Origin: a virus
Lineage: Duplodnaviria; Caudoviricetes
Length of the DNA stretch: 64,000 nt
Strand: one strand, 5' to 3'
Virus record (IMG/VR): IMGVR_UViG_3300047160_017115
Coordinates: 23,879 to 87,878 of that record
Below, piece by piece: positions 1 through 64,000 of the stretch (the stretch's first letter is position 1; each line of letters begins with the position of its first letter). The position numbers and the translations under genes were made by a program. The notes beneath the pieces are model-generated. The model was not told the origin of the DNA, did no database searches, and saw nothing but the letters and a program-made list of their open reading frames with translations.

Positions 1-370
1 TGAAGAGGACGCCCTGCGCGGCAAGGCTCGTTGACTTGGCGACCTGACGCCCGGTCTTTAAAAGCGTCCTCGTCGGCATTCTTACGCGGAAAAAGGGCTC
101 GAACGGGAAGTGGTCGTCGAGGACGAACGGCTTCCCCTTCAGGAGCAACACGGCCGGCAGGACCGGCCGTAGCGAGTGCATACCGCTGCTCTCGAGCACG
201 TGCTTGGCGACCAGCAGGCGTCGCTCTTGCTCGCTCTCGCCACCGGTAAAACTGAGCCCCGTGAGCGCGCCGCTGGCCTCCAGGCGCGCCATGGCCAGGG
301 CCCCCTCGTCGGGGAGCCCCTTGGTAACCTCTCTTGCTGTCTTGGGGGCTGAAAGGATCTCGACCGGCAT
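1..370 (-). CDS. terL: Terminase large subunit, N-terminal part (runs off left edge; absent from ORF track)
   Basis: Manual translation from ATG at 370 is open to the edge: MPVEILSAPK...LKGKPFVLDDHFPFEPFFRVRMPTRTLLKTGRQVAKSTSLAAQGVLF. KTGRQVAKST resembles the terminase Walker A (K-x-x-RQ-x-x-K-S/T) preceded by an adenine-binding aromatic segment. Confidence 0.7.
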   Translation of the reverse strand, partial: MPVEILSAPKTAREVTKGLPDEGALAMARLEASGALTGLSFTGGESEQERRLLVAKHVLESSGMHSLRPVLPAVLLLKGKPFVLDDHFPFEPFFRVRMPTRTLLKTGRQVAKSTSLAAQGVLF

Positions 371-484
371 GAAGCACGTCCTTGTGTGCCGCGGGCCGCC
401 GACCGTGGCGGCTTGTCTAGTCTGACGTGGCCGGCCTACGCTGAACGGCGTGACCGACCGAAACACATAGGAAGTGAGCAGAAC

Positions 485-715
485 ATGGCGACGGTCCAGG
501 CCGTGACGTCACGAAGCGCGTGGCAGTTCCTCCGCCGTACGGGGTACCTGCCGACGGATTACTTTCCACGCCCTCGTCTCGACGCCGAAGCGCTACTGGT
601 CCGCCGGGTGCCGTTACACCCCCCACTCCCGTTGCCCGAGATCACACGGGGCGCGGACGGGGAACCGGCACCCGACGCGGCTGGGATCACTCCCTGGCCG
701 CTCGCGGGAGGTTGA
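485..715 (+). CDS. Hypothetical protein
   Basis: ATG at 485 within track ORF 386..715; purine-rich upstream sequence; divergent from terL. Confidence 0.4.
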   Translation: MATVQAVTSRSAWQFLRRTGYLPTDYFPRPRLDAEALLVRRVPLHPPLPLPEITRGADGEPAPDAAGITPWPLAGG

Positions 716-717
716 TA

Positions 718-882
718 GTGGCGAGAGGAGCCGGTGAGTCTGGGGACGGTCCCTTCTTGGCTTGCATGCTCGGCGGCGTCGTTGCCGTCCTGTTTGCCAC
801 CGGGAATACAGTGCCGTTCCTCCTAAGCCTGCTGGGGCTCGCCTTCGCGGCGGGCTGTCTGCAGGGCTTTCGTAAAGGCTAA
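718..882 (+). CDS. Small membrane protein
   Basis: GTG 2 nt after previous stop; hydrophobic stretches LACMLGGVVAVLFA and FLLSLLGLAFAAGCL. Confidence 0.4.
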   Translation: MARGAGESGDGPFLACMLGGVVAVLFATGNTVPFLLSLLGLAFAAGCLQGFRKG

Positions 883-936
883 CCGACATACCTTCAAATC
901 GTATCTCGCCAAACCACAGAAACCTACAAGACCGAG

Positions 937-1287
937 ATGAACCCACACCCATTCCCACTCATCGTCGCGGCGCTAGCGACATGGCAGGCCATTGAGGTCT
1001 GGCACCACTCATCGTTGACGTCCGGGCTCCGGGCGCGTAGCGAGGCTGGGGTCGGCTTCTGGGCCGACCTCAGCCGGTGCGCCTTCTGTCTCTCCAACTG
1101 GGTAGGACCGTGTTGCGTCCTCATCCTGTCCCTTGCCGCCTCCTGGTGGCCCCTGGCCTGGTGCGCCTGGCCGGCCGCGATTATTGTCCACGGACTGGCG
1201 GTCGCCCGACTCGCCAACCTGGGCAATGACCTGACCAAGGCCTACTGTCGTACGCCGGACCACGGCGACGTCGAGGGGCCGCACTGA
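937..1287 (+). CDS. DUF1360-like membrane protein
   Basis: Hydrophobic helices flanking LSRCAFCLSNW, matching the L-x-C-x-x-C-x-S-x-W pattern recalled for DUF1360. Confidence 0.55.
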   Translation: MNPHPFPLIVAALATWQAIEVWHHSSLTSGLRARSEAGVGFWADLSRCAFCLSNWVGPCCVLILSLAASWWPLAWCAWPAAIIVHGLAVARLANLGNDLTKAYCRTPDHGDVEGPH

Positions 1288-1303
1288 CAGCCGGAGCGGG
1301 CAC

Positions 1304-1645
1304 TTGTCCCAACTCCCGTTCGACGCACAGATCGTTCACGACTACCGCGAGCTGACGACGCAACTCCTCGCGTCACACCCCGAGCTCCGGAGCGTCGTGG
1401 TCGTCCTCGACTACCACGGCAAGCTCAACGAGGCCCAGGTCGACCACGCCCTCTGGATGGGCGAGGCGGGCGCCGTCACGGCCCCCGACGCCGTCCTCGG
1501 CGGCATGGGGAACATCCTGAGAGTGCTGCACGCCATGTTCGAGCGCGCGGCCTTGCTCCAGGGGGCGCTCCACGACGAGCTCGCCCGGGTCCTCAAGGAA
1601 CTCGGTCAGGGGAGACCGCCCGTTGACGATACGCCCGCGGGCTAA
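1304..1645 (+). CDS. Hypothetical protein
   Basis: 113-aa ORF tightly packed between neighbours. Confidence 0.6.
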   Translation: MSQLPFDAQIVHDYRELTTQLLASHPELRSVVVVLDYHGKLNEAQVDHALWMGEAGAVTAPDAVLGGMGNILRVLHAMFERAALLQGALHDELARVLKELGQGRPPVDDTPAG

Positions 1646-2249
1646 GGCGATTGTGGACCCGCACCTCGTCGGCCTGACCGCCGAGCCACTCCACGAACTC
1701 CTCTCCCGCCTGGGCATCAAACGCTGGGACTGGCTCCTCGTCGGCGACGGCTCGGGCTGCGAGCCCGACCAGGCCGCCGGCTGGTGCTGTCTCCTCGTCG
1801 CACATACCGGAGAACGTCAGCTCCTCCACGGCGCCCTCAACGCCGGCATCGGCGCCTACGCCGAGTTCCTCCCTTACCTCTGCGGGCTGGAGTGGCTCAC
1901 GACCGTGGTCCACCCCAGGAGCTCGCAAAAAGGCCGTCGCGTCCACCTCGTCACGGACAACGCGCAGTGTTGCACGTTCGGTCAGTGTGATATCACCGCC
2001 AGGGGCTGCCCTCCCCTGCGGTACGCGTTCGAGGGCTTTCGCAAGTTCGGCCTGAAGCTCGAGTGGCACCGCGTGCCGCGCGAGACCGTGGGCCTCCACC
2101 TCTACGCCGACCGCATGAGCCGCGCCGACCGCATCCACTACCGGGACACGGAGCCACAGGGGCCCGAGGTCCAAAGGCCCAAGGACACAAAGAGGTACGC
2201 GACGCTAGATGATTTCAACCCTGTCGGGGGCCGACCAAAACCCGTGTGA
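1623..2249 (+). CDS. Ribonuclease HI-like protein
   Basis: Ordered RNase H motifs: LLVGDGSG, GAYAEFL, VHLVTDN, LEWHRVPRE...LYADRMSR. Confidence 0.7.
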   Translation: MTIRPRAKAIVDPHLVGLTAEPLHELLSRLGIKRWDWLLVGDGSGCEPDQAAGWCCLLVAHTGERQLLHGALNAGIGAYAEFLPYLCGLEWLTTVVHPRSSQKGRRVHLVTDNAQCCTFGQCDITARGCPPLRYAFEGFRKFGLKLEWHRVPRETVGLHLYADRMSRADRIHYRDTEPQGPEVQRPKDTKRYATLDDFNPVGGRPKPV

Positions 2250-2256
2250 GAGCACG

Positions 2257-2697
2257 ATGGCCGGGACCGACGTCCGGGGTTTCTCCGGAGACTACGACAA
2301 ACTCGCCCGCCTCGCCGCCGAGGCGACTGGCGACGACCGCATCGACGCCGCCTGGTTCCGGGCGTTCGTACAGCCTGGCACTTCCGTATGGGTCGTGGGC
2401 GACGAGCCCAGGGCGGCCCTGGGCTTTCAGAACCGGGACGACGACAGCGTCCTGGTGAGCTTCATACTGACAACGCCAGAGTCCTTTGCGGCCGGGGACG
2501 ACATCGTCCTCATGGAAACACTCGTGAGTCGGCTCAAGACCCTCCGCCGGGAGCGTGTCGTCGCGCGCGTCCCCGAGGTCCACCTCGAAGCCCAACTCAC
2601 GTACCAACGCCGCTACAAGTTCCGGTGCGTCGAGATCCTCCGTGGGGTATCCCCCGACGACGAAACCCGGTACCTGTTCGAGCGCCGACAAGGCTGA
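2257..2697 (+). CDS. GNAT/RimI-like acetyltransferase-fold protein
   Basis: C-terminal VVARVPEVHLEAQLTYQRRYKFRCVEILRG...DETRYLF resembles RimI 'LEVRESNxxAQxFYxxxGF...DAYxM'. Confidence 0.55.
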   Translation: MAGTDVRGFSGDYDKLARLAAEATGDDRIDAAWFRAFVQPGTSVWVVGDEPRAALGFQNRDDDSVLVSFILTTPESFAAGDDIVLMETLVSRLKTLRRERVVARVPEVHLEAQLTYQRRYKFRCVEILRGVSPDDETRYLFERRQG

Positions 2698-2708
2698 GGC
2701 CGCCGCGT

Positions 2709-2740
2709 CGGCGGCCCTCTCCACGGGGGCCGCCGACGTG
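2709..2740. other. GC-rich intergenic hairpin
   Basis: GTCGGCGGCCC / GGGCCGCCGAC inverted repeat between the GNAT gene and the first sigma gene; no U-tract. Confidence 0.5.
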
Positions 2741-2766
2741 CCCCTACAACCAGGGAGACCCTAACC

Positions 2767-3615
2767 ATGCCGCGGGCGGAAGGTGCGCACCCGCTAAAGC
2801 CGAAATTCGGCCCCGCCAAGGGACCACGCCATCACGCGGTATGTAAGACACAGGCCCCGGACTTCAACGGGGTGTCGCCTCCCCCCAGGACTCTCAAGGA
2901 GGCGTCGCGTCTCGCCCGCAAGTATTACCCCCACTTCGAGCGCTACTTTCGCTGGCGGGCCCAACGCTACCTCTGGCCGTCCGGGTCGTGCGGCCCCCAG
3001 CAATGCCAGGCAAACGAACTTCTCGGATGGTTCTACGAGTGTTGGGTCCACCTCTGGACGTATTACGACCCCACCAGGGGTTCGGCCCCCAACCTGTTCG
3101 AGTACGTAATCCGTAGCAAGTTTCGCGGCAAGGAACTGTCGTACATCGGCGGGCGCACGACCTCCGACCACAACGGTCTCGAGTTTTATGCGCCTAGGGA
3201 GCTCAGTGAGCTCGAGAAGTACGGTTCTCTTGCGTTCGAAGAAGGCCCCGACGCGCACCCACTCGACCGTCACAAGACCTGCCCCTCGACAGAGGGCGAG
3301 TGGGCCGCCGAGCTCATCGAGGAGCTAGGAGGCCTAGCGGCACTGATCGCGCTCATCCAGAAGCGGTGCGACACAAGGACGGCGGAGATCCTCATCAGGG
3401 CCGCCCGCGGCGAGACGCTCAGCTCGGTCGCCGTGACGTTCGGGGTGACCAAACAACGCGTCAGTCAACTCTGGCAGAAAGGGGCCGAGAGACTCCGCTA
3501 CGCGTTACTGACCACAGGCAAGCTGAAGGAACCCTGGGCCGACACCACGAGGTGGCATCAGATTGACGCGCGGTTCCCGTCCAACCCGTCAGTCGAGAGC
3601 ACGGTACACGCCTAA
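2767..3615 (+). CDS. Sigma-70-family RNA polymerase sigma factor, paralog 1
   Basis: Region-2-like ELLGWFYECWVHLWTYYDPTRG...FEYVIRS; region-4 HTH GETLSSVAVTFGVTKQRVSQL. Confidence 0.75.
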   Translation: MPRAEGAHPLKPKFGPAKGPRHHAVCKTQAPDFNGVSPPPRTLKEASRLARKYYPHFERYFRWRAQRYLWPSGSCGPQQCQANELLGWFYECWVHLWTYYDPTRGSAPNLFEYVIRSKFRGKELSYIGGRTTSDHNGLEFYAPRELSELEKYGSLAFEEGPDAHPLDRHKTCPSTEGEWAAELIEELGGLAALIALIQKRCDTRTAEILIRAARGETLSSVAVTFGVTKQRVSQLWQKGAERLRYALLTTGKLKEPWADTTRWHQIDARFPSNPSVESTVHA

Positions 3616-3618
3616 CAC

Positions 3619-3648
3619 CACCACGGAGGCCAGATGTCACGCGGAACC
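3619..3648 (+). repeat. 30-nt direct repeat (RBS plus first codons) shared by sigma paralogs 2 and 3, copy 1
   Basis: CACCACGGAGGCCAGATGTCACGCGGAACC identical to 4537..4566. Confidence 0.95.
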
Positions 3649-4536
3649 GAGAGGTCGAGGGGCAACGACGTTGCTCACGTCTACGGCGGTCAAGAGTCGT
3701 CGAGGGTGAGGACCGGCAGCCGCTACACCCCGCCAGATTTCAGCGACCTGTCGACCCCTCCCCGCTCGCTCGAAGAGGCGAAGCGCCTCGCGGTCAAGTA
3801 CTACCCACAGTACGAGAACCTCTTGTGGTGGTTCGACAAACGGTTCCGTGCCGGGGCCGCCAGGATGGGGATCAAGAACTTCGAGAGCGGTGAGCTCCTC
3901 GGCTGGCTGTACGAGCGCTGGGTCTACCTCTGGACCATCTACGACCCGGCCAAAGGCGCGGTGACCACCCACTACAACTACTGCGTCCGTGGGTTCTTCA
4001 ACACCGCGGTCTTCAAGCTCAACGGCGGCTACACCCCCGACGGTCACAGTAAGACCAAGCACCGGAGCAACGACTACTTCAGAATTCTCGAGAAGACGGA
4101 GGAGCGAAGTAGTAAGGGCACACGCACGGGCAAGAGACGCTTTGCCACAAAGGACACAGAAAAACCTGCGAACCAACAAGACACCCAAGCCGAGGTGAGG
4201 GAGAACGACTGGTCCACAGACCTTCTGAACAGCCTCGGAGGCCCCGGGGCGCTCGAGGCAATCGTACGCGGTCGCCTCGACGCGAGGACGGCCACGATCC
4301 TGCTCCAGAGTGCCGAGGGGATGAACCTCGGAGACATCGGCCGCGGTCTCGGGATCACTAAAGAGCGCACCCGTCAGCTCCGCGTCCGAGGGGCTAAACA
4401 GCTCAGGAAGCACCTCCTATGTAGGGGGATGCTACACGAACCGTGGCTCACCGACGTCGTGAAACGCGACGACGCCGTCACGTTTGGGTATGGGCACAGG
4501 AGTAAACCACGTACGAAGAACGGACTTGACCGCTAA
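3634..4536 (+). CDS. Sigma-70-family sigma factor, paralog 2
   Basis: ELLGWLYERWVYLWTIYDPAKG...YNYCVRG; HTH GMNLGDIGRGLGITKERTRQL; GGAGG RBS. Confidence 0.8.
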   Translation: MSRGTERSRGNDVAHVYGGQESSRVRTGSRYTPPDFSDLSTPPRSLEEAKRLAVKYYPQYENLLWWFDKRFRAGAARMGIKNFESGELLGWLYERWVYLWTIYDPAKGAVTTHYNYCVRGFFNTAVFKLNGGYTPDGHSKTKHRSNDYFRILEKTEERSSKGTRTGKRRFATKDTEKPANQQDTQAEVRENDWSTDLLNSLGGPGALEAIVRGRLDARTATILLQSAEGMNLGDIGRGLGITKERTRQLRVRGAKQLRKHLLCRGMLHEPWLTDVVKRDDAVTFGYGHRSKPRTKNGLDR

Positions 4537-4566
4537 CACCACGGAGGCCAGATGTCACGCGGAACC
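4537..4566 (+). repeat. 30-nt direct repeat, copy 2
   Basis: Identical to 3619..3648. Confidence 0.95.
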
Positions 4567-5565
4567 AAACACCCTAACGCCGTCGTTAAGCGTCGCGCCT
4601 ACCCCGTGACAACGGCGGGCGCGCCGCAGACCAACAAGAACTTCGTCCCACCCGATTTCAGCAACCTCTCGCCACCGCCACGCCCTCTTGAAGAGGCGAA
4701 GCGTCTCGCGCGTGAGTACTACCCTCACTACGAGAGGCTCCTGTGGTATCACGAAAAGAGATTACGCAAGGGCGCCTACGGGAACGGCGTCAAAGAGTTA
4801 CAGAAAGGGGACATCATCGGGTGGTTGTACGAGTGCTGGGTTCGCGTCTGGACCGTCTACGACCCAACGAGGGGTTCGGTCTCGAACATCTTCGGCTACC
4901 TCACACTCGACTTCTACCGCTCCCACGTCTACGACACCTACGGTGGCCGCAGGTCACGGATGAATAAGAAGACCGAGACCCACGACCACAACTACTTCAG
5001 ACTCCTTGAAAAGGACAACGAACGCCCTCACAAGATCGAAAGCTGGTTGCAACATTTCCACGAGAAGATAGCCCCACACAGCCCCCTGAACTATCTAGAC
5101 ATCCACACCGAGGAGAGAGATAGCGACTGGAGTTCAGAGGTGATGGAGCGCCTCGGTGGGTACGGGAAGCTCGAGACCCTGATACACACGCACCTCGACG
5201 CGAAGACGGCCGATGTCCTACTCAAGAGCAACGAGGGTAAGACGCTCGAAGAGATCGGGACTGAGTACGGCGTCGTCAAGGAACGCATCCGACAGGTCAG
5301 ACTCAAAGGGGCCAAGGAACTCAGACGGCTCCTGCTACGCGAGGGGGCACTGAACGAGCAGTGGCTTGTCGACCTCGCCCGTGACGACGTCGCCACCAGT
5401 TTCAGAAGGCAGTTCCGCCGACAGTCCCTGGGCGGTAAAGACCCACAGATCACACACAAGAGGACCACACGTGACAGCCCGAGCAACAGGAACCGTGCGC
5501 GTGACCCCCAGGGTGACGTGCCAGCAGCTCAACACCTTCGACCGCAAGATGAAACTGGAGCGTGA
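4552..5565 (+). CDS. Sigma-70-family sigma factor, paralog 3
   Basis: DIIGWLYECWVRVWTVYDPTRG; HTH GKTLEEIGTEYGVVKERIRQV; GGAGG RBS. Confidence 0.8.
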   Translation: MSRGTKHPNAVVKRRAYPVTTAGAPQTNKNFVPPDFSNLSPPPRPLEEAKRLAREYYPHYERLLWYHEKRLRKGAYGNGVKELQKGDIIGWLYECWVRVWTVYDPTRGSVSNIFGYLTLDFYRSHVYDTYGGRRSRMNKKTETHDHNYFRLLEKDNERPHKIESWLQHFHEKIAPHSPLNYLDIHTEERDSDWSSEVMERLGGYGKLETLIHTHLDAKTADVLLKSNEGKTLEEIGTEYGVVKERIRQVRLKGAKELRRLLLREGALNEQWLVDLARDDVATSFRRQFRRQSLGGKDPQITHKRTTRDSPSNRNRARDPQGDVPAAQHLRPQDETGA

Positions 5566-5722
5566 ACACAGGCTCGCCGTGACCATTCCCGACGGCGCCT
5601 GCCCCGCCGTCATCGAGGCCGCCCTCATCGATCGCTGCCGGCGGTTGACGCCCTTACGGCACCTCGACGACTTCGAGTTCGAGGTCGTCAATCTCGAAAA
5701 CGGTTTTGGGGACATCCCGTAA
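5549..5722 (+). CDS. Small hypothetical protein
   Basis: ATG 5549 within track ORF 5366..5722; overlaps end of sigma 3. Confidence 0.4.
   Translation: MKLEREHRLAVTIPDGACPAVIEAALIDRCRRLTPLRHLDDFEFEVVNLENGFGDIP
5697..5707. promoter_or_regulatory. AAAAC-S-GTTT(T/C) near-palindrome
   Basis: AAAACGGTTTT, 30 nt before dcd start. Confidence 0.6.
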
Positions 5723-5736
5723 GGAGCCGCACGACG

Positions 5737-6405
5737 ATGCTCGGCAAAGCCGCGATTCTCGAGGAGATGGCGAAGGGGAACATCGTCATCGACCCCTTCG
5801 ACCCCGCCCAGCTCAACCCCAACAGCTACAACCTCAGACTCGACCACGAGCTCCTCATTTACAACGTGACCGATTGGTCCGAGGACCAGAGGCGGCTAGT
5901 CGGGGGCTGGGACCGGAGCCAGGACTACCAACCCATCCTGGACGCCGCGTACAACAACCACACCTGTAAGATCAAGCCCCACCCGTACTCGAAGATGTTC
6001 GGCTACGAACCCGAGGCCCCCAACGTCGACCCCAAGATCTACGAGGACCCTGGCGTCTTCTTCCTGACGCCAGGGAACCTCTACCTCGGCTCGACCATCG
6101 AGTACACGGAGACAGGGACCGGTCTCGTACCGTGCATCGAGGGCAGGTCCTCCGTCGCCAGGCTCGGCCTCTCAGTCCACCTCACGGCGGGCTTCGGGGA
6201 CGCCGGGTTCGAGGGTCAGTGGACCCTCGAGATCACCGTCGTCCATCCCCTTATCGTCTTCCCCGGTATGCAGATCTGTCAGATCTGCTACTCCCGCCTG
6301 GAGGGCGAGCCCCAGCAGTATTCAGGGAAGTATCAGGGCCAGCGCGGCCCCCAACCCAGTCGGTTTTATAAGGAATTCGAGGCCCAACGGCCGAAAGATT
6401 GCTAG
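5737..6405 (+). CDS. dcd: dCTP deaminase
   Basis: QLNPNSYNLRL; IEGRSSVARLGLSVHLTAGFGDAGFEGQWTLEI; QICQI...YSGKYQGQ. Confidence 0.93.
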   Translation: MLGKAAILEEMAKGNIVIDPFDPAQLNPNSYNLRLDHELLIYNVTDWSEDQRRLVGGWDRSQDYQPILDAAYNNHTCKIKPHPYSKMFGYEPEAPNVDPKIYEDPGVFFLTPGNLYLGSTIEYTETGTGLVPCIEGRSSVARLGLSVHLTAGFGDAGFEGQWTLEITVVHPLIVFPGMQICQICYSRLEGEPQQYSGKYQGQRGPQPSRFYKEFEAQRPKDC

Positions 6406-6466
6406 TAACTCCGTACGGTGCCGTACGAGCGACACAGTCCGAGACGGTACTGATGAGACCCAAAAC

Positions 6467-6820
6467 ATGGCAGACCCAGAGAACCCAAACAGGCGACGGA
6501 AACAGAGTGCCCAGGAACGGGCCCAGGACAAGCGTAGGGCCGTCCTGAGCCCTGAGGAGCTCGAGAGACAGGAGAACGTGAACAGGCTCCAGACGACGCT
6601 AGCAGACGCCGGCATGAGCCTCCGGAACGTCAACACCCTGGAGGAGGCGGGGATCTTCACGGTAGGCGATTTGGTGGCCCTGTCGGGAGAACAGGTCAGG
6701 GCCGTGGAGAACTTCGGTGACAGGGCCTACGAGGAGGCCAAACAGGTGGTGAGCCGGTTGGGGGTCTACCCCAAGTCCTGGGGGATGACTCCACCACGGG
6801 GTTCGAAACGGCTGAGGTAG
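6467..6820 (+). CDS. Stand-alone RNA polymerase alpha-subunit C-terminal-domain (HhH) protein
   Basis: LADAGMSLRNVNTLEEAGIFTVGDLVALSGEQVRAVENFGDRAYEEAK matches alpha-CTD 'LSVRxxNxLxxAGIxTVGDLV...NFGxKSxxEIK'. Confidence 0.8.
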   Translation: MADPENPNRRRKQSAQERAQDKRRAVLSPEELERQENVNRLQTTLADAGMSLRNVNTLEEAGIFTVGDLVALSGEQVRAVENFGDRAYEEAKQVVSRLGVYPKSWGMTPPRGSKRLR

Positions 6821-6836
6821 GGATAAGAACGCAGTG

Positions 6837-7001
6837 GTAGTTGCCCGACAGGGATTGGAACCAAAAACAACTACGAGTTGCCTCTTCTTGTTCGGGGAAC
6901 GGATCAGGGGGACGGAGGACCCCCCGTTCCACCGGACAAGAAGAGGGTTAAATAACCCCGTAGGGGTTAACAATAAATAAACAACCAGACTTATCTCTGG
7001 T
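6837..7001. ncRNA. Candidate structured non-coding element (four successive hairpins)
   Basis: GTAGTTG/CAACTAC (6837-43/6868-74); 22-bp stem 6881-6902 with 6924-6946 (1 G-T, 1 bulge); TAACCCC-GTA-GGGGTTA; ACCAGA/TCTGGT. AT-richer than flanks. Confidence 0.45.
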
Positions 7002-7029
7002 CCCGTCCCGCACCCTGCAGGAGCCGTCC

Positions 7030-7803
7030 TTGCCTGATCTGAACTTCGACATTACGGCTGTAGCCTCCGACCCTGTCTCCGCTGCCGTCCGAACCGCCGT
7101 CTTCGGTCCGCTCATGCGGCGCGACGTCCCTCCACACGACGACCCCGAGTGGCCGCGCCGTTACGCTCAACTCAGAACCGTGTGGCACAAACGTATCGCG
7201 TCCCTCCAGGCGCATGGGTGGGACGTCGCCGAGAACGCCCTCCGTCGCCAGTACATGCGGAACTGCCCTCCCGTGGGGGCTCGCTCGGTCGACAGCGCTC
7301 GTAGCTGTCATCGCTCCCGTGTCTGTCCGTTCTGCTACGGTCGAGAACGGGTGAGGGAGCCGCTCGAGCGTCTGCTCCCCTACCTGGGGGAGGACAAGAT
7401 GGTGGTGTCCTTCCGAGCCGTCGCCGACTTCCAGCGCGTCGCTCAGTTCGAGCCGCTACTCCTCTCCATGATAAAGGCCGACAGGGCGCGTGAGGCCCGC
7501 CAACTTACCGGGGCCGGTTACGTCAACCAGCGCCTCTACCTGGACCGGGAGGTTGTGGGGATTGAGCGTCGCGGCATCTTCGTCTGCCCGAAAGGACCTT
7601 TGTCGTCTCTCGGTGGTGTTAAGGTGTGGCGTCACCACCCGACTGAGGAGGCACTTTGTAAGGCGGCGTCGTACGCCCTCTCCTACTCACCCTGGTTCCT
7701 TCAGGGGTTGCCGCAGGACGTCGTCGTTGTCATGAAAGGTTTGGGCAAGACGCGCCTGCTGGTAGGTTACGGGCTCCAGGCCGACACCGAGTCGGACGAG
7801 TAG
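7030..7803 (+). CDS. Hypothetical protein with Cys cluster (NCP...C-x5-CPFC)
   Basis: RNCPP...RSCHRSRVCPFCYGR; GGAG RBS before TTG. Confidence 0.6.
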   Translation: MPDLNFDITAVASDPVSAAVRTAVFGPLMRRDVPPHDDPEWPRRYAQLRTVWHKRIASLQAHGWDVAENALRRQYMRNCPPVGARSVDSARSCHRSRVCPFCYGRERVREPLERLLPYLGEDKMVVSFRAVADFQRVAQFEPLLLSMIKADRAREARQLTGAGYVNQRLYLDREVVGIERRGIFVCPKGPLSSLGGVKVWRHHPTEEALCKAASYALSYSPWFLQGLPQDVVVVMKGLGKTRLLVGYGLQADTESDE

Positions 7804-7814
7804 AAAACGGTTTC
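7804..7814. promoter_or_regulatory. AAAAC-S-GTTT(T/C) near-palindrome
   Basis: AAAACGGTTTC directly after a stop, 12 nt before the PIG-L gene. Confidence 0.6.
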
Positions 7815-7825
7815 GGGCCGAACCC

Positions 7826-8548
7826 GTGTTCCAAGACCACACGCGCGTCATGGTCCTCGCCCCCCACGCCGACGATGAGTCGCTGGGGTGCGGTGGCCTC
7901 CTCTCCCGTTTCAGATCGAGTTTCGAGGCCAGAGGGGAACCGCATACCTCCCTGGTTCTGTGCTCAAACTCCGACGTCACCGTCCACCACGGCCTGTCCC
8001 ACCGTTTCGTTGCGGCTACGGAACGTAGGAAAGAGTTCGAAGCCGTCGCCTGGCAGTTGGCGGCTTCGACGTGTTTCCTCACGTTCAAAACCCGACACCT
8101 ACGCGACGAGCCTTCCCTTCTCGTGCAGACCTTGGAACACGTTATTGAGGGCGAACGGCCCTCTGTGCTCCTGATCCCAGGCCCGTCCTTCCACGAGGAT
8201 CACACCGCCGTCTACCGTGCGGCCGTCGCCGCGCTGCGTCCCAGGCACTGTCGTTCCGTCCGCCTCGTCCTGGCGTACGAGACGCCCTATTACGCGTGGG
8301 CGGCCCAGGGCGACACTTTCGTCCCCGACGTCTTCGTGCGCCTCTCTACGGCCGAGCTAGAGGCCAAGAAACGCCTCTGTGCGTTCTACACGTCCCAACG
8401 CCTCGACACCCCTGACGGTCAGGAGGCCGTTGAGCGCCTGGCGCGTCGTCGTGGCGCCGAGCTGGAGCCTGTGCCCCACCCCTCCGAGCTCGACGCCGGT
8501 CCTCCCCTGGCCGAGGCCTATAGCCTCGTCCGTTGCGTCCTCAACTAG
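7826..8548 (+). CDS. PIG-L/LmbE-family deacetylase
   Basis: VLAPHADDESLGCGG and FHEDH metal-binding motifs; YETP and AE.F C-terminal patterns. Confidence 0.9.
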   Translation: MFQDHTRVMVLAPHADDESLGCGGLLSRFRSSFEARGEPHTSLVLCSNSDVTVHHGLSHRFVAATERRKEFEAVAWQLAASTCFLTFKTRHLRDEPSLLVQTLEHVIEGERPSVLLIPGPSFHEDHTAVYRAAVAALRPRHCRSVRLVLAYETPYYAWAAQGDTFVPDVFVRLSTAELEAKKRLCAFYTSQRLDTPDGQEAVERLARRRGAELEPVPHPSELDAGPPLAEAYSLVRCVLN

Positions 8549-8554
8549 CGGTTT

Positions 8555-8588
8555 GTCATGCCGTCCCGGGGGCTTCATACCCGGAGAC
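8555..8588 (+). repeat. Dispersed 34-bp hairpin element, copy 1
   Basis: GTCATGCCGTCCCGGGGGCTTCATACCCGGAGAC. Confidence 0.9.
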
Positions 8589-8661
8589 TTGACCATCGAC
8601 GAGCTCATCGAACTTGAGCTTCTATGAGGGCCTGGTCTTCCTTTCAAACGTCTACGGGTCT

Positions 8662-8695
8662 GTCATGCCGCCCCGGGGGCTTCGTACCCGGAGAT
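8662..8695 (+). repeat. Dispersed 34-bp hairpin element, copy 2
   Basis: GTCATGCCGCCCCGGGGGCTTCGTACCCGGAGAT, 11 nt before ATG 8707. Confidence 0.9.
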
Positions 8696-8706
8696 GGAGC
8701 CTCACC

Positions 8707-9102
8707 ATGCCTAACAAGTGTTTCTACGACGACCAGACAGGTCGAACCTCGTACACCTCGGACGGGACCATCGGGGCCCCTCAGGCCAAGCCCCTTACCT
8801 TCCGGTACACGACCGAAGAGCTCAAGGCACACTGCGCCCGTCGTGTCACGGGCTACACCGAACGGTTGTCAGAGTTGGAGGATGCTGACAACGAGATTGG
8901 TGACGCCTCGAACTCTCAAGACGATGACCTCATGGCCGCGGCGCACAACGCGTTGGACGCTGCGTCGAAGGAAGATGAAGAGGGGGCCTTGTGGAACGCG
9001 CGGATCTTCTTCGCGACCATCGGCCAGCTCCTGTCCCGTACCGACCCCTCCGGCGTCCACCTCCTGACCCTCTCCGAGCTCATCGAACTTGAGCTCGTCT
9101 GA
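8707..9102 (+). CDS. Hypothetical protein
   Basis: ATG 8707 with GGAG RBS within track ORF 8614..9102; ends LTLSELIELELV. Confidence 0.65.
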   Translation: MPNKCFYDDQTGRTSYTSDGTIGAPQAKPLTFRYTTEELKAHCARRVTGYTERLSELEDADNEIGDASNSQDDDLMAAAHNALDAASKEDEEGALWNARIFFATIGQLLSRTDPSGVHLLTLSELIELELV

Positions 9103-9577
9103 CGACCTGGTCCTCCTCGTCGTTTTGCAGAACGCCTATGGCCGAGGCCCTCTAGTTGAGGGCTATAACCCCACGCGCTGGAAGCAGGCCTTCGAATCTA
9201 GTCGCACAGGGGTTCGGCTCTCCCGGGCCCTTCCTGGGGAGGGGTGGAAAGTAAGGTTCACGAACGCGAACCCTGGCCTCGGCCTGGGCCCGTCGTCGTA
9301 CCTCCCTGCCGACGTCCGGCACCTGCGGCGGGCCCTCCGTCGCACGACGCCGGACGTCGTGCTCGTCTGTGGGCGTTCTGCGTCAGTAACCGCCGACATC
9401 TGGGGCGGTCCCTTGGTGTCGATCCCACACCCCGCCTACCGTTGTCTGACGAATAACCTTCTGGACTGGTGCCGTGAGCACCTCGAGAAGTTCGCCGCAG
9501 ACGCGGCGTGCCGTCCGAGGTTTCGCTTCCAGCTCGTCCAAGAGTTGAACGGCGTCCACAAACACAACTTTGAGTGA
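9089..9577 (+). CDS. Hypothetical protein, possible uracil-DNA-glycosylase-superfamily fold
   Basis: SRTGVRL...NANP...PDVVLVCGRSA...LVSIPHPA; the 'vvlvG..A ... lPHPS'-type ending is typical of UDG-like folds. Confidence 0.35.
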   Translation: MSSSDDLVLLVVLQNAYGRGPLVEGYNPTRWKQAFESSRTGVRLSRALPGEGWKVRFTNANPGLGLGPSSYLPADVRHLRRALRRTTPDVVLVCGRSASVTADIWGGPLVSIPHPAYRCLTNNLLDWCREHLEKFAADAACRPRFRFQLVQELNGVHKHNFE

Positions 9578-9586
9578 ATTTCAAGA

Positions 9587-9817
9587 ATGCAGACCGGCAA
9601 AGGGCTGCCTCCTAAAGTGGCGGCCTACCTCACGGGCACCGACCACCGAAGACAGGTCGAGTGTTCCGACATTCGACGACAGAAGCGCCGTACTTCCAAG
9701 CAGCGACGTCGGCTCGACGTCGCTCAGGTGCGCAGCGACGAAAGCGCAAACTCGGACGTGAGACACGAACAGTACGTTCGGCGTCATTCGCTTCGGCGGG
9801 ATCGCCCCGTCGGCTGA
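9587..9817 (+). CDS. Small basic hypothetical protein
   Basis: Arg-rich 76-aa ORF; its TGA overlaps the next ATG. Confidence 0.45.
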   Translation: MQTGKGLPPKVAAYLTGTDHRRQVECSDIRRQKRRTSKQRRRLDVAQVRSDESANSDVRHEQYVRRHSLRRDRPVG

Positions 9818-10494
9818 TGCCACCGGTCTTGGGGGCTGAGCCACGCAAGCGCGCGGCCGCCCTCGCCCTCGACGCGGTCGCCGACGACCGCTCACGCGTG
9901 AGCCGGTACAAGTCGTACTGGAGGAAAATCACGCCCTCGGACCCAACGGAGCGCTTCCGCCGCTGGCTCTTCGCGTACGCGAGCGTCCAGACGGGCTGGA
10001 AGCGCAACATCGTGATCTACGAGGCCCTCGCGGCCCCCGGCCTGTCCTTCGACCCCCAGAACCTCGAGCAGGTCCTGACGGGTTGCGGGGCGGGCATGCA
10101 ACGGGTGCGCTCGCGGGGCCTTGCCCGTTTCCACGCCGACTACTGGTCGGCACCCGATGAGTTCCTCCCATCGGGTGGTGAAACCTTCGCCGCTTGCAGG
10201 GACCGGCTCGTCCCCAGGGTCTACGGCCTCGGGGTCGCCAAGGTCAGCTTCGCCCTCGAGATGGTGGCGCCTCTGGAGTGCGACGCCGTCTGCCTCGACA
10301 GACATCTCCTGCGGCTCTACGGGGTCGACCCCGAGGCCGCCACGCTCTCAGGCTACAAGACCGCGGAGGCCCACTGGAGGCGTGCGTGCGCGCGCCGCGG
10401 CCTGCCGTGTCCGATCGCCCGCCACATCGTCTGGGACCGCGTCCAGGGGCAGCGCTCGACGCGCTACTGGTCCCGCGTCTTCGAGACGAACTGA
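9817..10494 (+). CDS. HhH-GPD DNA glycosylase (Ogg/endonuclease III-like), paralog 1
   Basis: RDRLVPRVYGLGVAKVSFAL HhH motif followed by VCLDRHLLR; ATG 9817 coupled to upstream TGA. Confidence 0.75.
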   Translation: MPPVLGAEPRKRAAALALDAVADDRSRVSRYKSYWRKITPSDPTERFRRWLFAYASVQTGWKRNIVIYEALAAPGLSFDPQNLEQVLTGCGAGMQRVRSRGLARFHADYWSAPDEFLPSGGETFAACRDRLVPRVYGLGVAKVSFALEMVAPLECDAVCLDRHLLRLYGVDPEAATLSGYKTAEAHWRRACARRGLPCPIARHIVWDRVQGQRSTRYWSRVFETN

Positions 10495-10511
10495 GCAGAG
10501 AGGGGTGCGCG

Positions 10512-10781
10512 ATGAAACGCAGTACGTTCCTCCACGTCCTCGCCGGCGTCGTCCTCGGTACGTCCGCGGTCTTGTGGTCTGTCGTGCTGTTGGGGTACAC
10601 GGACCCCACCTCGTGCCCCCTCTGCGCCCGCGCCAGGGACGCCGAGCCGTCATGCCTTCCCGGGGGCTTAGTACCCGGAGACGAGGTCAACTGTTCGCCC
10701 CCTCTATCCGGGAGAAGAACGTTGAGCACTTTCGGAGATAGCACCACGACCGCGGTGTCTACAACCCTCAGATACGATTAG
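10512..10781 (+). CDS. Possible small membrane protein (contains the hairpin repeat, so doubtful)
   Basis: MKRSTFLHVLAGVVLGTSAVLWSVVLLG hydrophobic N-terminus, CPLC. Confidence 0.35.
   Translation: MKRSTFLHVLAGVVLGTSAVLWSVVLLGYTDPTSCPLCARARDAEPSCLPGGLVPGDEVNCSPPLSGRRTLSTFGDSTTTAVSTTLRYD
10649..10682 (+). repeat. Dispersed 34-bp hairpin element, copy 3
   Basis: GTCATGCCTTCCCGGGGGCTTAGTACCCGGAGAC. Confidence 0.9.
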
Positions 10782-10794
10782 AAGGAGAGCGCCT

Positions 10795-11172
10795 GTGTCG
10801 GATGGCGGTTTTTTCAAAACGCCTCTCGGCGAGCTATGTGACGCTGAACTCGGCAGGGCCCACGCCGCTCTTGAGGCGGAGGTGGAGAACCGGAGGAAGT
10901 TGAAGGTCGCGGCCGAGCTCGAACATCGGTACGAGTTCCTGAGCCTCCTGTTGAAGAAGACGCAGGACCTCCTCCAGTTCTTCCCGTACCACGACAACCC
11001 CGACGACAAGGACTGCCGGGACGACCAGGCGTTTAACACGTACAGTGGCGTTCCGAGATGTTCGCGGTGCGCGATCCTCTTCGTCCTGAAACACCAACCC
11101 GATCACTACAAGTTCCGATTCGTGGCGGAGATTTCGCCTCTGCACGAATACGACGAGAGAGACTACAGATGA
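10795..11172 (+). CDS. Hypothetical protein (CxxC)
   Basis: AAGGAG RBS; coiled N-terminus; PRCSRC. Confidence 0.6.
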   Translation: MSDGGFFKTPLGELCDAELGRAHAALEAEVENRRKLKVAAELEHRYEFLSLLLKKTQDLLQFFPYHDNPDDKDCRDDQAFNTYSGVPRCSRCAILFVLKHQPDHYKFRFVAEISPLHEYDERDYR

Positions 11173-12071
11173 GCACAACGACCGCGGCACCATCCATGGC
11201 CCTGCAGACGATCCCGTTCTACGGTGACGAGATCGTCGGCGGGGTCGTCGGGGGGGAGGTCTTCGTCCCCCTCAAGCGTCTCTGCGAGAACCTGGGAGTG
11301 ACCTACTCCCGCAACCTAAGTCGTCTGAGGTCTTCCGGTTGGGCAGTTGTGCGGGATTTGCGCACAACTGGGAAGGACGGTAAGACCTACTCCCTGTCCT
11401 GCATCGACACCGCCACACTCACCATGTGGCTGGCCCACATCAACTACAACGACTCGCGCTACTCGGACATCCGCGAGAAGCTCCTGCGCTACCAGAAGGA
11501 GGCCTGCGTCGTCCTCAAGGCGCACTTCCTCAAGGCCCTCGACCGCCCTGAGGACAGCCGTGCCCTCGCCGCCCAGGTGAACTCCCTGGTCGAGCTGGTC
11601 GAGGCCCAACAGGCCATGCTCGTGGCCAACGAGATAAGGTCGACGGCGCAGATCGAGAAACTCACTGAAGCCGTCCAGCACGTTGTCACCAAGGCGGTCA
11701 GTTTCGAGAAAGACATCAAGACCATGCGGCAGGCGGCCAAGGCCGCCCGCCGGTACATGGAATCGGCCCCGGGGTTCTCCGACAACACGTCGGACGCCGT
11801 GGCACGTCAGAACATCACGAACTGGATCGAGGCCTGGATCTCGCTGCACCACGGTGACGACGACCCGGCGTTCCACGCCGCGGCATGGGGTCGGTTCTAT
11901 CGCACATGTGGCAAGCGGTTCGGGATCGAATTCGAAACGCGTGAGAAGAACGCGAAGAAGGCCGGGCGTCGCTTTCACCCGATGGACGTCCTCGACGAGA
12001 AACGCCACACGGCATACGCCTTCATCATCGCGAGGGAGATCTTCCCTCTGGAGGCAAAGGGGGCGAAGTGA
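11169..12071 (+). CDS. Phage antirepressor, P22AR N-terminal domain
   Basis: IPFYGDEI...VFVPLKRLCENLGV...TTGKDGKTY...LTMWLAHIN...REKLLRYQKEA; coiled-coil middle; ATGA coupling. Confidence 0.85.
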   Translation: MSTTTAAPSMALQTIPFYGDEIVGGVVGGEVFVPLKRLCENLGVTYSRNLSRLRSSGWAVVRDLRTTGKDGKTYSLSCIDTATLTMWLAHINYNDSRYSDIREKLLRYQKEACVVLKAHFLKALDRPEDSRALAAQVNSLVELVEAQQAMLVANEIRSTAQIEKLTEAVQHVVTKAVSFEKDIKTMRQAAKAARRYMESAPGFSDNTSDAVARQNITNWIEAWISLHHGDDDPAFHAAAWGRFYRTCGKRFGIEFETREKNAKKAGRRFHPMDVLDEKRHTAYAFIIAREIFPLEAKGAK

Positions 12072-12658
12072 CCTACTACGTCAATGGTAGGGCCGTGAAG
12101 CCGCGGAAGGTGGACATCCACGACCCGTGGCCTGAGGAGCTCTGGCCGTACCCCGAGGGGTCGGCCGTTTACTACATCGCGACCGGATGCGCGGTCGGTA
12201 ACCCGCGAATCGGGAACGGTCGCGTGCACTGGTACAACCCAGCGCTCGTGGGTGATTTCGTCCTGTCAGCGGGTCACCCCATCCTTAACGTGCACGCCCC
12301 GAAGCCGTATCTCGGCCACGAGATCGTGAGCTTGGTGCACGTAGCCCCCTACAACCGCACGGGCAAGCACCTCATCGAGGCCCGTCTCGAGGCCTACAGG
12401 GCCGAGTGTCCTGATTTCAGTTCGCCGTGCTTCGAGCCCGCGTATCAGCTCGGCCGCGGGGTACCGATCTCGTCGCTCGACGACTACGACATCCGCAAGA
12501 TCCTACGGACCCGTGGCTTCGACATCACGGGCTCCCTGACGCGCAACCGGTTCGTGGCCTGGATGGCGCTCGAGTCCGGGGGAGAGGTCGCCGCCTACCT
12601 CACCAAATCGGGCCGCCTCACCACCGCCCTCGGCCGGCGCCCGTGCCTCTGCCCTTGA
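12068..12658 (+). CDS. Hypothetical protein
   Basis: 196-aa ORF with GTGA coupling. Confidence 0.6.
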   Translation: MTYYVNGRAVKPRKVDIHDPWPEELWPYPEGSAVYYIATGCAVGNPRIGNGRVHWYNPALVGDFVLSAGHPILNVHAPKPYLGHEIVSLVHVAPYNRTGKHLIEARLEAYRAECPDFSSPCFEPAYQLGRGVPISSLDDYDIRKILRTRGFDITGSLTRNRFVAWMALESGGEVAAYLTKSGRLTTALGRRPCLCP

Positions 12659-12721
12659 CACTGGGCTGGCGTGGGTTTGCGTCGCACCGTTACATAGAGC
12701 CTCCCATGGAAGGGGGGCCTC

Positions 12722-12898
12722 ATGACGACAAACCCGTCAACCCCGGGCGTGGTCAGGTGTCTGCGTTGTCAGCGTGACTTCGCGAGCCCTGACCGCGTCC
12801 GGATCCGAATCTGCAAGGAGTGCAAGCAGGGCCCAAAGGCCTACGGCTTGCGTGACGTTTCGATGCGCCAACTACGCGGAGCAATCCGTGGGGGATGA
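12722..12898 (+). CDS. Small zinc-finger protein (58 aa, below track cut-off)
   Basis: Manual translation MTTNPSTPGVVRCLRCQRDFASPDRVRIRICKECKQGPKAYGLRDVSMRQLRGAIRGG; GGAAGGGGGG RBS. Confidence 0.6.
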   Translation: MTTNPSTPGVVRCLRCQRDFASPDRVRIRICKECKQGPKAYGLRDVSMRQLRGAIRGG

Positions 12899-12901
12899 AC
12901 C

Positions 12902-13693
12902 GTGAACTTCGCCTTGGACCCGCAACTCCTGAACACGGCCACCAAGTACCCCTCGATCCCCACTTACCACAAGATGCTGGATCGAGGCCTTCTCGGCTCG
13001 GAGCGCGTCGCCTTCCCGGCCTCGGAGGAGGTCCTGGTCTACGAGAAGATCGACGGTTGTAACGGGCGGCTGACTGTCCTTCCCAACGGCGACTGGTTGC
13101 TAGGCTCCCGGGAGGAGTGGTTGACGTGTGACGGCGACCGCCTCGCGAACCCGGCATTGGGTATGGCCGAGGCTCTGAGCCCGTTCGTGAAGAAGTTGGC
13201 CTACGGGCTGTTCTCCTTCGTCCCGGAAGACACGGTCTATACCGCGTATTTTGAGCTGTACGGCGGTCGTGAAACCGGTAGCTGGCGCCACTACGCGACG
13301 GAGCCGACGCCTTCAATACGCTTCTTCGACGTCTCGTCGGTGTCGTGCGCCCAGATCACTGGGGATCGGGAGGCGCTGTCCCGTTGGCGCGATCAGGGGG
13401 GACAGACCTTCCTGAAGGTCGAAGACGCGGCGATGATCGCCATCTCGCTCGGGGTCGGTATCGCCCCTTTTCTGGGGCCCGTCGTGGGCCAACTTCCGAC
13501 CACCCACGCGGAAACTCTTGCTTTCCTCGTGCAGGTGGCTCCCCACACGCGCTGTTCGCTCGATGACACTTCGCGCGGAAAGGCTGAGGGCGTGATCCTC
13601 CGGACACGTTCGCGTAGCGTCATCGCCAAGTTGCGCTTCGAGGACTACGAGCGCACACTTCGTCGTGTCGCCAAGGAGAAGCCCGTTGCCTAG
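12902..13693 (+). CDS. RNA ligase (Rnl2-like nucleotidyltransferase)
   Basis: KYPSI; motif I YEKIDGCN; FELYG; IRFFDV; motif IV AEGVILR; motif V IAKLR. Confidence 0.8.
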   Translation: MNFALDPQLLNTATKYPSIPTYHKMLDRGLLGSERVAFPASEEVLVYEKIDGCNGRLTVLPNGDWLLGSREEWLTCDGDRLANPALGMAEALSPFVKKLAYGLFSFVPEDTVYTAYFELYGGRETGSWRHYATEPTPSIRFFDVSSVSCAQITGDREALSRWRDQGGQTFLKVEDAAMIAISLGVGIAPFLGPVVGQLPTTHAETLAFLVQVAPHTRCSLDDTSRGKAEGVILRTRSRSVIAKLRFEDYERTLRRVAKEKPVA

Positions 13694-14804
13694 TCCCGTT
13701 GCCGTCCTCGTCAGTGACGCCCACCTCCAGGACCGAGCCTGGGCCCACCGTCAGATCGAGGGGGACGCCTACTACTCGTTCGGGCAGGTCGTCGACTACG
13801 CGATCAACAATCATCTGGACATCATCGGGGCCGGCGACCTCATCGACCGCAGGGTGAACTCCTCCGGCCCCATCCACGCGATGCTCGCCGGCCTTCAGAA
13901 GCTCTGGAACAACAGCCGGCGGTTCTACCACATCCAGGGCCAGCACGAGGCTGACCCCTCGCCCTGGTTCAACCTGTCCCACGCTTCCATCCACGTCCAT
14001 AAGCAGTCGTTCCAGGTAGGCCACATCCGGGTCTACGGTTTGGACTTCACGCCCGCGGACTCCCTGAAGGCTGAACTCGACGCGATCCCCCCGGGCACGG
14101 ACCTCCTGGTGTGCCACCAGGTCTGGGATGAGTTCATGGGGGTGCACTGCGGGGCGCAGGCGTCCTTCGCCGACGTCCCCGTCGTCTCCACCGTGCTGAC
14201 GGGAGACCTTCACGAGAACAGGACGCTCAGCGCACGCGGCAAGGATGGACAGCGGCTCACCATTCACTCCCTGGGCTCGACCTGCATGCAGGACATCGCC
14301 GAGCCCCCCTCCAAGTTCTTCGGCGTCCTACGTGACGACCTGTCCGTCCGGCGTGTACGGCTACAGACTCGGCCGTTTATCGCCGCCGGCTTACTCCTGA
14401 CGGAGGCCGACGTCGAGGCGTTCCTGGGTCGTACTGAGGCCGAGTTGTCGCGTCTGGCGACGGCAGACACGTCCCTGCCGCCTGAGATTGCCAGGCCCCT
14501 TGTCAGGGTGGGGTACTCTCATAAGCTCGGGGACCTGTCGCGTCGGGTGCACAAGGTCTTCGGCGAGCGCGCCCACCTGTTTTTGAAGGAAGTCCCCCCT
14601 GAGCGCCCGAAAACGGTTTTGAGACCCGAGGGGGCTGAGGAGGCCGTCCGCACAGGGGCCATGACCCTGGAGGCGGCGCTCCCTTCGGTCCTGTCCGAGG
14701 ATGACGAGCCTGAACTGTACGCCCTCGCGCTGCGGGTGCTCGGGGCGCCCGACAAGGCCGCTGAGGTAAACGCCTGGGTCCGGGAGGCCCTCTCTGATGC
14801 CTAA
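13665..14804 (+). CDS. sbcD: SbcD/Mre11-like metallophosphoesterase nuclease
   Basis: SDAHL, GAGDLID, QGQHE, LVCHQ, TGDLHE, SLGST motifs; start uncertain (TTG 13686 possible). Confidence 0.8.
   Translation: MSPRRSPLPSPVAVLVSDAHLQDRAWAHRQIEGDAYYSFGQVVDYAINNHLDIIGAGDLIDRRVNSSGPIHAMLAGLQKLWNNSRRFYHIQGQHEADPSPWFNLSHASIHVHKQSFQVGHIRVYGLDFTPADSLKAELDAIPPGTDLLVCHQVWDEFMGVHCGAQASFADVPVVSTVLTGDLHENRTLSARGKDGQRLTIHSLGSTCMQDIAEPPSKFFGVLRDDLSVRRVRLQTRPFIAAGLLLTEADVEAFLGRTEAELSRLATADTSLPPEIARPLVRVGYSHKLGDLSRRVHKVFGERAHLFLKEVPPERPKTVLRPEGAEEAVRTGAMTLEAALPSVLSEDDEPELYALALRVLGAPDKAAEVNAWVREALSDA
14610..14620. promoter_or_regulatory. AAAAC-S-GTTT(T/C) near-palindrome
   Basis: AAAACGGTTTT within the 3' part of sbcD, about 180 nt before the methyltransferase start. 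Confidence 0.45.
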
Positions 14805-15459
14805 CCTGTACAAGGTCGTTGACCTTGGTACGAAGCGGGCCGGTGCGCTGGACGAGTTCCTGCGGGCCGGCTCGATGTACTTCGGGGACGAGGTCGCGTC
14901 GATCAAGCCAGGCGATTGTCTGGGGTACGACTACAACGGGAAGTACGACCGCGAGGTACGCGCCAAGGGATACAGGTTCCAGGGCCAGGACCTCACGGAC
15001 CGTCAGGTCCTCGACGCGCTCCCCGCTGCGGACTACTACCTCGCCTGGGACTTCCTCGAGCACCTCCCGTCCGTCGAGCACTCCGACAGGATCCTGGAGG
15101 TCATGCTCCAGCGCGCCCGTGTCGGGGTCTGGCTACGGATGCCGAGCTTCGAGCAGGACATGGAGACGGGGGAGGGGAGGCTCCGCGCGCACGGCCTCAG
15201 GTTTGCCTGGACCGACTGGCACGGGCACAAGAGCCACTACACCCTCGCGATGGCGCGCGACGTCATCACGGCCTCGGGGTTTGGCGCCCTCAAGGTCAAG
15301 GGCAACCGTCTGATCGAGACGACGGGCGACCGTTGTGTCGTGCCGGTCTCGGCGCCGACCGACACCGTCGAGTATTCCGCGGCCCTCGGGGCGCGGCCGA
15401 AGGTGGCTTTCAGCCCCCCGCTTGTGGGTCAGTGGGAGGTTATCGTCAGCCGGAAGTGA
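14797..15459 (+). CDS. Class I SAM-dependent methyltransferase-like protein
   Basis: VVDLGTKRAG motif-I-like; DYYLAWDFLEHLP...GVWLRMP typical of glycan-associated methyltransferases. Confidence 0.6.
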   Translation: MPNLYKVVDLGTKRAGALDEFLRAGSMYFGDEVASIKPGDCLGYDYNGKYDREVRAKGYRFQGQDLTDRQVLDALPAADYYLAWDFLEHLPSVEHSDRILEVMLQRARVGVWLRMPSFEQDMETGEGRLRAHGLRFAWTDWHGHKSHYTLAMARDVITASGFGALKVKGNRLIETTGDRCVVPVSAPTDTVEYSAALGARPKVAFSPPLVGQWEVIVSRK

Positions 15460-15515
15460 CCACGTAGCCAGAGCTACACGCGGCGAGCGCTAAGCAACCT
15501 TGGAGATGAGAGACC

Positions 15516-16151
15516 ATGATCGTCTACAAGCTGACTGATGAGAGGGTGATGACCTTCGGCCGTTGTCAGTGGGACCTCAATGTGAAGAAGACCACGGACG
15601 GCCGTGGTGAGCTCTGCGGCGCGGGTTGGCTCCACGCCTACCCCGACCCCTTGACGGCCGTGTTCATGAACCGGATCCATGCGAACTTTGGGCACCCTCG
15701 TCTGTTCGAGGCCGAGGCCGGCGGACTCCTCAAGTACGACAAGAAGATGAAACTCGGGGCGACGGAGTTGACCCTGCTCCGTGAGCTCGAGCTGCCTGTC
15801 ATAACCCCTGTCGTACGGGTGCGCGTCGCGCTCAAGGCGGTGCTCGAGTCGGTGGGAGACGTTGAGCTACCTGTCTGGAAGTGGTGGGCTCAACACTGGC
15901 TCTCGGGCGCCGCCCGTCACGAGGTGCCGTTGGACGTTGCTCATATCAGCTCGCTCTCCTTCGCGTTGTCGCTCGACCAAATGGCTGCGGCAAACGACGC
16001 GGTGTATGCTGCGTGGGAATTGGCGCATTTTGACGCGAACGGTTCCAGCTTATACACGGCGCATGCGGCGTATGGGCTAGACGCCGACCTCCCGCGGTTG
16101 ATCCCCGCCGCCGTCGCGGCCGAGGCGGCTCTCAACGTACAGAAGTCTTGA
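15516..16151 (+). CDS. Phage paralog family member 1 (YK-x-T...W...C...WLHAY domain; DUF7666-like from memory)
   Basis: MIVYKLTD...QWDL...LCGAGWLHAYPDPLTA...RLFEAEAGG...KLGATELTLLRELELP. Confidence 0.75.
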   Translation: MIVYKLTDERVMTFGRCQWDLNVKKTTDGRGELCGAGWLHAYPDPLTAVFMNRIHANFGHPRLFEAEAGGLLKYDKKMKLGATELTLLRELELPVITPVVRVRVALKAVLESVGDVELPVWKWWAQHWLSGAARHEVPLDVAHISSLSFALSLDQMAAANDAVYAAWELAHFDANGSSLYTAHAAYGLDADLPRLIPAAVAAEAALNVQKS

Positions 16152-16179
16152 GGCAAAGACACCTGGAAGGGGCTCCGAA

Positions 16180-16797
16180 GTGCTCGTCTACAAGTTCACC
16201 GACCAGAACATGCGGACCTACGACGGCTTCGCGTGGAGTCTTGGTAGGGCCCGCAAGGCGTCCGGTAACGTTAAGTATCTCTGCACAGATTCCTGGCTCC
16301 ATGCGTATCCGGATAAGCTGACGGCCTCGTTCATGTGGGCGGCGCACGTGCACGACGATTATACCCGGTTCTTCGAAGCCGAGGCCGGCGGTGAGATACT
16401 CCGCGATAAACAAGGCCTCAAACTGGGCTGTACCAGGTTGACCCTTATTCGTGAGCTCAATCTCCCCGCGATTAGCCTGAACGTGCGCCGTCGTGTGGCG
16501 ATCAGGTACGCCAAAGCAACGACAGGGCTAGGTAAGGGCGCGTCGTGGTTCGACTGGGCTGAGAAGTGGCTGGCGGGCGAGCGTCCTGTCTTCACACCTT
16601 ACGTGGCCTCATGCAGTCTGGCCGAGGACTACGCCTGGCAATCCGTGAGTAAAAGGTCTCCTTACTTCTCCAAGGAGGCGGCGGCGCTGGCGGTGAATGC
16701 GGCGACCAGTTTGTCGAAATGTTCGGCCTCGCTGCCTGAGAGGATTCGCGAGGCCGTCAAGGAGGAGGCCGAGTTGAGGCGTGCCGGTAGGGCCTAG
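16180..16797 (+). CDS. Phage paralog family member 2
   Basis: MLVYKFTDQNMRTYDGFAW...LCTDSWLHAYPDKLTA; 47 nt (16292..16338) identical to 16962..17008. Confidence 0.75.
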   Translation: MLVYKFTDQNMRTYDGFAWSLGRARKASGNVKYLCTDSWLHAYPDKLTASFMWAAHVHDDYTRFFEAEAGGEILRDKQGLKLGCTRLTLIRELNLPAISLNVRRRVAIRYAKATTGLGKGASWFDWAEKWLAGERPVFTPYVASCSLAEDYAWQSVSKRSPYFSKEAAALAVNAATSLSKCSASLPERIREAVKEEAELRRAGRA

Positions 16798-16849
16798 ACG
16801 GCCGACGAGTAACCACAATCACTTTACAACTTTGGAAGGGGGCTCGATC

Positions 16850-17491
16850 GTGCTCGTCTACAAGTTCACGGACGTCAAGATGCGGACCCGAGGGGGCTTC
16901 CAGTGGAAGCTCGGCAAGGCGCGGAGGGCACCCGGGAAGTCGGAGTGGCTCTGCAATGAGGCCTGGCTCCATGCGTATCCGGATAAGCTGACGGCCTCGT
17001 TCATGTGGCCGGCACACGTGAGCGATTTGTACGTTAGGTTCTTTGAGGCCGAGGCCGATGGTGAGATTCTTCAGGACACTGACGGGAACAAGCTTGGTTG
17101 TACGCGGCTGACCCTTCTGCGTGAGCTCAAGCCTCCTGCGATCAGTCTGGACGTGCGCCGTCGTTTGGCGATCAAGTGCGCCAAAACCTCAACGTCCTCC
17201 TTCTTGAGTTGGAACTCCAATTGGCAACGTTGGGCTGACGGTTGGCTGGCGGGCGAGCGCTCAATAGAGACGGCGTTGAATTATCAGCAGCCTCCCTATA
17301 TGGGGGCCACGTACCACGCCTCGGAAGCGGTGATACGAAGGTCGCCGTACGCCTGCAAGGCAGCCGCGGCTTTGGCGGTGGACAGGAGTTACGCTTCTGA
17401 CTCGTTCGAACTGTCTGAGATGATTCGCGAGGCCGTCAAGGAGGAGACCAATCTGAGGCGTGCCGGCCTCATCAGGACGGGCGCCAAGTGA
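16850..17491 (+). CDS. Phage paralog family member 3
   Basis: GTG 16850 (same GAAGGGG RBS context as member 2); VLVYKFTDVKMRTRGGFQW...LCNEAWLHAYPDKLTA. Confidence 0.75.
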   Translation: MLVYKFTDVKMRTRGGFQWKLGKARRAPGKSEWLCNEAWLHAYPDKLTASFMWPAHVSDLYVRFFEAEADGEILQDTDGNKLGCTRLTLLRELKPPAISLDVRRRLAIKCAKTSTSSFLSWNSNWQRWADGWLAGERSIETALNYQQPPYMGATYHASEAVIRRSPYACKAAAALAVDRSYASDSFELSEMIREAVKEETNLRRAGLIRTGAK

Positions 17492-17498
17492 CCGTGTC

Positions 17499-17537
17499 GT
17501 CATGCCAAGCCTTCCCGGGGGCTTTGTACCCGGAGAC
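17499..17537 (+). repeat. Dispersed hairpin element, copy 4 (5-nt insertion)
   Basis: GTCATGCCAAGCCTTCCCGGGGGCTTTGTACCCGGAGAC, immediately upstream of sbcC. Confidence 0.85.
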
Positions 17538-17585
17538 AAAGCGCACGATGGCGTCTAAACACGCTCACCCCTTGCGTCATAAAAC

Positions 17586-25662: not shown

Positions 25663-26751
25663 GTGACCGCCCCCTTGAACCCGACCCTGTACGCCCTGCT
25701 CAAGAAGCGCTTCGGGGAGGTCAAGATCGGCAACCCGGGAGCGGGGATGGCCGTCGCCGAGGTGCACGACCGGCTCCGCGGGGTCACCAGGCGACGCGTC
25801 ACGAGCAAGGGGGAGTACTACGCCGTCTGTTGTCCCTACTGCAACGACACGAGGTTCCGCCTCAACATCGGGCACTGCTGGGGACGACAAGACCCCGAGA
25901 CGGGCTGGCGCTGGATGAGCCTGGCCGTCTGCTGGAACGACACGCGATGCCTGGACAATCCCCGCCTCCGCGACGACCTCCTTGAGGACATCACGGAACT
26001 CGACGGCCAGCTCGACCGGGCGCCCGTGCGCAAGGCCGACCCGGCCCCGGAGCGGCCCGACGTCATCGACTGGCCGGGCGATGTGGTCCGGCTCAACGAG
26101 CTGGACCCCGACCACCCGGCCCGGCGCTATATGGAGAAGGACCGCGGCTTCGACGTCGACATCCTCTCACGCGTCTACCACGTCTCCTGGTGCGTGGAGA
26201 GTAAGAACTATCACGCCCGCGAGCGCATCATCATCCCCGTCTACCAGTGGGGCAAACTGCGCCACTGGCAGGCGCGCTACCCGGGCGAACTGCCCTGGCA
26301 CGACAAGGCCCTCAAGAGGTCCCTGCCGCTCAAGTACGGCGGGCCCACAGGTGGCAACCCGTCACACCTGCTCTACAACCTCGACCAGGCGTCACGGTAC
26401 GAGACCGTGATCATCTGCGAGGGCGTCACTGACGTCTGGAGGGTCGGCCCCATGGCCGTGAGCGTGTTCGGCAACAGCGTCAAGCGCCTCCAGCAGAAGG
26501 CGCTCGTCACGGCGTTCGGCGAGCGCTCCGTCATCCTCCTGCTCGACCCCGACAAGGCGGGCGACGCCGGGGCCCGTTCCGCCGAGGATCTCGCCGCGGA
26601 ATTTCCACAAAACCGTTTTTGTCGGGTCCGCCTCCCCGAGGGGAGAGACCCGGCCTCCTTCGACCGCCCGACGCTGCGCCGGCTCGTCACCGAGCTCGCC
26701 GCCGCGCAGGGGGTCGACGTTTCTTACAGTAAGGCTGTGACTGCGAAATGA
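25663..26751 (+). CDS. DNA primase (Zn finger plus TOPRIM)
   Basis: VCCPYCNDTRFRL zinc finger; RIIIPV; LLYNLD; IICEGVTD; LLLDPDKAG; DPAS. Confidence 0.85.
   Translation: MTAPLNPTLYALLKKRFGEVKIGNPGAGMAVAEVHDRLRGVTRRRVTSKGEYYAVCCPYCNDTRFRLNIGHCWGRQDPETGWRWMSLAVCWNDTRCLDNPRLRDDLLEDITELDGQLDRAPVRKADPAPERPDVIDWPGDVVRLNELDPDHPARRYMEKDRGFDVDILSRVYHVSWCVESKNYHARERIIIPVYQWGKLRHWQARYPGELPWHDKALKRSLPLKYGGPTGGNPSHLLYNLDQASRYETVIICEGVTDVWRVGPMAVSVFGNSVKRLQQKALVTAFGERSVILLLDPDKAGDAGARSAEDLAAEFPQNRFCRVRLPEGRDPASFDRPTLRRLVTELAAAQGVDVSYSKAVTAK
26609..26619. promoter_or_regulatory. AAAAC-S-GTTT(T/C) near-palindrome
   Basis: AAAACCGTTTT about 130 nt before the polymerase start. Confidence 0.5.
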
Positions 26752-29700
26752 CCCTTGAGGCCTCGGACCCCGCCTGGGTGCGGGGCAACCGAGGGGCCTT
26801 CCCTGTCGACTCCCCCGGCATGCCATTACCGGGGCCGGACCTGGTGCGGTACGTCGAGAAAAACGGCCAGGTTTTCAAGGCCAAGAAGACCAAGGACAAG
26901 GTCACCAAGAAACAGACGGTCAAGATCGAGTGCGGGCCCGTTATCGAGGAGGCGGTCCGCGGCATCCTGTACCAGCCCGGTTACCAGTTCCAGGTGACGA
27001 CGGCCCCGGGGGCGACCGCCGTCGTGACGACCGTCCCGGGGCACATCTGGGGCGAGCACAGGAAGAAGTACATCGCGGGGAAGGCCGACTCGCCGCCGGT
27101 CACCGGGCCTCGTCAGGCGCGCGTGATGGTGGTCGGCAAGATGTTGGGCCGGGAGGAGCACACCGAGCTCCGCAACTTCGTCGGACCCACCGGCGAGGTC
27201 CTCATTGGTGTGCTCAAGAAGTTGAAGGTTAAAGGTACGCGGTCGTGGTACGTCACGAACCTCGTGAAGTTCAAGCCCCCCGAGGGGATGGACGTCCGCC
27301 CAGCCTGGGTGGCCGACGGTAAGTTCCTGCTTCATCAAGAACTGCGCCTGGTCCAGCCGGACTACATCCTCTGCCTGGGGGCCGACGCCTCGAAGGCCCT
27401 CCTGGGGCCCAAGGCCACGGTCAGCCACATGGACGGCCGCGTGGCGGAGCTCACCTACGACACCGGTTTCGACGGCACCCGTCTCGAGAAGAAGACGGCG
27501 CTCGTGATGACGGTGATCCACCCGGTCCAGGTCACCCGCGAGCAGTCCCAGGCGCGTGTCCTGGAGCGCGGTGTGGCCCGCTTCGGGCAACTCATCACGG
27601 GGGTCCGCTGGGACCTCGCCGAGACCGGCCTCGACCACCGCGTCGTCTCCGACCTCGACACCCTCGAGGCGCTCCTGTGGGAGATCGACAACGACCCCGA
27701 GAAGACGGACAAGGTCATCGCGTGCGACGCCGAATGGCACGGCCAGCACCCGTGTAACAAGGGGTCGTACCTGCGGACCTTCCAGTTCGCCTGGAAGCCG
27801 AAGCATGCCGCCTGCGTCACCCTACGGGGGCGCGGCGGCGTCGACGGCTTCTTCGACCGTGACGGCAACCCGTGCCCTGACCGGGCCATCGAGTTGCTCA
27901 GGGACTGGTTCGCCGACAAGCGCGTCGTCGGCCACTTCTTCAACGCCGACCTCGAGTGGCTGGTCGACGCCGGCCTCGACCTCCGGGGACAGTTCGCGAC
28001 CCCGCGTTTCGACACCGATGACGGCGTCATCGCGTGGGAGCGAACCCGCCATGAGGGAGGCGCCGACACTGGCCTGATGGCGCACGCCATCGAGGAGTCG
28101 ACCTCGTACGGGCTCGAGGTCCTCACGACCCGGTACACCGACGCGCCGCGGTACGACCTGCCGATGCAGAAGTGGTGTATCGAGCAGAAGGAGCAGTTCA
28201 AGGTCCTGGAGGGTTACGGGGAGGCCCCTGACGAGCTCCTCCTGCCCTACAGCCTCTACGACGCGGACGTGACCCTCCGTCTCTTCTATGAGCTCGATCC
28301 TCTCCTCGACTACGACTACGAGGGCAACTGTTGTCGTGAGTCGTTCTGGGAGTCGATGCTCGCGGCCCCCGCGGTCCTCGAGATCCACCGCAACGGGATC
28401 CTGGTCGACAAGGAGCGCGTCGACGCCCTTTCCGTCGCGTTCGTGGAAGCCCGCGACGGCCTGGAGAAGAGGCTCTGCTCCTGGGCCGACTGGCCCGCCT
28501 TCAACATCCGCTCCGTGCACGACGTCCGCGAGCTCCTCTTCGGCGAGGCCTTCTCGGGGAAGCTTGACGCGGGCGGTAACCCGGTACGCAAGCGCCCGGA
28601 GGGGGCCAAGTCTCTCGGTATCACGCCGTACGTGGACACCTCGAAGCCGCCCAAGCTCTGGGCCGATCTGGAGGACACCGACTCGACGGCCGGGCACGCG
28701 CCCGGGACCGGCAAGGCGGTCCTCTCCGTGCTCGCCCAGGAGAACCCGGAGTCGGCCGTCCAGATCAACTGGCTGCGCGACTACAGGTTCATCGACCAGG
28801 TCCTCAAGTCCGTCCTGCGCCCGCCCAAGTCCGACCCCGAGGGGGTGCAACTGCGCGACGAGGACGGCCTCATCTACGACGCGGGCCTGGCGGCCGTCCT
28901 GTGTGACGACGGCAAGGTCAGGACCCATATCTACCAGACGAAGGAGACCGGACGCTGGAGCTCGGCCAGGCCGCCGCTCCAGAACATCAGCAAGAGCCGC
29001 GACCCCGACTACTACCGCATCTTGAAGGAGTCCTACGAGTACCCCCTGCGCTCGATCCTCATGGCCTCACCGGGGCACGTCTTCGTGGAGGCCGACTACT
29101 CGGGGGCCGAGCTCCTGGGCGCCGCGGTGATGGCCGGCGACGCCACGATGATGGACCACGCCCGTCGCGCCCTCTTGCCGGATTCTGGCTACGACGCTGA
29201 CGGTAACGTGTGCGAGGGGGGCAAGCACCCGCACCCTGACTACTACGACATCCACTCGAACATCGCGGTCATCGCGATGCGCCTCGACTGCGCGCCCACG
29301 AAGGCGGGCCTGAAGTCGATCGGCAAGGTCCACTTCCGGACGCTCGCCAAGCGGGTGATCTTCGGCATGATGTACGGCCAGGGCGCCAAGGGGAGCGCCA
29401 TGCTGGCCAAGGAAGAGGGTGTCGACGTCAGCGTCGCCGAGGCGCAGGTCGTTATCGACACCGTATTCGCCACCTACCCCGGCCTGGTGCCGTTCTTCGA
29501 GGAGTGTCGCACACGGGCGATCGAGGACGGCTGGCTGTGCCACTGTTATGGTCGCTACCGCCGCTTCCCTGAGAGCCAGAACTCGAAGGACATCGGTGAG
29601 TATGAGCGCCAGGCGATGAACTTCCCCATCCAGGGGATGATCGCCTCGGCCGTGTCACGGGCCATCGCCCACCTGTACCACTACCGGTACGACGTGGGCC

Positions 29701-29972
29701 GGCCCGACCTGTATCGCATCCTCCTGCAGATCCACGATGCGATCCTGCTGGAGGTACCGTACGAGCACGTCGGGTTCGTGGCCGGCACGGTGATCCCGTA
29801 TGCGATGCGGGACATGGTGCCGATCTACCCGACCACGCTCGCTGGGGTTCCCACAGGCAAGGGGCCTTATTACCTTGGTTTTGGCCTCGAAGTGTCCGAG
29901 CACTGGGGCGAGCCGATCTCCCTGGCGCGGTGCCGAGAACTCGGCATCCCGGACGAATACGCGGGCCACTAA
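26748..29972 (+). CDS. polA: Family A DNA polymerase with N-terminal family-4 UDG-like domain and 3'-5' exonuclease
   Basis: UDG-like VMVVGKMLGREE...FVGPTG...YVTNLVK...ILCLGADA...HP; exo ACDAEW, FFNADL, YDAD; TGRWSSARPPLQN; EADYSGAEL; RTLAKRVIFGMMYG; LQIHDAI. Confidence 0.93.
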   Translation: MTLEASDPAWVRGNRGAFPVDSPGMPLPGPDLVRYVEKNGQVFKAKKTKDKVTKKQTVKIECGPVIEEAVRGILYQPGYQFQVTTAPGATAVVTTVPGHIWGEHRKKYIAGKADSPPVTGPRQARVMVVGKMLGREEHTELRNFVGPTGEVLIGVLKKLKVKGTRSWYVTNLVKFKPPEGMDVRPAWVADGKFLLHQELRLVQPDYILCLGADASKALLGPKATVSHMDGRVAELTYDTGFDGTRLEKKTALVMTVIHPVQVTREQSQARVLERGVARFGQLITGVRWDLAETGLDHRVVSDLDTLEALLWEIDNDPEKTDKVIACDAEWHGQHPCNKGSYLRTFQFAWKPKHAACVTLRGRGGVDGFFDRDGNPCPDRAIELLRDWFADKRVVGHFFNADLEWLVDAGLDLRGQFATPRFDTDDGVIAWERTRHEGGADTGLMAHAIEESTSYGLEVLTTRYTDAPRYDLPMQKWCIEQKEQFKVLEGYGEAPDELLLPYSLYDADVTLRLFYELDPLLDYDYEGNCCRESFWESMLAAPAVLEIHRNGILVDKERVDALSVAFVEARDGLEKRLCSWADWPAFNIRSVHDVRELLFGEAFSGKLDAGGNPVRKRPEGAKSLGITPYVDTSKPPKLWADLEDTDSTAGHAPGTGKAVLSVLAQENPESAVQINWLRDYRFIDQVLKSVLRPPKSDPEGVQLRDEDGLIYDAGLAAVLCDDGKVRTHIYQTKETGRWSSARPPLQNISKSRDPDYYRILKESYEYPLRSILMASPGHVFVEADYSGAELLGAAVMAGDATMMDHARRALLPDSGYDADGNVCEGGKHPHPDYYDIHSNIAVIAMRLDCAPTKAGLKSIGKVHFRTLAKRVIFGMMYGQGAKGSAMLAKEEGVDVSVAEAQVVIDTVFATYPGLVPFFEECRTRAIEDGWLCHCYGRYRRFPESQNSKDIGEYERQAMNFPIQGMIASAVSRAIAHLYHYRYDVGRPDLYRILLQIHDAILLEVPYEHVGFVAGTVIPYAMRDMVPIYPTTLAGVPTGKGPYYLGFGLEVSEHWGEPISLARCRELGIPDEYAGH

Positions 29973-30031
29973 ACCGCTTCCCCGCTTTCCCTTCTCATCC
30001 CTGACAAATTTCGGAGAGACCGCCAGTACCA

Positions 30032-31894
30032 ATGTCCGCTGAAACCAGCTTCAGGGGCCGCTCTAAGCGGAGCCTGAAGGCTCGCAGCCGTTCTGTCTAC
30101 GACAACGAAGTGCACGGCCGCGGCGACAGCCGCATCCCCCGAGACGACCTGACGATCAACGAGCGTCTCTGCGCCGTGACCATGATCCGGCCCAACTTCG
30201 ACAAGGGCCCCCTCTACTTCAGGCCCTGGCCGGCGCTGTCGTACGAGGACCCGCAGAATACCCTGTCCCCGGGACGGATCGGCCTGGCGCCTCGGGCCCA
30301 GAGCCACTGGATCGTGAGGATGCCGGCGGCCAAGTACGTCGGCCTCAACGACCCCTCGTGCGACCGCAGCACCTTCCTCCTCTATCGCCCCGGCGACAAG
30401 GAGGCCAAGAACAACAACCCGTTCCGTATCCTGTCCTACGGCGCCAAGGACGCCCACGACGCCGGCAAGTTCGGCTCCGGACGGGCCTGGAACTCCGAGT
30501 GGAACCGCCTCCTGCAGGGCTCCAAGGGCAAGGGCGCCGAGCTCGGCCGCCCCACCGCCCTCTGGTTCGTGCAGGGCGCCGTTTACGCCAACGGCGACAA
30601 GGACTACCTGGAGAGCCGGTCCGAGCCTTACGGCTCCGGGCCCAAGGACGACCTGGTCGTCCTCCAGCTCCCGACCTCGGCCGGCGGCGCCCTGATGGAC
30701 CTGCTGGACATCGAGAAGAAGAAGACCCCCGCGGGGGCCGAGGAGAACCCGAGCCTGGCCTTCTACTATGGTGACGCTGTGGGTCGGTTCGACCCCGAGA
30801 AGTTCACCTGCGGGCCCGGCCTGGTGATCGTCGTCTTCAACCCCAAGAAGACCAGGATCACCGAGGACTCCTCCTTTGACGGCAAGCTCAAGGACGTGCA
30901 GGGCTACGAGGTCGCGATCCAGCCCGACTACGTCGATTCCAACGACGATATCTACAACCCCGAGCTGAGCGGCCAGGCGCTGCAGACGGTCTTCGACCAC
31001 TGGCAGTTCTGGGAGGACGACCCCGACTCCGGGGAGCAGGGTTTGCTCCGCTTCCCCTGCATCGAGGAGCAGTGCCTCCTGATCGCCAAGGGCTTCCGGC
31101 CGGTCTCCCAGCTCCTTCACTTCGCCTGGGCCGACCACCCCGAGTTCTTCACCGACGAGGTCAACTCCGTCATCAGGGCACGGCGTGCGGTCGTGATGCC
31201 CGGCGACCCTGAAGAGGCGGACGAGGACGACGAGGCCCAGAACGAGGAGGCCTACGAGGCCGGTCGCCGCCAGCCGCGCCGCACCGACGTGGCCGTGAGC
31301 GGCGCACGCCGGCGCTTCGGTGAGGACGACGAGGCCGACGAGGCCCCGTCCCGGTCTCCCGCCGGCGACGGTCGAGTGGAGAAAGTCCTGGCCGCCGCCA
31401 GGAAGCTGAACGCTCAGACGCCCGCCGCCGTGGAGCCCGAGGAAGAGGAGCCGGCCTTCGGGTCCACCCGCGCGAAGGCGCGGAAGCCGGACACCAAGGC
31501 CCGGAGGCCGAACCGGTTCAATGTCGAAGAGGAGGAAGAGGCTCCCGCGCCCGTGGTGACGCCCGCGGCCGACCAGGCCGAGGAGACCCCCGAGGGTGAG
31601 GAGGACGCCGAGTCCGAGCTCTCCGCCGAGGCCGGAGTCGACGACGAGCCTGGGGACGAGGACGTGACGGAGGACGACGACACCCTGCGGGCCCGGATGA
31701 CCGGGGCGCGTAAGGTTGAGGGCGACAAGCCCGTCGTCGTCGCCGTGACCGAGACCGCCCCTGACGGCTCCACGGGGGACTCCGAGGCGAATATGCGCGC
31801 GGCCCTGAAGGCCGCCCGCGACAACAGCGCTACCCGTCGTAATTCCCGCCGGCAGCCGCCCCCGCCGCCGGACCAGACGGACGGGGAGGACTAA
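30032..31894 (+). CDS. Hypothetical protein with long acidic low-complexity C-terminus (SSB-like by context)
   Basis: 620 aa between polA and recA; last ~220 aa are D/E/A/P-rich. Confidence 0.6.
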   Translation: MSAETSFRGRSKRSLKARSRSVYDNEVHGRGDSRIPRDDLTINERLCAVTMIRPNFDKGPLYFRPWPALSYEDPQNTLSPGRIGLAPRAQSHWIVRMPAAKYVGLNDPSCDRSTFLLYRPGDKEAKNNNPFRILSYGAKDAHDAGKFGSGRAWNSEWNRLLQGSKGKGAELGRPTALWFVQGAVYANGDKDYLESRSEPYGSGPKDDLVVLQLPTSAGGALMDLLDIEKKKTPAGAEENPSLAFYYGDAVGRFDPEKFTCGPGLVIVVFNPKKTRITEDSSFDGKLKDVQGYEVAIQPDYVDSNDDIYNPELSGQALQTVFDHWQFWEDDPDSGEQGLLRFPCIEEQCLLIAKGFRPVSQLLHFAWADHPEFFTDEVNSVIRARRAVVMPGDPEEADEDDEAQNEEAYEAGRRQPRRTDVAVSGARRRFGEDDEADEAPSRSPAGDGRVEKVLAAARKLNAQTPAAVEPEEEEPAFGSTRAKARKPDTKARRPNRFNVEEEEEAPAPVVTPAADQAEETPEGEEDAESELSAEAGVDDEPGDEDVTEDDDTLRARMTGARKVEGDKPVVVAVTETAPDGSTGDSEANMRAALKAARDNSATRRNSRRQPPPPPDQTDGED

Positions 31895-31903
31895 CGTAGG
31901 GCC

Positions 31904-31937
31904 CACCCCGGCGCCGACCGCTGTCGGCGCCGGGTGC
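31904..31937. other. GC-rich intergenic hairpin
   Basis: CCGGCGCCGAC-CGCT-GTCGGCGCCGG before recA. Confidence 0.55.
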
Positions 31938-31953
31938 GGTCCTGCGCGCGCAC

Positions 31954-33414
31954 ATGCCACGTCAAATCAAGCCACGACGGCCCCCCGAGGAGCGCGACAA
32001 CTCCGCCCAGCCGGGGGAAGATGATGATGTGCTCTCTCCTCTGGTCATCAAGCCTGTCGAGGAGACCGAACCGTCGTCCTCCTCGGCGCTGCGGGCATCG
32101 ATCCCGTGCGCCCCGAAGGACCGCCCACGACTCGCGCTCCCGTCTGACCTCAAGCTCGACAAGAAGTCCAAGGCCAAGGCCCTCGAGCTCTGGGGCGGCG
32201 CGCAGGGCAGGCGACGCCTCGACACCTTTATGCAGAAGTCCGCCGAGGAGGCACGGAAGAAGTACGGACACAACGCCGTGCTCATCGGGGACGACGTCAA
32301 AAACCTCGTCTGCGGTATCCCGTGTCCGGCGCTCTCTTTCCAGTATCTCAGCGGACAGGACATCTTCCCGCTGGGCATGATCATCCAGCTCCTGGGGAAG
32401 TGGGGGAGCCTGAAATCGGCCCTCCTCTACGAGTTCTTTCGTTGGTTCGAGCTCGCCGGCGGTGGCGGTTTCCTCAAGGAGAATGAGACCAAGTTTTCCG
32501 CCGACCTGTGTGCGTCGCTCATGGGCCACGATTCCTTTGCCGAGTGCCCAATCCAGGTCGCCAGGTGCGACTCGGTCGAGGGTTGGCAGGAGTCGACGAC
32601 CACGACGATCGACCAGCTCAAGAAGTACATGAAGGGGACCAAGGAGGAACCGGGCCCCGGGCGCACCCAACCGTTCCTGATCGGGATCGATTCGATCATG
32701 GGCAAGGTCACCAGGGAGACCCTGGGCAAGGTGCAGGAGGCGGGTTCCCTCGGGCGTAACCACCCGGTCGAGGCCCTGATGATCAATAACTACATGAAGT
32801 CCTTGCCGCAGATGATCGACAACTGGCCTGTAGGTGTTGTGCTGGTCAACCATCTCAAGCCACGCAAGGACGAAAAGGGGCATGACGTCCGCGGCAAGTC
32901 TGGCGGCATGTCCGTCGACTTCCAGGAGAGTTTCGAGTACGAGACGCGTAAGGTCCGCGACCTGCAAAGTTCCCAGTGGGACGGCGTCGAGATCGCGATC
33001 AAGTGCATCAAAAGCTCTTACGGCAATACCGGCCGGCTGATCCACACCCGGATGCTCTGGTGGGAGGAAGACGACCCGGTGACCGCCGAGCCGATGCAGC
33101 GGACCTTCTTCGACTGGGGCTGGTCGACCGTTCACATGCTGACGACGTTACAGGGCCGGCTCAAGGAGCGGCTCGACAACAGTGGGTTCCATCTCAAAGC
33201 GGAGCACGTCTCGCCGGTGCAGGCCGACTGCTGGAGCAAAACTCTGGGAATCCCGAAAGGATCCCCCTTGAGTTGGACAGAGACTGGTGATCTCATTCAT
33301 GCGGATCCTGATCTGATGCTCAAGTTGCGGCGTGCCCTGGCAATCAAGCAACGGCCTCTGCTGGCAGGGGACTACCTGCGCCAACTGGAGGCCAAGGCGG
33401 GAGACCTCCCCTGA
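31954..33414 (+). CDS. recA: RecA/UvsX-like recombinase
   Basis: GMIIQLLGKWGSLKS; ENETKF; LIGIDSI; VVLVNHL; GGMSVDF; IKCIKSS. Confidence 0.8.
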   Translation: MPRQIKPRRPPEERDNSAQPGEDDDVLSPLVIKPVEETEPSSSSALRASIPCAPKDRPRLALPSDLKLDKKSKAKALELWGGAQGRRRLDTFMQKSAEEARKKYGHNAVLIGDDVKNLVCGIPCPALSFQYLSGQDIFPLGMIIQLLGKWGSLKSALLYEFFRWFELAGGGGFLKENETKFSADLCASLMGHDSFAECPIQVARCDSVEGWQESTTTTIDQLKKYMKGTKEEPGPGRTQPFLIGIDSIMGKVTRETLGKVQEAGSLGRNHPVEALMINNYMKSLPQMIDNWPVGVVLVNHLKPRKDEKGHDVRGKSGGMSVDFQESFEYETRKVRDLQSSQWDGVEIAIKCIKSSYGNTGRLIHTRMLWWEEDDPVTAEPMQRTFFDWGWSTVHMLTTLQGRLKERLDNSGFHLKAEHVSPVQADCWSKTLGIPKGSPLSWTETGDLIHADPDLMLKLRRALAIKQRPLLAGDYLRQLEAKAGDLP

Positions 33415-33992
33415 TGGATTTCTTCGCGCGGATGGGGTCTGGTGGTCGCGACCGCATGGAGGAGGCCGCGAACCTCAGGTACGAGACTCTCAAGGTCAAG
33501 TTCGTCATGTCCCGTTCGGGCCTGGGTCCCCAGGAGGTCCGGCGTCTCAGCCGGCTCCATGAGGACCGGTACGGCGTCCCGGGGCTGTCGTTCGGGATCT
33601 TCCGTGAGGAGTACCCGACCTACCCGGTGCTGTTGCAGTGCTCGCGCCTCGAAGGCCTGCGACTCCACACCGACCCCAAGTCGATCCTCCCCGTCTGGTT
33701 CAAGAACTTCGAGAGCCTCCCCTTCGTGCCCCCCTTCGTCGCGTTCCACGATTCCATCGTGGCCGTCGAGAAACTGGGGGGTCGTGGGGTCGGGCTCGTC
33801 TTCCCCCGCAAGGGGTTCCAGCAAGGCCTCGTCGTCCATACCGCCGTAGCCAACGGCTCCGGTTGGGAACAGGGCCCGTGTTTCTGTTTCAGGGGCGGTC
33901 GCAAGGGCGCGCGGCTCGACCTCTTCGTCAGGCCGTTCGTGGCGCTCGTTGACGAGATCTATAACAACGGCCACGGGTGGTCGCCCGACTAG
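33414..33992 (+). CDS. Hypothetical protein
   Basis: 192-aa ORF with TGATG coupling to recA. Confidence 0.65.
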   Translation: MDFFARMGSGGRDRMEEAANLRYETLKVKFVMSRSGLGPQEVRRLSRLHEDRYGVPGLSFGIFREEYPTYPVLLQCSRLEGLRLHTDPKSILPVWFKNFESLPFVPPFVAFHDSIVAVEKLGGRGVGLVFPRKGFQQGLVVHTAVANGSGWEQGPCFCFRGGRKGARLDLFVRPFVALVDEIYNNGHGWSPD

Positions 33993-34000
33993 CGACCTAC

Positions 34001-34011
34001 AAAACCGTTTT
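34001..34011. promoter_or_regulatory. AAAAC-S-GTTT(T/C) near-palindrome
   Basis: AAAACCGTTTT, intergenic, about 100 nt before ATG 34109. Confidence 0.65.
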
Positions 34012-34108
34012 CTAAACCGTGGCGTCGATAGGCCGGGGTGGTGTAGTGTCCCCGGCCGTTCCCCCTACACCCGGAATCGACCCCCATTCCGCAGGAGAGT
34101 TTTGTCTC

Positions 34109-35125
34109 ATGACAGTCCCAGCAAAGGCCTCGGCGCCTGAGACCGCGGCGAAGAAGAAGCATGAAGCGCTCCTGGAGGCGATGAAGCCGGCGACCAGGGA
34201 GGTCGCTAAGGCGCTGAAGAACAGGGCCACCCAGACCCGCAAGGCGGGCGTCCTCTACGCGCACGACGTGGGGACCCAGCTCAACACGGTGGCCGTGAAG
34301 GAGACCGTCTACGGCTCCAAGGCCGTGGAGCAGCTGGTCGGTTACCTGGACCTCAACGAGACCCAGGGTTTCGTCGAGATGTCCCGCAGCCTTGCCACCG
34401 CGTTCGATCGCGATACCCTCTCGGCCGAGCTCGACTCGCCGATGGACAACGGCAAGTCCCTCGAGCTCTACCACTTCGTCTACCTCGGGCGGCTGAACAG
34501 CCCGGCCGAGCGGCGCAAGTTCCTCAAGCGCGTGCGGACCGAGAACCTGTCCGTCAAGCAGCTCCTGGAGCTGATCCGGGGCGAGGCGACCACCCAGACC
34601 AAGCGGACCGGGACGGGTCGACACACGACGGTCCCCGAGAGCCCGATGGCCGCGCTCCAGAAGGTCCATTCACTCGGCATCCAGTTCGGGAACTACGTCA
34701 GCGAGTTCTCCACCAAGGCGTTCCCGAAGCTGTCCGACCTCCCCGAAGACCGGGTCGACGAGCGCTACTTGGCGGCGCTACGGAAGACCCAGGAGACTTT
34801 GAAGGCCGGTCTCGATACCGGGCGCGTGACCCTCGACCAGGTCGAGACACTGCTGCACCAGGCCGAGGACACCCTCAAGCACAAGGCCGAGCCCGCCGCC
34901 GAGGAGGAGTCCGCGCCCATCGTCGAGGAGGAGGAGGACCTGACGGCCCCGCTGGTCGTCGCCTCTGACGCGGACGAGGAGGAAGAGCCGGACGAGGACG
35001 ACGAGGACGAAGAGGAAGAAGAGGCTCCTGACGAGCCGGACGACGAGGAGGACGAGCCCACGTTCCGGCGTGCGCGCACCTCGACGGTCGCGAAGCGGCC
35101 GCCGGCCAAGAGCGCCAGGGCGTGA
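34109..35125 (+). CDS. Hypothetical protein with acidic tail
   Basis: ATG 34109 with AGGAG RBS; C-terminal EEEEPDEDDEDEEEEE run. Confidence 0.7.
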   Translation: MTVPAKASAPETAAKKKHEALLEAMKPATREVAKALKNRATQTRKAGVLYAHDVGTQLNTVAVKETVYGSKAVEQLVGYLDLNETQGFVEMSRSLATAFDRDTLSAELDSPMDNGKSLELYHFVYLGRLNSPAERRKFLKRVRTENLSVKQLLELIRGEATTQTKRTGTGRHTTVPESPMAALQKVHSLGIQFGNYVSEFSTKAFPKLSDLPEDRVDERYLAALRKTQETLKAGLDTGRVTLDQVETLLHQAEDTLKHKAEPAAEEESAPIVEEEEDLTAPLVVASDADEEEEPDEDDEDEEEEEAPDEPDDEEDEPTFRRARTSTVAKRPPAKSARA

Positions 35126-35892
35126 AGTTCTCGGTCTGTGTGCTCTGTTGGGGCGACCACGATGACCTGGCCAGGCGCTGCCTGAGCTCTCTCGTGCCGC
35201 GGTTGACCCCGGAGCACGTCGCCGACCTGCGAGTCGCCCTCAGTCAGCCGAGCCTCGCCACCCGGGGCTGCGTCCGCCAGTACGCGGCGCAGTCCCAGGT
35301 GCCCGTCCTCACCGTCCTCACGGCGGACAATCCCGGCAAGTACCCGCTCATGCGTGAGCTGTTGTACTCGCCCCGGTTGCCGCCGCCGGCCGAGGGGGTC
35401 ATGTGGTTCGATGACGACTCGTACCTGCTGGACGCCCCGGTATCTTCCTGGTGGGAACGCCGCCTGTCCCAGGTGGAGACCGCCGACGCCGGCGTCGTGG
35501 GCCAGCGCTGGTACCGGCCCCTGGTGGGTGGTCAGAAGGCCGCCATAGTGGAGCAGCCGTGGTACACGGGCCGGGCGCTGGACGGCGAGGTCGCCTCACT
35601 CAAGAGGCCCGGCCAGCGCTTCTACGCCTTTGCCACGGGGGGCTGGTGGGCGGCCCGGAGAGACTTCCTCGCTCAGTGGGACTACCCGTTCCCCGCCTTG
35701 CGCCACAACGGCGGGGACACGGCCCTTGGCTGGCTCGTCCACCAGCAGTACCGCCGGCTGGTGGACGACCCGTGGGGCGTGGCGATCAACCAGGCCGCGC
35801 GTCGTGGGCTCAACACGCGCCCCCTGTGGGAGATATCAGAGCCTGTGGTCCCGCCGTCCCCTATCGTGTGGAGACCGCTTGATGGAGATTAG
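35122..35892 (+). CDS. Glycosyltransferase, GT-A/GT2-like
   Basis: FSVCVLCWG N-terminal strand; NPGKYP; VMWFDDDSY DxD motif; HNGGD. Confidence 0.65.
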   Translation: MKFSVCVLCWGDHDDLARRCLSSLVPRLTPEHVADLRVALSQPSLATRGCVRQYAAQSQVPVLTVLTADNPGKYPLMRELLYSPRLPPPAEGVMWFDDDSYLLDAPVSSWWERRLSQVETADAGVVGQRWYRPLVGGQKAAIVEQPWYTGRALDGEVASLKRPGQRFYAFATGGWWAARRDFLAQWDYPFPALRHNGGDTALGWLVHQQYRRLVDDPWGVAINQAARRGLNTRPLWEISEPVVPPSPIVWRPLDGD

Positions 35893-36298
35893 GGTCTTCT
35901 GGTTCGGGGTGAACGCGTCCCTGGCCGCGGGTAAGCCTCCGGTGTTCGCTTACGAGCGCCCGCTTGCCCGGGGCAGGGACGATGGGACTGTCTTCTCGCA
36001 CGCCCAGGTCGCCCGTGTCGGCAAGTACCTGACGCCCAAGGCCCCCTTGACCTCTCAAGATCCTGAGTGGACGGTGACGGCCGACGGGCAGTTCGTCATG
36101 ATCCCGGTCAGTGCCTACAGGACTCATGTCCGTTCCCAGGCCGCGGTCTTCGGGCTCGGCCTGGAGCTCGGTTTGAGGGCCGCGACCCGGACGCTCGCTG
36201 GGCGTGTCACGGGCGTGGTCCTCGTTCTCGGTGACGATGTAACTGAACTGGAGGACGGCGTACGTTGCTACGTCGGCCTCGCGCTGCAAGTGGAGTGA
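35882..36298 (+). CDS. Hypothetical protein
   Basis: ATG 35882 within track ORF 35630..36298. Confidence 0.55.
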   Translation: MEIRVFWFGVNASLAAGKPPVFAYERPLARGRDDGTVFSHAQVARVGKYLTPKAPLTSQDPEWTVTADGQFVMIPVSAYRTHVRSQAAVFGLGLELGLRAATRTLAGRVTGVVLVLGDDVTELEDGVRCYVGLALQVE

Positions 36299-36307
36299 AC
36301 GACTCAG

Positions 36308-36697
36308 ATGTCCGATGCTTTGAAGGCTCTGCCCGAGCACATCAACCAGTTGCGTATCCGTACCGCCGCGGTCGAGAAGGCGGGGGCCGGCTACCTGAAG
36401 TTCAACGGGCTCTACGCCCAGACGTGCGGCCAGCCGTACGAGGGTCGGCGCCAGGGCCTGCCCCTCCTGGCCTGTCCGGTCTCCCTGGACGGGGTGAACA
36501 TGCTCGAGACGCCCCTGTCGATCGACCTCGCGAAGGTCGACCCCAAGTACCTCCCGACCGTCACGGGGGCCATCGCCGTCTCGTTGGAGGCCCAACTCCT
36601 GGAGCAGGCGCAAGCCCTGCACACCCACGCCGCGGCCATCCTGGAGGCGGTGCAACAGCTCGGGGTCTCCGAGGAACAGCCGAAGCAGGCATCATGA
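36308..36697 (+). CDS. Hypothetical protein
   Basis: 129-aa ORF, ATGA coupling to next gene. Confidence 0.6.
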   Translation: MSDALKALPEHINQLRIRTAAVEKAGAGYLKFNGLYAQTCGQPYEGRRQGLPLLACPVSLDGVNMLETPLSIDLAKVDPKYLPTVTGAIAVSLEAQLLEQAQALHTHAAAILEAVQQLGVSEEQPKQAS

Positions 36698-37257
36698 GCT
36701 CTGACGACCCGCTCCTGGCGAGCGACCCTGCCGACGGTTACCGGGTTGTGCCACAGGAGCTCGGCGCGGCCGTGGCGTGGCTGGAAATCCAGTTGCTCTC
36801 GGGGGGTGAGACTGTACCTGGTTTTCAGGAGGGCGCGCTCTCCGTCGAGCTCACCTCCTGGTCAAACCCCGACGCCCCGCAGTTCGGCGAGCGGTCGCGT
36901 CTGCAGTTCGTCCTCGAGGCCGTCTGTCGGTACCTGAACACGGGCGGGGACTGGGAAGACCTGAAACGGGTCCTCATGGTCATGATGGCCGTGGCCCCGG
37001 GCGGGCGCCATCTGGGGGGTTACTACTACCTGGGCGGCGAGCTCAACTCCGAGGGGGTATTCGAGCACCTCTTCGCCAAGGGCGACGGCTCCGGTGCCGC
37101 CGTGCGCTGGGTGGAGAACCAGTTCGTCGAGCCCGTGGACCTCTCCAAGCTAGACTTCGAACTGGATGACGAGGGTGAAGAAGAGGCAGAAGGATACGAG
37201 GGGAGCGGGCCCCCCGAAGGTTGGACACAACTTGAAGGAGGTCTTCCGCCGCCGTGA
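36694..37257 (+). CDS. Hypothetical protein
   Basis: ATG 36694 within track ORF 36265..37257. Confidence 0.55.
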   Translation: MSSDDPLLASDPADGYRVVPQELGAAVAWLEIQLLSGGETVPGFQEGALSVELTSWSNPDAPQFGERSRLQFVLEAVCRYLNTGGDWEDLKRVLMVMMAVAPGGRHLGGYYYLGGELNSEGVFEHLFAKGDGSGAAVRWVENQFVEPVDLSKLDFELDDEGEEEAEGYEGSGPPEGWTQLEGGLPPP

Positions 37258-38095
37258 CCAGCTCGGTGCGGTCCTGTCCTTCGAGTTCCATGACAAGTTC
37301 CTCGACCGCTCGGAGTTCGACCGGCTGATCGGACAGTGCCTCCGGGGCCTGCCCGGGGGCATCCTCCCGGAAGTGGTCGAGGACTCGGTCCCCGAGCTCT
37401 TCGGTGTGCGGGGGGACCACAAGAAGTTAGTGACGGCGGCGTGGCGGCTGGCCGGCAACCTCTCCAGGTTGCAGGCTGGCCTGTCCGCCCCGCCGTGGTC
37501 GGCCCAGCGTGGCACGGAGTGGGCGCCTCTGTCAGTGATCGGGGCGTCCCCGGCGCGCCGGCGCGACGCCCTGGGCTGGGAGGTCGAGTTCCGCGTCCTC
37601 GCGGGTACGGCCTGCCCCCTGACGACGCGTCGGTGGTGGTCCCCGAAGACGTGCCGCGCCCTCTCCCGCCACTTCGGGTTCTCGCGGCCGCTGCCCCAGA
37701 ACTCGAGACGGTCGCTCCTGCACCCGTTCGTGAACGCCGACCAGTTCGTGACCCTGCGCCTGCTCGCGCTCCTGGAGCCCGAGCTGAGCGAACACGGTCC
37801 CGGTTTCCTGACGGTGGAGTTTCCGTCCGCCATACAGGCCTGGAACCGTACACAGCACCTCTACCGTGGCCGCCGCGACGCGGCGCACGCCTGCCCGTTC
37901 GGCTACGAACGGGACTGGCCGTGCCACCGCTGCCACGTCGGCTACCGGGAGTGCCGCGCCGGTACGCACCGTGAGACGTACGTCCCGAGGCCGTGCGCGG
38001 CTTGCAAGCGTGAGGACGCCCTGTTCGACCCGGCACGGCGCCGGGGCGACTGCGTCAACTGTGAGCGGACCCGTGTGTTGCACGGGCCGGTGTGA
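37166..38095 (+). CDS. Hypothetical protein with Cys-rich C-terminal zinc-binding region
   Basis: CPF...CHRCHVGYREC...H...CAAC...CVNC; start uncertain. Confidence 0.65.
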   Translation: MTRVKKRQKDTRGAGPPKVGHNLKEVFRRRDQLGAVLSFEFHDKFLDRSEFDRLIGQCLRGLPGGILPEVVEDSVPELFGVRGDHKKLVTAAWRLAGNLSRLQAGLSAPPWSAQRGTEWAPLSVIGASPARRRDALGWEVEFRVLAGTACPLTTRRWWSPKTCRALSRHFGFSRPLPQNSRRSLLHPFVNADQFVTLRLLALLEPELSEHGPGFLTVEFPSAIQAWNRTQHLYRGRRDAAHACPFGYERDWPCHRCHVGYRECRAGTHRETYVPRPCAACKREDALFDPARRRGDCVNCERTRVLHGPV

Positions 38096-38121
38096 CGCCC
38101 CTTTGAGAGGAGACCTCCGAG

Positions 38122-38640
38122 ATGTCGAACGACGAGAAACCGAACCCCGCGACGGTTACCGTGCAGATCCCTCCCCCCGAGCAGGGGGCGTTCTACGACA
38201 AGCTCATAACCAAGGGCCGTACGGCCGCCGACCTCCTCGACCTTCAGGTCACCATGATCGCGCCCCTGAAACCGGAGACCGGTGACGGGGAGCTCGACAA
38301 GGTCACCGGCGCGGTCGTGAACTCGTTCGCGGAGAGCCTGAAGACCTCGGCCAGTACCTTACGTGACCTTTGCCGCCACGTCCGACACCTGCACGCCCTG
38401 CGCGTCGCCTCGGCCCGGAAGCACAACAACGCCGTGCGTACCGCCAAGTCGTACATGAAGCAGGTCGCGTACTACAACTACGGCGTTTACATGGAGCTGA
38501 TCGAGGAGCGCGACGCGACGGAGGCCGAGCTCCGGGCTCAAATCGCCGAGCTCCAGGCCCAGCTCGCGGCCCCGCCCGTGTACTCCGATCCTGAGACGCC
38601 GGCCCCTACCGACCGGCCCGTCCTGAGCACCGCGGTCTGA
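38122..38640 (+). CDS. Hypothetical protein (coiled-coil C-terminus)
   Basis: GAGGAG RBS; 172 aa. Confidence 0.65.
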   Translation: MSNDEKPNPATVTVQIPPPEQGAFYDKLITKGRTAADLLDLQVTMIAPLKPETGDGELDKVTGAVVNSFAESLKTSASTLRDLCRHVRHLHALRVASARKHNNAVRTAKSYMKQVAYYNYGVYMELIEERDATEAELRAQIAELQAQLAAPPVYSDPETPAPTDRPVLSTAV

Positions 38641-38653
38641 GCCCGCCACCTGC

Positions 38654-38685
38654 GGCCCCGGCGGCGCGAGTCAGCCGCCGGGGCC
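38654..38685. other. Perfect 12-bp intergenic hairpin
   Basis: GGCCCCGGCGGC-N8-GCCGCCGGGGCC. Confidence 0.7.
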
Positions 38686-38702
38686 ACACTCCCGTGGTGA
38701 TA

Positions 38703-38736
38703 GTCATGCCCTCCCGGGGGCTTCGTATCCGGAGAC
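38703..38736 (+). repeat. Dispersed 34-bp hairpin element, copy 5
   Basis: GTCATGCCCTCCCGGGGGCTTCGTATCCGGAGAC (G-T in stem). Confidence 0.9.
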
Positions 38737-38750
38737 TCCGGCTGCTCTTT

Positions 38751-38784
38751 CTTACGCCCTCCCGGGGGCTTCGTATCCGGAGAT
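38751..38784 (+). repeat. Dispersed 34-bp hairpin element, copy 6
   Basis: CTTACGCCCTCCCGGGGGCTTCGTATCCGGAGAT, 10 nt before thyX ATG. Confidence 0.9.
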
Positions 38785-38794
38785 GAGGTAATTG

Positions 38795-39709
38795 ATGCCG
38801 AAGCGTTTCGTCTCACCGCAGGTCCACTTTCTCGGCATGACCGAGGTCGACGAGGAGGGCCTCCAGGGCTACCTTGACGCCACGGGGAACTCCGAGTTCA
38901 TGGCGTCCTACCGCGAGGCCAGGGCCAGCGGCCTGTCCTCCGCGGAGTGCCTCTGTAGCTTCTACGCCAAGCTCTGCTACCGGTCTCTGGCCCTGGGCCA
39001 CAACGCCAACATCTCCCGGGTCCGCGACATCCGCGACAATCTGGTCACGACGTTCGACAGCGCCCACGGCTCGGTCTTCGAGCACGTGAACCTCAACTTC
39101 GTGGCCTACAACGTCTCCAGGGTGTCGACCCATGAGTGGGTACGCCACCGGATCGGGACGGCCTTCTCCCAGACCTCGGGTCGGTACTGCCGGATCGAGG
39201 ACCTCCAGCTCGTCTGGGACCCGATTCTCGATGGTTGCCAGGACCTGCTGGAGGACGCACTCCAGAAGATCGAGGACACCGTGTACCTGATGGAGTGCCA
39301 CACGGGCCTGCGCGTCCCGCCCCCGAATACGTCCGGCGTCACCCCTTTTGATTATCTGAGAGCGCGCGACGAGGACGACCTGGTGTTTATTGAGAGGCTT
39401 CGCTGGGTCCCCAACCCCGACGTCGACTTCACCTTCAAGAAGAAGGTCACGAGTGCGATTCGGAGAATCGCCCCCAACGGCCAGCCCAACGAGATGGGCT
39501 TCTCGGTCAACCTCCGCTCCCTGCGCCACGTCGTCATGGTGCGCACGGCCGCGGCCGCCGAGCGCGAGATCCGGGACATCTTTGGACAGGTCTACCGCCT
39601 GGCCAAGGCCAAGATGCCCCTGGCCTTCCACGGCGCCAAGGAGCGCGAGGTGGACGGCCTCGTCGAGGTCTACGGCATGAAACTCCAGCCCTACGAGAGG
39701 ACAGACTGA
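38795..39709 (+). CDS. thyX: FAD-dependent thymidylate synthase
   Basis: HGSVFEH; SRVSTHEWVRHRIGTAFSQTSGRY (RHR-x7-S motif); ARRIAPN-like; NLRSLRH. Confidence 0.93.
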   Translation: MPKRFVSPQVHFLGMTEVDEEGLQGYLDATGNSEFMASYREARASGLSSAECLCSFYAKLCYRSLALGHNANISRVRDIRDNLVTTFDSAHGSVFEHVNLNFVAYNVSRVSTHEWVRHRIGTAFSQTSGRYCRIEDLQLVWDPILDGCQDLLEDALQKIEDTVYLMECHTGLRVPPPNTSGVTPFDYLRARDEDDLVFIERLRWVPNPDVDFTFKKKVTSAIRRIAPNGQPNEMGFSVNLRSLRHVVMVRTAAAAEREIRDIFGQVYRLAKAKMPLAFHGAKEREVDGLVEVYGMKLQPYERTD

Positions 39710-40173
39710 TGTCGTTCCAGGCTCGCATGTCGGCAGGCGATACGCGGCTCTACTCGGTCAACCGCGACGTCGCCCACCACTTCCCTCAGGTCATGATGCA
39801 CATCGCCAACCGCCTCGAGAACGGGGCGTGGCCCTTCCTCAAAAGCCTCCTCGACGCCTACGGGGTTCCTGAGGAGGAACTGGGGAAGGCGTGCGAGACC
39901 TTCTGCGCCTTTATCGCGACGGCCCACGAGAGGGGCGACACCGTCACGATGGAGGATGCCCTCCAGGCCAGCGGTTTCCTGGCCGTTCACCAGGCGGCCC
40001 AGGCCGTCTTCATGGCGTACCTGGGGTCCGTGATGGCCGGCATCTTCTTCGCCGGCGCCCGTGACGCGAGCCTCGGTGGTGATTCCTACAAGGCGTCCGT
40101 CGCCGGCCTCGTGGAGGCGGGCGCGCGGTGCGCCGAGATGTTCAAGGCCAAGGGTCAAGGGGAGACCACGTGA
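39709..40173 (+). CDS. Hypothetical protein
   Basis: TGATG coupling with thyX. Confidence 0.65.
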   Translation: MSFQARMSAGDTRLYSVNRDVAHHFPQVMMHIANRLENGAWPFLKSLLDAYGVPEEELGKACETFCAFIATAHERGDTVTMEDALQASGFLAVHQAAQAVFMAYLGSVMAGIFFAGARDASLGGDSYKASVAGLVEAGARCAEMFKAKGQGETT

Positions 40174-40235
40174 AGAAGGTCTGGCAGAAGGTCAAGGATT
40201 TCTTCGGGATCCTGTGGCTCTGGTGGAAGGCGTAA
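40170..40235 (+). CDS. Putative 21-aa cationic, Trp-rich peptide
   Basis: Manual translation (M)KKVWQKVKDFFGILWLWWKA; GTGA overlap with upstream stop; GGGGAG RBS. Confidence 0.45.
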   Translation: MKKVWQKVKDFFGILWLWWKA

Positions 40236-40238
40236 CAC

Positions 40239-40249
40239 AAAACCGTTTT
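40239..40249. promoter_or_regulatory. AAAAC-S-GTTT(T/C) near-palindrome
   Basis: AAAACCGTTTT, intergenic, 31 nt before ATG 40280. Confidence 0.65.
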
Positions 40250-40279
40250 TGAGAACCCGCGCGCACCTGGAGGTGACAA

Positions 40280-40759
40280 ATGGGTTGGTGGGATACAGGG
40301 ATCATGGGGGGCGACACCCCTTGGGACGTCGCAGGTCTCGTGAGCGAGGCCCTGGGGCTCTACGACAAGGAAGACGACGATGACTTCGGTCTGATGCACA
40401 TGCCGGAGGACTGGGACGACGACAATCGTACGCTCGTACGCGAGGCCTTTGGACAGGTCGGCGTGGGGGAGGTGGCCGAGGAGCTGCTCGCGGCTTACGA
40501 CGGCGATCTGGACGGGCAGTGCGTCGCCCTGGAGGTCCTCGGCCTGCTCGTCATGTCGTGCGGGGCCGGCCTCCCCGACGAGGTAAGGAAAATGGTCCTC
40601 GACGCCTGCGACGCGGACGACTGGGCCGCCGAGGACGACGAACGCAAGGCCCACATCGACGCGTTCCGGAAACTGGTCGTGGCCTACAAGGGGGAGCCCG
40701 TCAGGGTCGAGCAGGACAGCCTATGGGACAAGCTCGACAGGGCCTTCTCGGACTCGTGA
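40280..40759 (+). CDS. Hypothetical acidic protein (MGWWDTG...D N-terminus, DUF4259-like)
   Basis: GGAGGT RBS; N-terminus resembles 'MGxWgxGxfxxD'. Confidence 0.6.
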   Translation: MGWWDTGIMGGDTPWDVAGLVSEALGLYDKEDDDDFGLMHMPEDWDDDNRTLVREAFGQVGVGEVAEELLAAYDGDLDGQCVALEVLGLLVMSCGAGLPDEVRKMVLDACDADDWAAEDDERKAHIDAFRKLVVAYKGEPVRVEQDSLWDKLDRAFSDS

Positions 40760-41391
40760 TCGACCCATTCGACCTGACGCGGTATGACCGTTCGGACGCG
40801 GAGCTCGAGGAGTTCGCCCTCTTCTGCCCGCTGACGGCTGCGACCAGCGCAAAGGCCGCGGCTGGGACGCTCGAAAAGATGCTGTGTCAGTTGCGGTACG
40901 AGGTGACGCCTTTCACCTCGTCGCTCAAGTACTCGCCCTTCGAGCTCGTCCGTCAACGGCTACTGAACCGTTGTGGGGCGTACGGCCTGAACGGGCTGAT
41001 AGAGCTCCTGCGCTTCAGTGGCGCCCGTGCCTACCGGATGAAAGCGTCGGCCGTGGCCTCGTTGGCCAGGGCCGGTCTCGACCTGCGTACGTGCTCCGTC
41101 TCGGATCTCGATGCCCTGTCGGGCATAGGCAGGAAGACGGCGAGCTTCTTCGTTCTGCACTCACGCCCGGGGGTCCGGGTCGCCGTGCTCGACCGTCACA
41201 TCCTGCGGGAGTTGCGTGCGCTCTTTCCGGGAGAGCGTGTGCCGGAATCGGCTCCTCAGTCCCACAAGGAGTACGACCGCCTCGAGCGTCTTTATCTTGG
41301 GCATGTCGGCGCCACGGGCCAGGATCCGGCGCGTCTGGACCTTGCCGTATGGAGCCGGCGCGCGTCCCGGTCGAAAACGGTTTCTACCTGA
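40756..41391 (+). CDS. HhH-GPD 8-oxoguanine-glycosylase-like protein, paralog 2
   Basis: LDALSGIGRKTASFF HhH; VAVLDRHILR; YDRLE; LDLAVW; GTGA coupling. Confidence 0.8.
   Translation: MIDPFDLTRYDRSDAELEEFALFCPLTAATSAKAAAGTLEKMLCQLRYEVTPFTSSLKYSPFELVRQRLLNRCGAYGLNGLIELLRFSGARAYRMKASAVASLARAGLDLRTCSVSDLDALSGIGRKTASFFVLHSRPGVRVAVLDRHILRELRALFPGERVPESAPQSHKEYDRLERLYLGHVGATGQDPARLDLAVWSRRASRSKTVST
41374..41384. promoter_or_regulatory. AAAAC-S-GTTT(T/C) near-palindrome
   Basis: AAAACGGTTTC at gene end, 22 nt before GTG 41406. Confidence 0.55.
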
Positions 41392-41405
41392 AAGGGGGAT
41401 ATGCG

Positions 41406-41627
41406 GTGAGTGAGCGTACCGTCGGTACCTGTGGTAACTGTGGCGGCCGAGTGACGGTACCGGACGCTTGGATGGGGGCCGACCCGCCGGTCCCGACCTG
41501 TCAGTCCTGTGGGGCAGAGACGAGTCAGCCCTACGGCCCCGTTCTCAACATGGAAAAGCCGCCCAATACGACGGACATGCGGCGGATCCGTTGGAGGCAA
41601 GCGTGTCGCAAGAACGCAGACTCATGA
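41406..41627 (+). CDS. Small zinc-ribbon protein
   Basis: GTCGNCGG...PTCQSCG. Confidence 0.6.
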   Translation: MSERTVGTCGNCGGRVTVPDAWMGADPPVPTCQSCGAETSQPYGPVLNMEKPPNTTDMRRIRWRQACRKNADS

Positions 41628-41902
41628 CTCCGGACGAGCTCTCAAGGCGCGTCCTGGAGAACCCCGCGAACTGTCCGTTCTGTCTGTCAGAGGACATCTC
41701 GGCCGGTAAGACGGACCAATTCGACCTACGATCCCTGACGGTGCACATTACGTGTGAGAAGTGCGCGCAGGAGTGGGAAGAGGTCTACTCGCTCGTGGGC
41801 GCCAACGTCGAACGCGGTGGAGTGATCGATAGCCTGTGCACCTCGGGGCTCAGCAAACTGACACTCGATGAGCGCATCGTCCTCGGGCTCGAACTGTTAT
41901 AG
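41624..41902 (+). CDS. Small zinc-ribbon protein
   Basis: NCPFCLS...TCEKCAQEW; ATGA coupling; ends LTLDERIVLGLELL. Confidence 0.65.
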   Translation: MTPDELSRRVLENPANCPFCLSEDISAGKTDQFDLRSLTVHITCEKCAQEWEEVYSLVGANVERGGVIDSLCTSGLSKLTLDERIVLGLELL

Positions 41903-41947
41903 GCCCCTGACGCCCCCGGTGATACGCTCACCGGGGTCGTAGGGGCC
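41902..41947. other. Long intergenic hairpin
   Basis: GGCCCCT-gACGc-CCCCGGTGA-TACGC-TCACCGGGG-tCGT-AGGGGCC. Confidence 0.65.
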
Positions 41948-41954
41948 GGCCCGT

Positions 41955-42857
41955 TTGGAGAGGAGGCCCGCGACGCCAGAAGACATCGTCGCGATGATCA
42001 TCAATTCGTGGACCCCGCGCTTCCGCTCCCTCTACGGGGGCTCCTTCCCTGAGTCCTATGCCTGTGTCGACTGTGAGACCTCGGGTCTCAACTTCGAGAA
42101 GGACCTCGTGATCGAGTTCGGGGCCTGTCTCGTCAAGGACAGGGTGCCCGTCAACCGACTCAACCTTGTCATCGACTGGACGAACCACGATGTCGTCCCC
42201 GACGACTGGCTCAAACACAGGCTCGACACCCTCGCCCGCCACATGGAGGAGGATGGCCGCTCCTGGCGGCTTACCTACGACGTTCTCAAACGCGAGGGCG
42301 TCAAGCCGCAGGAGGCCCTTGAATTCGTGCTCGAGTACCTGGAGGCCTTCCAGGAGGAAGGCATCCTCCTGGCCTCCCACAACGGGTACTCGTTCGACGA
42401 GAGGATGCTGGCGGCCAACTTCGACGGCTTCCTCGGCGTCCCCGACTTTCGCTTCGGCGAGAACGGGATGTTCGACACGGGGGCCATCGAGAAGGCGAGC
42501 CAACTTCCGACCGACGATCGGATGCTACCGCGCCCGTTGGACACCATGGAGAGTTACTTCCGGCGCGTCTGCAACGCCCAGATCAAGGGCGTGCGGTGGA
42601 ACCTCGACAACCACTGTATGAACAAGTACCGCCTCTTCGAGAAGAAGGGCGTGGACCGTTCCCAGTGCCACACTGCGGGGTTCGACGCCTACCTGGTCCA
42701 CCTCCTGATGGAGGAGTACCGGTCGCGCGTCACCCCGGACGTGAGCCTGACGCCCGGCGACCTGGCGGAGGCCGCCGAGGCCAAGCACGAAGCCGTCATC
42801 GTGCTCGACTGGCACAGTGCTACGGCGCAGCGACACCGCGGTCAGAGGAGGAGCTGA
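41955..42857 (+). CDS. DEDDh 3'-5' exonuclease (DnaQ-like)
   Basis: VDCETSGL; ASHNGYSFD; FDT; HTAGFDA. Confidence 0.88.
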   Translation: MERRPATPEDIVAMIINSWTPRFRSLYGGSFPESYACVDCETSGLNFEKDLVIEFGACLVKDRVPVNRLNLVIDWTNHDVVPDDWLKHRLDTLARHMEEDGRSWRLTYDVLKREGVKPQEALEFVLEYLEAFQEEGILLASHNGYSFDERMLAANFDGFLGVPDFRFGENGMFDTGAIEKASQLPTDDRMLPRPLDTMESYFRRVCNAQIKGVRWNLDNHCMNKYRLFEKKGVDRSQCHTAGFDAYLVHLLMEEYRSRVTPDVSLTPGDLAEAAEAKHEAVIVLDWHSATAQRHRGQRRS

Positions 42858-43435
42858 TGGCCGCCCGGCTCACGGGGGAGGCGGCGACCCAGAAGGTCGT
42901 CGACTTCGTGGCCGCCCTCCCCCCAACGGGGCGCCTGTACGTCGGGATCGACCCCGGCGTGCACGGCGCCCTTGCCTGTCTGGCTGGTGGGGAGTTCATT
43001 GTCCTGGATCTCCCCACGCTCAAGGTCCAGACGTCTCGCAAGTCGTCGAAGGGTACCAGGATCTGCCGGACCGAGTTCGACGAGGCGGCGATCTGGGACC
43101 TGATCAAACCCCTGCGGTCGGTACGCGACCGCGTCCTGGTCGGTCTGGAGAGGGGCGGCCCCCGCCCGGCGGACACGCCGACGACCGCGTTCCGTGCCGG
43201 CTACGGCAACGGGATGTGGCCCCTCTTCTTCCTGTCACACCGGCTCCCGGTACAGCTCGTCGTACCGTCGGTGTGGAAGAAGCGCATGGAGTTGGCCGGG
43301 AAGGACAAGAACGCGTCGCGCCTCCTTGCGATGCGCCTGTTCCCCGGCGCCCCGGTGACGGCCAAGGCTCACGCCGACCGTGCCGAGGCGCTCCTGCTGG
43401 CGTACTACGTACGCCGTGACAACGAGCGCGCCTGA
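42857..43435 (+). CDS. ruvC: RuvC-like Holliday junction resolvase
   Basis: YVGIDPGVHGA; VGLER; VPSVWKK; DRAEALLLA. Confidence 0.85.
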   Translation: MAARLTGEAATQKVVDFVAALPPTGRLYVGIDPGVHGALACLAGGEFIVLDLPTLKVQTSRKSSKGTRICRTEFDEAAIWDLIKPLRSVRDRVLVGLERGGPRPADTPTTAFRAGYGNGMWPLFFLSHRLPVQLVVPSVWKKRMELAGKDKNASRLLAMRLFPGAPVTAKAHADRAEALLLAYYVRRDNERA

Positions 43436-43526
43436 GCGCGCCTGAGAGGGGGCCTCACGCCTGTCGCGTGGAGGCTCCGTACACACTCAGCCCCCGGGAG
43501 GCCGCTGTGAGATACAGGCTACGGCT

Positions 43527-43730
43527 ATGAGCCGCATCGTCCTCGGACAGACACGCGAGTTGCGCCGTAAGGTCCTCGCCCGCGACGGCACGCAGGTGCC
43601 GTCGGGCTCGGTCGTTACGGTGGTCGGTAGCGATGACACCTACTTCAACCTTTTGACCACCGACGGTCGCAGGCTACTCCTTAACGCCCGTACGGTGCAC
43701 CGTCACACCCGTCCCCTCGTCACCGCGTGA
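43527..43730 (+). CDS. Small hypothetical protein (beta-rich)
   Basis: 67-aa ORF. Confidence 0.5.
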   Translation: MSRIVLGQTRELRRKVLARDGTQVPSGSVVTVVGSDDTYFNLLTTDGRRLLLNARTVHRHTRPLVTA

Positions 43731-43740
43731 GGTCGCCCCG

Positions 43741-43968
43741 ATGTTGCTGTTGATGGCTGATTACAACGTTGTAGCCCTTACCGGGATCATGAGGACCCAG
43801 ACCCTGGTCTACGGGACCAGCAGTCAGGGCGAGGCCATGCGCTACGCCGCGAACTACACCGACAAGCGCGGTCGTGAAACCCGCGTCCTGACGCGGAGCC
43901 GTGAGCCGATCGCCGAGTTCACGCCCTCCAAGCCCCTTGCCAGGAAGGAGGTCCTTGTTGGTTTCTGA
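43741..43968 (+). CDS. Small hypothetical protein
   Basis: 75-aa ORF, GAGG RBS. Confidence 0.5.
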   Translation: MLLLMADYNVVALTGIMRTQTLVYGTSSQGEAMRYAANYTDKRGRETRVLTRSREPIAEFTPSKPLARKEVLVGF

Positions 43969-45004
43969 GCAACCCGACATCGCCGTGTCGGCGACACCCC
44001 CTGACGCCGCGTCGCGTCTGGGGAACAAGGCCGACGAGCTCATCAAGCGTCAGGACATCAAACAGGCCGTGGGCTCCCTGATCGCCGCCCGTCAGCTCTA
44101 CTCGATGGCGCGGGCCGGTCTCGAGGAGCTGCTCGTCGCGGAGGGTGATGACGCCCCCTCCCTGGAGGAGGTTTTCCTCCACGCCGTCAACCAGGCGGCG
44201 TTACAGCCGTTCGAGGAGGCCGTCCTGATCCGCGGCTTCCAGGAGACCGTGTTCCCCTGGATGATCGAGACCTACAAGGCCCACACCGAGGCCGAGCGGG
44301 CGACCGCGGCCGGTGAGCGGGTCGAGGCCGAGCGGGAGCGGCGGGCGACAGCGGTCCCGGTCGGGCTCACTGTCGAACCGGGTGTCGTGGGGCTGCCACG
44401 CACGCGGACGTTGGTGCTTTACGGCTGGCGGCCCGCTGTCCTGTGTGCCCTCGACAAGATCGCGGCCAGTGCCTCGGAGGCCGGCTCCCTGGTCCTGAGG
44501 TTGTCAGCCGATAGGCGGCCGGTCGGTCCTCCTGACGGCGACTTCCTGGTGCGCATCTCGCCGAACTACTGGGAAGGCTCGGCCAATACGACCGACGCCT
44601 TCCACGAAATGGTTGCCCTTAGGGCCGGGGCTGTGCTCCACACCGTCCCCGACCTGGTCGTGGTCGACGACCTGGCCGAGGCCTACACCTCCGGCCTGCT
44701 GGGCAGGGCGCGCGAGGCTCGCGCCGCCGACGCCCAGAAGCGTGTCAGGAAGTGGGCCGACAAGATCGGTGCCGCCGTCGTGGGCGGTGTCCCGTTACTG
44801 GGCGACGACGTGCCCGAGCCCTCCGGGCTCGGGTGGGACAACCTCAAGTCGTTTACGACCCTTCTCCCTGTGCGCGTCCTCCCTGCCGCGGAAGGGCTAC
44901 TCGCGAACCACGCCCGGCTCGTCGTGGGGTCGGAGTTCATATCGTTCTTCGACGTCCCCTCCTCCGATCTCAAGGACCGGGGGCTTCATCTGCTCACCAC
45001 CTGA
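43955..45004 (+). CDS. Hypothetical protein
   Basis: Track ORF 43901..45004; AGGAAGGAGG RBS suggests TTG start at 43955 or 43958. Confidence 0.65.
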   Translation: MLVSEQPDIAVSATPPDAASRLGNKADELIKRQDIKQAVGSLIAARQLYSMARAGLEELLVAEGDDAPSLEEVFLHAVNQAALQPFEEAVLIRGFQETVFPWMIETYKAHTEAERATAAGERVEAERERRATAVPVGLTVEPGVVGLPRTRTLVLYGWRPAVLCALDKIAASASEAGSLVLRLSADRRPVGPPDGDFLVRISPNYWEGSANTTDAFHEMVALRAGAVLHTVPDLVVVDDLAEAYTSGLLGRAREARAADAQKRVRKWADKIGAAVVGGVPLLGDDVPEPSGLGWDNLKSFTTLLPVRVLPAAEGLLANHARLVVGSEFISFFDVPSSDLKDRGLHLLTT

Positions 45005-45084
45005 ACCTTTACACCAGGAGCCCACGCCGTGAAGGCCACCCTCTCTCCGCCCCGACGTTCCCTCGCGGCTAGGGCTCCGAGTGT

Positions 45085-45118
45085 GTCACGCCTTACCGGA
45101 GGCTTCGTCTCCGGCGAC
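45085..45118 (+). repeat. Dispersed 34-bp hairpin element, copy 7 (diverged, compensatory stem change)
   Basis: GTCACGCCTTACCGGAGGCTTCGTCTCCGGCGAC: stem is CCGGA/TCCGG versus CCGGG/CCCGG in other copies. Confidence 0.75.
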
Positions 45119-45164
45119 GAGATCTGCGTCCAGTATTACCTTGTCGACCCCGTCTGAGGGCTGA

Positions 45165-45869
45165 ATGAAGACGACCCTGATTTTCGTTGGCTACGAGACC
45201 GGCGAGGCGGAGGATCTGGCGGACCTGATGCCGCCGATCCTGCCCGCCGGCAACTGCAAGAGCGAGGAGGCCAGGGCGGCCTCCGTCGCTTCCAGGACCG
45301 AGGATTTCAAGCGGCTGGCGTGCAACCAGCCCTACACCGGCGCGCTCCGCCGCGTCTGTCTGATCGACCCGACCCACAAGGTCAGGAACACCTTGACCTC
45401 GGAGGGCCGGGAGCCCGGCAACCCCACGGGCTCGCGCCCGCTGGCCGTGGCCGTACGCGACTGGATCCTGAAGTACAACCCTGACGCCTGGTCGGACACG
45501 ATGCACGGCCAGCGCCTCTCCGTGCCGCCGGCGGCGTTCGTGGGCTTCGAGCCCAAGACCTTCCTCAAGATGCTGGGCCTCGAGTGCGCCCGGCTGAACA
45601 AGCCTTTGCCTCCCGCGATGTGGTACAGCAACTCCGACCACCGCGACCTGACGAACGCGCTCATGCCTTCCGACTTCAAGTTCCTCGACTGGTCGACCGT
45701 CCTGAAGGCGTTTCGGCCCACCGAGGCGCTCGAGCAGGTGCCGTACGACCGTGAGTTCGGGTCCTGGCCGGGGCCGGGCAAGGGGGCGGAGAAGGACGCG
45801 GAACTGGCGTTCTGGTTGGCGCACAAACTGGGGTTCGTCAACTCGCTGAAGTTGGCGGCCGCGGGTTAG
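45165..45869 (+). CDS. Hypothetical protein (possibly degenerate exonuclease fold)
   Basis: IFVGYET...FVGFEP...HRDL pattern only loosely recalls DEDD exonucleases. Confidence 0.5.
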   Translation: MKTTLIFVGYETGEAEDLADLMPPILPAGNCKSEEARAASVASRTEDFKRLACNQPYTGALRRVCLIDPTHKVRNTLTSEGREPGNPTGSRPLAVAVRDWILKYNPDAWSDTMHGQRLSVPPAAFVGFEPKTFLKMLGLECARLNKPLPPAMWYSNSDHRDLTNALMPSDFKFLDWSTVLKAFRPTEALEQVPYDREFGSWPGPGKGAEKDAELAFWLAHKLGFVNSLKLAAAG

Positions 45870-45902
45870 AGTCTGGGTCGACTCGTCCCGCGAGGTGAGC
45901 CT

Positions 45903-46550
45903 GTGCCGTTGCCCCAGCCGTTCGAGAAGTCACGACGACTCTACCCTGGGGATTTCCCCGTCGTGCCTCTGGCCGTGGGCGTCGCCGACTCCCTGGCCAG
46001 GTTCTCCGACCGGTTGGAGTTCTTCACGCTCGCCCCCCTCTACCTGAAGGGCAGATTTGGGGACGGGCTGCTCGCCGACTTTCTCGCGGAGTACGGAGAA
46101 GAGGTCGTCTTCTACGTGAGGCGGTTTCGACACCCCGTACTTCGAGTCCCGGGGCCGCCGGATGCGGCCGCTTACTGGGGTCACACCTTGTGGGCGCTTC
46201 GCAAGGAGCACTGGCCGGCGTTCGAAACCCACTTGCTGGCACTCCGGCTCACGGACACCCCCCAGCGTAGGCTCTACGGTGTGGGGGTCCAGGACCTGAT
46301 GGTCGTGGACCCCCTGTCCGTGGACCGCGCCGGTCTCGCGGTGTACCCCCCGAGATACGCCTGTGTGCGCTCGTTCGGAGTCAACGGTAGCCGCTCGGCC
46401 TGGGCCTTTCGTACCGACCCCTCGGCGCCCTGGCTCCCCCCCGAGCTCGTGCGTTTCCCGCCGGACGCGTCGATCGTTAAGTTCGCGGACCGCCTCTTCC
46501 GCGGGGAGGTCAAGAAGGCCGTGGACGCCAACCCCTACGAGGAGGATTGA
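45903..46550 (+). CDS. Hypothetical protein
   Basis: GAGGTG RBS; 215 aa. Confidence 0.6.
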   Translation: MPLPQPFEKSRRLYPGDFPVVPLAVGVADSLARFSDRLEFFTLAPLYLKGRFGDGLLADFLAEYGEEVVFYVRRFRHPVLRVPGPPDAAAYWGHTLWALRKEHWPAFETHLLALRLTDTPQRRLYGVGVQDLMVVDPLSVDRAGLAVYPPRYACVRSFGVNGSRSAWAFRTDPSAPWLPPELVRFPPDASIVKFADRLFRGEVKKAVDANPYEED

Positions 46551-46554
46551 GCCT

Positions 46555-46839
46555 GTGTACGTCGAGTTCGTATTCCCACTCAACGCCACGGTCGTGAACA
46601 GCGTCGACCCCGACGGCAACCGCCTGACGAAGGTCCGGGTCGACCCCCGCTTCCTGGACGCCCGTGGCTCGTCGGAGGTCGCCTCTTTCATCTCCAAGAG
46701 CAATTCTGGACGCGAACTTGACCGCGCGGTCTTGGTCGCCTCGGCGAGCACGGGTAATGTCTCCCGCCGCTCGGTCGGGGAGGCGGGCGTGGTGCCGCTG
46801 GTCGACCGTGAGGGGGAGCCGGTCGATGGGCAAGAGTGA
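46555..46839 (+). CDS. Hypothetical protein
   Basis: GTG 46555 after GGAGGA RBS. Confidence 0.5.
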   Translation: MYVEFVFPLNATVVNSVDPDGNRLTKVRVDPRFLDARGSSEVASFISKSNSGRELDRAVLVASASTGNVSRRSVGEAGVVPLVDREGEPVDGQE

Positions 46840-47422
46840 AGAGAGCTACGCGGCCTGGGAGAAGACTCTGCCCTCACGTCTGTGCGGCGCGAGTGATCTC
46901 CAACCCTCGATCTCCGAGGAGCAGTCGGCGTTCGAGGCCTGGGCCGGGAGCCTGCCGTCGAGTCTGGGTGAAGACGTAGCCGCGTGTGACCCGGAGCCTC
47001 CTCCCCCTCCGCCACCGCCGGCCGATCGTCTGGAGCTCTGGCTCCTGATCGAGTGTCACGACGGTGAGCCGCCGCGCCTGCGTTCGTTCCCCACCCGGGT
47101 CGAGTTGGCGGCGCGACTCGTGGAGCTCGACGGCGAGGACGTCTTCGTCATTCCCGTCCTGGGCGAGCTCCTCAAGGTCTCTCAAGGCCCGCGGCGGCGA
47201 TACCTGATCACTCGTGAGGGGGCCGTGTCGTCGACGGCCCTTGGGGTGTTCGAGCTCGACGCCGACGAGACCGCGGAACTCGATGTTCAGGAGGACGGTT
47301 ATCTCGGCCCTGTTGAGATGGGTGTGATGGACCCGCCCGCCCCTACGAAGAAGTCCCGTACCCCTCCTCCCCGTCGCAAGTTCGACGACGACGAGGAAGA
47401 CGAGGACGAGGACGACACCTGA
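46826..47422 (+). CDS. Hypothetical protein with acidic tail
   Basis: ATG 46826 with GGGGAG RBS; ends DDDEEDEDEDDT. Confidence 0.6.
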   Translation: MGKSEESYAAWEKTLPSRLCGASDLQPSISEEQSAFEAWAGSLPSSLGEDVAACDPEPPPPPPPPADRLELWLLIECHDGEPPRLRSFPTRVELAARLVELDGEDVFVIPVLGELLKVSQGPRRRYLITREGAVSSTALGVFELDADETAELDVQEDGYLGPVEMGVMDPPAPTKKSRTPPPRRKFDDDEEDEDEDDT

Positions 47423-47475
47423 ATCGACGCGCTGCCCGCGTCATAAAACTCGGGTACCTAGCGCAGTTTTCCTTC

Positions 47476-47487
47476 AAAACCGGTTTC
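47476..47487. promoter_or_regulatory. AAAAC-S-GTTT(T/C) variant
   Basis: AAAACCGGTTTC, 14 nt before ATG 47502; a further AAAACT...AGTTTT inverted pair lies just upstream. Confidence 0.55.
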
Positions 47488-47501
47488 GAGGAGACGCACC
47501 G

Positions 47502-48839
47502 ATGCTTGTTGCCGCGCCGGAAATCGACGCCAACCTGTCGGACTGGGAAGCCAACCTCAATAGCGTCGCGCACGTCCGTGGGGGCTCCGCCCCTGAGGGC
47601 GTGTACGGGATCTCGATGATGATCGACGTCCCGCGCGTGTTCGACCACGACGACAAGAACTTCATCCCCGACTCCGCGGTGCGGTGGGTCGTCATGCTGC
47701 CGGTCTGGGCCAGGCACTGGTTCGGGTCGGAGCAGGACGTGTTGGCCACCTACGTGACCCGGACCGTCGACCAGTGCGGCCTGCCACTGATCAGCGGCAG
47801 GCGGCCCCTGTTGAACTGCGACTTCCGAGCCCGTCCCGCCCCGTCGCGGGGTGCCGCCGTCCCGTTCGGTCCCCTCGATCACGTGGCGGAGCCGAACCTG
47901 TGCTACGTCATGAACGGGTTATGGGAGGGCCTGATCGGCGCGGCCTTCACTCACAACCACTTCTACCGCAGCCTCCGGCGCAATTACCTCGCGGCCAGGC
48001 AGCTGCCTCCGAAGGCCGACAAGTTCCACTTCCACGGCCCGCGCGAGTCGTTCCCGTCCGAGACGGCGCCCGCCGTCGCGGACGTCTTCCCGGTGCCCTA
48101 TCTCTCCTTCGAGGAGAAGAGGGAAGAGAGGCACCTGTCTTCACGACGGTGCTTCGGCGTCACCTCGAAGCCTCGGGTCCACGCCGCGGACTTCCCCTCG
48201 GCCCTGAAGTGGGAGTTCCTGCGCTCTTACGCGGCGGGGCTGCCGATCACGACCCCCCGTGACGGCGTCTTCGTGCGCCAGGAGGCTGTCGGCGACGGCT
48301 CCATCACGGCCCTCATCTTCCGGGAAGGTGAGAGCCACTTCCGGGTCCATGTGCCGTCCACCGCGGCCCCGACCGTCATCCCCGACCAGGAGGTCAAGGC
48401 GGGGCACATCGTCACGTACGCCGCTCGCACCACGGAGCCCGACGAGGGCCCCTCATTCGACGAGGTGATGGACGAGCTCGGTTCGACCTTCCGCCCCACG
48501 TTCGAGGCCTGGGCCGAGGGGCTGCTCGTGAGGTTCACCAGGTATCCGGGCCGCGTCTACGCGCGGGCCGATCTCGTCGCGGCCGCCGCCAGTGCCGCCC
48601 GACGCGGCGAGATCGTCTGGGACCTCGACCCTGCGTCCTCGCTGTTCGACGACGCCGTCATGGCGTACCGGTTCCCGCCCCTCATGATGGTGGGGCAGCT
48701 GCGTGAGCTGCAGTCGTTGCCTGGCGAGGTCCGCGTCGATCCCTGGCCTCAGGACCATCGCTTCTGCCTGCACGGGAGGGTGACGCGCAACAAGCCTCTG
48801 CGGGAGCGCGCGTCGTCGCCCTCTGTGCCGGCGACGTGA
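47502..48839 (+). CDS. Hypothetical protein
   Basis: 445 aa, GAGGAG RBS. Confidence 0.7.
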   Translation: MLVAAPEIDANLSDWEANLNSVAHVRGGSAPEGVYGISMMIDVPRVFDHDDKNFIPDSAVRWVVMLPVWARHWFGSEQDVLATYVTRTVDQCGLPLISGRRPLLNCDFRARPAPSRGAAVPFGPLDHVAEPNLCYVMNGLWEGLIGAAFTHNHFYRSLRRNYLAARQLPPKADKFHFHGPRESFPSETAPAVADVFPVPYLSFEEKREERHLSSRRCFGVTSKPRVHAADFPSALKWEFLRSYAAGLPITTPRDGVFVRQEAVGDGSITALIFREGESHFRVHVPSTAAPTVIPDQEVKAGHIVTYAARTTEPDEGPSFDEVMDELGSTFRPTFEAWAEGLLVRFTRYPGRVYARADLVAAAASAARRGEIVWDLDPASSLFDDAVMAYRFPPLMMVGQLRELQSLPGEVRVDPWPQDHRFCLHGRVTRNKPLRERASSPSVPAT

Positions 48840-48854
48840 GCCTCTGTCGGTAAG

Positions 48855-48908
48855 GGCCAGTCGACGCCCCCAGGCCACCACCCCGGGGGCGTCACCGGCC
48901 TTTTTCTT
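48855..48908 (+). terminator. Intrinsic terminator
   Basis: GACGCCCCC/GGGGGCGTC core extended by GGCC/GGCC, followed by TTTTTCTT. Confidence 0.75.
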
Positions 48909-48950
48909 AACCGTCCACTCGCTCTAGAGTGTACAGACCTGGAGGGCAGG

Positions 48951-50000
48951 ATGCTCGACAAGCCTGTGGTCGCCCATACTCCTGATGGCAGCGCATACTT
49001 CGACCTGCGCGACCCACGTAACTCTCACCTACACAAGGTGCCTGGTGGGACGATGATCCCGCGGGCGAAGGACAACGGCCAGAGCCGTGCCTTCAACCCG
49101 ACCGTGGCCGGCCCCGTGGTCGTCGTCGATCCGATCGACGCCACGTCGGGCCAGGGCACCGTCGTACCGCTCTCCTTGTTGAGTAGCGCCAACGTACAAC
49201 GCGCCATGAGCACGGCCGAGACCATCTCCGACGTGTACCGGAACCTCGCCCAGATGAATACCGACGCCAACCCTGTGATCCGTCAGCCCGAGTCGGTGCC
49301 CGTGCCACAGTTCAACCCGGTGCGCGCCGGCGCCCTCCAGGCCGCCCCGCTCATGCCGACGGCGAGCTTCCCGGTGTCTCAGGTCGAAGGGCCTGTCGTG
49401 AGCAGGCCCGAGACTGTCGAGATGGCGCCGGCGGCTTATGCTCAGCCGGTGCCTGCCCTGGTGCCCGGGGCGCCGATCGCGGCCGCCCCCATCACGTACC
49501 AGCCTGCCCCCATCACGTACCAGCCTGCCCCTCCGCCGCCCCCGGCGGCGGGCTTGGGGGAACTGGTCGCGCTGCTGCGTCCCTTGCTCGCTGAGAGACA
49601 ACAGGCCCCGGTCGCCGCCGCGCCGCCCGCGGTGGGCCGGCCCTGGGAGGAGACGGAGAAGCGCGCCCAGGCGACCCCGTCGAAGCTGGGGATCGATTTC
49701 CTCGAGGGCCCGGAGGCGGTCCGGCCGGGTCGTTCCGTGGTCTTCAACCTCGGGGCTCTCGGCGCCATGACCACGCGCTATCACGACGTGGTGGTGAAGC
49801 CCGACACGATCACGTTGTACTACGACGACCGTTACGCGGAGGGGAACAAGTGGGCTCCCCCGGAGAAGCCGGCCTCGGAATACTTCGAGCTCGGCGTGCC
49901 GCACCTCAACGCGACCTTCCGGTGCCTCTCTTCGTACCTCAGGACGAGCATCGGCTGTCTCGACATTCTGATGTTCGTGAAGGCCGAGCCGCAGGAGTGA
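48951..50000 (+). CDS. Hypothetical Pro/Ala-rich protein
   Basis: GGAGG RBS; low-complexity P/A middle region. Confidence 0.7.
   Translation: MLDKPVVAHTPDGSAYFDLRDPRNSHLHKVPGGTMIPRAKDNGQSRAFNPTVAGPVVVVDPIDATSGQGTVVPLSLLSSANVQRAMSTAETISDVYRNLAQMNTDANPVIRQPESVPVPQFNPVRAGALQAAPLMPTASFPVSQVEGPVVSRPETVEMAPAAYAQPVPALVPGAPIAAAPITYQPAPITYQPAPPPPPAAGLGELVALLRPLLAERQQAPVAAAPPAVGRPWEETEKRAQATPSKLGIDFLEGPEAVRPGRSVVFNLGALGAMTTRYHDVVVKPDTITLYYDDRYAEGNKWAPPEKPASEYFELGVPHLNATFRCLSSYLRTSIGCLDILMFVKAEPQE
49485..49531 (+). repeat. In-frame 21-bp tandem duplication
   Basis: GCCCCCATCACGTACCAGCCT x2.2 encoding APITYQP x2. Confidence 0.9.
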
Positions 50001-50003
50001 GCC

Positions 50004-50174
50004 GTGGAAAAGCGCGGAGTCCTGGACGAAAACACCCCGCCCCCCGACCGCCTCAAGACGCCGCGACCAGGTGCGAAGTCGACCTCGGACCGCACGGACG
50101 ATTGTGTGGCTTCCCGCCTTATTGATGCGGCCGAGTCGGCCGTCACCGGGTCGAAGAAGCCCGACCGGGCGTGA
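50004..50174 (+). CDS. Small hypothetical protein (56 aa, below track cut-off)
   Basis: Manual translation (M)EKRGVLDENTPPPDRLK...KKPDRA; AGGAG RBS. Confidence 0.5.
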   Translation: MEKRGVLDENTPPPDRLKTPRPGAKSTSDRTDDCVASRLIDAAESAVTGSKKPDRA

Positions 50175-50198
50175 CCCCCTAGGTCAAGGACGACCTTC

Positions 50199-52067
50199 AT
50201 GTCGATCGGGCTGCGCTCACAATTCTTCCAGGCCGCCGGCGGCCCAGGCGCCGAGGCCTTCCCGAACCCCTTCCTGGACATCGCCTCCACGGCGATCCCG
50301 CACTCGCTGCGGAACGCGCTCTACTGGGCCGAGTACATCTACTCGTACATGGGTACGTACCGGACCGCGATGGAGCGGATCATTTCCTACTTCCTCACGG
50401 ACGTGGAGTTCGGGAAGGCGAGCGACGAGGAGAAGGACAAGTACGGCGAGTTCTACGACGAGACCCTGGACTTCTTCACGGTGGCCCAGAACCTCCTCCG
50501 TGACAGGATGTGCTACGGCAACGGGTTCGCGAGCTTCATCGTCCCGTTCCACCGCTGGCTCGTGTGCCCCAAGTGCGGCTCGTCGTGGCCCCTGCGGGTC
50601 GTGAAGGAGAACGAGAACCCGTTCAAGTTCGAGTGGAGCGCCAACCTCGACTTCGTTGCGAGCTGTCCCTCGTGTAACACGGGCGGCGGCTACCGCGGAC
50701 CCATGGTGGTCGACGATCGCGACGGCGACACCGAGCGCCACCTCAAGATCAAGCACTGGAGCCCGCACGAGATCGAGCTCCTGCACGACCCGTACTCCGA
50801 CGACGTCGCGTACCTCTGGCGCATCCCCGAGGACTACAAGAACCTCGTGCGGCAGGGCCACCTGTTCCACCTCGAGCGCGTCAGCAAGCCGGTGCTCGAG
50901 GCGATCCGGAAGAACTACTACTTTCGGTTCAAGCAGGACGCGATCTTCCACATGAAGGAGCCCACCCTGGCCGGCCTGCGCAACAGGGGCTGGGGCTTTC
51001 CGCGCATCCTGACCAACTTCCGGCAGATCTGGTACGTCCAGGTCCTGCGGCGCATGAACGAGGCCATCGCCCTCGACTACGTGATCCCCCTGCGGATCAT
51101 CACCCCCGAGCCCAACGGCTCCACGGCCGCGACCGGCGGGCCGTTGGCGTTGTTCAACGGCCAGGACACCCGCGGCCAGATCTACTCCATGCTCCGACGC
51201 CGTCGCCGTGACCCCGCGAGCTGGCAGGTCCTGCCGTTCCCGGTGCGGTACACGATCGCGGGCGGGGACGCCAACCAGCTCGCCCCGCGTGACCTCCTCG
51301 ACCAGGGCTACGAGACCCTGCTCAACGACGCCGGCACGCCCGTCGAGCTCTACAAGGGGTCGCTCCAGCTCCAGACGGCCCCCGTGGCCCTGCGCCTGTT
51401 CGAGAGCACGTGGCACCACCTCGTCCACGACACCAACGCCTTCCTACGCTGGACGACGCGCACGACGAGCCAGATCCTGGGCTGGGAAGCCGTGACCGCG
51501 AAGATGAAGCGGGTCACGATCACCGACGACGTCCAGAAGATCATGGCCGCGCTGCAGCTCATGATCGGCCAGCAGCTCTCCGGCACGACCGGCATGGCCA
51601 TGCTCGGCTTCGACTACAAGGAAGAGCAGAAGCTCAAGGCCGAGGAGACCCGGATGAACGCCGAGCTCCAGGCCCGCACCCAGGAGGAGATGGGCCAGGC
51701 CGGCTTCGCCCAGCAACTGGCGAAGGGCCAGGCCCAGGGCCAGACGGGCGACCCGGGCCAGGCCCAGCAGCCGCCGCAAGGGGCCCAGCCCGGCATGCCG
51801 ATGGACCCCACCGGGATGGGGGGAGGCCCCGTCGACCAGTACGTTCAGTCACACGGCCCCAACCCCCAACTCACGCCCACGTCCATGATGCAGGACGCCG
51901 ACACACTGGCCCAGGGCCTGCTCGGGCTCCCCGAGTCGCTCAAGGACAGCCAGCTCCGCCAGCTCTCGCAGTACAACGAGGCCCTCCACGCCCTGGTACG
52001 GGCCCGCATGGACAAGATCCGTCAGGGCGCCCGTAGCCAGGGCGGCGCCCAGATGATGGGGCAGTGA
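50199..52067 (+). CDS. Probable portal protein with zinc-ribbon insertion
   Basis: 622 aa; FPNPFLD N-terminus; DRMCYGNGF; GWGFPRIL...RMNEAIALDYVIPLR resemble large-phage portal segments; CPKC...CPSC pair; Gln/Gly-rich tail. Confidence 0.5.
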   Translation: MSIGLRSQFFQAAGGPGAEAFPNPFLDIASTAIPHSLRNALYWAEYIYSYMGTYRTAMERIISYFLTDVEFGKASDEEKDKYGEFYDETLDFFTVAQNLLRDRMCYGNGFASFIVPFHRWLVCPKCGSSWPLRVVKENENPFKFEWSANLDFVASCPSCNTGGGYRGPMVVDDRDGDTERHLKIKHWSPHEIELLHDPYSDDVAYLWRIPEDYKNLVRQGHLFHLERVSKPVLEAIRKNYYFRFKQDAIFHMKEPTLAGLRNRGWGFPRILTNFRQIWYVQVLRRMNEAIALDYVIPLRIITPEPNGSTAATGGPLALFNGQDTRGQIYSMLRRRRRDPASWQVLPFPVRYTIAGGDANQLAPRDLLDQGYETLLNDAGTPVELYKGSLQLQTAPVALRLFESTWHHLVHDTNAFLRWTTRTTSQILGWEAVTAKMKRVTITDDVQKIMAALQLMIGQQLSGTTGMAMLGFDYKEEQKLKAEETRMNAELQARTQEEMGQAGFAQQLAKGQAQGQTGDPGQAQQPPQGAQPGMPMDPTGMGGGPVDQYVQSHGPNPQLTPTSMMQDADTLAQGLLGLPESLKDSQLRQLSQYNEALHALVRARMDKIRQGARSQGGAQMMGQ

Positions 52068-52068
52068 C

Positions 52069-52079
52069 AAAACCGTTTT
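52069..52079. promoter_or_regulatory. AAAAC-S-GTTT(T/C) near-palindrome
   Basis: AAAACCGTTTT directly after portal stop, upstream of the glycosyltransferase cluster. Confidence 0.65.
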
Positions 52080-52146
52080 TGGCCCCCGCGGCCGGCTTGC
52101 GCGGACAGCCGCGAAACGGTCAACTGCTCGCACCTAGAGGGCCGCA

Positions 52147-52962
52147 ATGTCACACAAGTACAAGATCGGGTTCGTGTGCCCCACCTATTCCCAGTTCCCC
52201 TACGCGGAACGGGCGATCTCGACCTTCCTCGAGTACACGCCCGGCGGGCTCGCCATCGTCGTCGACGACGCCAGCCCGGACTGGGACGACAAGGACTGGC
52301 AGTCATTCCTCTATATTGAGCCGGTGGGCGTCCTCCGTGCCGTGGTCAATCGCTTCGAGCAGAACGGTGGCCTCACGCGCTCCTGGAACGCCGGCCTGAG
52401 CATTGCCCGCGTCTACGATTGTGAGTACGCGATCGCCGGCAACTCCGACGTCATCTTCGGGGCGCGTTGGTACGAGGGTTTGCTCGATGCTCTGAATGCC
52501 GGTTACCACCTCGTGGGGCCGGTCTCGAACGCCCCGGGGATCACGGCCAAGGGTTACGCCGAGGTCTGGCGGTACGACAGCACCTATGCGACGACGGACG
52601 ACCAGGAGTACATCGACAACCTCTCGTGCTCTCTTCGGGAGCGCTACCCGACCTCGATCGTCGAGGCGCCGGTCAACGGCTTCTTCCAGATGGCCCGCGT
52701 CGCCGACTGGTGGTCGGGGGCTTACGACGCCAAGGCGGGCCAGGTCTACAAGCCGAGCAACGAGTTCACGTCCGAGGGGCGCAGGAACCCGACCCCGCTC
52801 ATGACGCTCAACGAGGACGAGCTCCAGGGCCGGTGGGCCAAGCTCGGCCGCAAGACCGCTGTCGTGCCGTCGAGTTTCATCTTCCACTACCGGGCGGTGA
52901 CCAGGGGCCCGAAGTACCTCAGGGGTCGCTGGTTTAGGCCGGCGCCCGGGAGCAAGCCGTGA
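52147..52962 (+). CDS. Glycosyltransferase family 2
   Basis: IGFVCPTY; IVVDDAS; NGGLTRSWNAGL; AGNSDV; EDE; FIFHY. Confidence 0.85.
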   Translation: MSHKYKIGFVCPTYSQFPYAERAISTFLEYTPGGLAIVVDDASPDWDDKDWQSFLYIEPVGVLRAVVNRFEQNGGLTRSWNAGLSIARVYDCEYAIAGNSDVIFGARWYEGLLDALNAGYHLVGPVSNAPGITAKGYAEVWRYDSTYATTDDQEYIDNLSCSLRERYPTSIVEAPVNGFFQMARVADWWSGAYDAKAGQVYKPSNEFTSEGRRNPTPLMTLNEDELQGRWAKLGRKTAVVPSSFIFHYRAVTRGPKYLRGRWFRPAPGSKP

Positions 52963-53633
52963 CGAACATCGTGATCTACACGGCGATCACGGGCCGTATC
53001 TCCGACGAACTCCGTGTCCCCACGGGTGACGGGACCAGGCCGGCGCCCGGTGTGCGGTGGGTCTGCTTCACCGACCGTGAGAAGTACGGGACGCGGTACG
53101 GGCCCTGGGTGGTCCACAAGCCAGTGTGGACGCACCCCAGCGTGCCGCGCCGCACGGCACGGTGGCACAAGGCCAGCGCCCACACCCTGTTCCCCGACGC
53201 CGACGTCTCGCTCTGGTGTGACGGTTGCTTCCAGCTTCACGTCTACCCTCTCGATCTCGTTGCGTACCTCAAGGACACGGACGTCGCCACCTTCTATCAC
53301 CCCGATCGTGATTGCATCTACGACGAGGAGGTCGCTTGCCGGCGTCTGAAAAAGGACTTCCCGGAAGTCATGGCCGCCCAGACGGCCCGCTACCGGGCGG
53401 AGAACTACCCGCCTCACAACGGCCTGGCGGAGACGACCTGTGTACTCCGCCGCCACACCCCGCAAGTGGCTGAGCTCAATACACTCTGGTGGTCCGAGAT
53501 GGACCGCGGCAGCCTGCGTGACCAGCTCAGTTTCGATTACTGTTGCTGGAAGCTCGGGATGCGGTACTCGAAGGTCGGGGGCTGTCGCGGACAGAACCCG
53601 TACTTCCGTTTCTACCCCCACCGCGAACTATGA
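52959..53633 (+). CDS. DUF616-like glycosyltransferase
   Basis: VIYTAITG; VCFTD; ARWHK...LFPD..VSLWCDG; HPDRDCIYDE; RDQLSF. Confidence 0.75.
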   Translation: MTNIVIYTAITGRISDELRVPTGDGTRPAPGVRWVCFTDREKYGTRYGPWVVHKPVWTHPSVPRRTARWHKASAHTLFPDADVSLWCDGCFQLHVYPLDLVAYLKDTDVATFYHPDRDCIYDEEVACRRLKKDFPEVMAAQTARYRAENYPPHNGLAETTCVLRRHTPQVAELNTLWWSEMDRGSLRDQLSFDYCCWKLGMRYSKVGGCRGQNPYFRFYPHREL

Positions 53634-54685
53634 CGGCCGTCGGCATTTACGCCCCCTACCGCCTGTGTGAGCAGACCGACGCCGCGCTCACGCTGGCGGA
53701 GACGGCGCTGTCCTTTGGGCTCGAGCCCCGGCTGGCGTCCGACGAGCCCGTCGTGCGGGGGGTGAACCCGCCTTGGGACACAAAGGTCCGGCGGCTGCGT
53801 TCCATGGACGACGTGGTCCAGTGGGCGCGTGGCTGCGACCGCTTCGTGTGGTTCGTCCCCTCGCGCTCCGACCTGTCGCGCGTAAAGGGCGTGTGCCCTG
53901 ACGCCCAGCACATCCTCGTCCCGTCGTGGCACCGGCTCGACGAGGGGAAACTGAACGATTACGAGGCGTACCGGGACGTCGTCGTCCCGTCTCGCGCCGC
54001 CCAGACCCACTTTCAGAAGTGGACCGAGATCCGCAAACTCGCGGGGCGCAGGACCATCAAGCTCTGTCACTGGGACTCGGGAGTGATCGCCGTCCCGCGC
54101 GCGACCGCCGATCAGAACGCGCCGCCGCGCCTCCTCGTCCATGCCGATGCCTCGGCCGTGGACGACCTCGGGGCCGGCCTCATCGCTTGCATCGAGGGCC
54201 TCTTCGACAGGGTCCCAGACCTGCAGGTCACGCTTTACCGGGAGAAGACCTGGCCGATCGGGGTCTACCGTCAGGCCGCCAACCTGGCGCACGACACCGG
54301 GGGCCGCTTGACCCTGACCAGTGGCGACAGGCTCGAGCTCCTCGACTGTCTCCCGCGCCACGACTGGGCTTTCGTGCCTTCGACACGTGTCGACTTCGGT
54401 ACGGCGATCCTGCGGGCCGAGGCCTGTGGGGTGCCGACCGTGACCTACGACGTGCCGCCGGCCAGTGAGGTGCTGTGCCACTCGGGCCTGTCGTTGTCCT
54501 GTGAGCTCGTCGAGAACTGGTTCGGCGCCCCTGTCGCCGTGCCGTTCGCCTGTGCCGCGGTGCCCGCCCTGGCACAGCGGATCATGTCGCCGCCGCGGTT
54601 ACCGGCCAACTGGGCCGTCGACAGGCTGGAGGCGCGACGGTCGGCGTTCCGCAGGTTCTGGTCACAGCAGTGGGACATCCTCTGA
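53630..54685 (+). CDS. GT-B/GT4-like glycosyltransferase
   Basis: FVPSTRVDFGTAILRAEACGVPTVTYD resembles the GT4 'P.S..E.FG...lEA.A.G.Pvi' motif (acidic residues altered); ATGA coupling. Confidence 0.65.
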   Translation: MTAVGIYAPYRLCEQTDAALTLAETALSFGLEPRLASDEPVVRGVNPPWDTKVRRLRSMDDVVQWARGCDRFVWFVPSRSDLSRVKGVCPDAQHILVPSWHRLDEGKLNDYEAYRDVVVPSRAAQTHFQKWTEIRKLAGRRTIKLCHWDSGVIAVPRATADQNAPPRLLVHADASAVDDLGAGLIACIEGLFDRVPDLQVTLYREKTWPIGVYRQAANLAHDTGGRLTLTSGDRLELLDCLPRHDWAFVPSTRVDFGTAILRAEACGVPTVTYDVPPASEVLCHSGLSLSCELVENWFGAPVAVPFACAAVPALAQRIMSPPRLPANWAVDRLEARRSAFRRFWSQQWDIL

Positions 54686-54728
54686 ACTTGTGGCCCATCG
54701 GAGGCGGTGACTACCTTCGAGCTTGAAG

Positions 54729-54762
54729 ACCACGCCGTCCCGGGGGCTTCGTACCCGGAGAC
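54729..54762 (+). repeat. Dispersed 34-bp hairpin element, copy 8
   Basis: ACCACGCCGTCCCGGGGGCTTCGTACCCGGAGAC. Confidence 0.9.
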
Positions 54763-54782
54763 TGCACAAGTGGGGCGCTTAC

Positions 54783-54793
54783 AAAACCGTTTT
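54783..54793. promoter_or_regulatory. AAAAC-S-GTTT(T/C) near-palindrome
   Basis: AAAACCGTTTT, 14 nt before GTG 54807. Confidence 0.65.
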
Positions 54794-54806
54794 TGAGGGC
54801 TAGCGC

Positions 54807-55142
54807 GTGATTCCTCGCCAACAGTCTCACATTCCCGATATCTTCACCCACGTCGACAACGTCTACACCGAGGAGTGCCGCAAGTGCGGGGTCACACCCA
54901 ACCGTGCCGGCCTCCTCAAGTTCGCCCACGCGTATCTCGACCGCCACCGCCCCGTCGAGATGTTCGCCGCCGACGCCAACTTCGGCGCCGTCCTCAACAA
55001 CAACTTCCGAGTCCTCCTCTGCCCGCAGGCGGACACGCACGCCGGCGACGTCAACACCGGCGGCTCCGTCGCCGTTACCTCGGGTGGAGGTCCCGTGTAC
55101 GACCACAACTACCGGGACCCGAACGCGATTCCCGTGACGTGA
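54807..55142 (+). CDS. Hypothetical protein
   Basis: 111-aa ORF. Confidence 0.55.
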   Translation: MIPRQQSHIPDIFTHVDNVYTEECRKCGVTPNRAGLLKFAHAYLDRHRPVEMFAADANFGAVLNNNFRVLLCPQADTHAGDVNTGGSVAVTSGGGPVYDHNYRDPNAIPVT

Positions 55143-55150
55143 GGTGACCT

Positions 55151-55255
55151 GTGGACACGATCCTGAAGTGGCTCTACGACACTTTTATCTTCGTCGTCTT
55201 CGAGACCTACAAACTCATGATCCGCATCAAGCAGTTCTTCGCCGGCACCGACTAA
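55151..55255 (+). CDS. Putative 34-aa hydrophobic peptide
   Basis: Manual translation (M)DTILKWLYDTFIFVVFETYKLMIRIKQFFAGTD; GAGGTG RBS. Confidence 0.45.
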   Translation: MDTILKWLYDTFIFVVFETYKLMIRIKQFFAGTD

Positions 55256-55274
55256 CCGTTTCCGAGTACGCACC

Positions 55275-56045
55275 ATGGAATTCGAAAACCCGGAGCAGCC
55301 CGAAGACCTTATCGTCGTCTCCCAGGTCGAGATCGCGCGCGTCCTGAGCGTGCTCTTCTCCGACTTCAAGGAGGCGACGCAGGAAGAGCCGGACGAATCG
55401 CAACTCAACAGCCTGCCTGCTTTCGTTGAGTGGTTCGTCTGCAACGAGTTCCTCTTTGACGACGACGAGATCGCTGACAGGGCCAGGTCCTCCCCCGAGC
55501 TCGTCGGTCGCATCAAGGGCACGCTACTCGGCCCTAACGCCGTGCCGCGCTTCATCGGCGTCTGGACGCGCGTCGTGCTCTCGGGGCGCAAGCCCCCGCG
55601 GCACGTGGTCAAATCCGTGCTGGCCGTCGTTCTCGTGAACTACGAGGACGGTACCTTGGTCCCCCTCCTGGCGCGGGTGCCGGGGCTGGGCGACCCTGAG
55701 GACGACTGGTCCGACGCGTCGCTCGTGGACGTTACCTTGAAGGCGGCTGAGACTATCACCAAGGGTCTTTTCGACCACGGCGTGGACGGCCTCTACGACT
55801 TTGGCGCCGGCGCGACTATCGACATGCGCTTGTGGGAGGCGTTCGAGCAGGCGATAGCCCGCCTGATCCAGTCGCCGCTCCTGCCGGTGGAGGCTCGTGA
55901 CGCGTTCGCATCCTATCTCGCTCTCGCGAGCTTGATTCTGGACCCGGACCCGAGCCTCCCGCCCGAAATGCTCAAGGAGCTTGCCGAGGCGGAGCTCGCC
56001 CGTTCCGCTAGGCATTTGCGTGAGGCGAAAACACGCCGTTCCTGA
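55275..56045 (+). CDS. Hypothetical protein
   Basis: 256-aa acidic ORF. Confidence 0.65.
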   Translation: MEFENPEQPEDLIVVSQVEIARVLSVLFSDFKEATQEEPDESQLNSLPAFVEWFVCNEFLFDDDEIADRARSSPELVGRIKGTLLGPNAVPRFIGVWTRVVLSGRKPPRHVVKSVLAVVLVNYEDGTLVPLLARVPGLGDPEDDWSDASLVDVTLKAAETITKGLFDHGVDGLYDFGAGATIDMRLWEAFEQAIARLIQSPLLPVEARDAFASYLALASLILDPDPSLPPEMLKELAEAELARSARHLREAKTRRS

Positions 56046-56067
56046 CCTCAGTGCGGAGTTGTCAGTT

Positions 56068-56652
56068 ATGAAAGAGTACGACCCCAACTATCGGGTCGCC
56101 GTTGTCACGGGGACGACTATGTTCGACCCCCGGTCTCACTATTCCATGGCACCGGTGGAAGGGACCTGCTGCGTGGTTCCCCTCGCCCCGTACTACCCGC
56201 CCGGCGCCGGTGAAGACGCGTGCCTCTTTCGGTCTCTTAACGAGAGCGACGTGTGCGTGTATCACGAGGTCCACGTCGGCAACCCGGACGAGCTGGTGGC
56301 GTTGTACCGTGAGTCCGTCTTGAAGATTCACAGGATGCTGTTAAGCGGCCCCGGGGGCACGCGTCCCTTCGCTGACGGCATTTCGCTCGAGGGCATCGGG
56401 AAGACGCGCGTCGATCCTGAGCTCTCCGCCGGTCCTCACCGCGAGCGGGAACGTGTAACAGGCGCCCCCTACAAGCAGGACTACCTGACGCGCAGCCGCC
56501 TCCGCGCCCTCGTCGCGCAGTGGACTCACGACAACCACGACGAGAACCGGCTTGACGAGGTGTCGTGTGTCGACGCGCTGATCGAGGCCTTGCAGGTCTA
56601 CCGTGACGACCGGCCCGATGAGCGGATCGGTTTGAATCAGTTACGGCGCTAG
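56068..56652 (+). CDS. Hypothetical protein
   Basis: ATG 56068 with GGAG RBS within track ORF 55981..56652. Confidence 0.55.
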   Translation: MKEYDPNYRVAVVTGTTMFDPRSHYSMAPVEGTCCVVPLAPYYPPGAGEDACLFRSLNESDVCVYHEVHVGNPDELVALYRESVLKIHRMLLSGPGGTRPFADGISLEGIGKTRVDPELSAGPHRERERVTGAPYKQDYLTRSRLRALVAQWTHDNHDENRLDEVSCVDALIEALQVYRDDRPDERIGLNQLRR

Positions 56653-56775
56653 ATCGACGGCAGATAGACGAGACGAGTTTCTAGACGATCGCGTCGTGCG
56701 AGCGACTTGTTGCTCGGGCGGCGCGTCGTTCGTTTCCTGCTTCGAGTTTGTCCTTCACCTTGAGGAAACCTCACC

Positions 56776-57720
56776 GTGGACGCTACGCCTGAGACCTTAT
56801 GCTCCATTGACCCGGAGCACCGCGTCCTCCTTTTGAGGACGAACGACGCCAACATGAGGAGCTTCGGCGGTTTCACCTGGCCTGAGTCTGGCTGGTGTGT
56901 GGCGCCGGATTGGGAGCCCAAGCCTAAGTGCGGCCACGGCCTCCACGGCCTCCTCTGGGGCGCAGGGAATTCTGTGCTTCTGGACTGGGACAAGACCGCC
57001 AAGTGGCTCGTCGTGGAAGCGGACGCCCGTGAGCTCGTAGATCTTGACGGCAAGGTCAAGGTGCCCAGGGGCCGCGTCGTCCATGTTGGCGACCAGGTGT
57101 CGGCTACCCAGTACCTCTACAACAACGACGGCCACTGCTCTTCGATCGTGGGCCTCTCGTTAACCGTGGGTCACGGCGTCAGGGTCGTGGGAGGCGCTCA
57201 ATCCGTGCTCACCGGAGGTCACGACGTCGTGCTCACCGGTGGTTTCGGGTCCCTGCTCGTCGGCGGTCATAGATCCGTGCTCACCGCCGGTAGTGATTCC
57301 GTGCTCAGCGGCGGCGAAGCCTCCAGACTCACCGGCGGAGAGTTTTGCCAGCTCACCGGTGGCTACGGCGCCGAGCTCAGCGCCGGCAGCAACGCCCGCC
57401 TCCTCGGCGGCGATGTCTCCGTGCTCACCGCCGGCAACTATTCCGTGCTCACCGGTGGGGTGTGCTCTGTGCTCACGGCGGGTCGTGACTCCAAACTCGT
57501 CGGCGGTCATAGCTCCAAGCTCACCGCCGGTAGGGATTCCGTGCTCATAGGCGATCGCCAGTCAACTTTCGCAGGTGGCGAGGGGTCCGTGTTCTCCTGT
57601 CGATGGCTCGACGATTCACGGTTACGGCTCGTTACGGCCTACGTGGGGGAGGATGGGATCGAGCCTGATCGCCCCTATCATTTTGCGGGTGGTGCATTCC
57701 ACCTCGTTGATCGGTCATGA
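56776..57720 (+). CDS. Miniature ice-nucleation-protein (InaZ-family) homologue
   Basis: N-domain LLRT..ANM...G.TWP.SG...W...GL.GLLWGAG.S..L...A.W.V.E...VK.PR..VVHVGD..SA; about 17 octapeptides (SVLTAG/GG type); C-domain SVF..RW.D..R.R.V.A..GEDGIEPDRPY. Matches recalled InaZ N- and C-terminal sequences. Confidence 0.8.
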   Translation: MDATPETLCSIDPEHRVLLLRTNDANMRSFGGFTWPESGWCVAPDWEPKPKCGHGLHGLLWGAGNSVLLDWDKTAKWLVVEADARELVDLDGKVKVPRGRVVHVGDQVSATQYLYNNDGHCSSIVGLSLTVGHGVRVVGGAQSVLTGGHDVVLTGGFGSLLVGGHRSVLTAGSDSVLSGGEASRLTGGEFCQLTGGYGAELSAGSNARLLGGDVSVLTAGNYSVLTGGVCSVLTAGRDSKLVGGHSSKLTAGRDSVLIGDRQSTFAGGEGSVFSCRWLDDSRLRLVTAYVGEDGIEPDRPYHFAGGAFHLVDRS

Positions 57721-57737
57721 TGCCGAAGGAGTCTCAA

Positions 57738-59174
57738 ATGGCTTACGACCTGGTGGGTCGTGTCGAGTCGCTCGGCACGCCCAAGGTTCTCGTGATCGGG
57801 GACATCATCCTCGATCGGTACATCTGGGGCGACGTCGAGCGCGTCAGCCCCGAGGCCCCCGTGCCCGTGTTCGTCCCCTACAAGACGGAGGACCGTCTCG
57901 GCGGGGCGGGGGCCGTTGCCGCCATGCTCGCGACGCTCGGCGCCGAAGTGACTCTCCAGGGCCTCGCCGGTATCGATGAGACCGCTTTCGTCGTTGGGAC
58001 CCTTGCCAAAGACCTTGGAATCAGTCGTCGCGTGTACCGCGAAGAGGGTCGTCCGACCACGGTCAAGGAGCGCTACGTGGGGCGCTCTCATGGGAAGCAC
58101 GTGCAGCAGCTCTTGCGTGTCGATCGCGAGTCATGCAAGGGGCCCGAAGCATTCACTCAAAGGTTTCTCAAAGAGACCCTCACGTCCGCTTGTTCGCATA
58201 AGTGGGACGCCATCCTGGTCTCCGACTACGGCAAGGGCGTCTGTACCCAAGACACTGTGCGCGCGGCCGTCGAGTACGGACGTGAGCGTGCCATCCCTGT
58301 AGTCGTGGACCCTTCGGCTAGCAAGGCGGTAGGTGCCTACTACGGGGCGACGGCCCTCACGCCTAACCGTCGTGAGGCCGCGCAGCTCTGTTGTGATGGC
58401 ATCCCTGTCGAGCGGCTATGGCAATACTCGTCCGTGGGGTGTGTCTTCACCACGCTCGACAAGGACGGGATCTCCGTTAGCCACAAAGGGGGCTACTCGG
58501 TCCTGCCTGCTCGACCCCGGGAGGTCTACGATGTCACGGGGGCGGGCGACATGGTCCTCGCTGTCATCGGCCTCTGTCTCGCGTCGGGCGCGAGCTACGA
58601 GGAGGCCGCGGCCCTCGCCAACGTGGCGGGCGGCCTCTCCGTCGAACGGTTCGGCGCGGCCCTGCTCACCAGGCAGGAGCTCGTCGACGACATCCGTGCC
58701 GCGAGCCCTTCCCAGGACCCGAAGTTGTTCAGCCTCTCGTCTCTCGTGGGGGAGGTCGCTCATCGCCGCGCTCTTGGCCAGACGATCGTCATGACCAACG
58801 GGTGCTTTGATTGTCTGCACCCCGGTCACCTGCACCTTCTCACATACGCCAAAGACGAGGATACATATCTCATCGTCGCCGTGAACTCCGACGACAGCGT
58901 GCGGAGACTCAAGGGGGAGAGACGGCCCATCCAGCCGCTGGCTGAGAGGGTGAAGGCCCTCACGGGGTTGCGCTGCGTCGACGCCGTCATCGTCTTCAAG
59001 GAAGACACGCCGTTGGCGTTGATCCAGGAGTTCAGACCCGACGTCCTGGTGAAGGGCGACGACTACACCATGGACCAGGTGGTCGGTCGTGACAGCGTCC
59101 TGGACGCTGGAGGTAAAGTGGTCCTCGTGCCTCGGCTCCCGGGTTACTGCACCAGTCGGCTCCTGCGAACCTGA
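57738..59174 (+). CDS. hldE: Bifunctional heptose-7-phosphate kinase / heptose-1-phosphate adenylyltransferase
   Basis: IGDIILDRY.WG.VERVSPEAPVPV; SDYGKG; TPNRRE; YDVTGAGD; TNGCFDCLHPGH; NSDDSVRRLKG..RP; VKGDDY. AAGGAG RBS. Confidence 0.95.
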   Translation: MAYDLVGRVESLGTPKVLVIGDIILDRYIWGDVERVSPEAPVPVFVPYKTEDRLGGAGAVAAMLATLGAEVTLQGLAGIDETAFVVGTLAKDLGISRRVYREEGRPTTVKERYVGRSHGKHVQQLLRVDRESCKGPEAFTQRFLKETLTSACSHKWDAILVSDYGKGVCTQDTVRAAVEYGRERAIPVVVDPSASKAVGAYYGATALTPNRREAAQLCCDGIPVERLWQYSSVGCVFTTLDKDGISVSHKGGYSVLPARPREVYDVTGAGDMVLAVIGLCLASGASYEEAAALANVAGGLSVERFGAALLTRQELVDDIRAASPSQDPKLFSLSSLVGEVAHRRALGQTIVMTNGCFDCLHPGHLHLLTYAKDEDTYLIVAVNSDDSVRRLKGERRPIQPLAERVKALTGLRCVDAVIVFKEDTPLALIQEFRPDVLVKGDDYTMDQVVGRDSVLDAGGKVVLVPRLPGYCTSRLLRT

Positions 59175-59451
59175 TCAGGTTTTATTAGGCTTAGAAAAAT
59201 CCTCGGAGCGATTTTCTCTCGTGAAAGCGAACTCCGATCGGTCCGGTTTCACGGATCCCTCCGGTGCGCCGGCCGGACCGCCCCCGGCGTTCGGCGGCGT
59301 CGCTCGTCGACCGGTTCTTTATGGCACGTCGTCGTTCTGGGGGGACGAAGACCTGGTGTCGTACGTCGTCCACTTCCCGCTGGCGGGGTATTACGTACGA
59401 GAGGACGGCAGGATCCTCCACGACCTCCCCGCGGGGGCCGAGCTCATCGGC

Positions 59452-59492
59452 CCCGTAAACGAAACCGCCCGGCCTTCTGAGGGGCCGGGCGG
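59452..59492 (-). terminator. Intrinsic terminator downstream of the tRNA
   Basis: Perfect 10-bp stem CCGCCCGGCC (59465-74)/GGCCGGGCGG (59483-92), followed on the minus strand by TTTCGTTT. Confidence 0.7.
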
Positions 59493-59508
59493 CGTCGTTT
59501 CCCGAAAG

Positions 59509-59578
59509 TAGCGGCGGGGGGAATCGAACCCCCGAGACCAGGGTTATGAGCCCTAGTGAGGTACCAACCTTCACCGCG
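59509..59578 (-). tRNA. tRNA-fMet(CAT), short D-arm, no encoded CCA
   Basis: CGCGGTG...TAGGG-CTCATAA-CCCTG...GGGGG-TTCGATT-CCCCC-CGCCGCT-A; C1:U72 mismatch and three G:C anticodon-stem pairs are initiator hallmarks. Confidence 0.85.
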
Positions 59579-59589
59579 TTTGTATCATC

Positions 59590-59623
59590 GTCATGCCGCC
59601 CCGGGGGCTTCATACCCGGAGAA
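59590..59623 (+). repeat. Dispersed 34-bp hairpin element, copy 9
   Basis: GTCATGCCGCCCCGGGGGCTTCATACCCGGAGAA, 11 nt from the tRNA 5' end. Confidence 0.9.
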
Positions 59624-59704
59624 ACCGCGCCTTTAGCCTACCCGAGTGTGGTGTCGCCGTCGAGGCCCCAGGGCATAGACTGGAGGCCGGGAAAGGAGGC
59701 AGGG

Positions 59705-59980
59705 ATGCCGTTCAAGTCGAAGGCGCAGTCGGCGGCGTGTTACGCACGCAGGGCCGAGGGGACCAACGGGTCGTGGGACTGCTCGGAGTGGTCCCACGTC
59801 ACCAACTACAAGAGACTCCCCAAGCACGTCCGCAAGCGGAAGAAGTCCGCCGCGGAGCTGCTGGGTGAGGCGGCGGCCAGGGTCAAGCGGGCCAACGTCG
59901 GCTGCGACGTCCCCACCGTGTCGACCCGGACGTTTACGGGGCCGCCGGCGACAGGACTGTCCTGGATGGGGAAATCCTGA
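59705..59980 (+). CDS. Small basic phage protein (MPFKSKAQ family)
   Basis: AAGGAGG RBS; MPFKSKAQ...WD...W...T.YK.LP.HVRKRKKSAA. Confidence 0.7.
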   Translation: MPFKSKAQSAACYARRAEGTNGSWDCSEWSHVTNYKRLPKHVRKRKKSAAELLGEAAARVKRANVGCDVPTVSTRTFTGPPATGLSWMGKS

Positions 59981-60001
59981 GCCCGCGCGGGCTTGTCCAC
60001 A

Positions 60002-60012
60002 AAAACGGTTTC
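60002..60012. promoter_or_regulatory. AAAAC-S-GTTT(T/C) near-palindrome
   Basis: AAAACGGTTTC, intergenic. Confidence 0.6.
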
Positions 60013-60020
60013 GTGAGATG

Positions 60021-60060
60021 ACGCCCCGCCTCGGGCCTCCGCGGCGGGGCGTTGTCGTTT
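60021..60060 (+). terminator. Possible terminator hairpin
   Basis: ACGCCCCGCC/GGCGGGGCGT followed by TGTCGTTT. Confidence 0.45.
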
Positions 60061-60089
60061 CCACGGCCACCAGCAAGGAGGAGCTCCCA

Positions 60090-60308
60090 GTGTGGTGTTT
60101 TATCGAGTCCCTCAGGCCCGGGGTCACGCCTGCCGAGTTCCTCGGCAGCGCCGACTTCTGGGCCTGCGTTGTCGTCCTGGTCGTCGCCGTCTCCGTCCCG
60201 CTCGCCGAGCGGGTGAAGAGGTGGGCTCTGTGTGGCGCCCGCCCTTGCCCTGTGCTCCCTCTCCAGTGGAGGAAAGACCGTGCTGTTCGTTACCGCGACG
60301 TGGCCTGA
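60090..60308 (+). CDS. Small membrane protein
   Basis: GTG after AAGGAGG; hydrophobic FWACVVVLVVAVSVPLA. Confidence 0.4.
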   Translation: MWCFIESLRPGVTPAEFLGSADFWACVVVLVVAVSVPLAERVKRWALCGARPCPVLPLQWRKDRAVRYRDVA

Positions 60309-60438
60309 CGCTGTGATCTGGGGCTTCGCGTGTCTGGCGTTCCTCGGGTTCTGGTGGGCCGCTAACGGCAGCCCACCTCTCATCAAGATCACCCGGTGTC
60401 GTTGTGAGTCCGACAAGACCAAGCAGGGAGACTGAGAC

Positions 60439-60954
60439 ATGGCCCTGAAGCTGACGAAGGCGGTCCGCGCCAAGCGCGTGGCCGTGATGGAGGACATTCT
60501 CGTGCGGTTGGCGGCCCGTAAGTTGCACCTGAAACGTGGCAGCTACATGGCTCGCAGCGACCGCAAGTTCGCCACTTCGAAACGTGCCGAGCGGGAGATT
60601 GCGCCCGAGGACCAACTCCAAGAGTGTGTCGACGACATCGAGAAGGCGTGCGACGTCTGTCTGATGGGCGCCGTCCTCTTGAGCTACATCCGGCTGTACA
60701 ACAAGGTCACAGCTGAAGCGGTTACGGGTGACGACCTTGATTCGTACGAACTGTGGGAGTTGAGTACCGGCTACGATGAGATCCGCCAGGTGCTGCGCGA
60801 CGTCTTCACGCCCGCTGATCTAGGTGTGATCGAGGCCGTGTTTGAGGGCCGCGTGACCTTTCTAGAGATGGATGGCTTCGACTTCGCGGTTCCCTGGGTG
60901 CGCGAGTTCCTCGTGGCCCACCCTAAGAAGCCCCATCTCGCGCTCGCGCGGTAG
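60439..60954 (+). CDS. Hypothetical protein, paralog of 61075..61728, apparently truncated by TAG
   Basis: AVMEDIL...CDVCLMGAVLLS...LYNKV...VFTPAD...IEAVFEG; homology continues past the TAG to TAA 61014. Confidence 0.65.
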   Translation: MALKLTKAVRAKRVAVMEDILVRLAARKLHLKRGSYMARSDRKFATSKRAEREIAPEDQLQECVDDIEKACDVCLMGAVLLSYIRLYNKVTAEAVTGDDLDSYELWELSTGYDEIRQVLRDVFTPADLGVIEAVFEGRVTFLEMDGFDFAVPWVREFLVAHPKKPHLALAR

Positions 60955-61074
60955 ATCATCGCCAACAACGGCGCCATTGGCTACGAGCACCTGATCCCGA
61001 AGGCCGATGAGTAAGCCAGGCTGTAAGCCGTAACACGTGAGACGTTCCTGACCTACGACATAGAGGTAGAATCT

Positions 61075-61728
61075 ATGTGTGCATACGACATCGACCCCAC
61101 CACAGGGCGACAGGTCCCTACGAGAGAGATGCGAGATCGCGCCGTCGCCGTCATGAAGGACGTGCTCCAGCGCATCGAGAACGTGGACTACTACCCGCAA
61201 TGCGTGCGGAGGATGCACACCTATTTCGTGCGGACGACCTGTTCTTTGCCGCGTCGCGGGGACCTTCGAGACTTCCTGGAGAAAGGGCTGTCGGAGTGCC
61301 AGTTCTGCGCGCTTGGGGCGATCCTCGTCTCCAAGGCCGCCCTCTACGACCAGGTACCCATGCGCAAGCTCACCGATGGGACCGCGTACGTCCCTCGCTC
61401 CGCGTTGTGCGACGCCATCCAGGGTGTGTTCACGACGGACGATACTTTGCTTATCGAGTGGGCGTTCGAGGGGGTGGATTGTGGTCTGGGCGCGGAAGAG
61501 GGGGTCACGCCCGTCGTCCTGGCCCTGAAGTTAAAGGCGCGAGTCTGGCTGTCGCGCGTTGGGCCTATCAGCTTACCGTCCTACAGGCGGTTGGAGGCCA
61601 TCGCCCAGAACGTCGTTGACAACGATGGCATCTTCAACCTCAGTGTCCCCCCGGACACCGTCTACATTCGGGAGTGGGAGGCGCGCGCTGCAAGCCCCCA
61701 CCACGTCTTCGCGCGAAAGCGCGCCTGA
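61075..61728 (+). CDS. Hypothetical protein, paralog of 60439..60954
   Basis: AVMKDVL...CQFCALGAILVS...LYDQV...VFTTDD...IEWAFEG...RLEAIAQNVVDNDGIF. Confidence 0.7.
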   Translation: MCAYDIDPTTGRQVPTREMRDRAVAVMKDVLQRIENVDYYPQCVRRMHTYFVRTTCSLPRRGDLRDFLEKGLSECQFCALGAILVSKAALYDQVPMRKLTDGTAYVPRSALCDAIQGVFTTDDTLLIEWAFEGVDCGLGAEEGVTPVVLALKLKARVWLSRVGPISLPSYRRLEAIAQNVVDNDGIFNLSVPPDTVYIREWEARAASPHHVFARKRA

Positions 61729-61803
61729 CGCGTCCTCTGCGGGCCGTGGGTCTGGCCGGGGTATAATCCTCGCGTCAAGCCCACGGTCACGGAGGACCCT
61801 ACG

Positions 61804-64000
61804 GTGTCGCGATACGCCTCGCAGCCCTCGTTCCCCTCGCCGCCCCCGGGCGGCATGGCCCCCGGCTTCTCGGGGACGTTCGCCCTCTCCACGGGTCTGC
61901 CCACGATGGCGCGGTATGGGGCCGAAAACCCCAACCCCGTGGCCAACGTACAGCCCCCCACGACCATGAAGGCCGACGCCCAGGGGGCCATGCAGGCGCT
62001 CGCCAAGGCCGCCGCTGGCGCCACAGAGAATCCTCCGGCCCTGCCGCAGGCGCCGGCCCCGGCGCTGACGGCTGCCAAGCCCAAGGTCCGGGTCGCCGCG
62101 CGCACCCTGACCCCTCCCACCATCCTCTCTGGTCAGGCCAAGCTCGGGAGTGCTCACAAGCAGGCCTACCAGGACAACTCGGCTGAACGCCTCTCCGCCT
62201 CGGGCGAGTCGAAGGGCCTGGCGTTCGCCAACGCCGGCCCGACGGTCTACGGCAACGACGCCTGGGACCTCTCACACTGGGCCCGCAAGGGCTACCGCAA
62301 GGACGTGACGCCGTTCGAGCCTGGCAAGCACGGTGGGCTCCCGCGCGACCACGATAAGGTGAGCGAGGACACCGACTTCGTGCGCGGCTTCCTCGCCTCG
62401 TGCCGGGCCGCCGGCCTGAGCCGGGCACAGACGAAGGCGGCCGCCCTCAAGGCCGCGCAGTTTGCCCCCGAGGCCGCCGGCCCCCTGCACGACGTCGCCC
62501 GCGACGTGCACGTCGACGGCGACATCGAGCTCCCTCCCGGGGCCGTACACACGGCCCTCGGTCTCCTCGGGGCCGGTGCCGTGGGTGGCGGTCTCGTGGG
62601 TGGTGCCGGCCTCGGCCTGGCTCGTGCCCCGCGTGGTTATGCCATGCAGGGTATGGCCCGTGGCGCTTCCCTGGGCGGTCACACGATGGCGGGAGCAGGC
62701 CTCGGCGGTCTGGGCGGCTACCTGGCCGCGAGTGAGCTCTCGGACAACCCGTACGCCCGTCTGGCTGGTGGCCTGGGCGGGGCGGCCCTCGGCGGCTATG
62801 GTGCCCTCAACCTCGGCCGCGGCGTCCTCGGCAAGCCGCCGTGGGAAGAGGAACAGGAGAAGGAGGGGGCGTTCCCCTTCACCGCGTCACACGTGGCCGG
62901 GGCCCTCGGCTCGGCCGTCGGCGCTCCCATGGGGCCTGCTTCCGGTGCCGTGGGTTACGGTATCGGCGCCGGTGCCATGAGCGGGGGCATGAGCGGCTAC
63001 AAGATGGCCCCCCGTGGGGCCCTCAACAAGGCGGTGGGTTCGCTCGGCGGCGCTGCCCTCGGTGGGGCCCTGGGCGGCATGTCCGCACGAGGCTCGCTGG
63101 GGGCACAGAGCCCAAAACCGGTTTCGGGGATGGGTAAGTCGGCCGCCGGCTTTGGTGAAGTCCTGAACGCCGGCAAGGGCCTCTTCAACGCCGCCCGCCC
63201 GCTCGCCTCGAAGGCCAAGGCCTTCATGGGGGGCGTCGGCGGGCACCTTGACGACGCGGCCGCTGCCATGGGCCCTCGGGCCCAGAACGCGTGGCACTGG
63301 TTGTCGCACGAGCCGGCGGCCCTCGAGTCGGCGGGGGGTATCGCCGGCGTACCCGCCAAGATTAACCCTGGGTGGAGGAATGTCCTCGGCGCCGGTGCCC
63401 AGACGGCGGGAGGTGCCTTCGTCGGCGCCCAGACTGGTAACGACCTGGCCGGCGGCGACAGCTGGGCCGGTACGCTCGGCGGCGGCGTCGTGGGTGGCCT
63501 GATGGGCAACCCGGCGACCCGTTACATGATGAAGCAGAACCCCGCCGTCATGCGCGGCCTGTATCGCCCGGCCATGCTGAGCGCCGCGGGGTCCATGGCC
63601 GGTAGCGCGGGCGATACCCTGGCCGGCCTGGCCGGTCAGGACACGGGAGGTGCCATGGGGCGTTGGGGCGCCCGTGGTGGTCTCGCCGCAGGTCTGATGC
63701 CAGGAGTCGGCTCGAGGGCCTACGGCGGAGCGGCCGACATCGTGAAGGGCGTCGCGAACCTTGGAACCACGCCCGGGAGGATCGGCCTGGGCACCCAGGT
63801 CGCTGCCGGGCTGCCTCTCCTCGCCGGCGGCATGCAGATGGGCGTCAACCACATGGTCAACAAGGGGATCACCCAGGCGGTCAACAACCCGGAGTTGCGT
63901 GACCACGTCGCCCGCTCGATGGGTTTCGAGGGGGGCGAGGCGCAGGCCCAGCAGATGCTTGGCCAGGCCAAGAGCCTGCTGTCCCAGGGCCAGTCCATCA
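61804..64000 (+). CDS. Large Gly/Ala-rich glycine-zipper protein, probably virion-associated (runs off right edge; absent from ORF track)
   Basis: GTG 61804 after CGGAGG; frame open for more than 730 codons; repeated GAxxGGxxGG hydrophobic zippers and KSAA/KEGA motifs. Confidence 0.75.
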   Translation, partial: MSRYASQPSFPSPPPGGMAPGFSGTFALSTGLPTMARYGAENPNPVANVQPPTTMKADAQGAMQALAKAAAGATENPPALPQAPAPALTAAKPKVRVAARTLTPPTILSGQAKLGSAHKQAYQDNSAERLSASGESKGLAFANAGPTVYGNDAWDLSHWARKGYRKDVTPFEPGKHGGLPRDHDKVSEDTDFVRGFLASCRAAGLSRAQTKAAALKAAQFAPEAAGPLHDVARDVHVDGDIELPPGAVHTALGLLGAGAVGGGLVGGAGLGLARAPRGYAMQGMARGASLGGHTMAGAGLGGLGGYLAASELSDNPYARLAGGLGGAALGGYGALNLGRGVLGKPPWEEEQEKEGAFPFTASHVAGALGSAVGAPMGPASGAVGYGIGAGAMSGGMSGYKMAPRGALNKAVGSLGGAALGGALGGMSARGSLGAQSPKPVSGMGKSAAGFGEVLNAGKGLFNAARPLASKAKAFMGGVGGHLDDAAAAMGPRAQNAWHWLSHEPAALESAGGIAGVPAKINPGWRNVLGAGAQTAGGAFVGAQTGNDLAGGDSWAGTLGGGVVGGLMGNPATRYMMKQNPAVMRGLYRPAMLSAAGSMAGSAGDTLAGLAGQDTGGAMGRWGARGGLAAGLMPGVGSRAYGGAADIVKGVANLGTTPGRIGLGTQVAAGLPLLAGGMQMGVNHMVNKGITQAVNNPELRDHVARSMGFEGGEAQAQQMLGQAKSLLSQGQSI
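63114..63125. promoter_or_regulatory. AAAAC-S-GTTT(T/C) variant (intragenic)
   Basis: AAAACCGGTTTC, 4 nt before an in-frame ATG. Confidence 0.3.

Follow-up and report, generated by a model that had tools for sequence, protein, structure and literature searches.

Cis-acting signals are poorly understood in phages that encode their own multisubunit RNA polymerase. For phiKZ and AR9 a few promoters are mapped, and to our knowledge no termination or processing signal has been defined for such phages. In T7, RNase III of the host cuts between genes at long, irregular duplexes, some 20 bp or more in length, and the upstream mRNA keeps a hairpin that protects its 3′ end. The hairpin promoter of the N4 virion RNA polymerase combines a 5–7-bp stem with a 3-nt loop, and hairpin CRISPR repeats have handles of 8–11 nt. 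Stoperators of Cluster A mycobacteriophages (L5 gp71 type) are 13 bp long, contain no inverted repeat, are bound by a monomeric HTH repressor, and act on the elongating polymerase at gene boundaries in temperate phages that use the host polymerase (PMC9283540). PeSLs of T4-type phages are composite terminator-promoter cassettes that include a strong sigma-70 early promoter and are preferentially tied to ORFans in hyperplastic regions (PMC2839356, PMC4122927).

Results

A directional repeat family between genes

The DNA analysed here, referred to as the window, is a stretch of 64,000 nucleotides corresponding to bases 23879–87878 of an 87.9-kb record of an uncultured jumbo phage; coordinates are those of the window unless attributed to the record. 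An earlier note had described nine copies of a 34-nt hairpin element in this window, in a single orientation, not arrayed and nearly all at gene boundaries. All nine copies were found, one start being shifted by 5 nt (from 17499 to 17504), with aligned starts at 8555, 8662, 10649, 17504, 38703, 38751, 45085, 54729 and 59590. Six additional copies on the + strand lie upstream of the window at record positions 3510, 5340, 5405, 5470, 22205 and 22260. The 21-nt core CCGGRGGCTTNRTAYCCGGAG recovers all nine window copies, every one on the + strand (0.05 expected), and the consensus detects seven copies at ≤3 mismatches against none in 100 shuffles. A covariance model of the kind that the note had called for, run unfiltered on the whole record, returned precisely 15 matches of 46–60 bits, all on the + strand and followed by noise at ≤12 bits; it revealed no decayed or minus-strand copy in the record.

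The 15 copies occupy 10 loci, each situated between called genes; non-coding sequence makes up 8.5% of the record. Of the 108 called genes, 105 lie on the same + strand as the element. Six loci hold a single copy, while the remaining ones are head-to-tail tandems with irregular start-to-start spacings of 65, 65, 55, 48 and 107 nt. The three-copy locus (record 5340/5405/5470) has an exact period of 65 nt and two spacers of about 31 nt. Tandem neighbours are mutual nearest relatives (2 of 34 positions distinguish 22205 from 22260, and the copy most similar to 38751 is 38703), which points to local duplication of the element. Of the 15 copies, 7 begin with a YGTC word, which lies 8 nt from the stem, and the 3′ stem arm is followed by AGAC and then by unconserved sequence without a T run. 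Since all 15 copies are on the + strand, all are intergenic and none is decayed, the element is probably a constrained, directional signal. The repeat family is real and lineage-specific.

Hairpin structure and stem variants

Each of the 15 copies contains a hairpin with a 5-bp stem and a 9-nt loop (7 nt if a G·A pair closes), and the loop sequence GGCTT, previously reported as invariant, is present in 15/15 copies. The stem variants described before, G-U in two copies (38703 and 38751) and a compensatory A-U in one (45085), are likewise borne out, and A-U occurs again in the copies at record 22205 and 22260. Covariation is limited to this one base pair (GC in 10 copies, AU in 3, GU in 2), its score is reached by 22 of 500 shuffles, and it may stem from one or two mutation events. 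Two copies carry C·A stem mismatches (record 3510 and 5470); because C·A on the + strand would be G·U on the minus strand, the stem transitions show no strand preference. The folding energy is no better than that of shuffled sequences (z from −2.1 to +0.6). The earlier proposal of a hairpin with covariation holds insofar as the variable pair stays paired in 15/15 copies, but the covariation does not extend beyond that pair and the stability is unremarkable. With its 5-bp stem, 9-nt loop and lack of a U-tract, the element does not have the features of an intrinsic (rho-independent) terminator, and its copies are absent from the terminator-scan list.

Context of individual copies

The copies at 8555–8588 (+, 58.1 bits) and 8662–8695 (+, 59.9 bits) form a head-to-tail pair with a 107-nt period that starts 7 nt past the stop of a PIG-L-like gene (7826–8548) and ends 11 nt ahead of an ATG at 8707. 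The single copy at 10649–10682 (+, 57.5 bits), with the loop variant CTTAG, lies inside an 89-codon ORF (10512–10781) whose coding-like signal stops there (GC3 of 0.91 before and 0.64 after). Another single copy (17504–17537, +, 54.8 bits) is found 13 nt after the stop of a DUF7666 gene (16850–17491) and upstream of a Rad50/SbcC-like gene (17601–19745); its 5′ box is duplicated, with a second GTCATGCC at 17499 and a 5-nt duplication ATGCC/AAGCC. A 12-bp GC hairpin at about 38655–38686 precedes the head-to-tail pair at 38703–38736 (+, 55.3 bits) and 38751–38784 (+, 52.2 bits), two G-U stem variants with a 48-nt period, the second of which ends 10 nt ahead of the thyX ATG at 38795. The most divergent copy (45085–45118, +, 48.8 bits), with an extra G-C pair besides its A-U compensatory stem, separates two conserved genes that are 2–6 nt apart in relatives. 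The single copy at 54729–54762 (+, 55.0 bits) stands 44 nt after a stop at 54685 and 20 nt upstream of a AAAACCGTTTT motif (54783) that precedes a GTG at 54807, and the one at 59590–59623 (+, 53.5 bits) stands 12 nt from a minus-strand tRNA-like sequence (59508–59578) and 82 nt before a gene at 59705. Outside the window, the pair at record 22205/22260 sits between the stop of a + gene (22190) and that of a convergent minus-strand terminase gene (22314).

At 5 of the 10 loci the first copy lies 7–15 nt after the upstream stop, at one further locus it coincides with the end of a small-ORF coding signal, and at two it follows a GC-rich terminator-like hairpin. The last copy ends 10–12 nt before a start codon at three loci. 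The earlier note had described the GGAG of the 3′ arm as a Shine-Dalgarno-like sequence shortly before the starts of thyX and the gene at 8707; it does not serve these genes as Shine-Dalgarno sequence, since they have sequences of their own, GAGG at 38785–38788 for thyX and GGAG at 8696–8699 for the other.

Gain of the element in one lineage

Four related jumbo-phage contigs lack the element, and no other copy was found in IMG/VR, in JGI metagenomes or in one genome from each of 185,579 prokaryote species. The junctions upstream of the homologues of Rad50, thyX and the gene at 45165 measure −11 to +6 nt in the relatives G001 and G002, against 109–160 nt with the element here. Because the same junctions are 2–6 nt apart or overlapping in relatives, we conclude that the element was gained in this lineage. 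A lineage-specific gene is touched by 8 of the 10 loci; among the junctions of the record, there is no enrichment of the element beside such genes (classes SS, SC and CC number 4, 4 and 2 against a background of 41, 37 and 29; Fisher p = 1).

Complete relatives encode the beta and beta′ subunits of an RNA polymerase. A separate promoter-like motif, AAAACCGTTTT, is common to this phage and its relatives: ACAAAACCGTTTTTGAG here corresponds to CTCAAAAGCGGTTTTGAGA in G001 and CTAAAAGCCAGTTTTGAG in G002. Motifs of the AAAACCGTTTT type are located directly upstream of the Shine-Dalgarno sequence or start and, in one G002 gap, after a terminator-like hairpin. Such a motif follows the element at 54729 and at record 3510, which would be the order terminator then promoter. 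Given that relatives with the same polymerase do without the element, it stands outside the core transcription machinery of the lineage.

The Cas7-like protein

The earlier note had singled out a solo RAMP protein as the candidate that binds or cuts the element. This 173-aa protein has a predicted RAMP fold (AF2 pLDDT 82) that matches Csm3, Csf2 and type VII Cas7 (VIA Z 10.6 over 150–162 residues), and the sole Cas6 among the Foldseek matches listed is at rank 50 with a TM of 0.37. By its predicted structure, the protein has a Cas7 fold and is not Cas6-like. All four relatives have a homologue (31–41% identity) in the same syntenic place, and they keep this RAMP without the element or any mini-array, so the two do not co-occur. 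Both the fold and this distribution speak against the proposed partnership. A Cas6-type repeat-endonuclease pair is likewise not supported, the only RAMP found in the 39% of the genome covered by the record being Cas7-like.

Discussion

Possible roles of the element

We tentatively propose, with a probability of roughly 0.35, that the element punctuates transcription units, as a lineage- and strand-specific signal that would act at their 3′ ends via a phage factor. This proposal, drawn from sequence comparison, keeps the part of the earlier note that remains the best fit, an element that acts in cis, is strand-specific and is recognised by a factor of the phage, and ranks its RAMP, anti-CRISPR and cassette-site versions lower. 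In the sense-strand RNA, the element would be read as a short stem-loop, with a CCGGR/YCCGG stem and the 9-nt loop GGCUUCGUA, and the conserved single-stranded 5′ box UCAYGCC would complete the recognised RNA element. A putative sequence-specific phage factor, whose recognition of the element we assume, could act at the upstream gene's 3′ end, where the element would be either a factor-dependent terminator or pause site or a site of RNA processing and 3′-end stabilisation. Gene blocks that form one tightly packed operon in related phages would thereby be uncoupled here. Because complete relatives encode beta and beta′, it is conceivable that termination or processing relies on a polymerase-specific signal with no U-tract, and the convergent genes that flank the pair at record 22205/22260 leave no downstream + gene for a promoter. 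On the other hand, a second terminator seems redundant at two loci, since a strong hairpin is already present just upstream, and a promoter or 5′-UTR element also fits the three loci where last copies end 10–12 nt before starts.

A rather unlikely alternative is that the element is a temporal-class promoter for the phage multisubunit RNA polymerase or a phage specificity factor; transcripts would begin within the GGAGAC end or immediately past it, and copies in tandem would serve as tandem promoters. A strongly conserved block of about 34 bp that is exclusively intergenic and shares its orientation with nearly all genes is what one classically sees in phage-polymerase promoters, and relatives do encode such a polymerase, but they share it without having the element, and the conserved AAAACCGTTTT-type motif occupies the expected promoter position. 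Two copies immediately 3′ of terminator-like hairpins, three that end just ahead of the gene's own Shine-Dalgarno sequence, and downstream genes that include the replication module and thyX are compatible with a promoter, as is the lack of sigma-70-type promoters in a scan of window positions 1–20000, a stretch that holds four copies and gave 0 sigma-70-like sites. Against this, many copies hug the upstream stop codon rather than the downstream start, transcription from the pair at record 22205/22260 would run into the convergent terminase gene from its 3′ end, and a paired inverted repeat is needless in a duplex promoter. An N4-type hairpin promoter does not fit the loop of 9 nt (7 if G·A closes) seen in 15/15 copies, and the T7-like RNA polymerase profile PF00940 had no match in the record or two complete relatives, its control matching nowhere either. 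We consider it unlikely that the element is instead bound as duplex DNA by a regulatory protein of the phage and serves, like Cluster A stoperators, as a roadblock or operator that depends on orientation. Its 15 copies are asymmetric, dispersed, intergenic and co-oriented with transcription, as stoperators are (PMC9283540). The unremarkable thermodynamics of the hairpin and stem mismatches that are plain transitions without strand bias are as for a DNA site, and the two arms make up a 5-N9-5 inverted repeat, a type of site that dimeric binders use; the covarying pair, however, is A-U three times and never A-C, which is unexpected for a duplex site, and 34 bp far exceeds the 13-bp stoperator. 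The record contains genes of temperate type, for a tyrosine recombinase and for a protein with a P22-antirepressor N-domain, but a phage of roughly 225 kb with an RNA polymerase of its own is at most a putative lysogen. No DNA-binding candidate, repressor candidate or stoperator-domain homologue was found among the proteins flanking the elements in the record, which represents 39% of the genome. As a plain promoter or operator, the element would be ordinary.

It is also quite unlikely that the element serves chiefly as a module for recombination or mobility (PeSL-, REP- or attC-like), spread by local duplication and by homologous or site-specific recombination, that helps shuffle genes and has only secondary regulatory effects. 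Expansion of junctions from −11 to +6 nt in G001/G002 to 109–160 nt here, the resemblance between tandem neighbours and the contact of 8/10 loci with a lineage-specific gene agree with such a module, and PeSLs are conserved stem-loop cassettes flanking T4-type phage ORFans (PMC2839356, PMC4122927). Yet the element has no preference for ORFans (Fisher p = 1), no sigma-70 part and no −35/−10-like hexamers, unlike a PeSL; moreover, none of the copies is decayed, inspection by eye showed no target-site duplications, and other genomes yielded no copy. The cassette recombination site suggested earlier finds no backing in the tyrosine recombinase at record 6806–8020 (−), which scores 32.7 bits against a TIGR02249 cut-off of 265, far below integron-integrase cut-offs, and has no element copies in the adjoining 14-kb stretch; nor is a 34-nt element comparable with attC sites of 57–141 bp. 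REPs are mostly inverted dimers (PMC3733652), whereas the tandems here are all head-to-tail; with no inverted dimers and no match to the Y1 (RAYT) transposase profile PF01797 in the record (a 39% fragment; the control matched in 7 genomes), a REP/RAYT system is not supported. The element may nonetheless be a substrate for homologous recombination. It is very improbable that the element is a CRISPR-like repeat, either an RNA anti-CRISPR mimicking a host repeat or a guide-RNA repeat or handle for the phage Cas7-like RAMP and SF2 helicase. Racrs are solitary repeat units in phage genomes (PMC10651486), the length of about 34 nt is repeat-like, and a genuine Cas7-fold protein adjoins an SF2 helicase at 20651–22653, but both genes are kept in four relatives without element or mini-array, and the fold is not the Cas6-like one. 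The exact 65-nt period of the three-copy locus, with its two spacers of about 31 nt, has no counterpart in the other tandems (48, 55 and 107 nt) or the six single-copy loci, which argues against an array or mini-array, and spacers between tandem copies had no match in 50,697 phage records. A 27-nt element pattern matched nowhere in a set of 185,579 species, each represented by one genome, and a looser 19-nt pattern gave, among the matches listed, single chance matches per locus and no arrays. For the anti-CRISPR-like solitary repeat of the earlier note, no array or other copy emerged from the species genomes, IMG/VR or JGI metagenomes, and only 4 conserved nt follow the stem, compared with 8–11-nt handles in hairpin repeats. 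We found no link of the element to CRISPR or to the Cas7-like protein. We give as little credence to a CRISPR-independent phage system in which the repeats would be cis-acting RNA handles, bound or cut by a dedicated factor, possibly with the RAMP and SF2-helicase module (20651–22653), to release gene-sized mRNAs and, at the tandem loci, small spacer RNAs of about 48–107 nt that could serve as guides.

Comparison with known systems

Whatever its reader, the element is a clean, high-information candidate signal (34 nt, 15 copies, one orientation) and would be a compact bait with which its cognate protein could be found. Because only one lineage gained it, at junctions that lie inside operons in relatives, it is also a natural experiment on the re-partitioning of transcription units in giant phages. 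Like REP elements, which are GC-rich palindromic intergenic repeats of 20–40 nt often at gene 3′ ends (PMC3733652), it combines a palindrome with a short tag, the YGTC word of 7/15 copies recalling the GTAG or CGTC tags of REPs. The REP tag, however, adjoins the stem, and a RAYT is present in some genomes (PMC3733652), whereas YGTC lies 8 nt from the stem and the element has no copy outside this phage. CRISPR repeats and Racr units (PMC10651486) share with it a similar length, a hairpin in the 3′ half, occurrence in phage and, at one locus of three copies, a regular 65-nt period, but the 15 copies here are mostly single or irregular, stand at gene boundaries and come with no Cas6 found. PeSLs resemble it as repeated conserved intergenic stem-loops (GGGG...CCCC type) of large lytic-type phages, possible recombination substrates whose stem-loop serves as terminator or attenuator of upstream transcription. 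Stoperators are likewise numerous asymmetric conserved sites in short intergenic spaces genome-wide, with an orientation tied to transcription (PMC9283540); the element differs by its 34 nt, its 5-bp inverted repeat, its conserved loop and a lineage that encodes its own RNA polymerase. The 3′-end signal proposed here would also resemble the RNase III sites of T7, both being co-oriented intergenic hairpins that punctuate polycistronic phage transcripts. Because the stem has only 5 bp here, against about 20 bp or more in T7, a different and sequence-specific factor would be needed to read it.

Distribution and conservation of the element

All nine copies of the 34-nt element reported for the window in the earlier note are present on the + strand (window 8555, 8662, 10649, 17504, 38703, 38751, 45085, 54729 and 59590); the copy that had been placed at 17499 is real, but its aligned start is 17504 owing to a duplicated 5′ box. 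Six further copies were found in the full record (record 3510, 5340, 5405, 5470, 22205 and 22260). We built a covariance model on these 15 copies and ran it with filters off on both strands of the whole record. The copies scored 46–60 bits and the next match only 12 bits, which indicates that there are neither decayed copies nor copies on the minus strand; the mixed orientation named earlier as evidence against the proposed roles was not observed in this record. The conserved part spans only 33–34 nt (TCAYGCC-NY-C-CCGGR-GGCTTCGTA-YCCGG-AGAC). Each of the 10 loci falls between called genes, and just 8.5% of the record is non-coding; the chance probability of this placement is ~2e-11, assuming independent loci. 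No Rfam family reaches its gathering score in the window or in the left 24 kb. A coding reading was rejected, ATG being kept in just 9 of 15 copies, as was restriction-site avoidance (CCCGGG seen 68 times versus 60 expected), and the loop complement TACGAAGCC has no other occurrence on the + strand.

No copy was detected in four related contigs, either with a pattern allowing 3 mismatches or with the covariance model, nor was the element found elsewhere in IMG/VR or in 185,579 species genomes. A looser pattern gave single chance matches and zero arrays among the matches listed. Fifteen JGI metagenome matches to the 21-nt core were discarded as unrelated sequence lacking the 5′ box, most of them being one common stretch repeated across several contigs. 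Three junctions are syntenic, those ahead of the Rad50, thyX and 45165 homologues: in the related contigs G001 and G002 the neighboring genes overlap there or are separated by at most 6 nt, compared with 109–160 nt, with the element inside, in this record. This comparison indicates that the element was gained in this lineage at sites that are operon-internal in others. The copies make up a genuine family of intergenic repeats that is new, specific to the lineage and co-oriented throughout.

Hairpin structure

The predicted hairpin has a 5-bp stem (CCGGR/YCCGG) and a loop of 9 nt, or of 7 nt with G.A closing; copy 45085 carries G-C at the loop-closing position. The varying stem pair is only the loop-adjacent one, paired in every copy (GC 10, AU 3, GU 2). 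The covariation previously claimed for the stem holds insofar as this pair varies and stays paired, but its score was reached by 22 of 500 column shuffles, and a single compensatory event may explain it because the T-bearing copies could be one clade. C.A stem mismatches in two copies become G.U if read on the other strand, pointing to transitions without strand preference. Minimum free energies are not better than those of dinucleotide shuffles (z −2.1 to +0.6), and an alternative hairpin, CUUCG/CGGAG, reaches 93% pairing with no covariation. Extending the helix through the NN positions or through the GTC...GAC ends brought zero covariation, and the longer helix was rejected. The stem-loop is plausible, though short of proven; the invariance of the loop, along with the 5′ box, speaks for a protein that recognizes the sequence.

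Placement at gene boundaries and a second motif

At four loci the first copy begins 7, 8, 13 or 15 nt past the upstream stop, at two it lies directly behind a long post-stop GC hairpin (record 3463 and window 38640), at one it coincides with the end of the coding signal in a small ORF, and at the remaining loci it lies 44–81 nt past the stop. The last copy ends 10–12 nt ahead of the start codon at three multi-copy loci, each of the three genes having its own Shine-Dalgarno after the element; at the other loci the downstream start is 45–245 nt away. The pair at record 22205/22260 lies between the stops of two convergent genes, one on + and the other the terminase gene, and therefore has no downstream + gene to serve. 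Copies in tandem run head-to-tail in every case and resemble each other more closely than any other copy, which indicates local duplication.

The small ORF (window 10512–10781, +), with a predicted membrane helix at its start (by eye), has a GC3 of 0.91 before the element at 10649, the coding-like part, and of 0.64 after it, and its frame stays open across the element, for another 44 codons, suggesting that the element replaced its original 3′ end. Termination at the TAG of the loop variant CTTAG was rejected, this TAG being out of frame. A tRNA-like sequence (window 59508–59578, −) lies 12 nt from copy 59590 within a + strand gene block; ARAGORN calls it tRNA-Met (CAT), its Rfam score of 30.8 bits is below threshold and its acceptor stem has just 4 bp.

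A second motif, the near-palindrome RAAACCGKTTT with core AAAACCGTTTT, occurs ~20 times in the record on both strands, including window 5697, 7804, 14610, 22331, 26609, 34001, 40239, 41374, 47476, 52069, 54783, 60002 and 63114. Its + strand form, often ACAAAACCGTTTTTGAG, lies 2–9 nt past a stop or 18–30 nt ahead of a start. Counterparts exist in G001 (CTCAAAAGCGGTTTTGAGA, directly ahead of ATG) and in G002 (CTAAAAGCCAGTTTTGAG, with a motif of the same kind also given as CTAAAAGCCAGTTTTGAGAAC), and in relatives the motif stands immediately upstream of a Shine-Dalgarno or start; one G002 gap holds a terminator-like hairpin followed by the motif. Where both occur in one gap (window 54729–54807 and record 3510–3788), the hairpin element comes first. 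The conserved ACAAAACCGTTTTTGAG-type motif is the better candidate for, and likely serves as, the lineage's promoter or operator.

Possible roles of the element

The earlier note proposed, as one of several possibilities, that the element is bound or cut by a 173-aa RAMP (window 20651–21172). This protein has no Pfam, PHROG or NCBIfam matches. Its model (pLDDT 82, pTM 0.74, from 21 homologues) matches Cas7-type RAMPs in Foldseek (E 3e-5, TM 0.46–0.60) and, by VIA, Csm3, type IV Csf2 and type VII Cas7 (Z 10.6 across 150–162 residues), in support of a RAMP fold; Cas6 appears only at rank 50 among the Foldseek matches listed. The protein is thus predicted to be of the backbone (Cas7) type and not of the hairpin-cutting Cas6 type. 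Homologues with 31–41% identity occupy the same position in 4 of 4 relatives, which lack the element and in which a search for mini-array-like repeats found coding repeats only; because relatives keep the RAMP without element or mini-array, we see no evidence that ties the two together. Neither a CRISPR array nor a further cas gene was observed, and no phage match exists for the spacers at the three-copy locus. A CRISPR-like or RAMP-linked role is highly improbable. The RAMP gene overlaps an SF2 helicase gene (window 21139–22653, +), with Rad50-like and DnaB genes flanking, and the RAMP also occurs in 17 metagenome protein clusters.

We favor, tentatively and with a probability of about 0.35, a factor-dependent signal at the 3′ ends of transcription units, which would act by termination, pausing, or processing and stabilisation. 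Placement speaks for such a signal, since copies occur just past stops, between convergent genes and upstream of the promoter-like motif. Neither intrinsic-terminator nor sigma-70 signals rose above shuffles (sigma-70 scan of window 1–20000), and Pfam and PHROG scans of the flanking proteins gave no nucleic-acid-binding candidate. A promoter for the phage polymerase is the next most likely reading, at a lower probability; copies that end close to start codons fit it, and the pair at record 22205/22260, which faces no gene that it could serve, speaks against it. A stoperator-like DNA site is somewhat less likely still. A recombination or mobile module is improbable. Local duplication is indicated, but the 39%-complete record contains no Y1 transposase, and its tyrosine recombinase is generic, far under integron-integrase cut-offs; the cassette recombination site proposed earlier also finds no enrichment of the element beside lineage-specific genes.

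The phage and its lineage

The record (87,878 bp, G+C 65%), of which the window is bases 23879–87878, is 39% complete according to CheckV, and both its ends lie inside coding sequence. A crude codon-usage caller yielded 108 genes covering 91.5% of it. Of these, 105 are + strand genes; the three on the minus strand encode a tyrosine recombinase (record 6806–8020, PF00589, E 4e-26), a conserved 391-aa protein (record 16251–17426) and the large terminase (record 22314–24248). Among the annotated proteins are rIIA, a Rad50/SbcC-like ATPase, SF2 helicase, DnaB, Toprim primase, a UDG-PolA fusion, a UvsX-like recombinase, ThyX and an HldE-like enzyme. The family A DNA polymerase (window 26748–29972, +, 1,074 aa) combines an N-terminal uracil-DNA-glycosylase-superfamily domain with a 3′-5′ exonuclease domain. 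Sugar-related accessory genes encode a PIG-L-family deacetylase (window 7826–8548), a family 2 glycosyltransferase (window 52147–52962) and an HldE-like PfkB kinase-cytidylyltransferase fusion (window 57717–59174). A 478-nt gap adjoining the tyrosine recombinase (window −17072 to −15858, outside the window) holds a tRNA-like 3′ half by eye; ARAGORN and Rfam call no tRNA there.

No GenBank phage is close to the record, and megablast with 4 kb against 50,697 phage records gave no match. Its relatives are four IMG/VR contigs with gene order in common and PolA identities of 42–53%; two are complete (225 and 235 kb) and carry genes for the beta and beta′ subunits of RNA polymerase. Their sizes, gene order and beta/beta′ genes indicate that the window is part of the genome of a jumbo phage whose lineage has its own multisubunit RNA polymerase. 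Sigma-70 region 2 was not detected in the complete relatives, nor was a T7-like polymerase in a PF00940 search whose control also gave no match. A search of 5.8 billion protein clusters gave a closest ThyX homologue of 60% identity, on a contig with no element copies, L177, which carries an N_methyl + SBP_bac_10 (DUF1559) domain gene (8106–9101). This combination is typical of Planctomycetota, and hints at that phylum as host of the phage group.

The genes for the tyrosine recombinase and for a protein whose N-terminal domain is of the P22-antirepressor type (window 11196–12071, +) are of temperate type, in an apparent jumbo phage with its own RNA polymerase. The polymerase genes are L172 and L181 in G002 (~68.8 and 73.3 kb) and L173, L182 and L183 in G003 (~116.7–120.4 kb), where the beta- and beta′-like parts are fused in a single 1,933-aa ORF. 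The beta- and beta′-like proteins of the relatives match cellular Pfam models strongly (E 1e-55 and 1e-21), whereas phiKZ-type polymerases are expected to be far more diverged from those models.

What the first reader, a model, noticed from the sequence alone, without database searches (positions are those of the whole stretch)
56776..57720. Phage-borne miniature ice-nucleation-protein homologue with all three InaZ domains
Seen: N-domain, about 17 octapeptide repeats (24-nt period) and C-domain in 314 aa. Knowledge, from recalled InaZ sequence: N-terminal LRT..NM...G..WP.SG...GL.GLLWGAG.S...VK.PR..VVHVGD and C-terminal GENG.E.D.PY match closely. Bacterial INPs have far more repeats and regular TxT water-organising motifs, whereas these repeats are xLT/xLV with few TxT. 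Inference: a short beta-solenoid that may bind ice (antifreeze-like) rather than nucleate it, or an ancestral phage protein from which INPs expanded. The gene is fused by ATGA-type overlap to the hldE ORF.
Basis: partly seen in the sequence, partly recalled or inferred. Interest (0 to 1): 0.85.

Follow-up and report, generated by a model that had tools for sequence, protein, structure and literature searches.

The report
Phage mini ice-nucleation-protein homologue
This phage gene encodes a small but genuine relative of bacterial ice-nucleation proteins (same head, same kind of repeat rod, same end cap). It belongs to a very large, uncharacterised phage family, lacks the ice-organising surface, and most likely has nothing to do with ice.

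Summary
ORF 56776-57720 (+, GTG start, 314 aa) has three parts, each of which aligns with real ice-nucleation proteins (INPs) fetched from Pseudomonas and Xanthomonas genomes:
- Head alone: 44% identity over 101 aa, E 2e-25. Profile-profile comparison gives 100% probability, E 1.5e-39.
- Rod: 19 octapeptides in one unbroken register.
- C-terminal cap alone: 41% over 37 aa, E 8e-9.

It is not a one-off. It belongs to the Bbp36 ("VR2") / Pfam DUF7666 / PHROG 18079 family, which has at least 1292 clusters (at 50% identity) with E <= 1e-30, almost all 200-400 aa and mostly viral. One member, Burkholderia phage Mica gp48, is already labelled "ice nucleation protein" in GenBank. This scan has reported the family before on other DNA.

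The rod has no TxT or GYGS water-organising motifs, only 9.5 coils and no linker, so ice nucleation is very unlikely and ice binding is unsupported.

INP heads form one tight clade beside far more diverse phage heads. That fits an INP origin from this family but does not prove it, because the tree is unrooted.

The head shares a predicted fold and a CxxGLH motif with phage RIIB proteins, but the profile-profile test is not significant.

The ATGA overlap with an HldE-like gene is real. The linkage is absent from 79 related viral loci.

Function remains unknown. The best guess is a non-structural phage-host interaction protein.

The parts
56762..56766 (+). Shine-Dalgarno-like GAGGA, 9 nt before the GTG start
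   Evidence: Read directly.
56776..57720 (+). Mini-INP gene (314 aa plus stop), member of the Bbp36/DUF7666/PHROG 18079 family
   Evidence: PHROG 18079 E 4.3e-41. 119 near-length homologues. Profile census of 1292 clusters at E <= 1e-30.
56815..57141 (+). Globular head, residues 14-122. It matches Pfam DUF7666 and is homologous to the INP N-terminal globular domain. It keeps the phage-invariant CGxGLHG motif (C52, H57).
   Evidence: Pfam DUF7666 27.4 bits against a cut-off of 27. BLASTP to the INP head E 2e-25. hhalign 100%, E 1.5e-39. AF2 pLDDT 94. RIIB-like fold in BFVD at E 1e-4 to 2e-2, TMq 0.58-0.68.
57145..57600 (+). Rod, residues 124-275. It has 19 octapeptides (about 9.5 sixteen-residue coils) and is predicted as a beta-solenoid. 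There is no TxT and no GYGS motif, and the net charge is near neutral.
   Evidence: AF2 gives one short strand every 8 residues with pLDDT about 98. Colinear with the last INP coils, E 7e-28 and 6e-28. pI 6.4. Generic solenoid matches, best 3p4g_A Z 12.8.
57601..57717 (+). C-terminal cap, residues 276-314, homologous to the INP C-terminal cap (RW..D..R.R.V..YVGEDGIEPD.PY)
   Evidence: BLASTP of the cap alone against the INP cap E 8e-9. Family-wide conserved cap consensus. AF2 beta-hairpin cap with pLDDT 93-98.
57717..59174 (+). HldE-like bifunctional heptose-7-P kinase / heptose-1-P adenylyltransferase. Its start overlaps the mini-INP stop (ATGA). It is a neighbour and has not been shown to be a functional partner.
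   Evidence: NF008454 385 bits, below the 521 cut-off; both domain models also below their cut-offs. (PfkB and CTP_transf_like). Overlap read. No HldE near 79 related loci.
54729..54762 (+). Upstream copy of a dispersed hairpin element (CCCGGGGGCTTCRTACCCGG) that brackets the gene block 54807-59174
Evidence: Read directly. The second copy at 59590-59625 was read.

Best explanation
The gene encodes a soluble accessory phage protein of the Bbp36/DUF7666 family, probably non-structural. It is a true short homologue of bacterial ice-nucleation proteins.

Anatomy (shown):
- A 110-residue globular head of the INP N-domain type.
- Joined directly, with no linker, to a capped beta-solenoid rod of 19 octapeptides (about 9.5 coils).
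- The rod resembles the non-water-organising C-terminal coils of INPs.
- It ends in the INP-type cap.

Mechanism (inferred):
- The highly conserved head has an RIIB-like predicted fold and an invariant CxxGLH motif. It binds a host or membrane-associated target.
- The rod is a rigid surface whose length and outward residues change freely among relatives. It acts as a spacer or as a recognition or self-association surface.
- The protein acts inside the infected cell in phage-host conflict or takeover, not in the virion and not on ice.

I put family membership and INP homology at about 0.97 and the proposed mode of action at about 0.45. INPs of Pseudomonas, Xanthomonas and Pantoea are most simply read as one offshoot of this family that gained a linker and a long array of TxT/GYGS coils.
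For: Homology:
- head 44% identity, E 2e-25; last coils plus cap E 7e-28 and 6e-28; cap alone E 8e-9.
- hhalign 100%, E 1.5e-39.
- an HMM built only from phage heads scores 36 INP N-termini at 90-106 bits.
- in three INP-bearing genomes the only hit of that profile is the start of the INP gene.

Family:
- Searches show a huge family, mostly viral, 200-400 aa.

Structure:
- pLDDT 95.6, pTM 0.90, monomeric solenoid.
- head alone pLDDT 94.2.

No ice surface:
- 0 TxT.
- PF00818 scores only 14 bits.
- Per PMC10727499, INP monomers are inconsequential nucleators and need the water-organising coils plus multimerisation.

Soluble:
- maximum 19-residue hydropathy 1.26.
- The N-terminus is acidic, which does not look like a signal peptide (my reading of the sequence; no predictor was run).

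Non-structural context in relatives:
- BPP-1, Mica and D14O carry the gene in the cI / replication region.
- The commonest neighbour in 79 viral loci is a CI-like repressor (21 loci); helicase, sigma factor and DNA methyltransferase also occur.
- bbp36 is non-essential, according to PMC2884959 citing Liu et al. 2004.

Head and RIIB:
- many RIIB proteins at E 1e-4 to 2e-2, TMq 0.58-0.68.
- the CxxGLH motifs co-align.

Variable rod surface:
- 144 of 263 members have at least 5 TxT, and 63 have at most 1.
- The closest relative, P0002, has 12.
Against: - No experiment bears on function.
- The RIIB link rests on predicted structures. The profile-profile test is not significant (7.7% probability).
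- In this phage the local neighbours are glycosyltransferases, unknown ORFs and an HldE-like gene rather than a repressor, so 'early region' is not shown here.
- Several large nearby ORFs have no family hit, so a structural module nearby cannot be excluded.
- The rod is near neutral (pI 6.4), unlike the basic INP R-coils (pI 9.7). INP-style electrostatic assembly therefore cannot simply be transferred.
- The DNA repeats here are diverged, so length hypervariability of the VR2 kind is not evident in this copy.
Confidence: 0.6

Rival explanations
1. Ice-active protein: a short solenoid that binds ice (antifreeze or recrystallisation inhibitor) or nucleates it after assembling into arrays. This would help the phage or its host in freezing habitats.
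For: True homology to INPs. The best structural match of the rod is a bacterial beta-helical antifreeze protein, 3p4g_A, Z 12.8, rmsd 3.4 over 180 residues. Many family members carry regular TxT ladders. According to PMC9418140, a six-repeat INP fragment was reported to bind ice.
Against: This copy has 0 TxT and no GYGS or Tyr ladder. PF00818 scores 14 bits against a cut-off of 27. Z 12.8 for a repeat protein is within the range of generic solenoid matches, with curli, adhesins and RTX close behind. Relatives live in phages of Bordetella bronchiseptica, B. cenocepacia and P. aeruginosa. The outward residues differ even in the closest relative. INP activity needs long water-organising arrays and multimers (PMC10727499).
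Confidence: 0.05
2. Glycosylated envelope or surface protein. The Ser/Thr-rich solenoid would be modified with heptose or other sugars made by the co-transcribed HldE-like enzyme and the upstream glycosyltransferases, as autotransporters AIDA-I and TibA are heptosylated. It would change the cell surface (superinfection exclusion or lysogenic conversion).
For: ATGA translational coupling to the HldE-like gene. Three glycosyltransferase-like genes lie at 52147-54685. The block is bracketed by the same hairpin element. Hyper-glycosylated TibA is among the solenoid matches (4q1q_B, Z 10.0). The INP N-domain is needed for leaving the cytoplasm, according to work cited in PMC9418140.
Against: None of 79 related viral loci has a homologue of this HldE or of these glycosyltransferases within 6 kb. 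The protein has no hydrophobic segment and an acidic N-terminus that does not look like a signal peptide (my reading; no predictor run). No GT9 or autotransporter-heptosyltransferase family was detected among the neighbours. The TibA match is one of many generic ones.
Confidence: 0.1
3. Self-assembling intracellular fibre or scaffold. As in INPs, the capped C-terminal coils would drive end-to-end or side-by-side multimerisation, building a structure in the infected cell.
For: The rod and cap align best with the INP C-terminal coils and cap, the parts shown to be essential for INP multimer formation (PMC10727499). The coil count (9.5) is close to the conserved 10-12 R-coils.
Against: The rod is near neutral, not basic. 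The acidic water-organising coils that R-coils are proposed to bind are absent. Repeat number varies widely in the family. No oligomer prediction could be run.
Confidence: 0.15
4. Virion needle or fibre: the octapeptides form an intertwined trimeric beta-helix like T4 gp5 or VgrG.
For: An 8-residue period as in gp5. Weak sequence matches to the gp5 C-terminal helix (E 0.086-0.4), to PHROG 27932 (E 0.0075), and to PF06715 in relative P0002.
Against: The matches are not significant. AF2 gives a confident monomeric two-strand-per-coil solenoid with its own cap. In annotated phages the gene sits among regulatory and replication genes. bbp36 is dispensable. The Atlas labels a related cluster 'phage non-structural protein'.
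Confidence: 0.04

Closest known systems
Bbp36 of Bordetella phages BPP-1, BMP-1 and BIP-1 (carrier of 'variable region 2', VR2); Pfam DUF7666 (+DUF4774); PHROG 18079
   Same: The same three-part architecture. tblastn gives 30-32% identity over 91% of the query. Bbp36 has DUF7666 plus octapeptide repeats. PHROG 18079 matches at E 4e-41. Function is unknown and bbp36 is non-essential.
   Different: VR2 is a near-perfect 24-bp array whose copy number differs between isolates (9-20). Here the DNA repeats are diverged (64-69% matches). Bbp36 lies just downstream of cI, whereas this gene is coupled to an HldE-like gene.
Bacterial ice-nucleation proteins (InaZ/InaK/InaV of Pseudomonas syringae, PbINP, InaX of Xanthomonas, InaA of Pantoea)
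   Same: Homologous head (44% identity, E 2e-25; hhalign E 1.5e-39), homologous last coils and homologous C-terminal cap, all in the same order.
   Different: 314 aa against 1050-1614 aa. It has no flexible linker, no GYGSTxTA water-organising coils and no Tyr ladder, and the rod is not basic. The phage-invariant Cys and His of CGxGLHG are replaced in INPs (ENGL[VT]G). It is carried by a phage, not a chromosome. The Pfam DUF7666 model does not reach INPs at E <= 0.1.
Burkholderia phage Mica gp48, annotated 'ice nucleation protein'
   Same: A family member: 40% identity over the head, with DUF7666. The depositors already noted a BLASTP match to Pantoea INP Q47879 at E 4e-10.
   Different: 219 aa with a shorter rod. 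It lies in a ParB / helicase / regulator region.
C-terminal conserved domain of phage RIIB proteins (T4 rIIB, 'protector from prophage-induced early lysis')
   Same: The predicted head fold matches RIIB models from many phages (Foldseek E 1e-4 to 2e-2, TMq 0.58-0.68). The invariant C-x-x-G-L-H motifs co-align.
   Different: The sequence profile comparison is not significant (7.7% probability, E 0.0045 pairwise). For INP heads against RIIB it is 1.7%. RIIB has an N-terminal HTH-like region and no solenoid.
Beta-solenoid antifreeze proteins (e.g. Marinomonas primoryensis MpAFP region IV, 3p4g)
   Same: A narrow beta-solenoid rod: Z 12.8, rmsd 3.4 over 180 residues.
   Different: 12% identity and no Ca-binding or Thr/Asx ice-binding rows. 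Equally good matches go to designed solenoids, curli and adhesins, so this is a common arrangement, not kinship.

Membership tests
Bacterial ice-nucleation protein (InaZ type) | Conserved ~110-residue N-terminal globular domain | tested here: met
   BLASTP 44% over 101 aa, E 2e-25. hhalign 100%, E 1.5e-39.
Bacterial ice-nucleation protein (InaZ type) | Long central array (about 40-80) of 16-residue water-organising coils with GYGSTxTA / TxT and a Tyr ladder (Pfam PF00818) | tested here: not met
   PF00818 scores 14.1 bits against a cut-off of 27, whereas real INPs score 1096-1374 bits. There are 0 TxT, a single GYG, and 9.5 coils in all.
Bacterial ice-nucleation protein (InaZ type) | Flexible linker between head and solenoid | tested here: not met
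   The head's last helix (residues 107-119) runs straight into the first coil at residue 124, with pLDDT at least 97. INPs have 60-100 extra residues here.
Bacterial ice-nucleation protein (InaZ type) | 10-12 basic R-coils next to the cap | tested here: inconclusive
   The rod aligns best with this part (E 7e-28 and 6e-28) and has a similar length. However, it has 9 K+R against 10 D+E and pI 6.4, compared with pI 9.7 in the INP.
Bacterial ice-nucleation protein (InaZ type) | Conserved C-terminal cap | tested here: met
   Cap alone: 41% over 37 aa, E 8e-9.
Bacterial ice-nucleation protein (InaZ type) | Ice nucleation activity | not testable with these tools
   Needs droplet-freezing assays.
Bbp36 / DUF7666 / PHROG 18079 phage family | DUF7666 head with invariant F, W, G, D, CGxGLHG, W, KxK | tested here: met
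   PF24703 scores 27.4 bits against a cut-off of 27. All invariant columns of the 47-sequence alignment are present in the window protein. The phage-head profile scores 157 bits (E 1e-47) on the window's own genome.
Bbp36 / DUF7666 / PHROG 18079 phage family | Uninterrupted octapeptide array directly after the head, then a W.D...R...YVGEDGIEP cap | tested here: met
   PHROG 18079 E 4.3e-41. tblastn to Bbp36 over 91% of the length.
Bbp36 / DUF7666 / PHROG 18079 phage family | Near-identical 24-bp DNA units (VR2-like, copy number unstable) | tested here: not met
   TRF finds only 4.7 and 2.5 copies at 69% and 64% matches. This is a trait of some members, not of the family as a whole.
Bbp36 / DUF7666 / PHROG 18079 phage family | Non-structural (regulatory or replication) genome neighbourhood | tested here: inconclusive
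   This holds in BPP-1, Mica, D14O and many viral loci. Here the neighbours are glycosyltransferases, unknown ORFs and an HldE-like gene.
T4 gp5 / VgrG needle repeat | Significant match to the gp5 C-terminal repeat; trimeric intertwined helix | tested here: inconclusive
   PDB sequence matches at E 0.086-0.9. AF2 gives a monomeric solenoid.
RIIB C-terminal domain | Sequence or fold homology to the conserved RIIB core | tested here: inconclusive
   Foldseek E 1e-4 to 2e-2, TMq 0.58-0.68 to many RIIB models. hhalign probability 7.7%.

The most novel reading that the evidence does not exclude
Bacterial ice-nucleation proteins arose from a phage gene of this Bbp36/DUF7666 family. One capture into a gammaproteobacterial chromosome was followed by insertion of a linker, loss of the head's Cys/His motif and massive expansion of TxT/GYGS coils. 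The INP 'membrane-anchor' head would then be a member of a wider phage domain class shared with RIIB. That would give both the INP N-domain and RIIB their first structural and functional context.
Probability: 0.4. Interest if true: 0.65.

Novelty: new member of a known kind. Interest (0 to 1): 0.45.

Why it matters
The two key INP structure-function papers read here state that no structural homologues of the INP end domains were found (PMC9418140). One of them never mentions phages (PMC10727499).

This gene and its thousand-plus relatives are natural 'minimal INPs': head, a few coils and the cap. They offer two things:
- An evolutionary source for a protein important in frost damage and possibly in atmospheric ice formation.
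- Small, confidently foldable models for the head and cap.

For phage biology, they mark a very common accessory gene of unknown role.

For this particular window the gain is modest. It is one more member of a family already in Pfam, PHROGs and GenBank. Its only special trait is the translational coupling to an HldE-like gene.

Tried and rejected
- Word-indexed searches for longer relatives found no INPs. I attribute this to the index and the E-value scale of a 5.8-billion-sequence database, because direct comparison is decisive.
- The profile search of 1.84 billion representatives listed only short family members in its top 150.
- Foldseek against the PDB gave nothing at E <= 0.001.
- The PDB sequence search gave only weak gp5/VgrG matches. 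The head profile against PDB sequences gave nothing.
- NCBIfam and PADLOC gave no hit for the protein.
- The head against the PDB by VIA-align reached at best Z 5.3. About 30 of the top 50 rows are ADP-ribosyltransferase-fold proteins, which is too weak to claim.
- hhalign of the head against T4 RIIB alone and against a 10-sequence RIIB alignment gave 1% and 7.7% probability. INP heads against RIIB gave 1.7%.
- The HldE and glycosyltransferase linkage was looked for in 79 viral loci and not found.
- No sigma-70-like promoter was found around the gene.
- A sample of 401 Pseudomonadota genomes gave only one non-INP hit. That does not measure prophage frequency well.
- The look-up of encoding contigs had no record of the closest relative P0002.
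- The original Bbp36 paper (Liu et al. 2004) is not held. It is cited only through PMC2884959.

Full report
**The feature**

The ORF at 56776-57720 on the + strand is real. It has a GTG start, 314 codons and a GAGGA motif 9 nt upstream. Residues 124-275 fall into 19 consecutive octapeptides with no register break. The consensus is G-x-x-S-x-L-T-[G/A]. At the DNA level the 24-nt period has decayed: TRF reports only two short arrays with 64-69% matches. The stop codon overlaps the ATG of the next gene (TCATGATG).

That next gene matches both HldE domain models and the full-length HldE model, but below their curated cut-offs (385 against 521 bits). I therefore call it HldE-like.

The window is part of an IMG/VR virus record of 87,878 bp, which CheckV estimates as 39% complete. 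Upstream lie an SbcC-like protein, two helicases, a DNA polymerase and a UvsX-like recombinase. Almost all genes are on the + strand.

**Is it related to ice-nucleation proteins?**

The curated repeat model says little (PF00818, 14 bits). The word-indexed searches for long relatives found nothing. I therefore fetched genuine INP genes by scanning bacterial genomes for two consecutive AGYGST...AGYGST repeats. This gave 64 loci, nearly all Pseudomonas, Xanthomonas and Pantoea. From them I extracted complete genes of 873-1614 aa.

BLASTP against a P. syringae INP gives two colinear matches:
- Head to head, running on into the first coils (E 1e-30).
- Last coils plus cap to last coils plus cap (residues 129-302 against 1056-1245, E 7e-28). 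A Xanthomonas INP gives 6e-28 for the same region.

With the biased repeats removed:
- The head alone is 44% identical over 101 residues (E 2e-25).
- The cap alone is 41% identical over 37 residues (E 8e-9).

Profile tests agree:
- An alignment of 47 phage heads compared with 8 INP heads gives hhalign probability 100%, E 1.5e-39 over 106 columns.
- An HMM built from phage heads only scores 36 INP N-termini at 90-106 bits.
- In three whole INP-bearing genomes its single hit is the start of the INP gene.

**What family is it?**

- PHROG 18079 (function unknown) matches at E 4e-41.
- Pfam DUF7666 covers the head, just above its threshold.
- A word-indexed search found 119 relatives of similar length.
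- A full HMMER search of 1.84 billion representatives found 1292 clusters at E <= 1e-30 and 2885 at E <= 1e-10. The top 150 are all 200-530 aa.
- IMG/VR holds at least 244 confirmed loci.
- The protein atlas labels the nearest clusters as mostly viral.

Cultured members:
- Bbp36 of Bordetella phages BPP-1, BMP-1 and BIP-1. Its repeat array is the annotated 'variable region 2'.
- A Pseudomonas aeruginosa phage gene mis-named fliK.
- Burkholderia phage Mica gp48. Its depositors already called it 'ice nucleation protein' on a BLASTP match to Pantoea INP.

According to PMC2884959, citing Liu et al. 2004, VR2 has 9-20 copies of a 24-bp unit depending on the isolate, does not affect tropism, and bbp36 is not essential.

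This scan has also reported the family on other DNA with similar conclusions. I treated those notes as leads and re-tested what I use.

**Structure**

With the family alignment, AlphaFold2 gives pLDDT 95.6 and pTM 0.90. The model shows:
- A mixed alpha/beta head (strands, then a helix at residues 107-119).
- A solenoid that follows immediately, with one short strand per octapeptide, i.e. two per 16-residue coil.
- A beta-hairpin cap.

Foldseek finds nothing in the PDB. The exhaustive aligner finds only generic solenoids for residues 106-314. The best is the Marinomonas antifreeze protein 3p4g (Z 12.8, rmsd 3.4, 180 residues), closely followed by a designed solenoid, curli, adhesins and RTX blocks. 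The tool's own note says such values are common for repeats.

The head modelled alone (pLDDT 94.2) has no convincing PDB match. The best Z is 5.3, and ADP-ribosyltransferase-fold proteins are strikingly frequent among the weak rows.

Against predicted viral structures, the head matches RIIB proteins of many unrelated phages (E 1e-4 to 2e-2, TMq 0.58-0.68). An alignment of ten RIIB proteins has an invariant C-x-x-G-L-H in its conserved C-terminal core. hhalign pairs this with the invariant CGxGLHG of the phage heads, but only at 7.7% probability. I regard the RIIB link as a fold-level lead and nothing firmer.

INP heads have lost that Cys and His (ENGL[VT]G).

**Ice?**

In INP models the outward rows are the TxT and SxL[T] positions. 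Here the matching positions are mostly V/R/K and T/V/S, and there is no TxT at all. There is no Tyr ladder, no linker, and only 9.5 coils.

PMC10727499 shows three relevant points:
- INP activity depends on long water-organising arrays plus multimerisation through 10-12 basic R-coils and the cap.
- A monomer is inconsequential as a nucleator.
- Activity is lost below about six R-coils.

The rod here resembles those last coils in sequence pattern and length, but it is near neutral (pI 6.4 against 9.7).

Across 263 family members, 144 have at least five TxT and 63 have none or one. The closest relative (58% identity) has twelve. The outward surface is therefore not conserved even between near relatives. 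That argues against any fixed ligand such as ice for the rod. Hosts of cultured members are not cold specialists.

**Context**

In BPP-1, Mica and D14O the gene lies among repressor, recombination and replication genes. In 79 viral loci the most frequent neighbour is a CI-like repressor just upstream (21 loci). Others are helicase, sigma factor and DNA methyltransferase.

None of those loci contains a homologue of this window's HldE-like gene or of its three glycosyltransferase-like genes within 6 kb (GT). The coupling to hldE is therefore specific to this lineage.

Here the block 54807-59174 is bracketed by two copies of a dispersed hairpin element, so the genes may form one transcription unit. 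That alone does not show a shared function.

The protein has no hydrophobic segment, and its acidic N-terminus does not look like a signal peptide (my reading; no predictor was run).

**Evolution**

In a tree of 171 phage heads and 10 diverse INP heads, the INPs are one clade (SH-aLRT 100) on a stem of 0.86. The median within-INP path is 0.82, against 2.2 among phage heads. Midpoint rooting nests INPs eight nodes deep, but those nodes are weak.

Three observations are best explained by INPs being one expanded offshoot of the phage family:
- INPs are restricted to a few gammaproteobacterial genera.
- The short form is rare in sampled bacterial chromosomes: one non-INP hit in 401 genomes.
- The short form is very diverse.

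The root is not determined, and fast viral evolution could inflate phage diversity.

**Verdict**

The ice-binding idea has no support, and the gene is a new member of a known, large but functionally blank phage family.

My working model is a head that binds a host or membrane-associated target, joined to a capped, freely variable rod, acting in phage-host conflict. It is an inference from conservation pattern, context and the RIIB resemblance.

Noticed in passing
window 52147-54685 and 57717-59174: A sugar-modification set in a phage. It comprises a GT2-like gene (52147-52962), a TOD1/MUCI70-like glycosyltransferase (52959-53633), a GT1/GT4-like gene (53543-54685) and a divergent bifunctional HldE-like gene. 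All HldE models score below their curated cut-offs. No GmhA or GmhB was looked for.
   Followed up: partly
window 54729-54762 and 59590-59625: Two co-oriented copies of a hairpin element (core CCCGGGGGCTTCRTACCCGG) bracket the block that holds the mini-INP and HldE-like genes.
   Followed up: partly
window 59508-59578 (- strand): A tRNA-Met (CAT) gene on the minus strand just downstream of the HldE-like gene, in a genome where nearly all genes are on the + strand.
   Followed up: no
alignments A2, A3, A4 (P0001 residues 52-57): The phage heads have an invariant Cys and His (CGxGLHG). RIIB proteins have an invariant C-x-x-G-L-H in their conserved core. INP heads have replaced both residues (ENGL[VT]G). 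This could be a shared binding or catalytic site lost in INPs.
   Followed up: partly
head model m8e772568156d (window 56815-57141): About 30 of the 50 best, though weak (Z 3-5.3), PDB matches of the head are ADP-ribosyltransferase-fold proteins: the Rhs toxins TreTu and TreX, Arr, PARPs, Tpt1, and diphtheria and pertussis toxins. This is too weak to claim, but the enrichment is odd.
   Followed up: no
viral loci L068, L071, L072, L075, L078, L087, L088, L090, L095 and others: Many IMG/VR contigs end inside or right at the mini-INP gene. This suggests that its repeat array often breaks assemblies, or that it lies near genome ends.
   Followed up: no
L074/L079 (one contig) and L082/L104 (one contig): Some phage contigs carry two family members several kb apart. 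Within-locus paralogues also appear in the neighbour clustering.
   Followed up: no
L014, L015, L029, L040, L065: INP-type repeats occur on very short contigs of assemblies labelled Streptomyces hayashii (three contigs of 649-2428 bp) and Sulfitobacter sp. CW3 (274 bp, coverage 0.75), and on a 297-bp Pseudomonas sp. 286 contig. The first two look like contamination by ice-nucleating bacteria rather than true occurrence.
   Followed up: no
L148 (Pantoea ananatis LMG 2665, G003:C2:68221-68541): The INP head is followed by an open frame of only 356 aa in this assembly, against 1266 and 1617 aa in the other two genomes. This may be a broken or mis-assembled INP gene.
   Followed up: no
Pfam PF24703 against INPs L025 and L061: The Pfam DUF7666 model does not detect INP N-termini at E <= 0.1, although a profile built here from phage heads scores them at 90-106 bits. 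The database therefore does not record that DUF7666 is the INP N-domain.
   Followed up: yes
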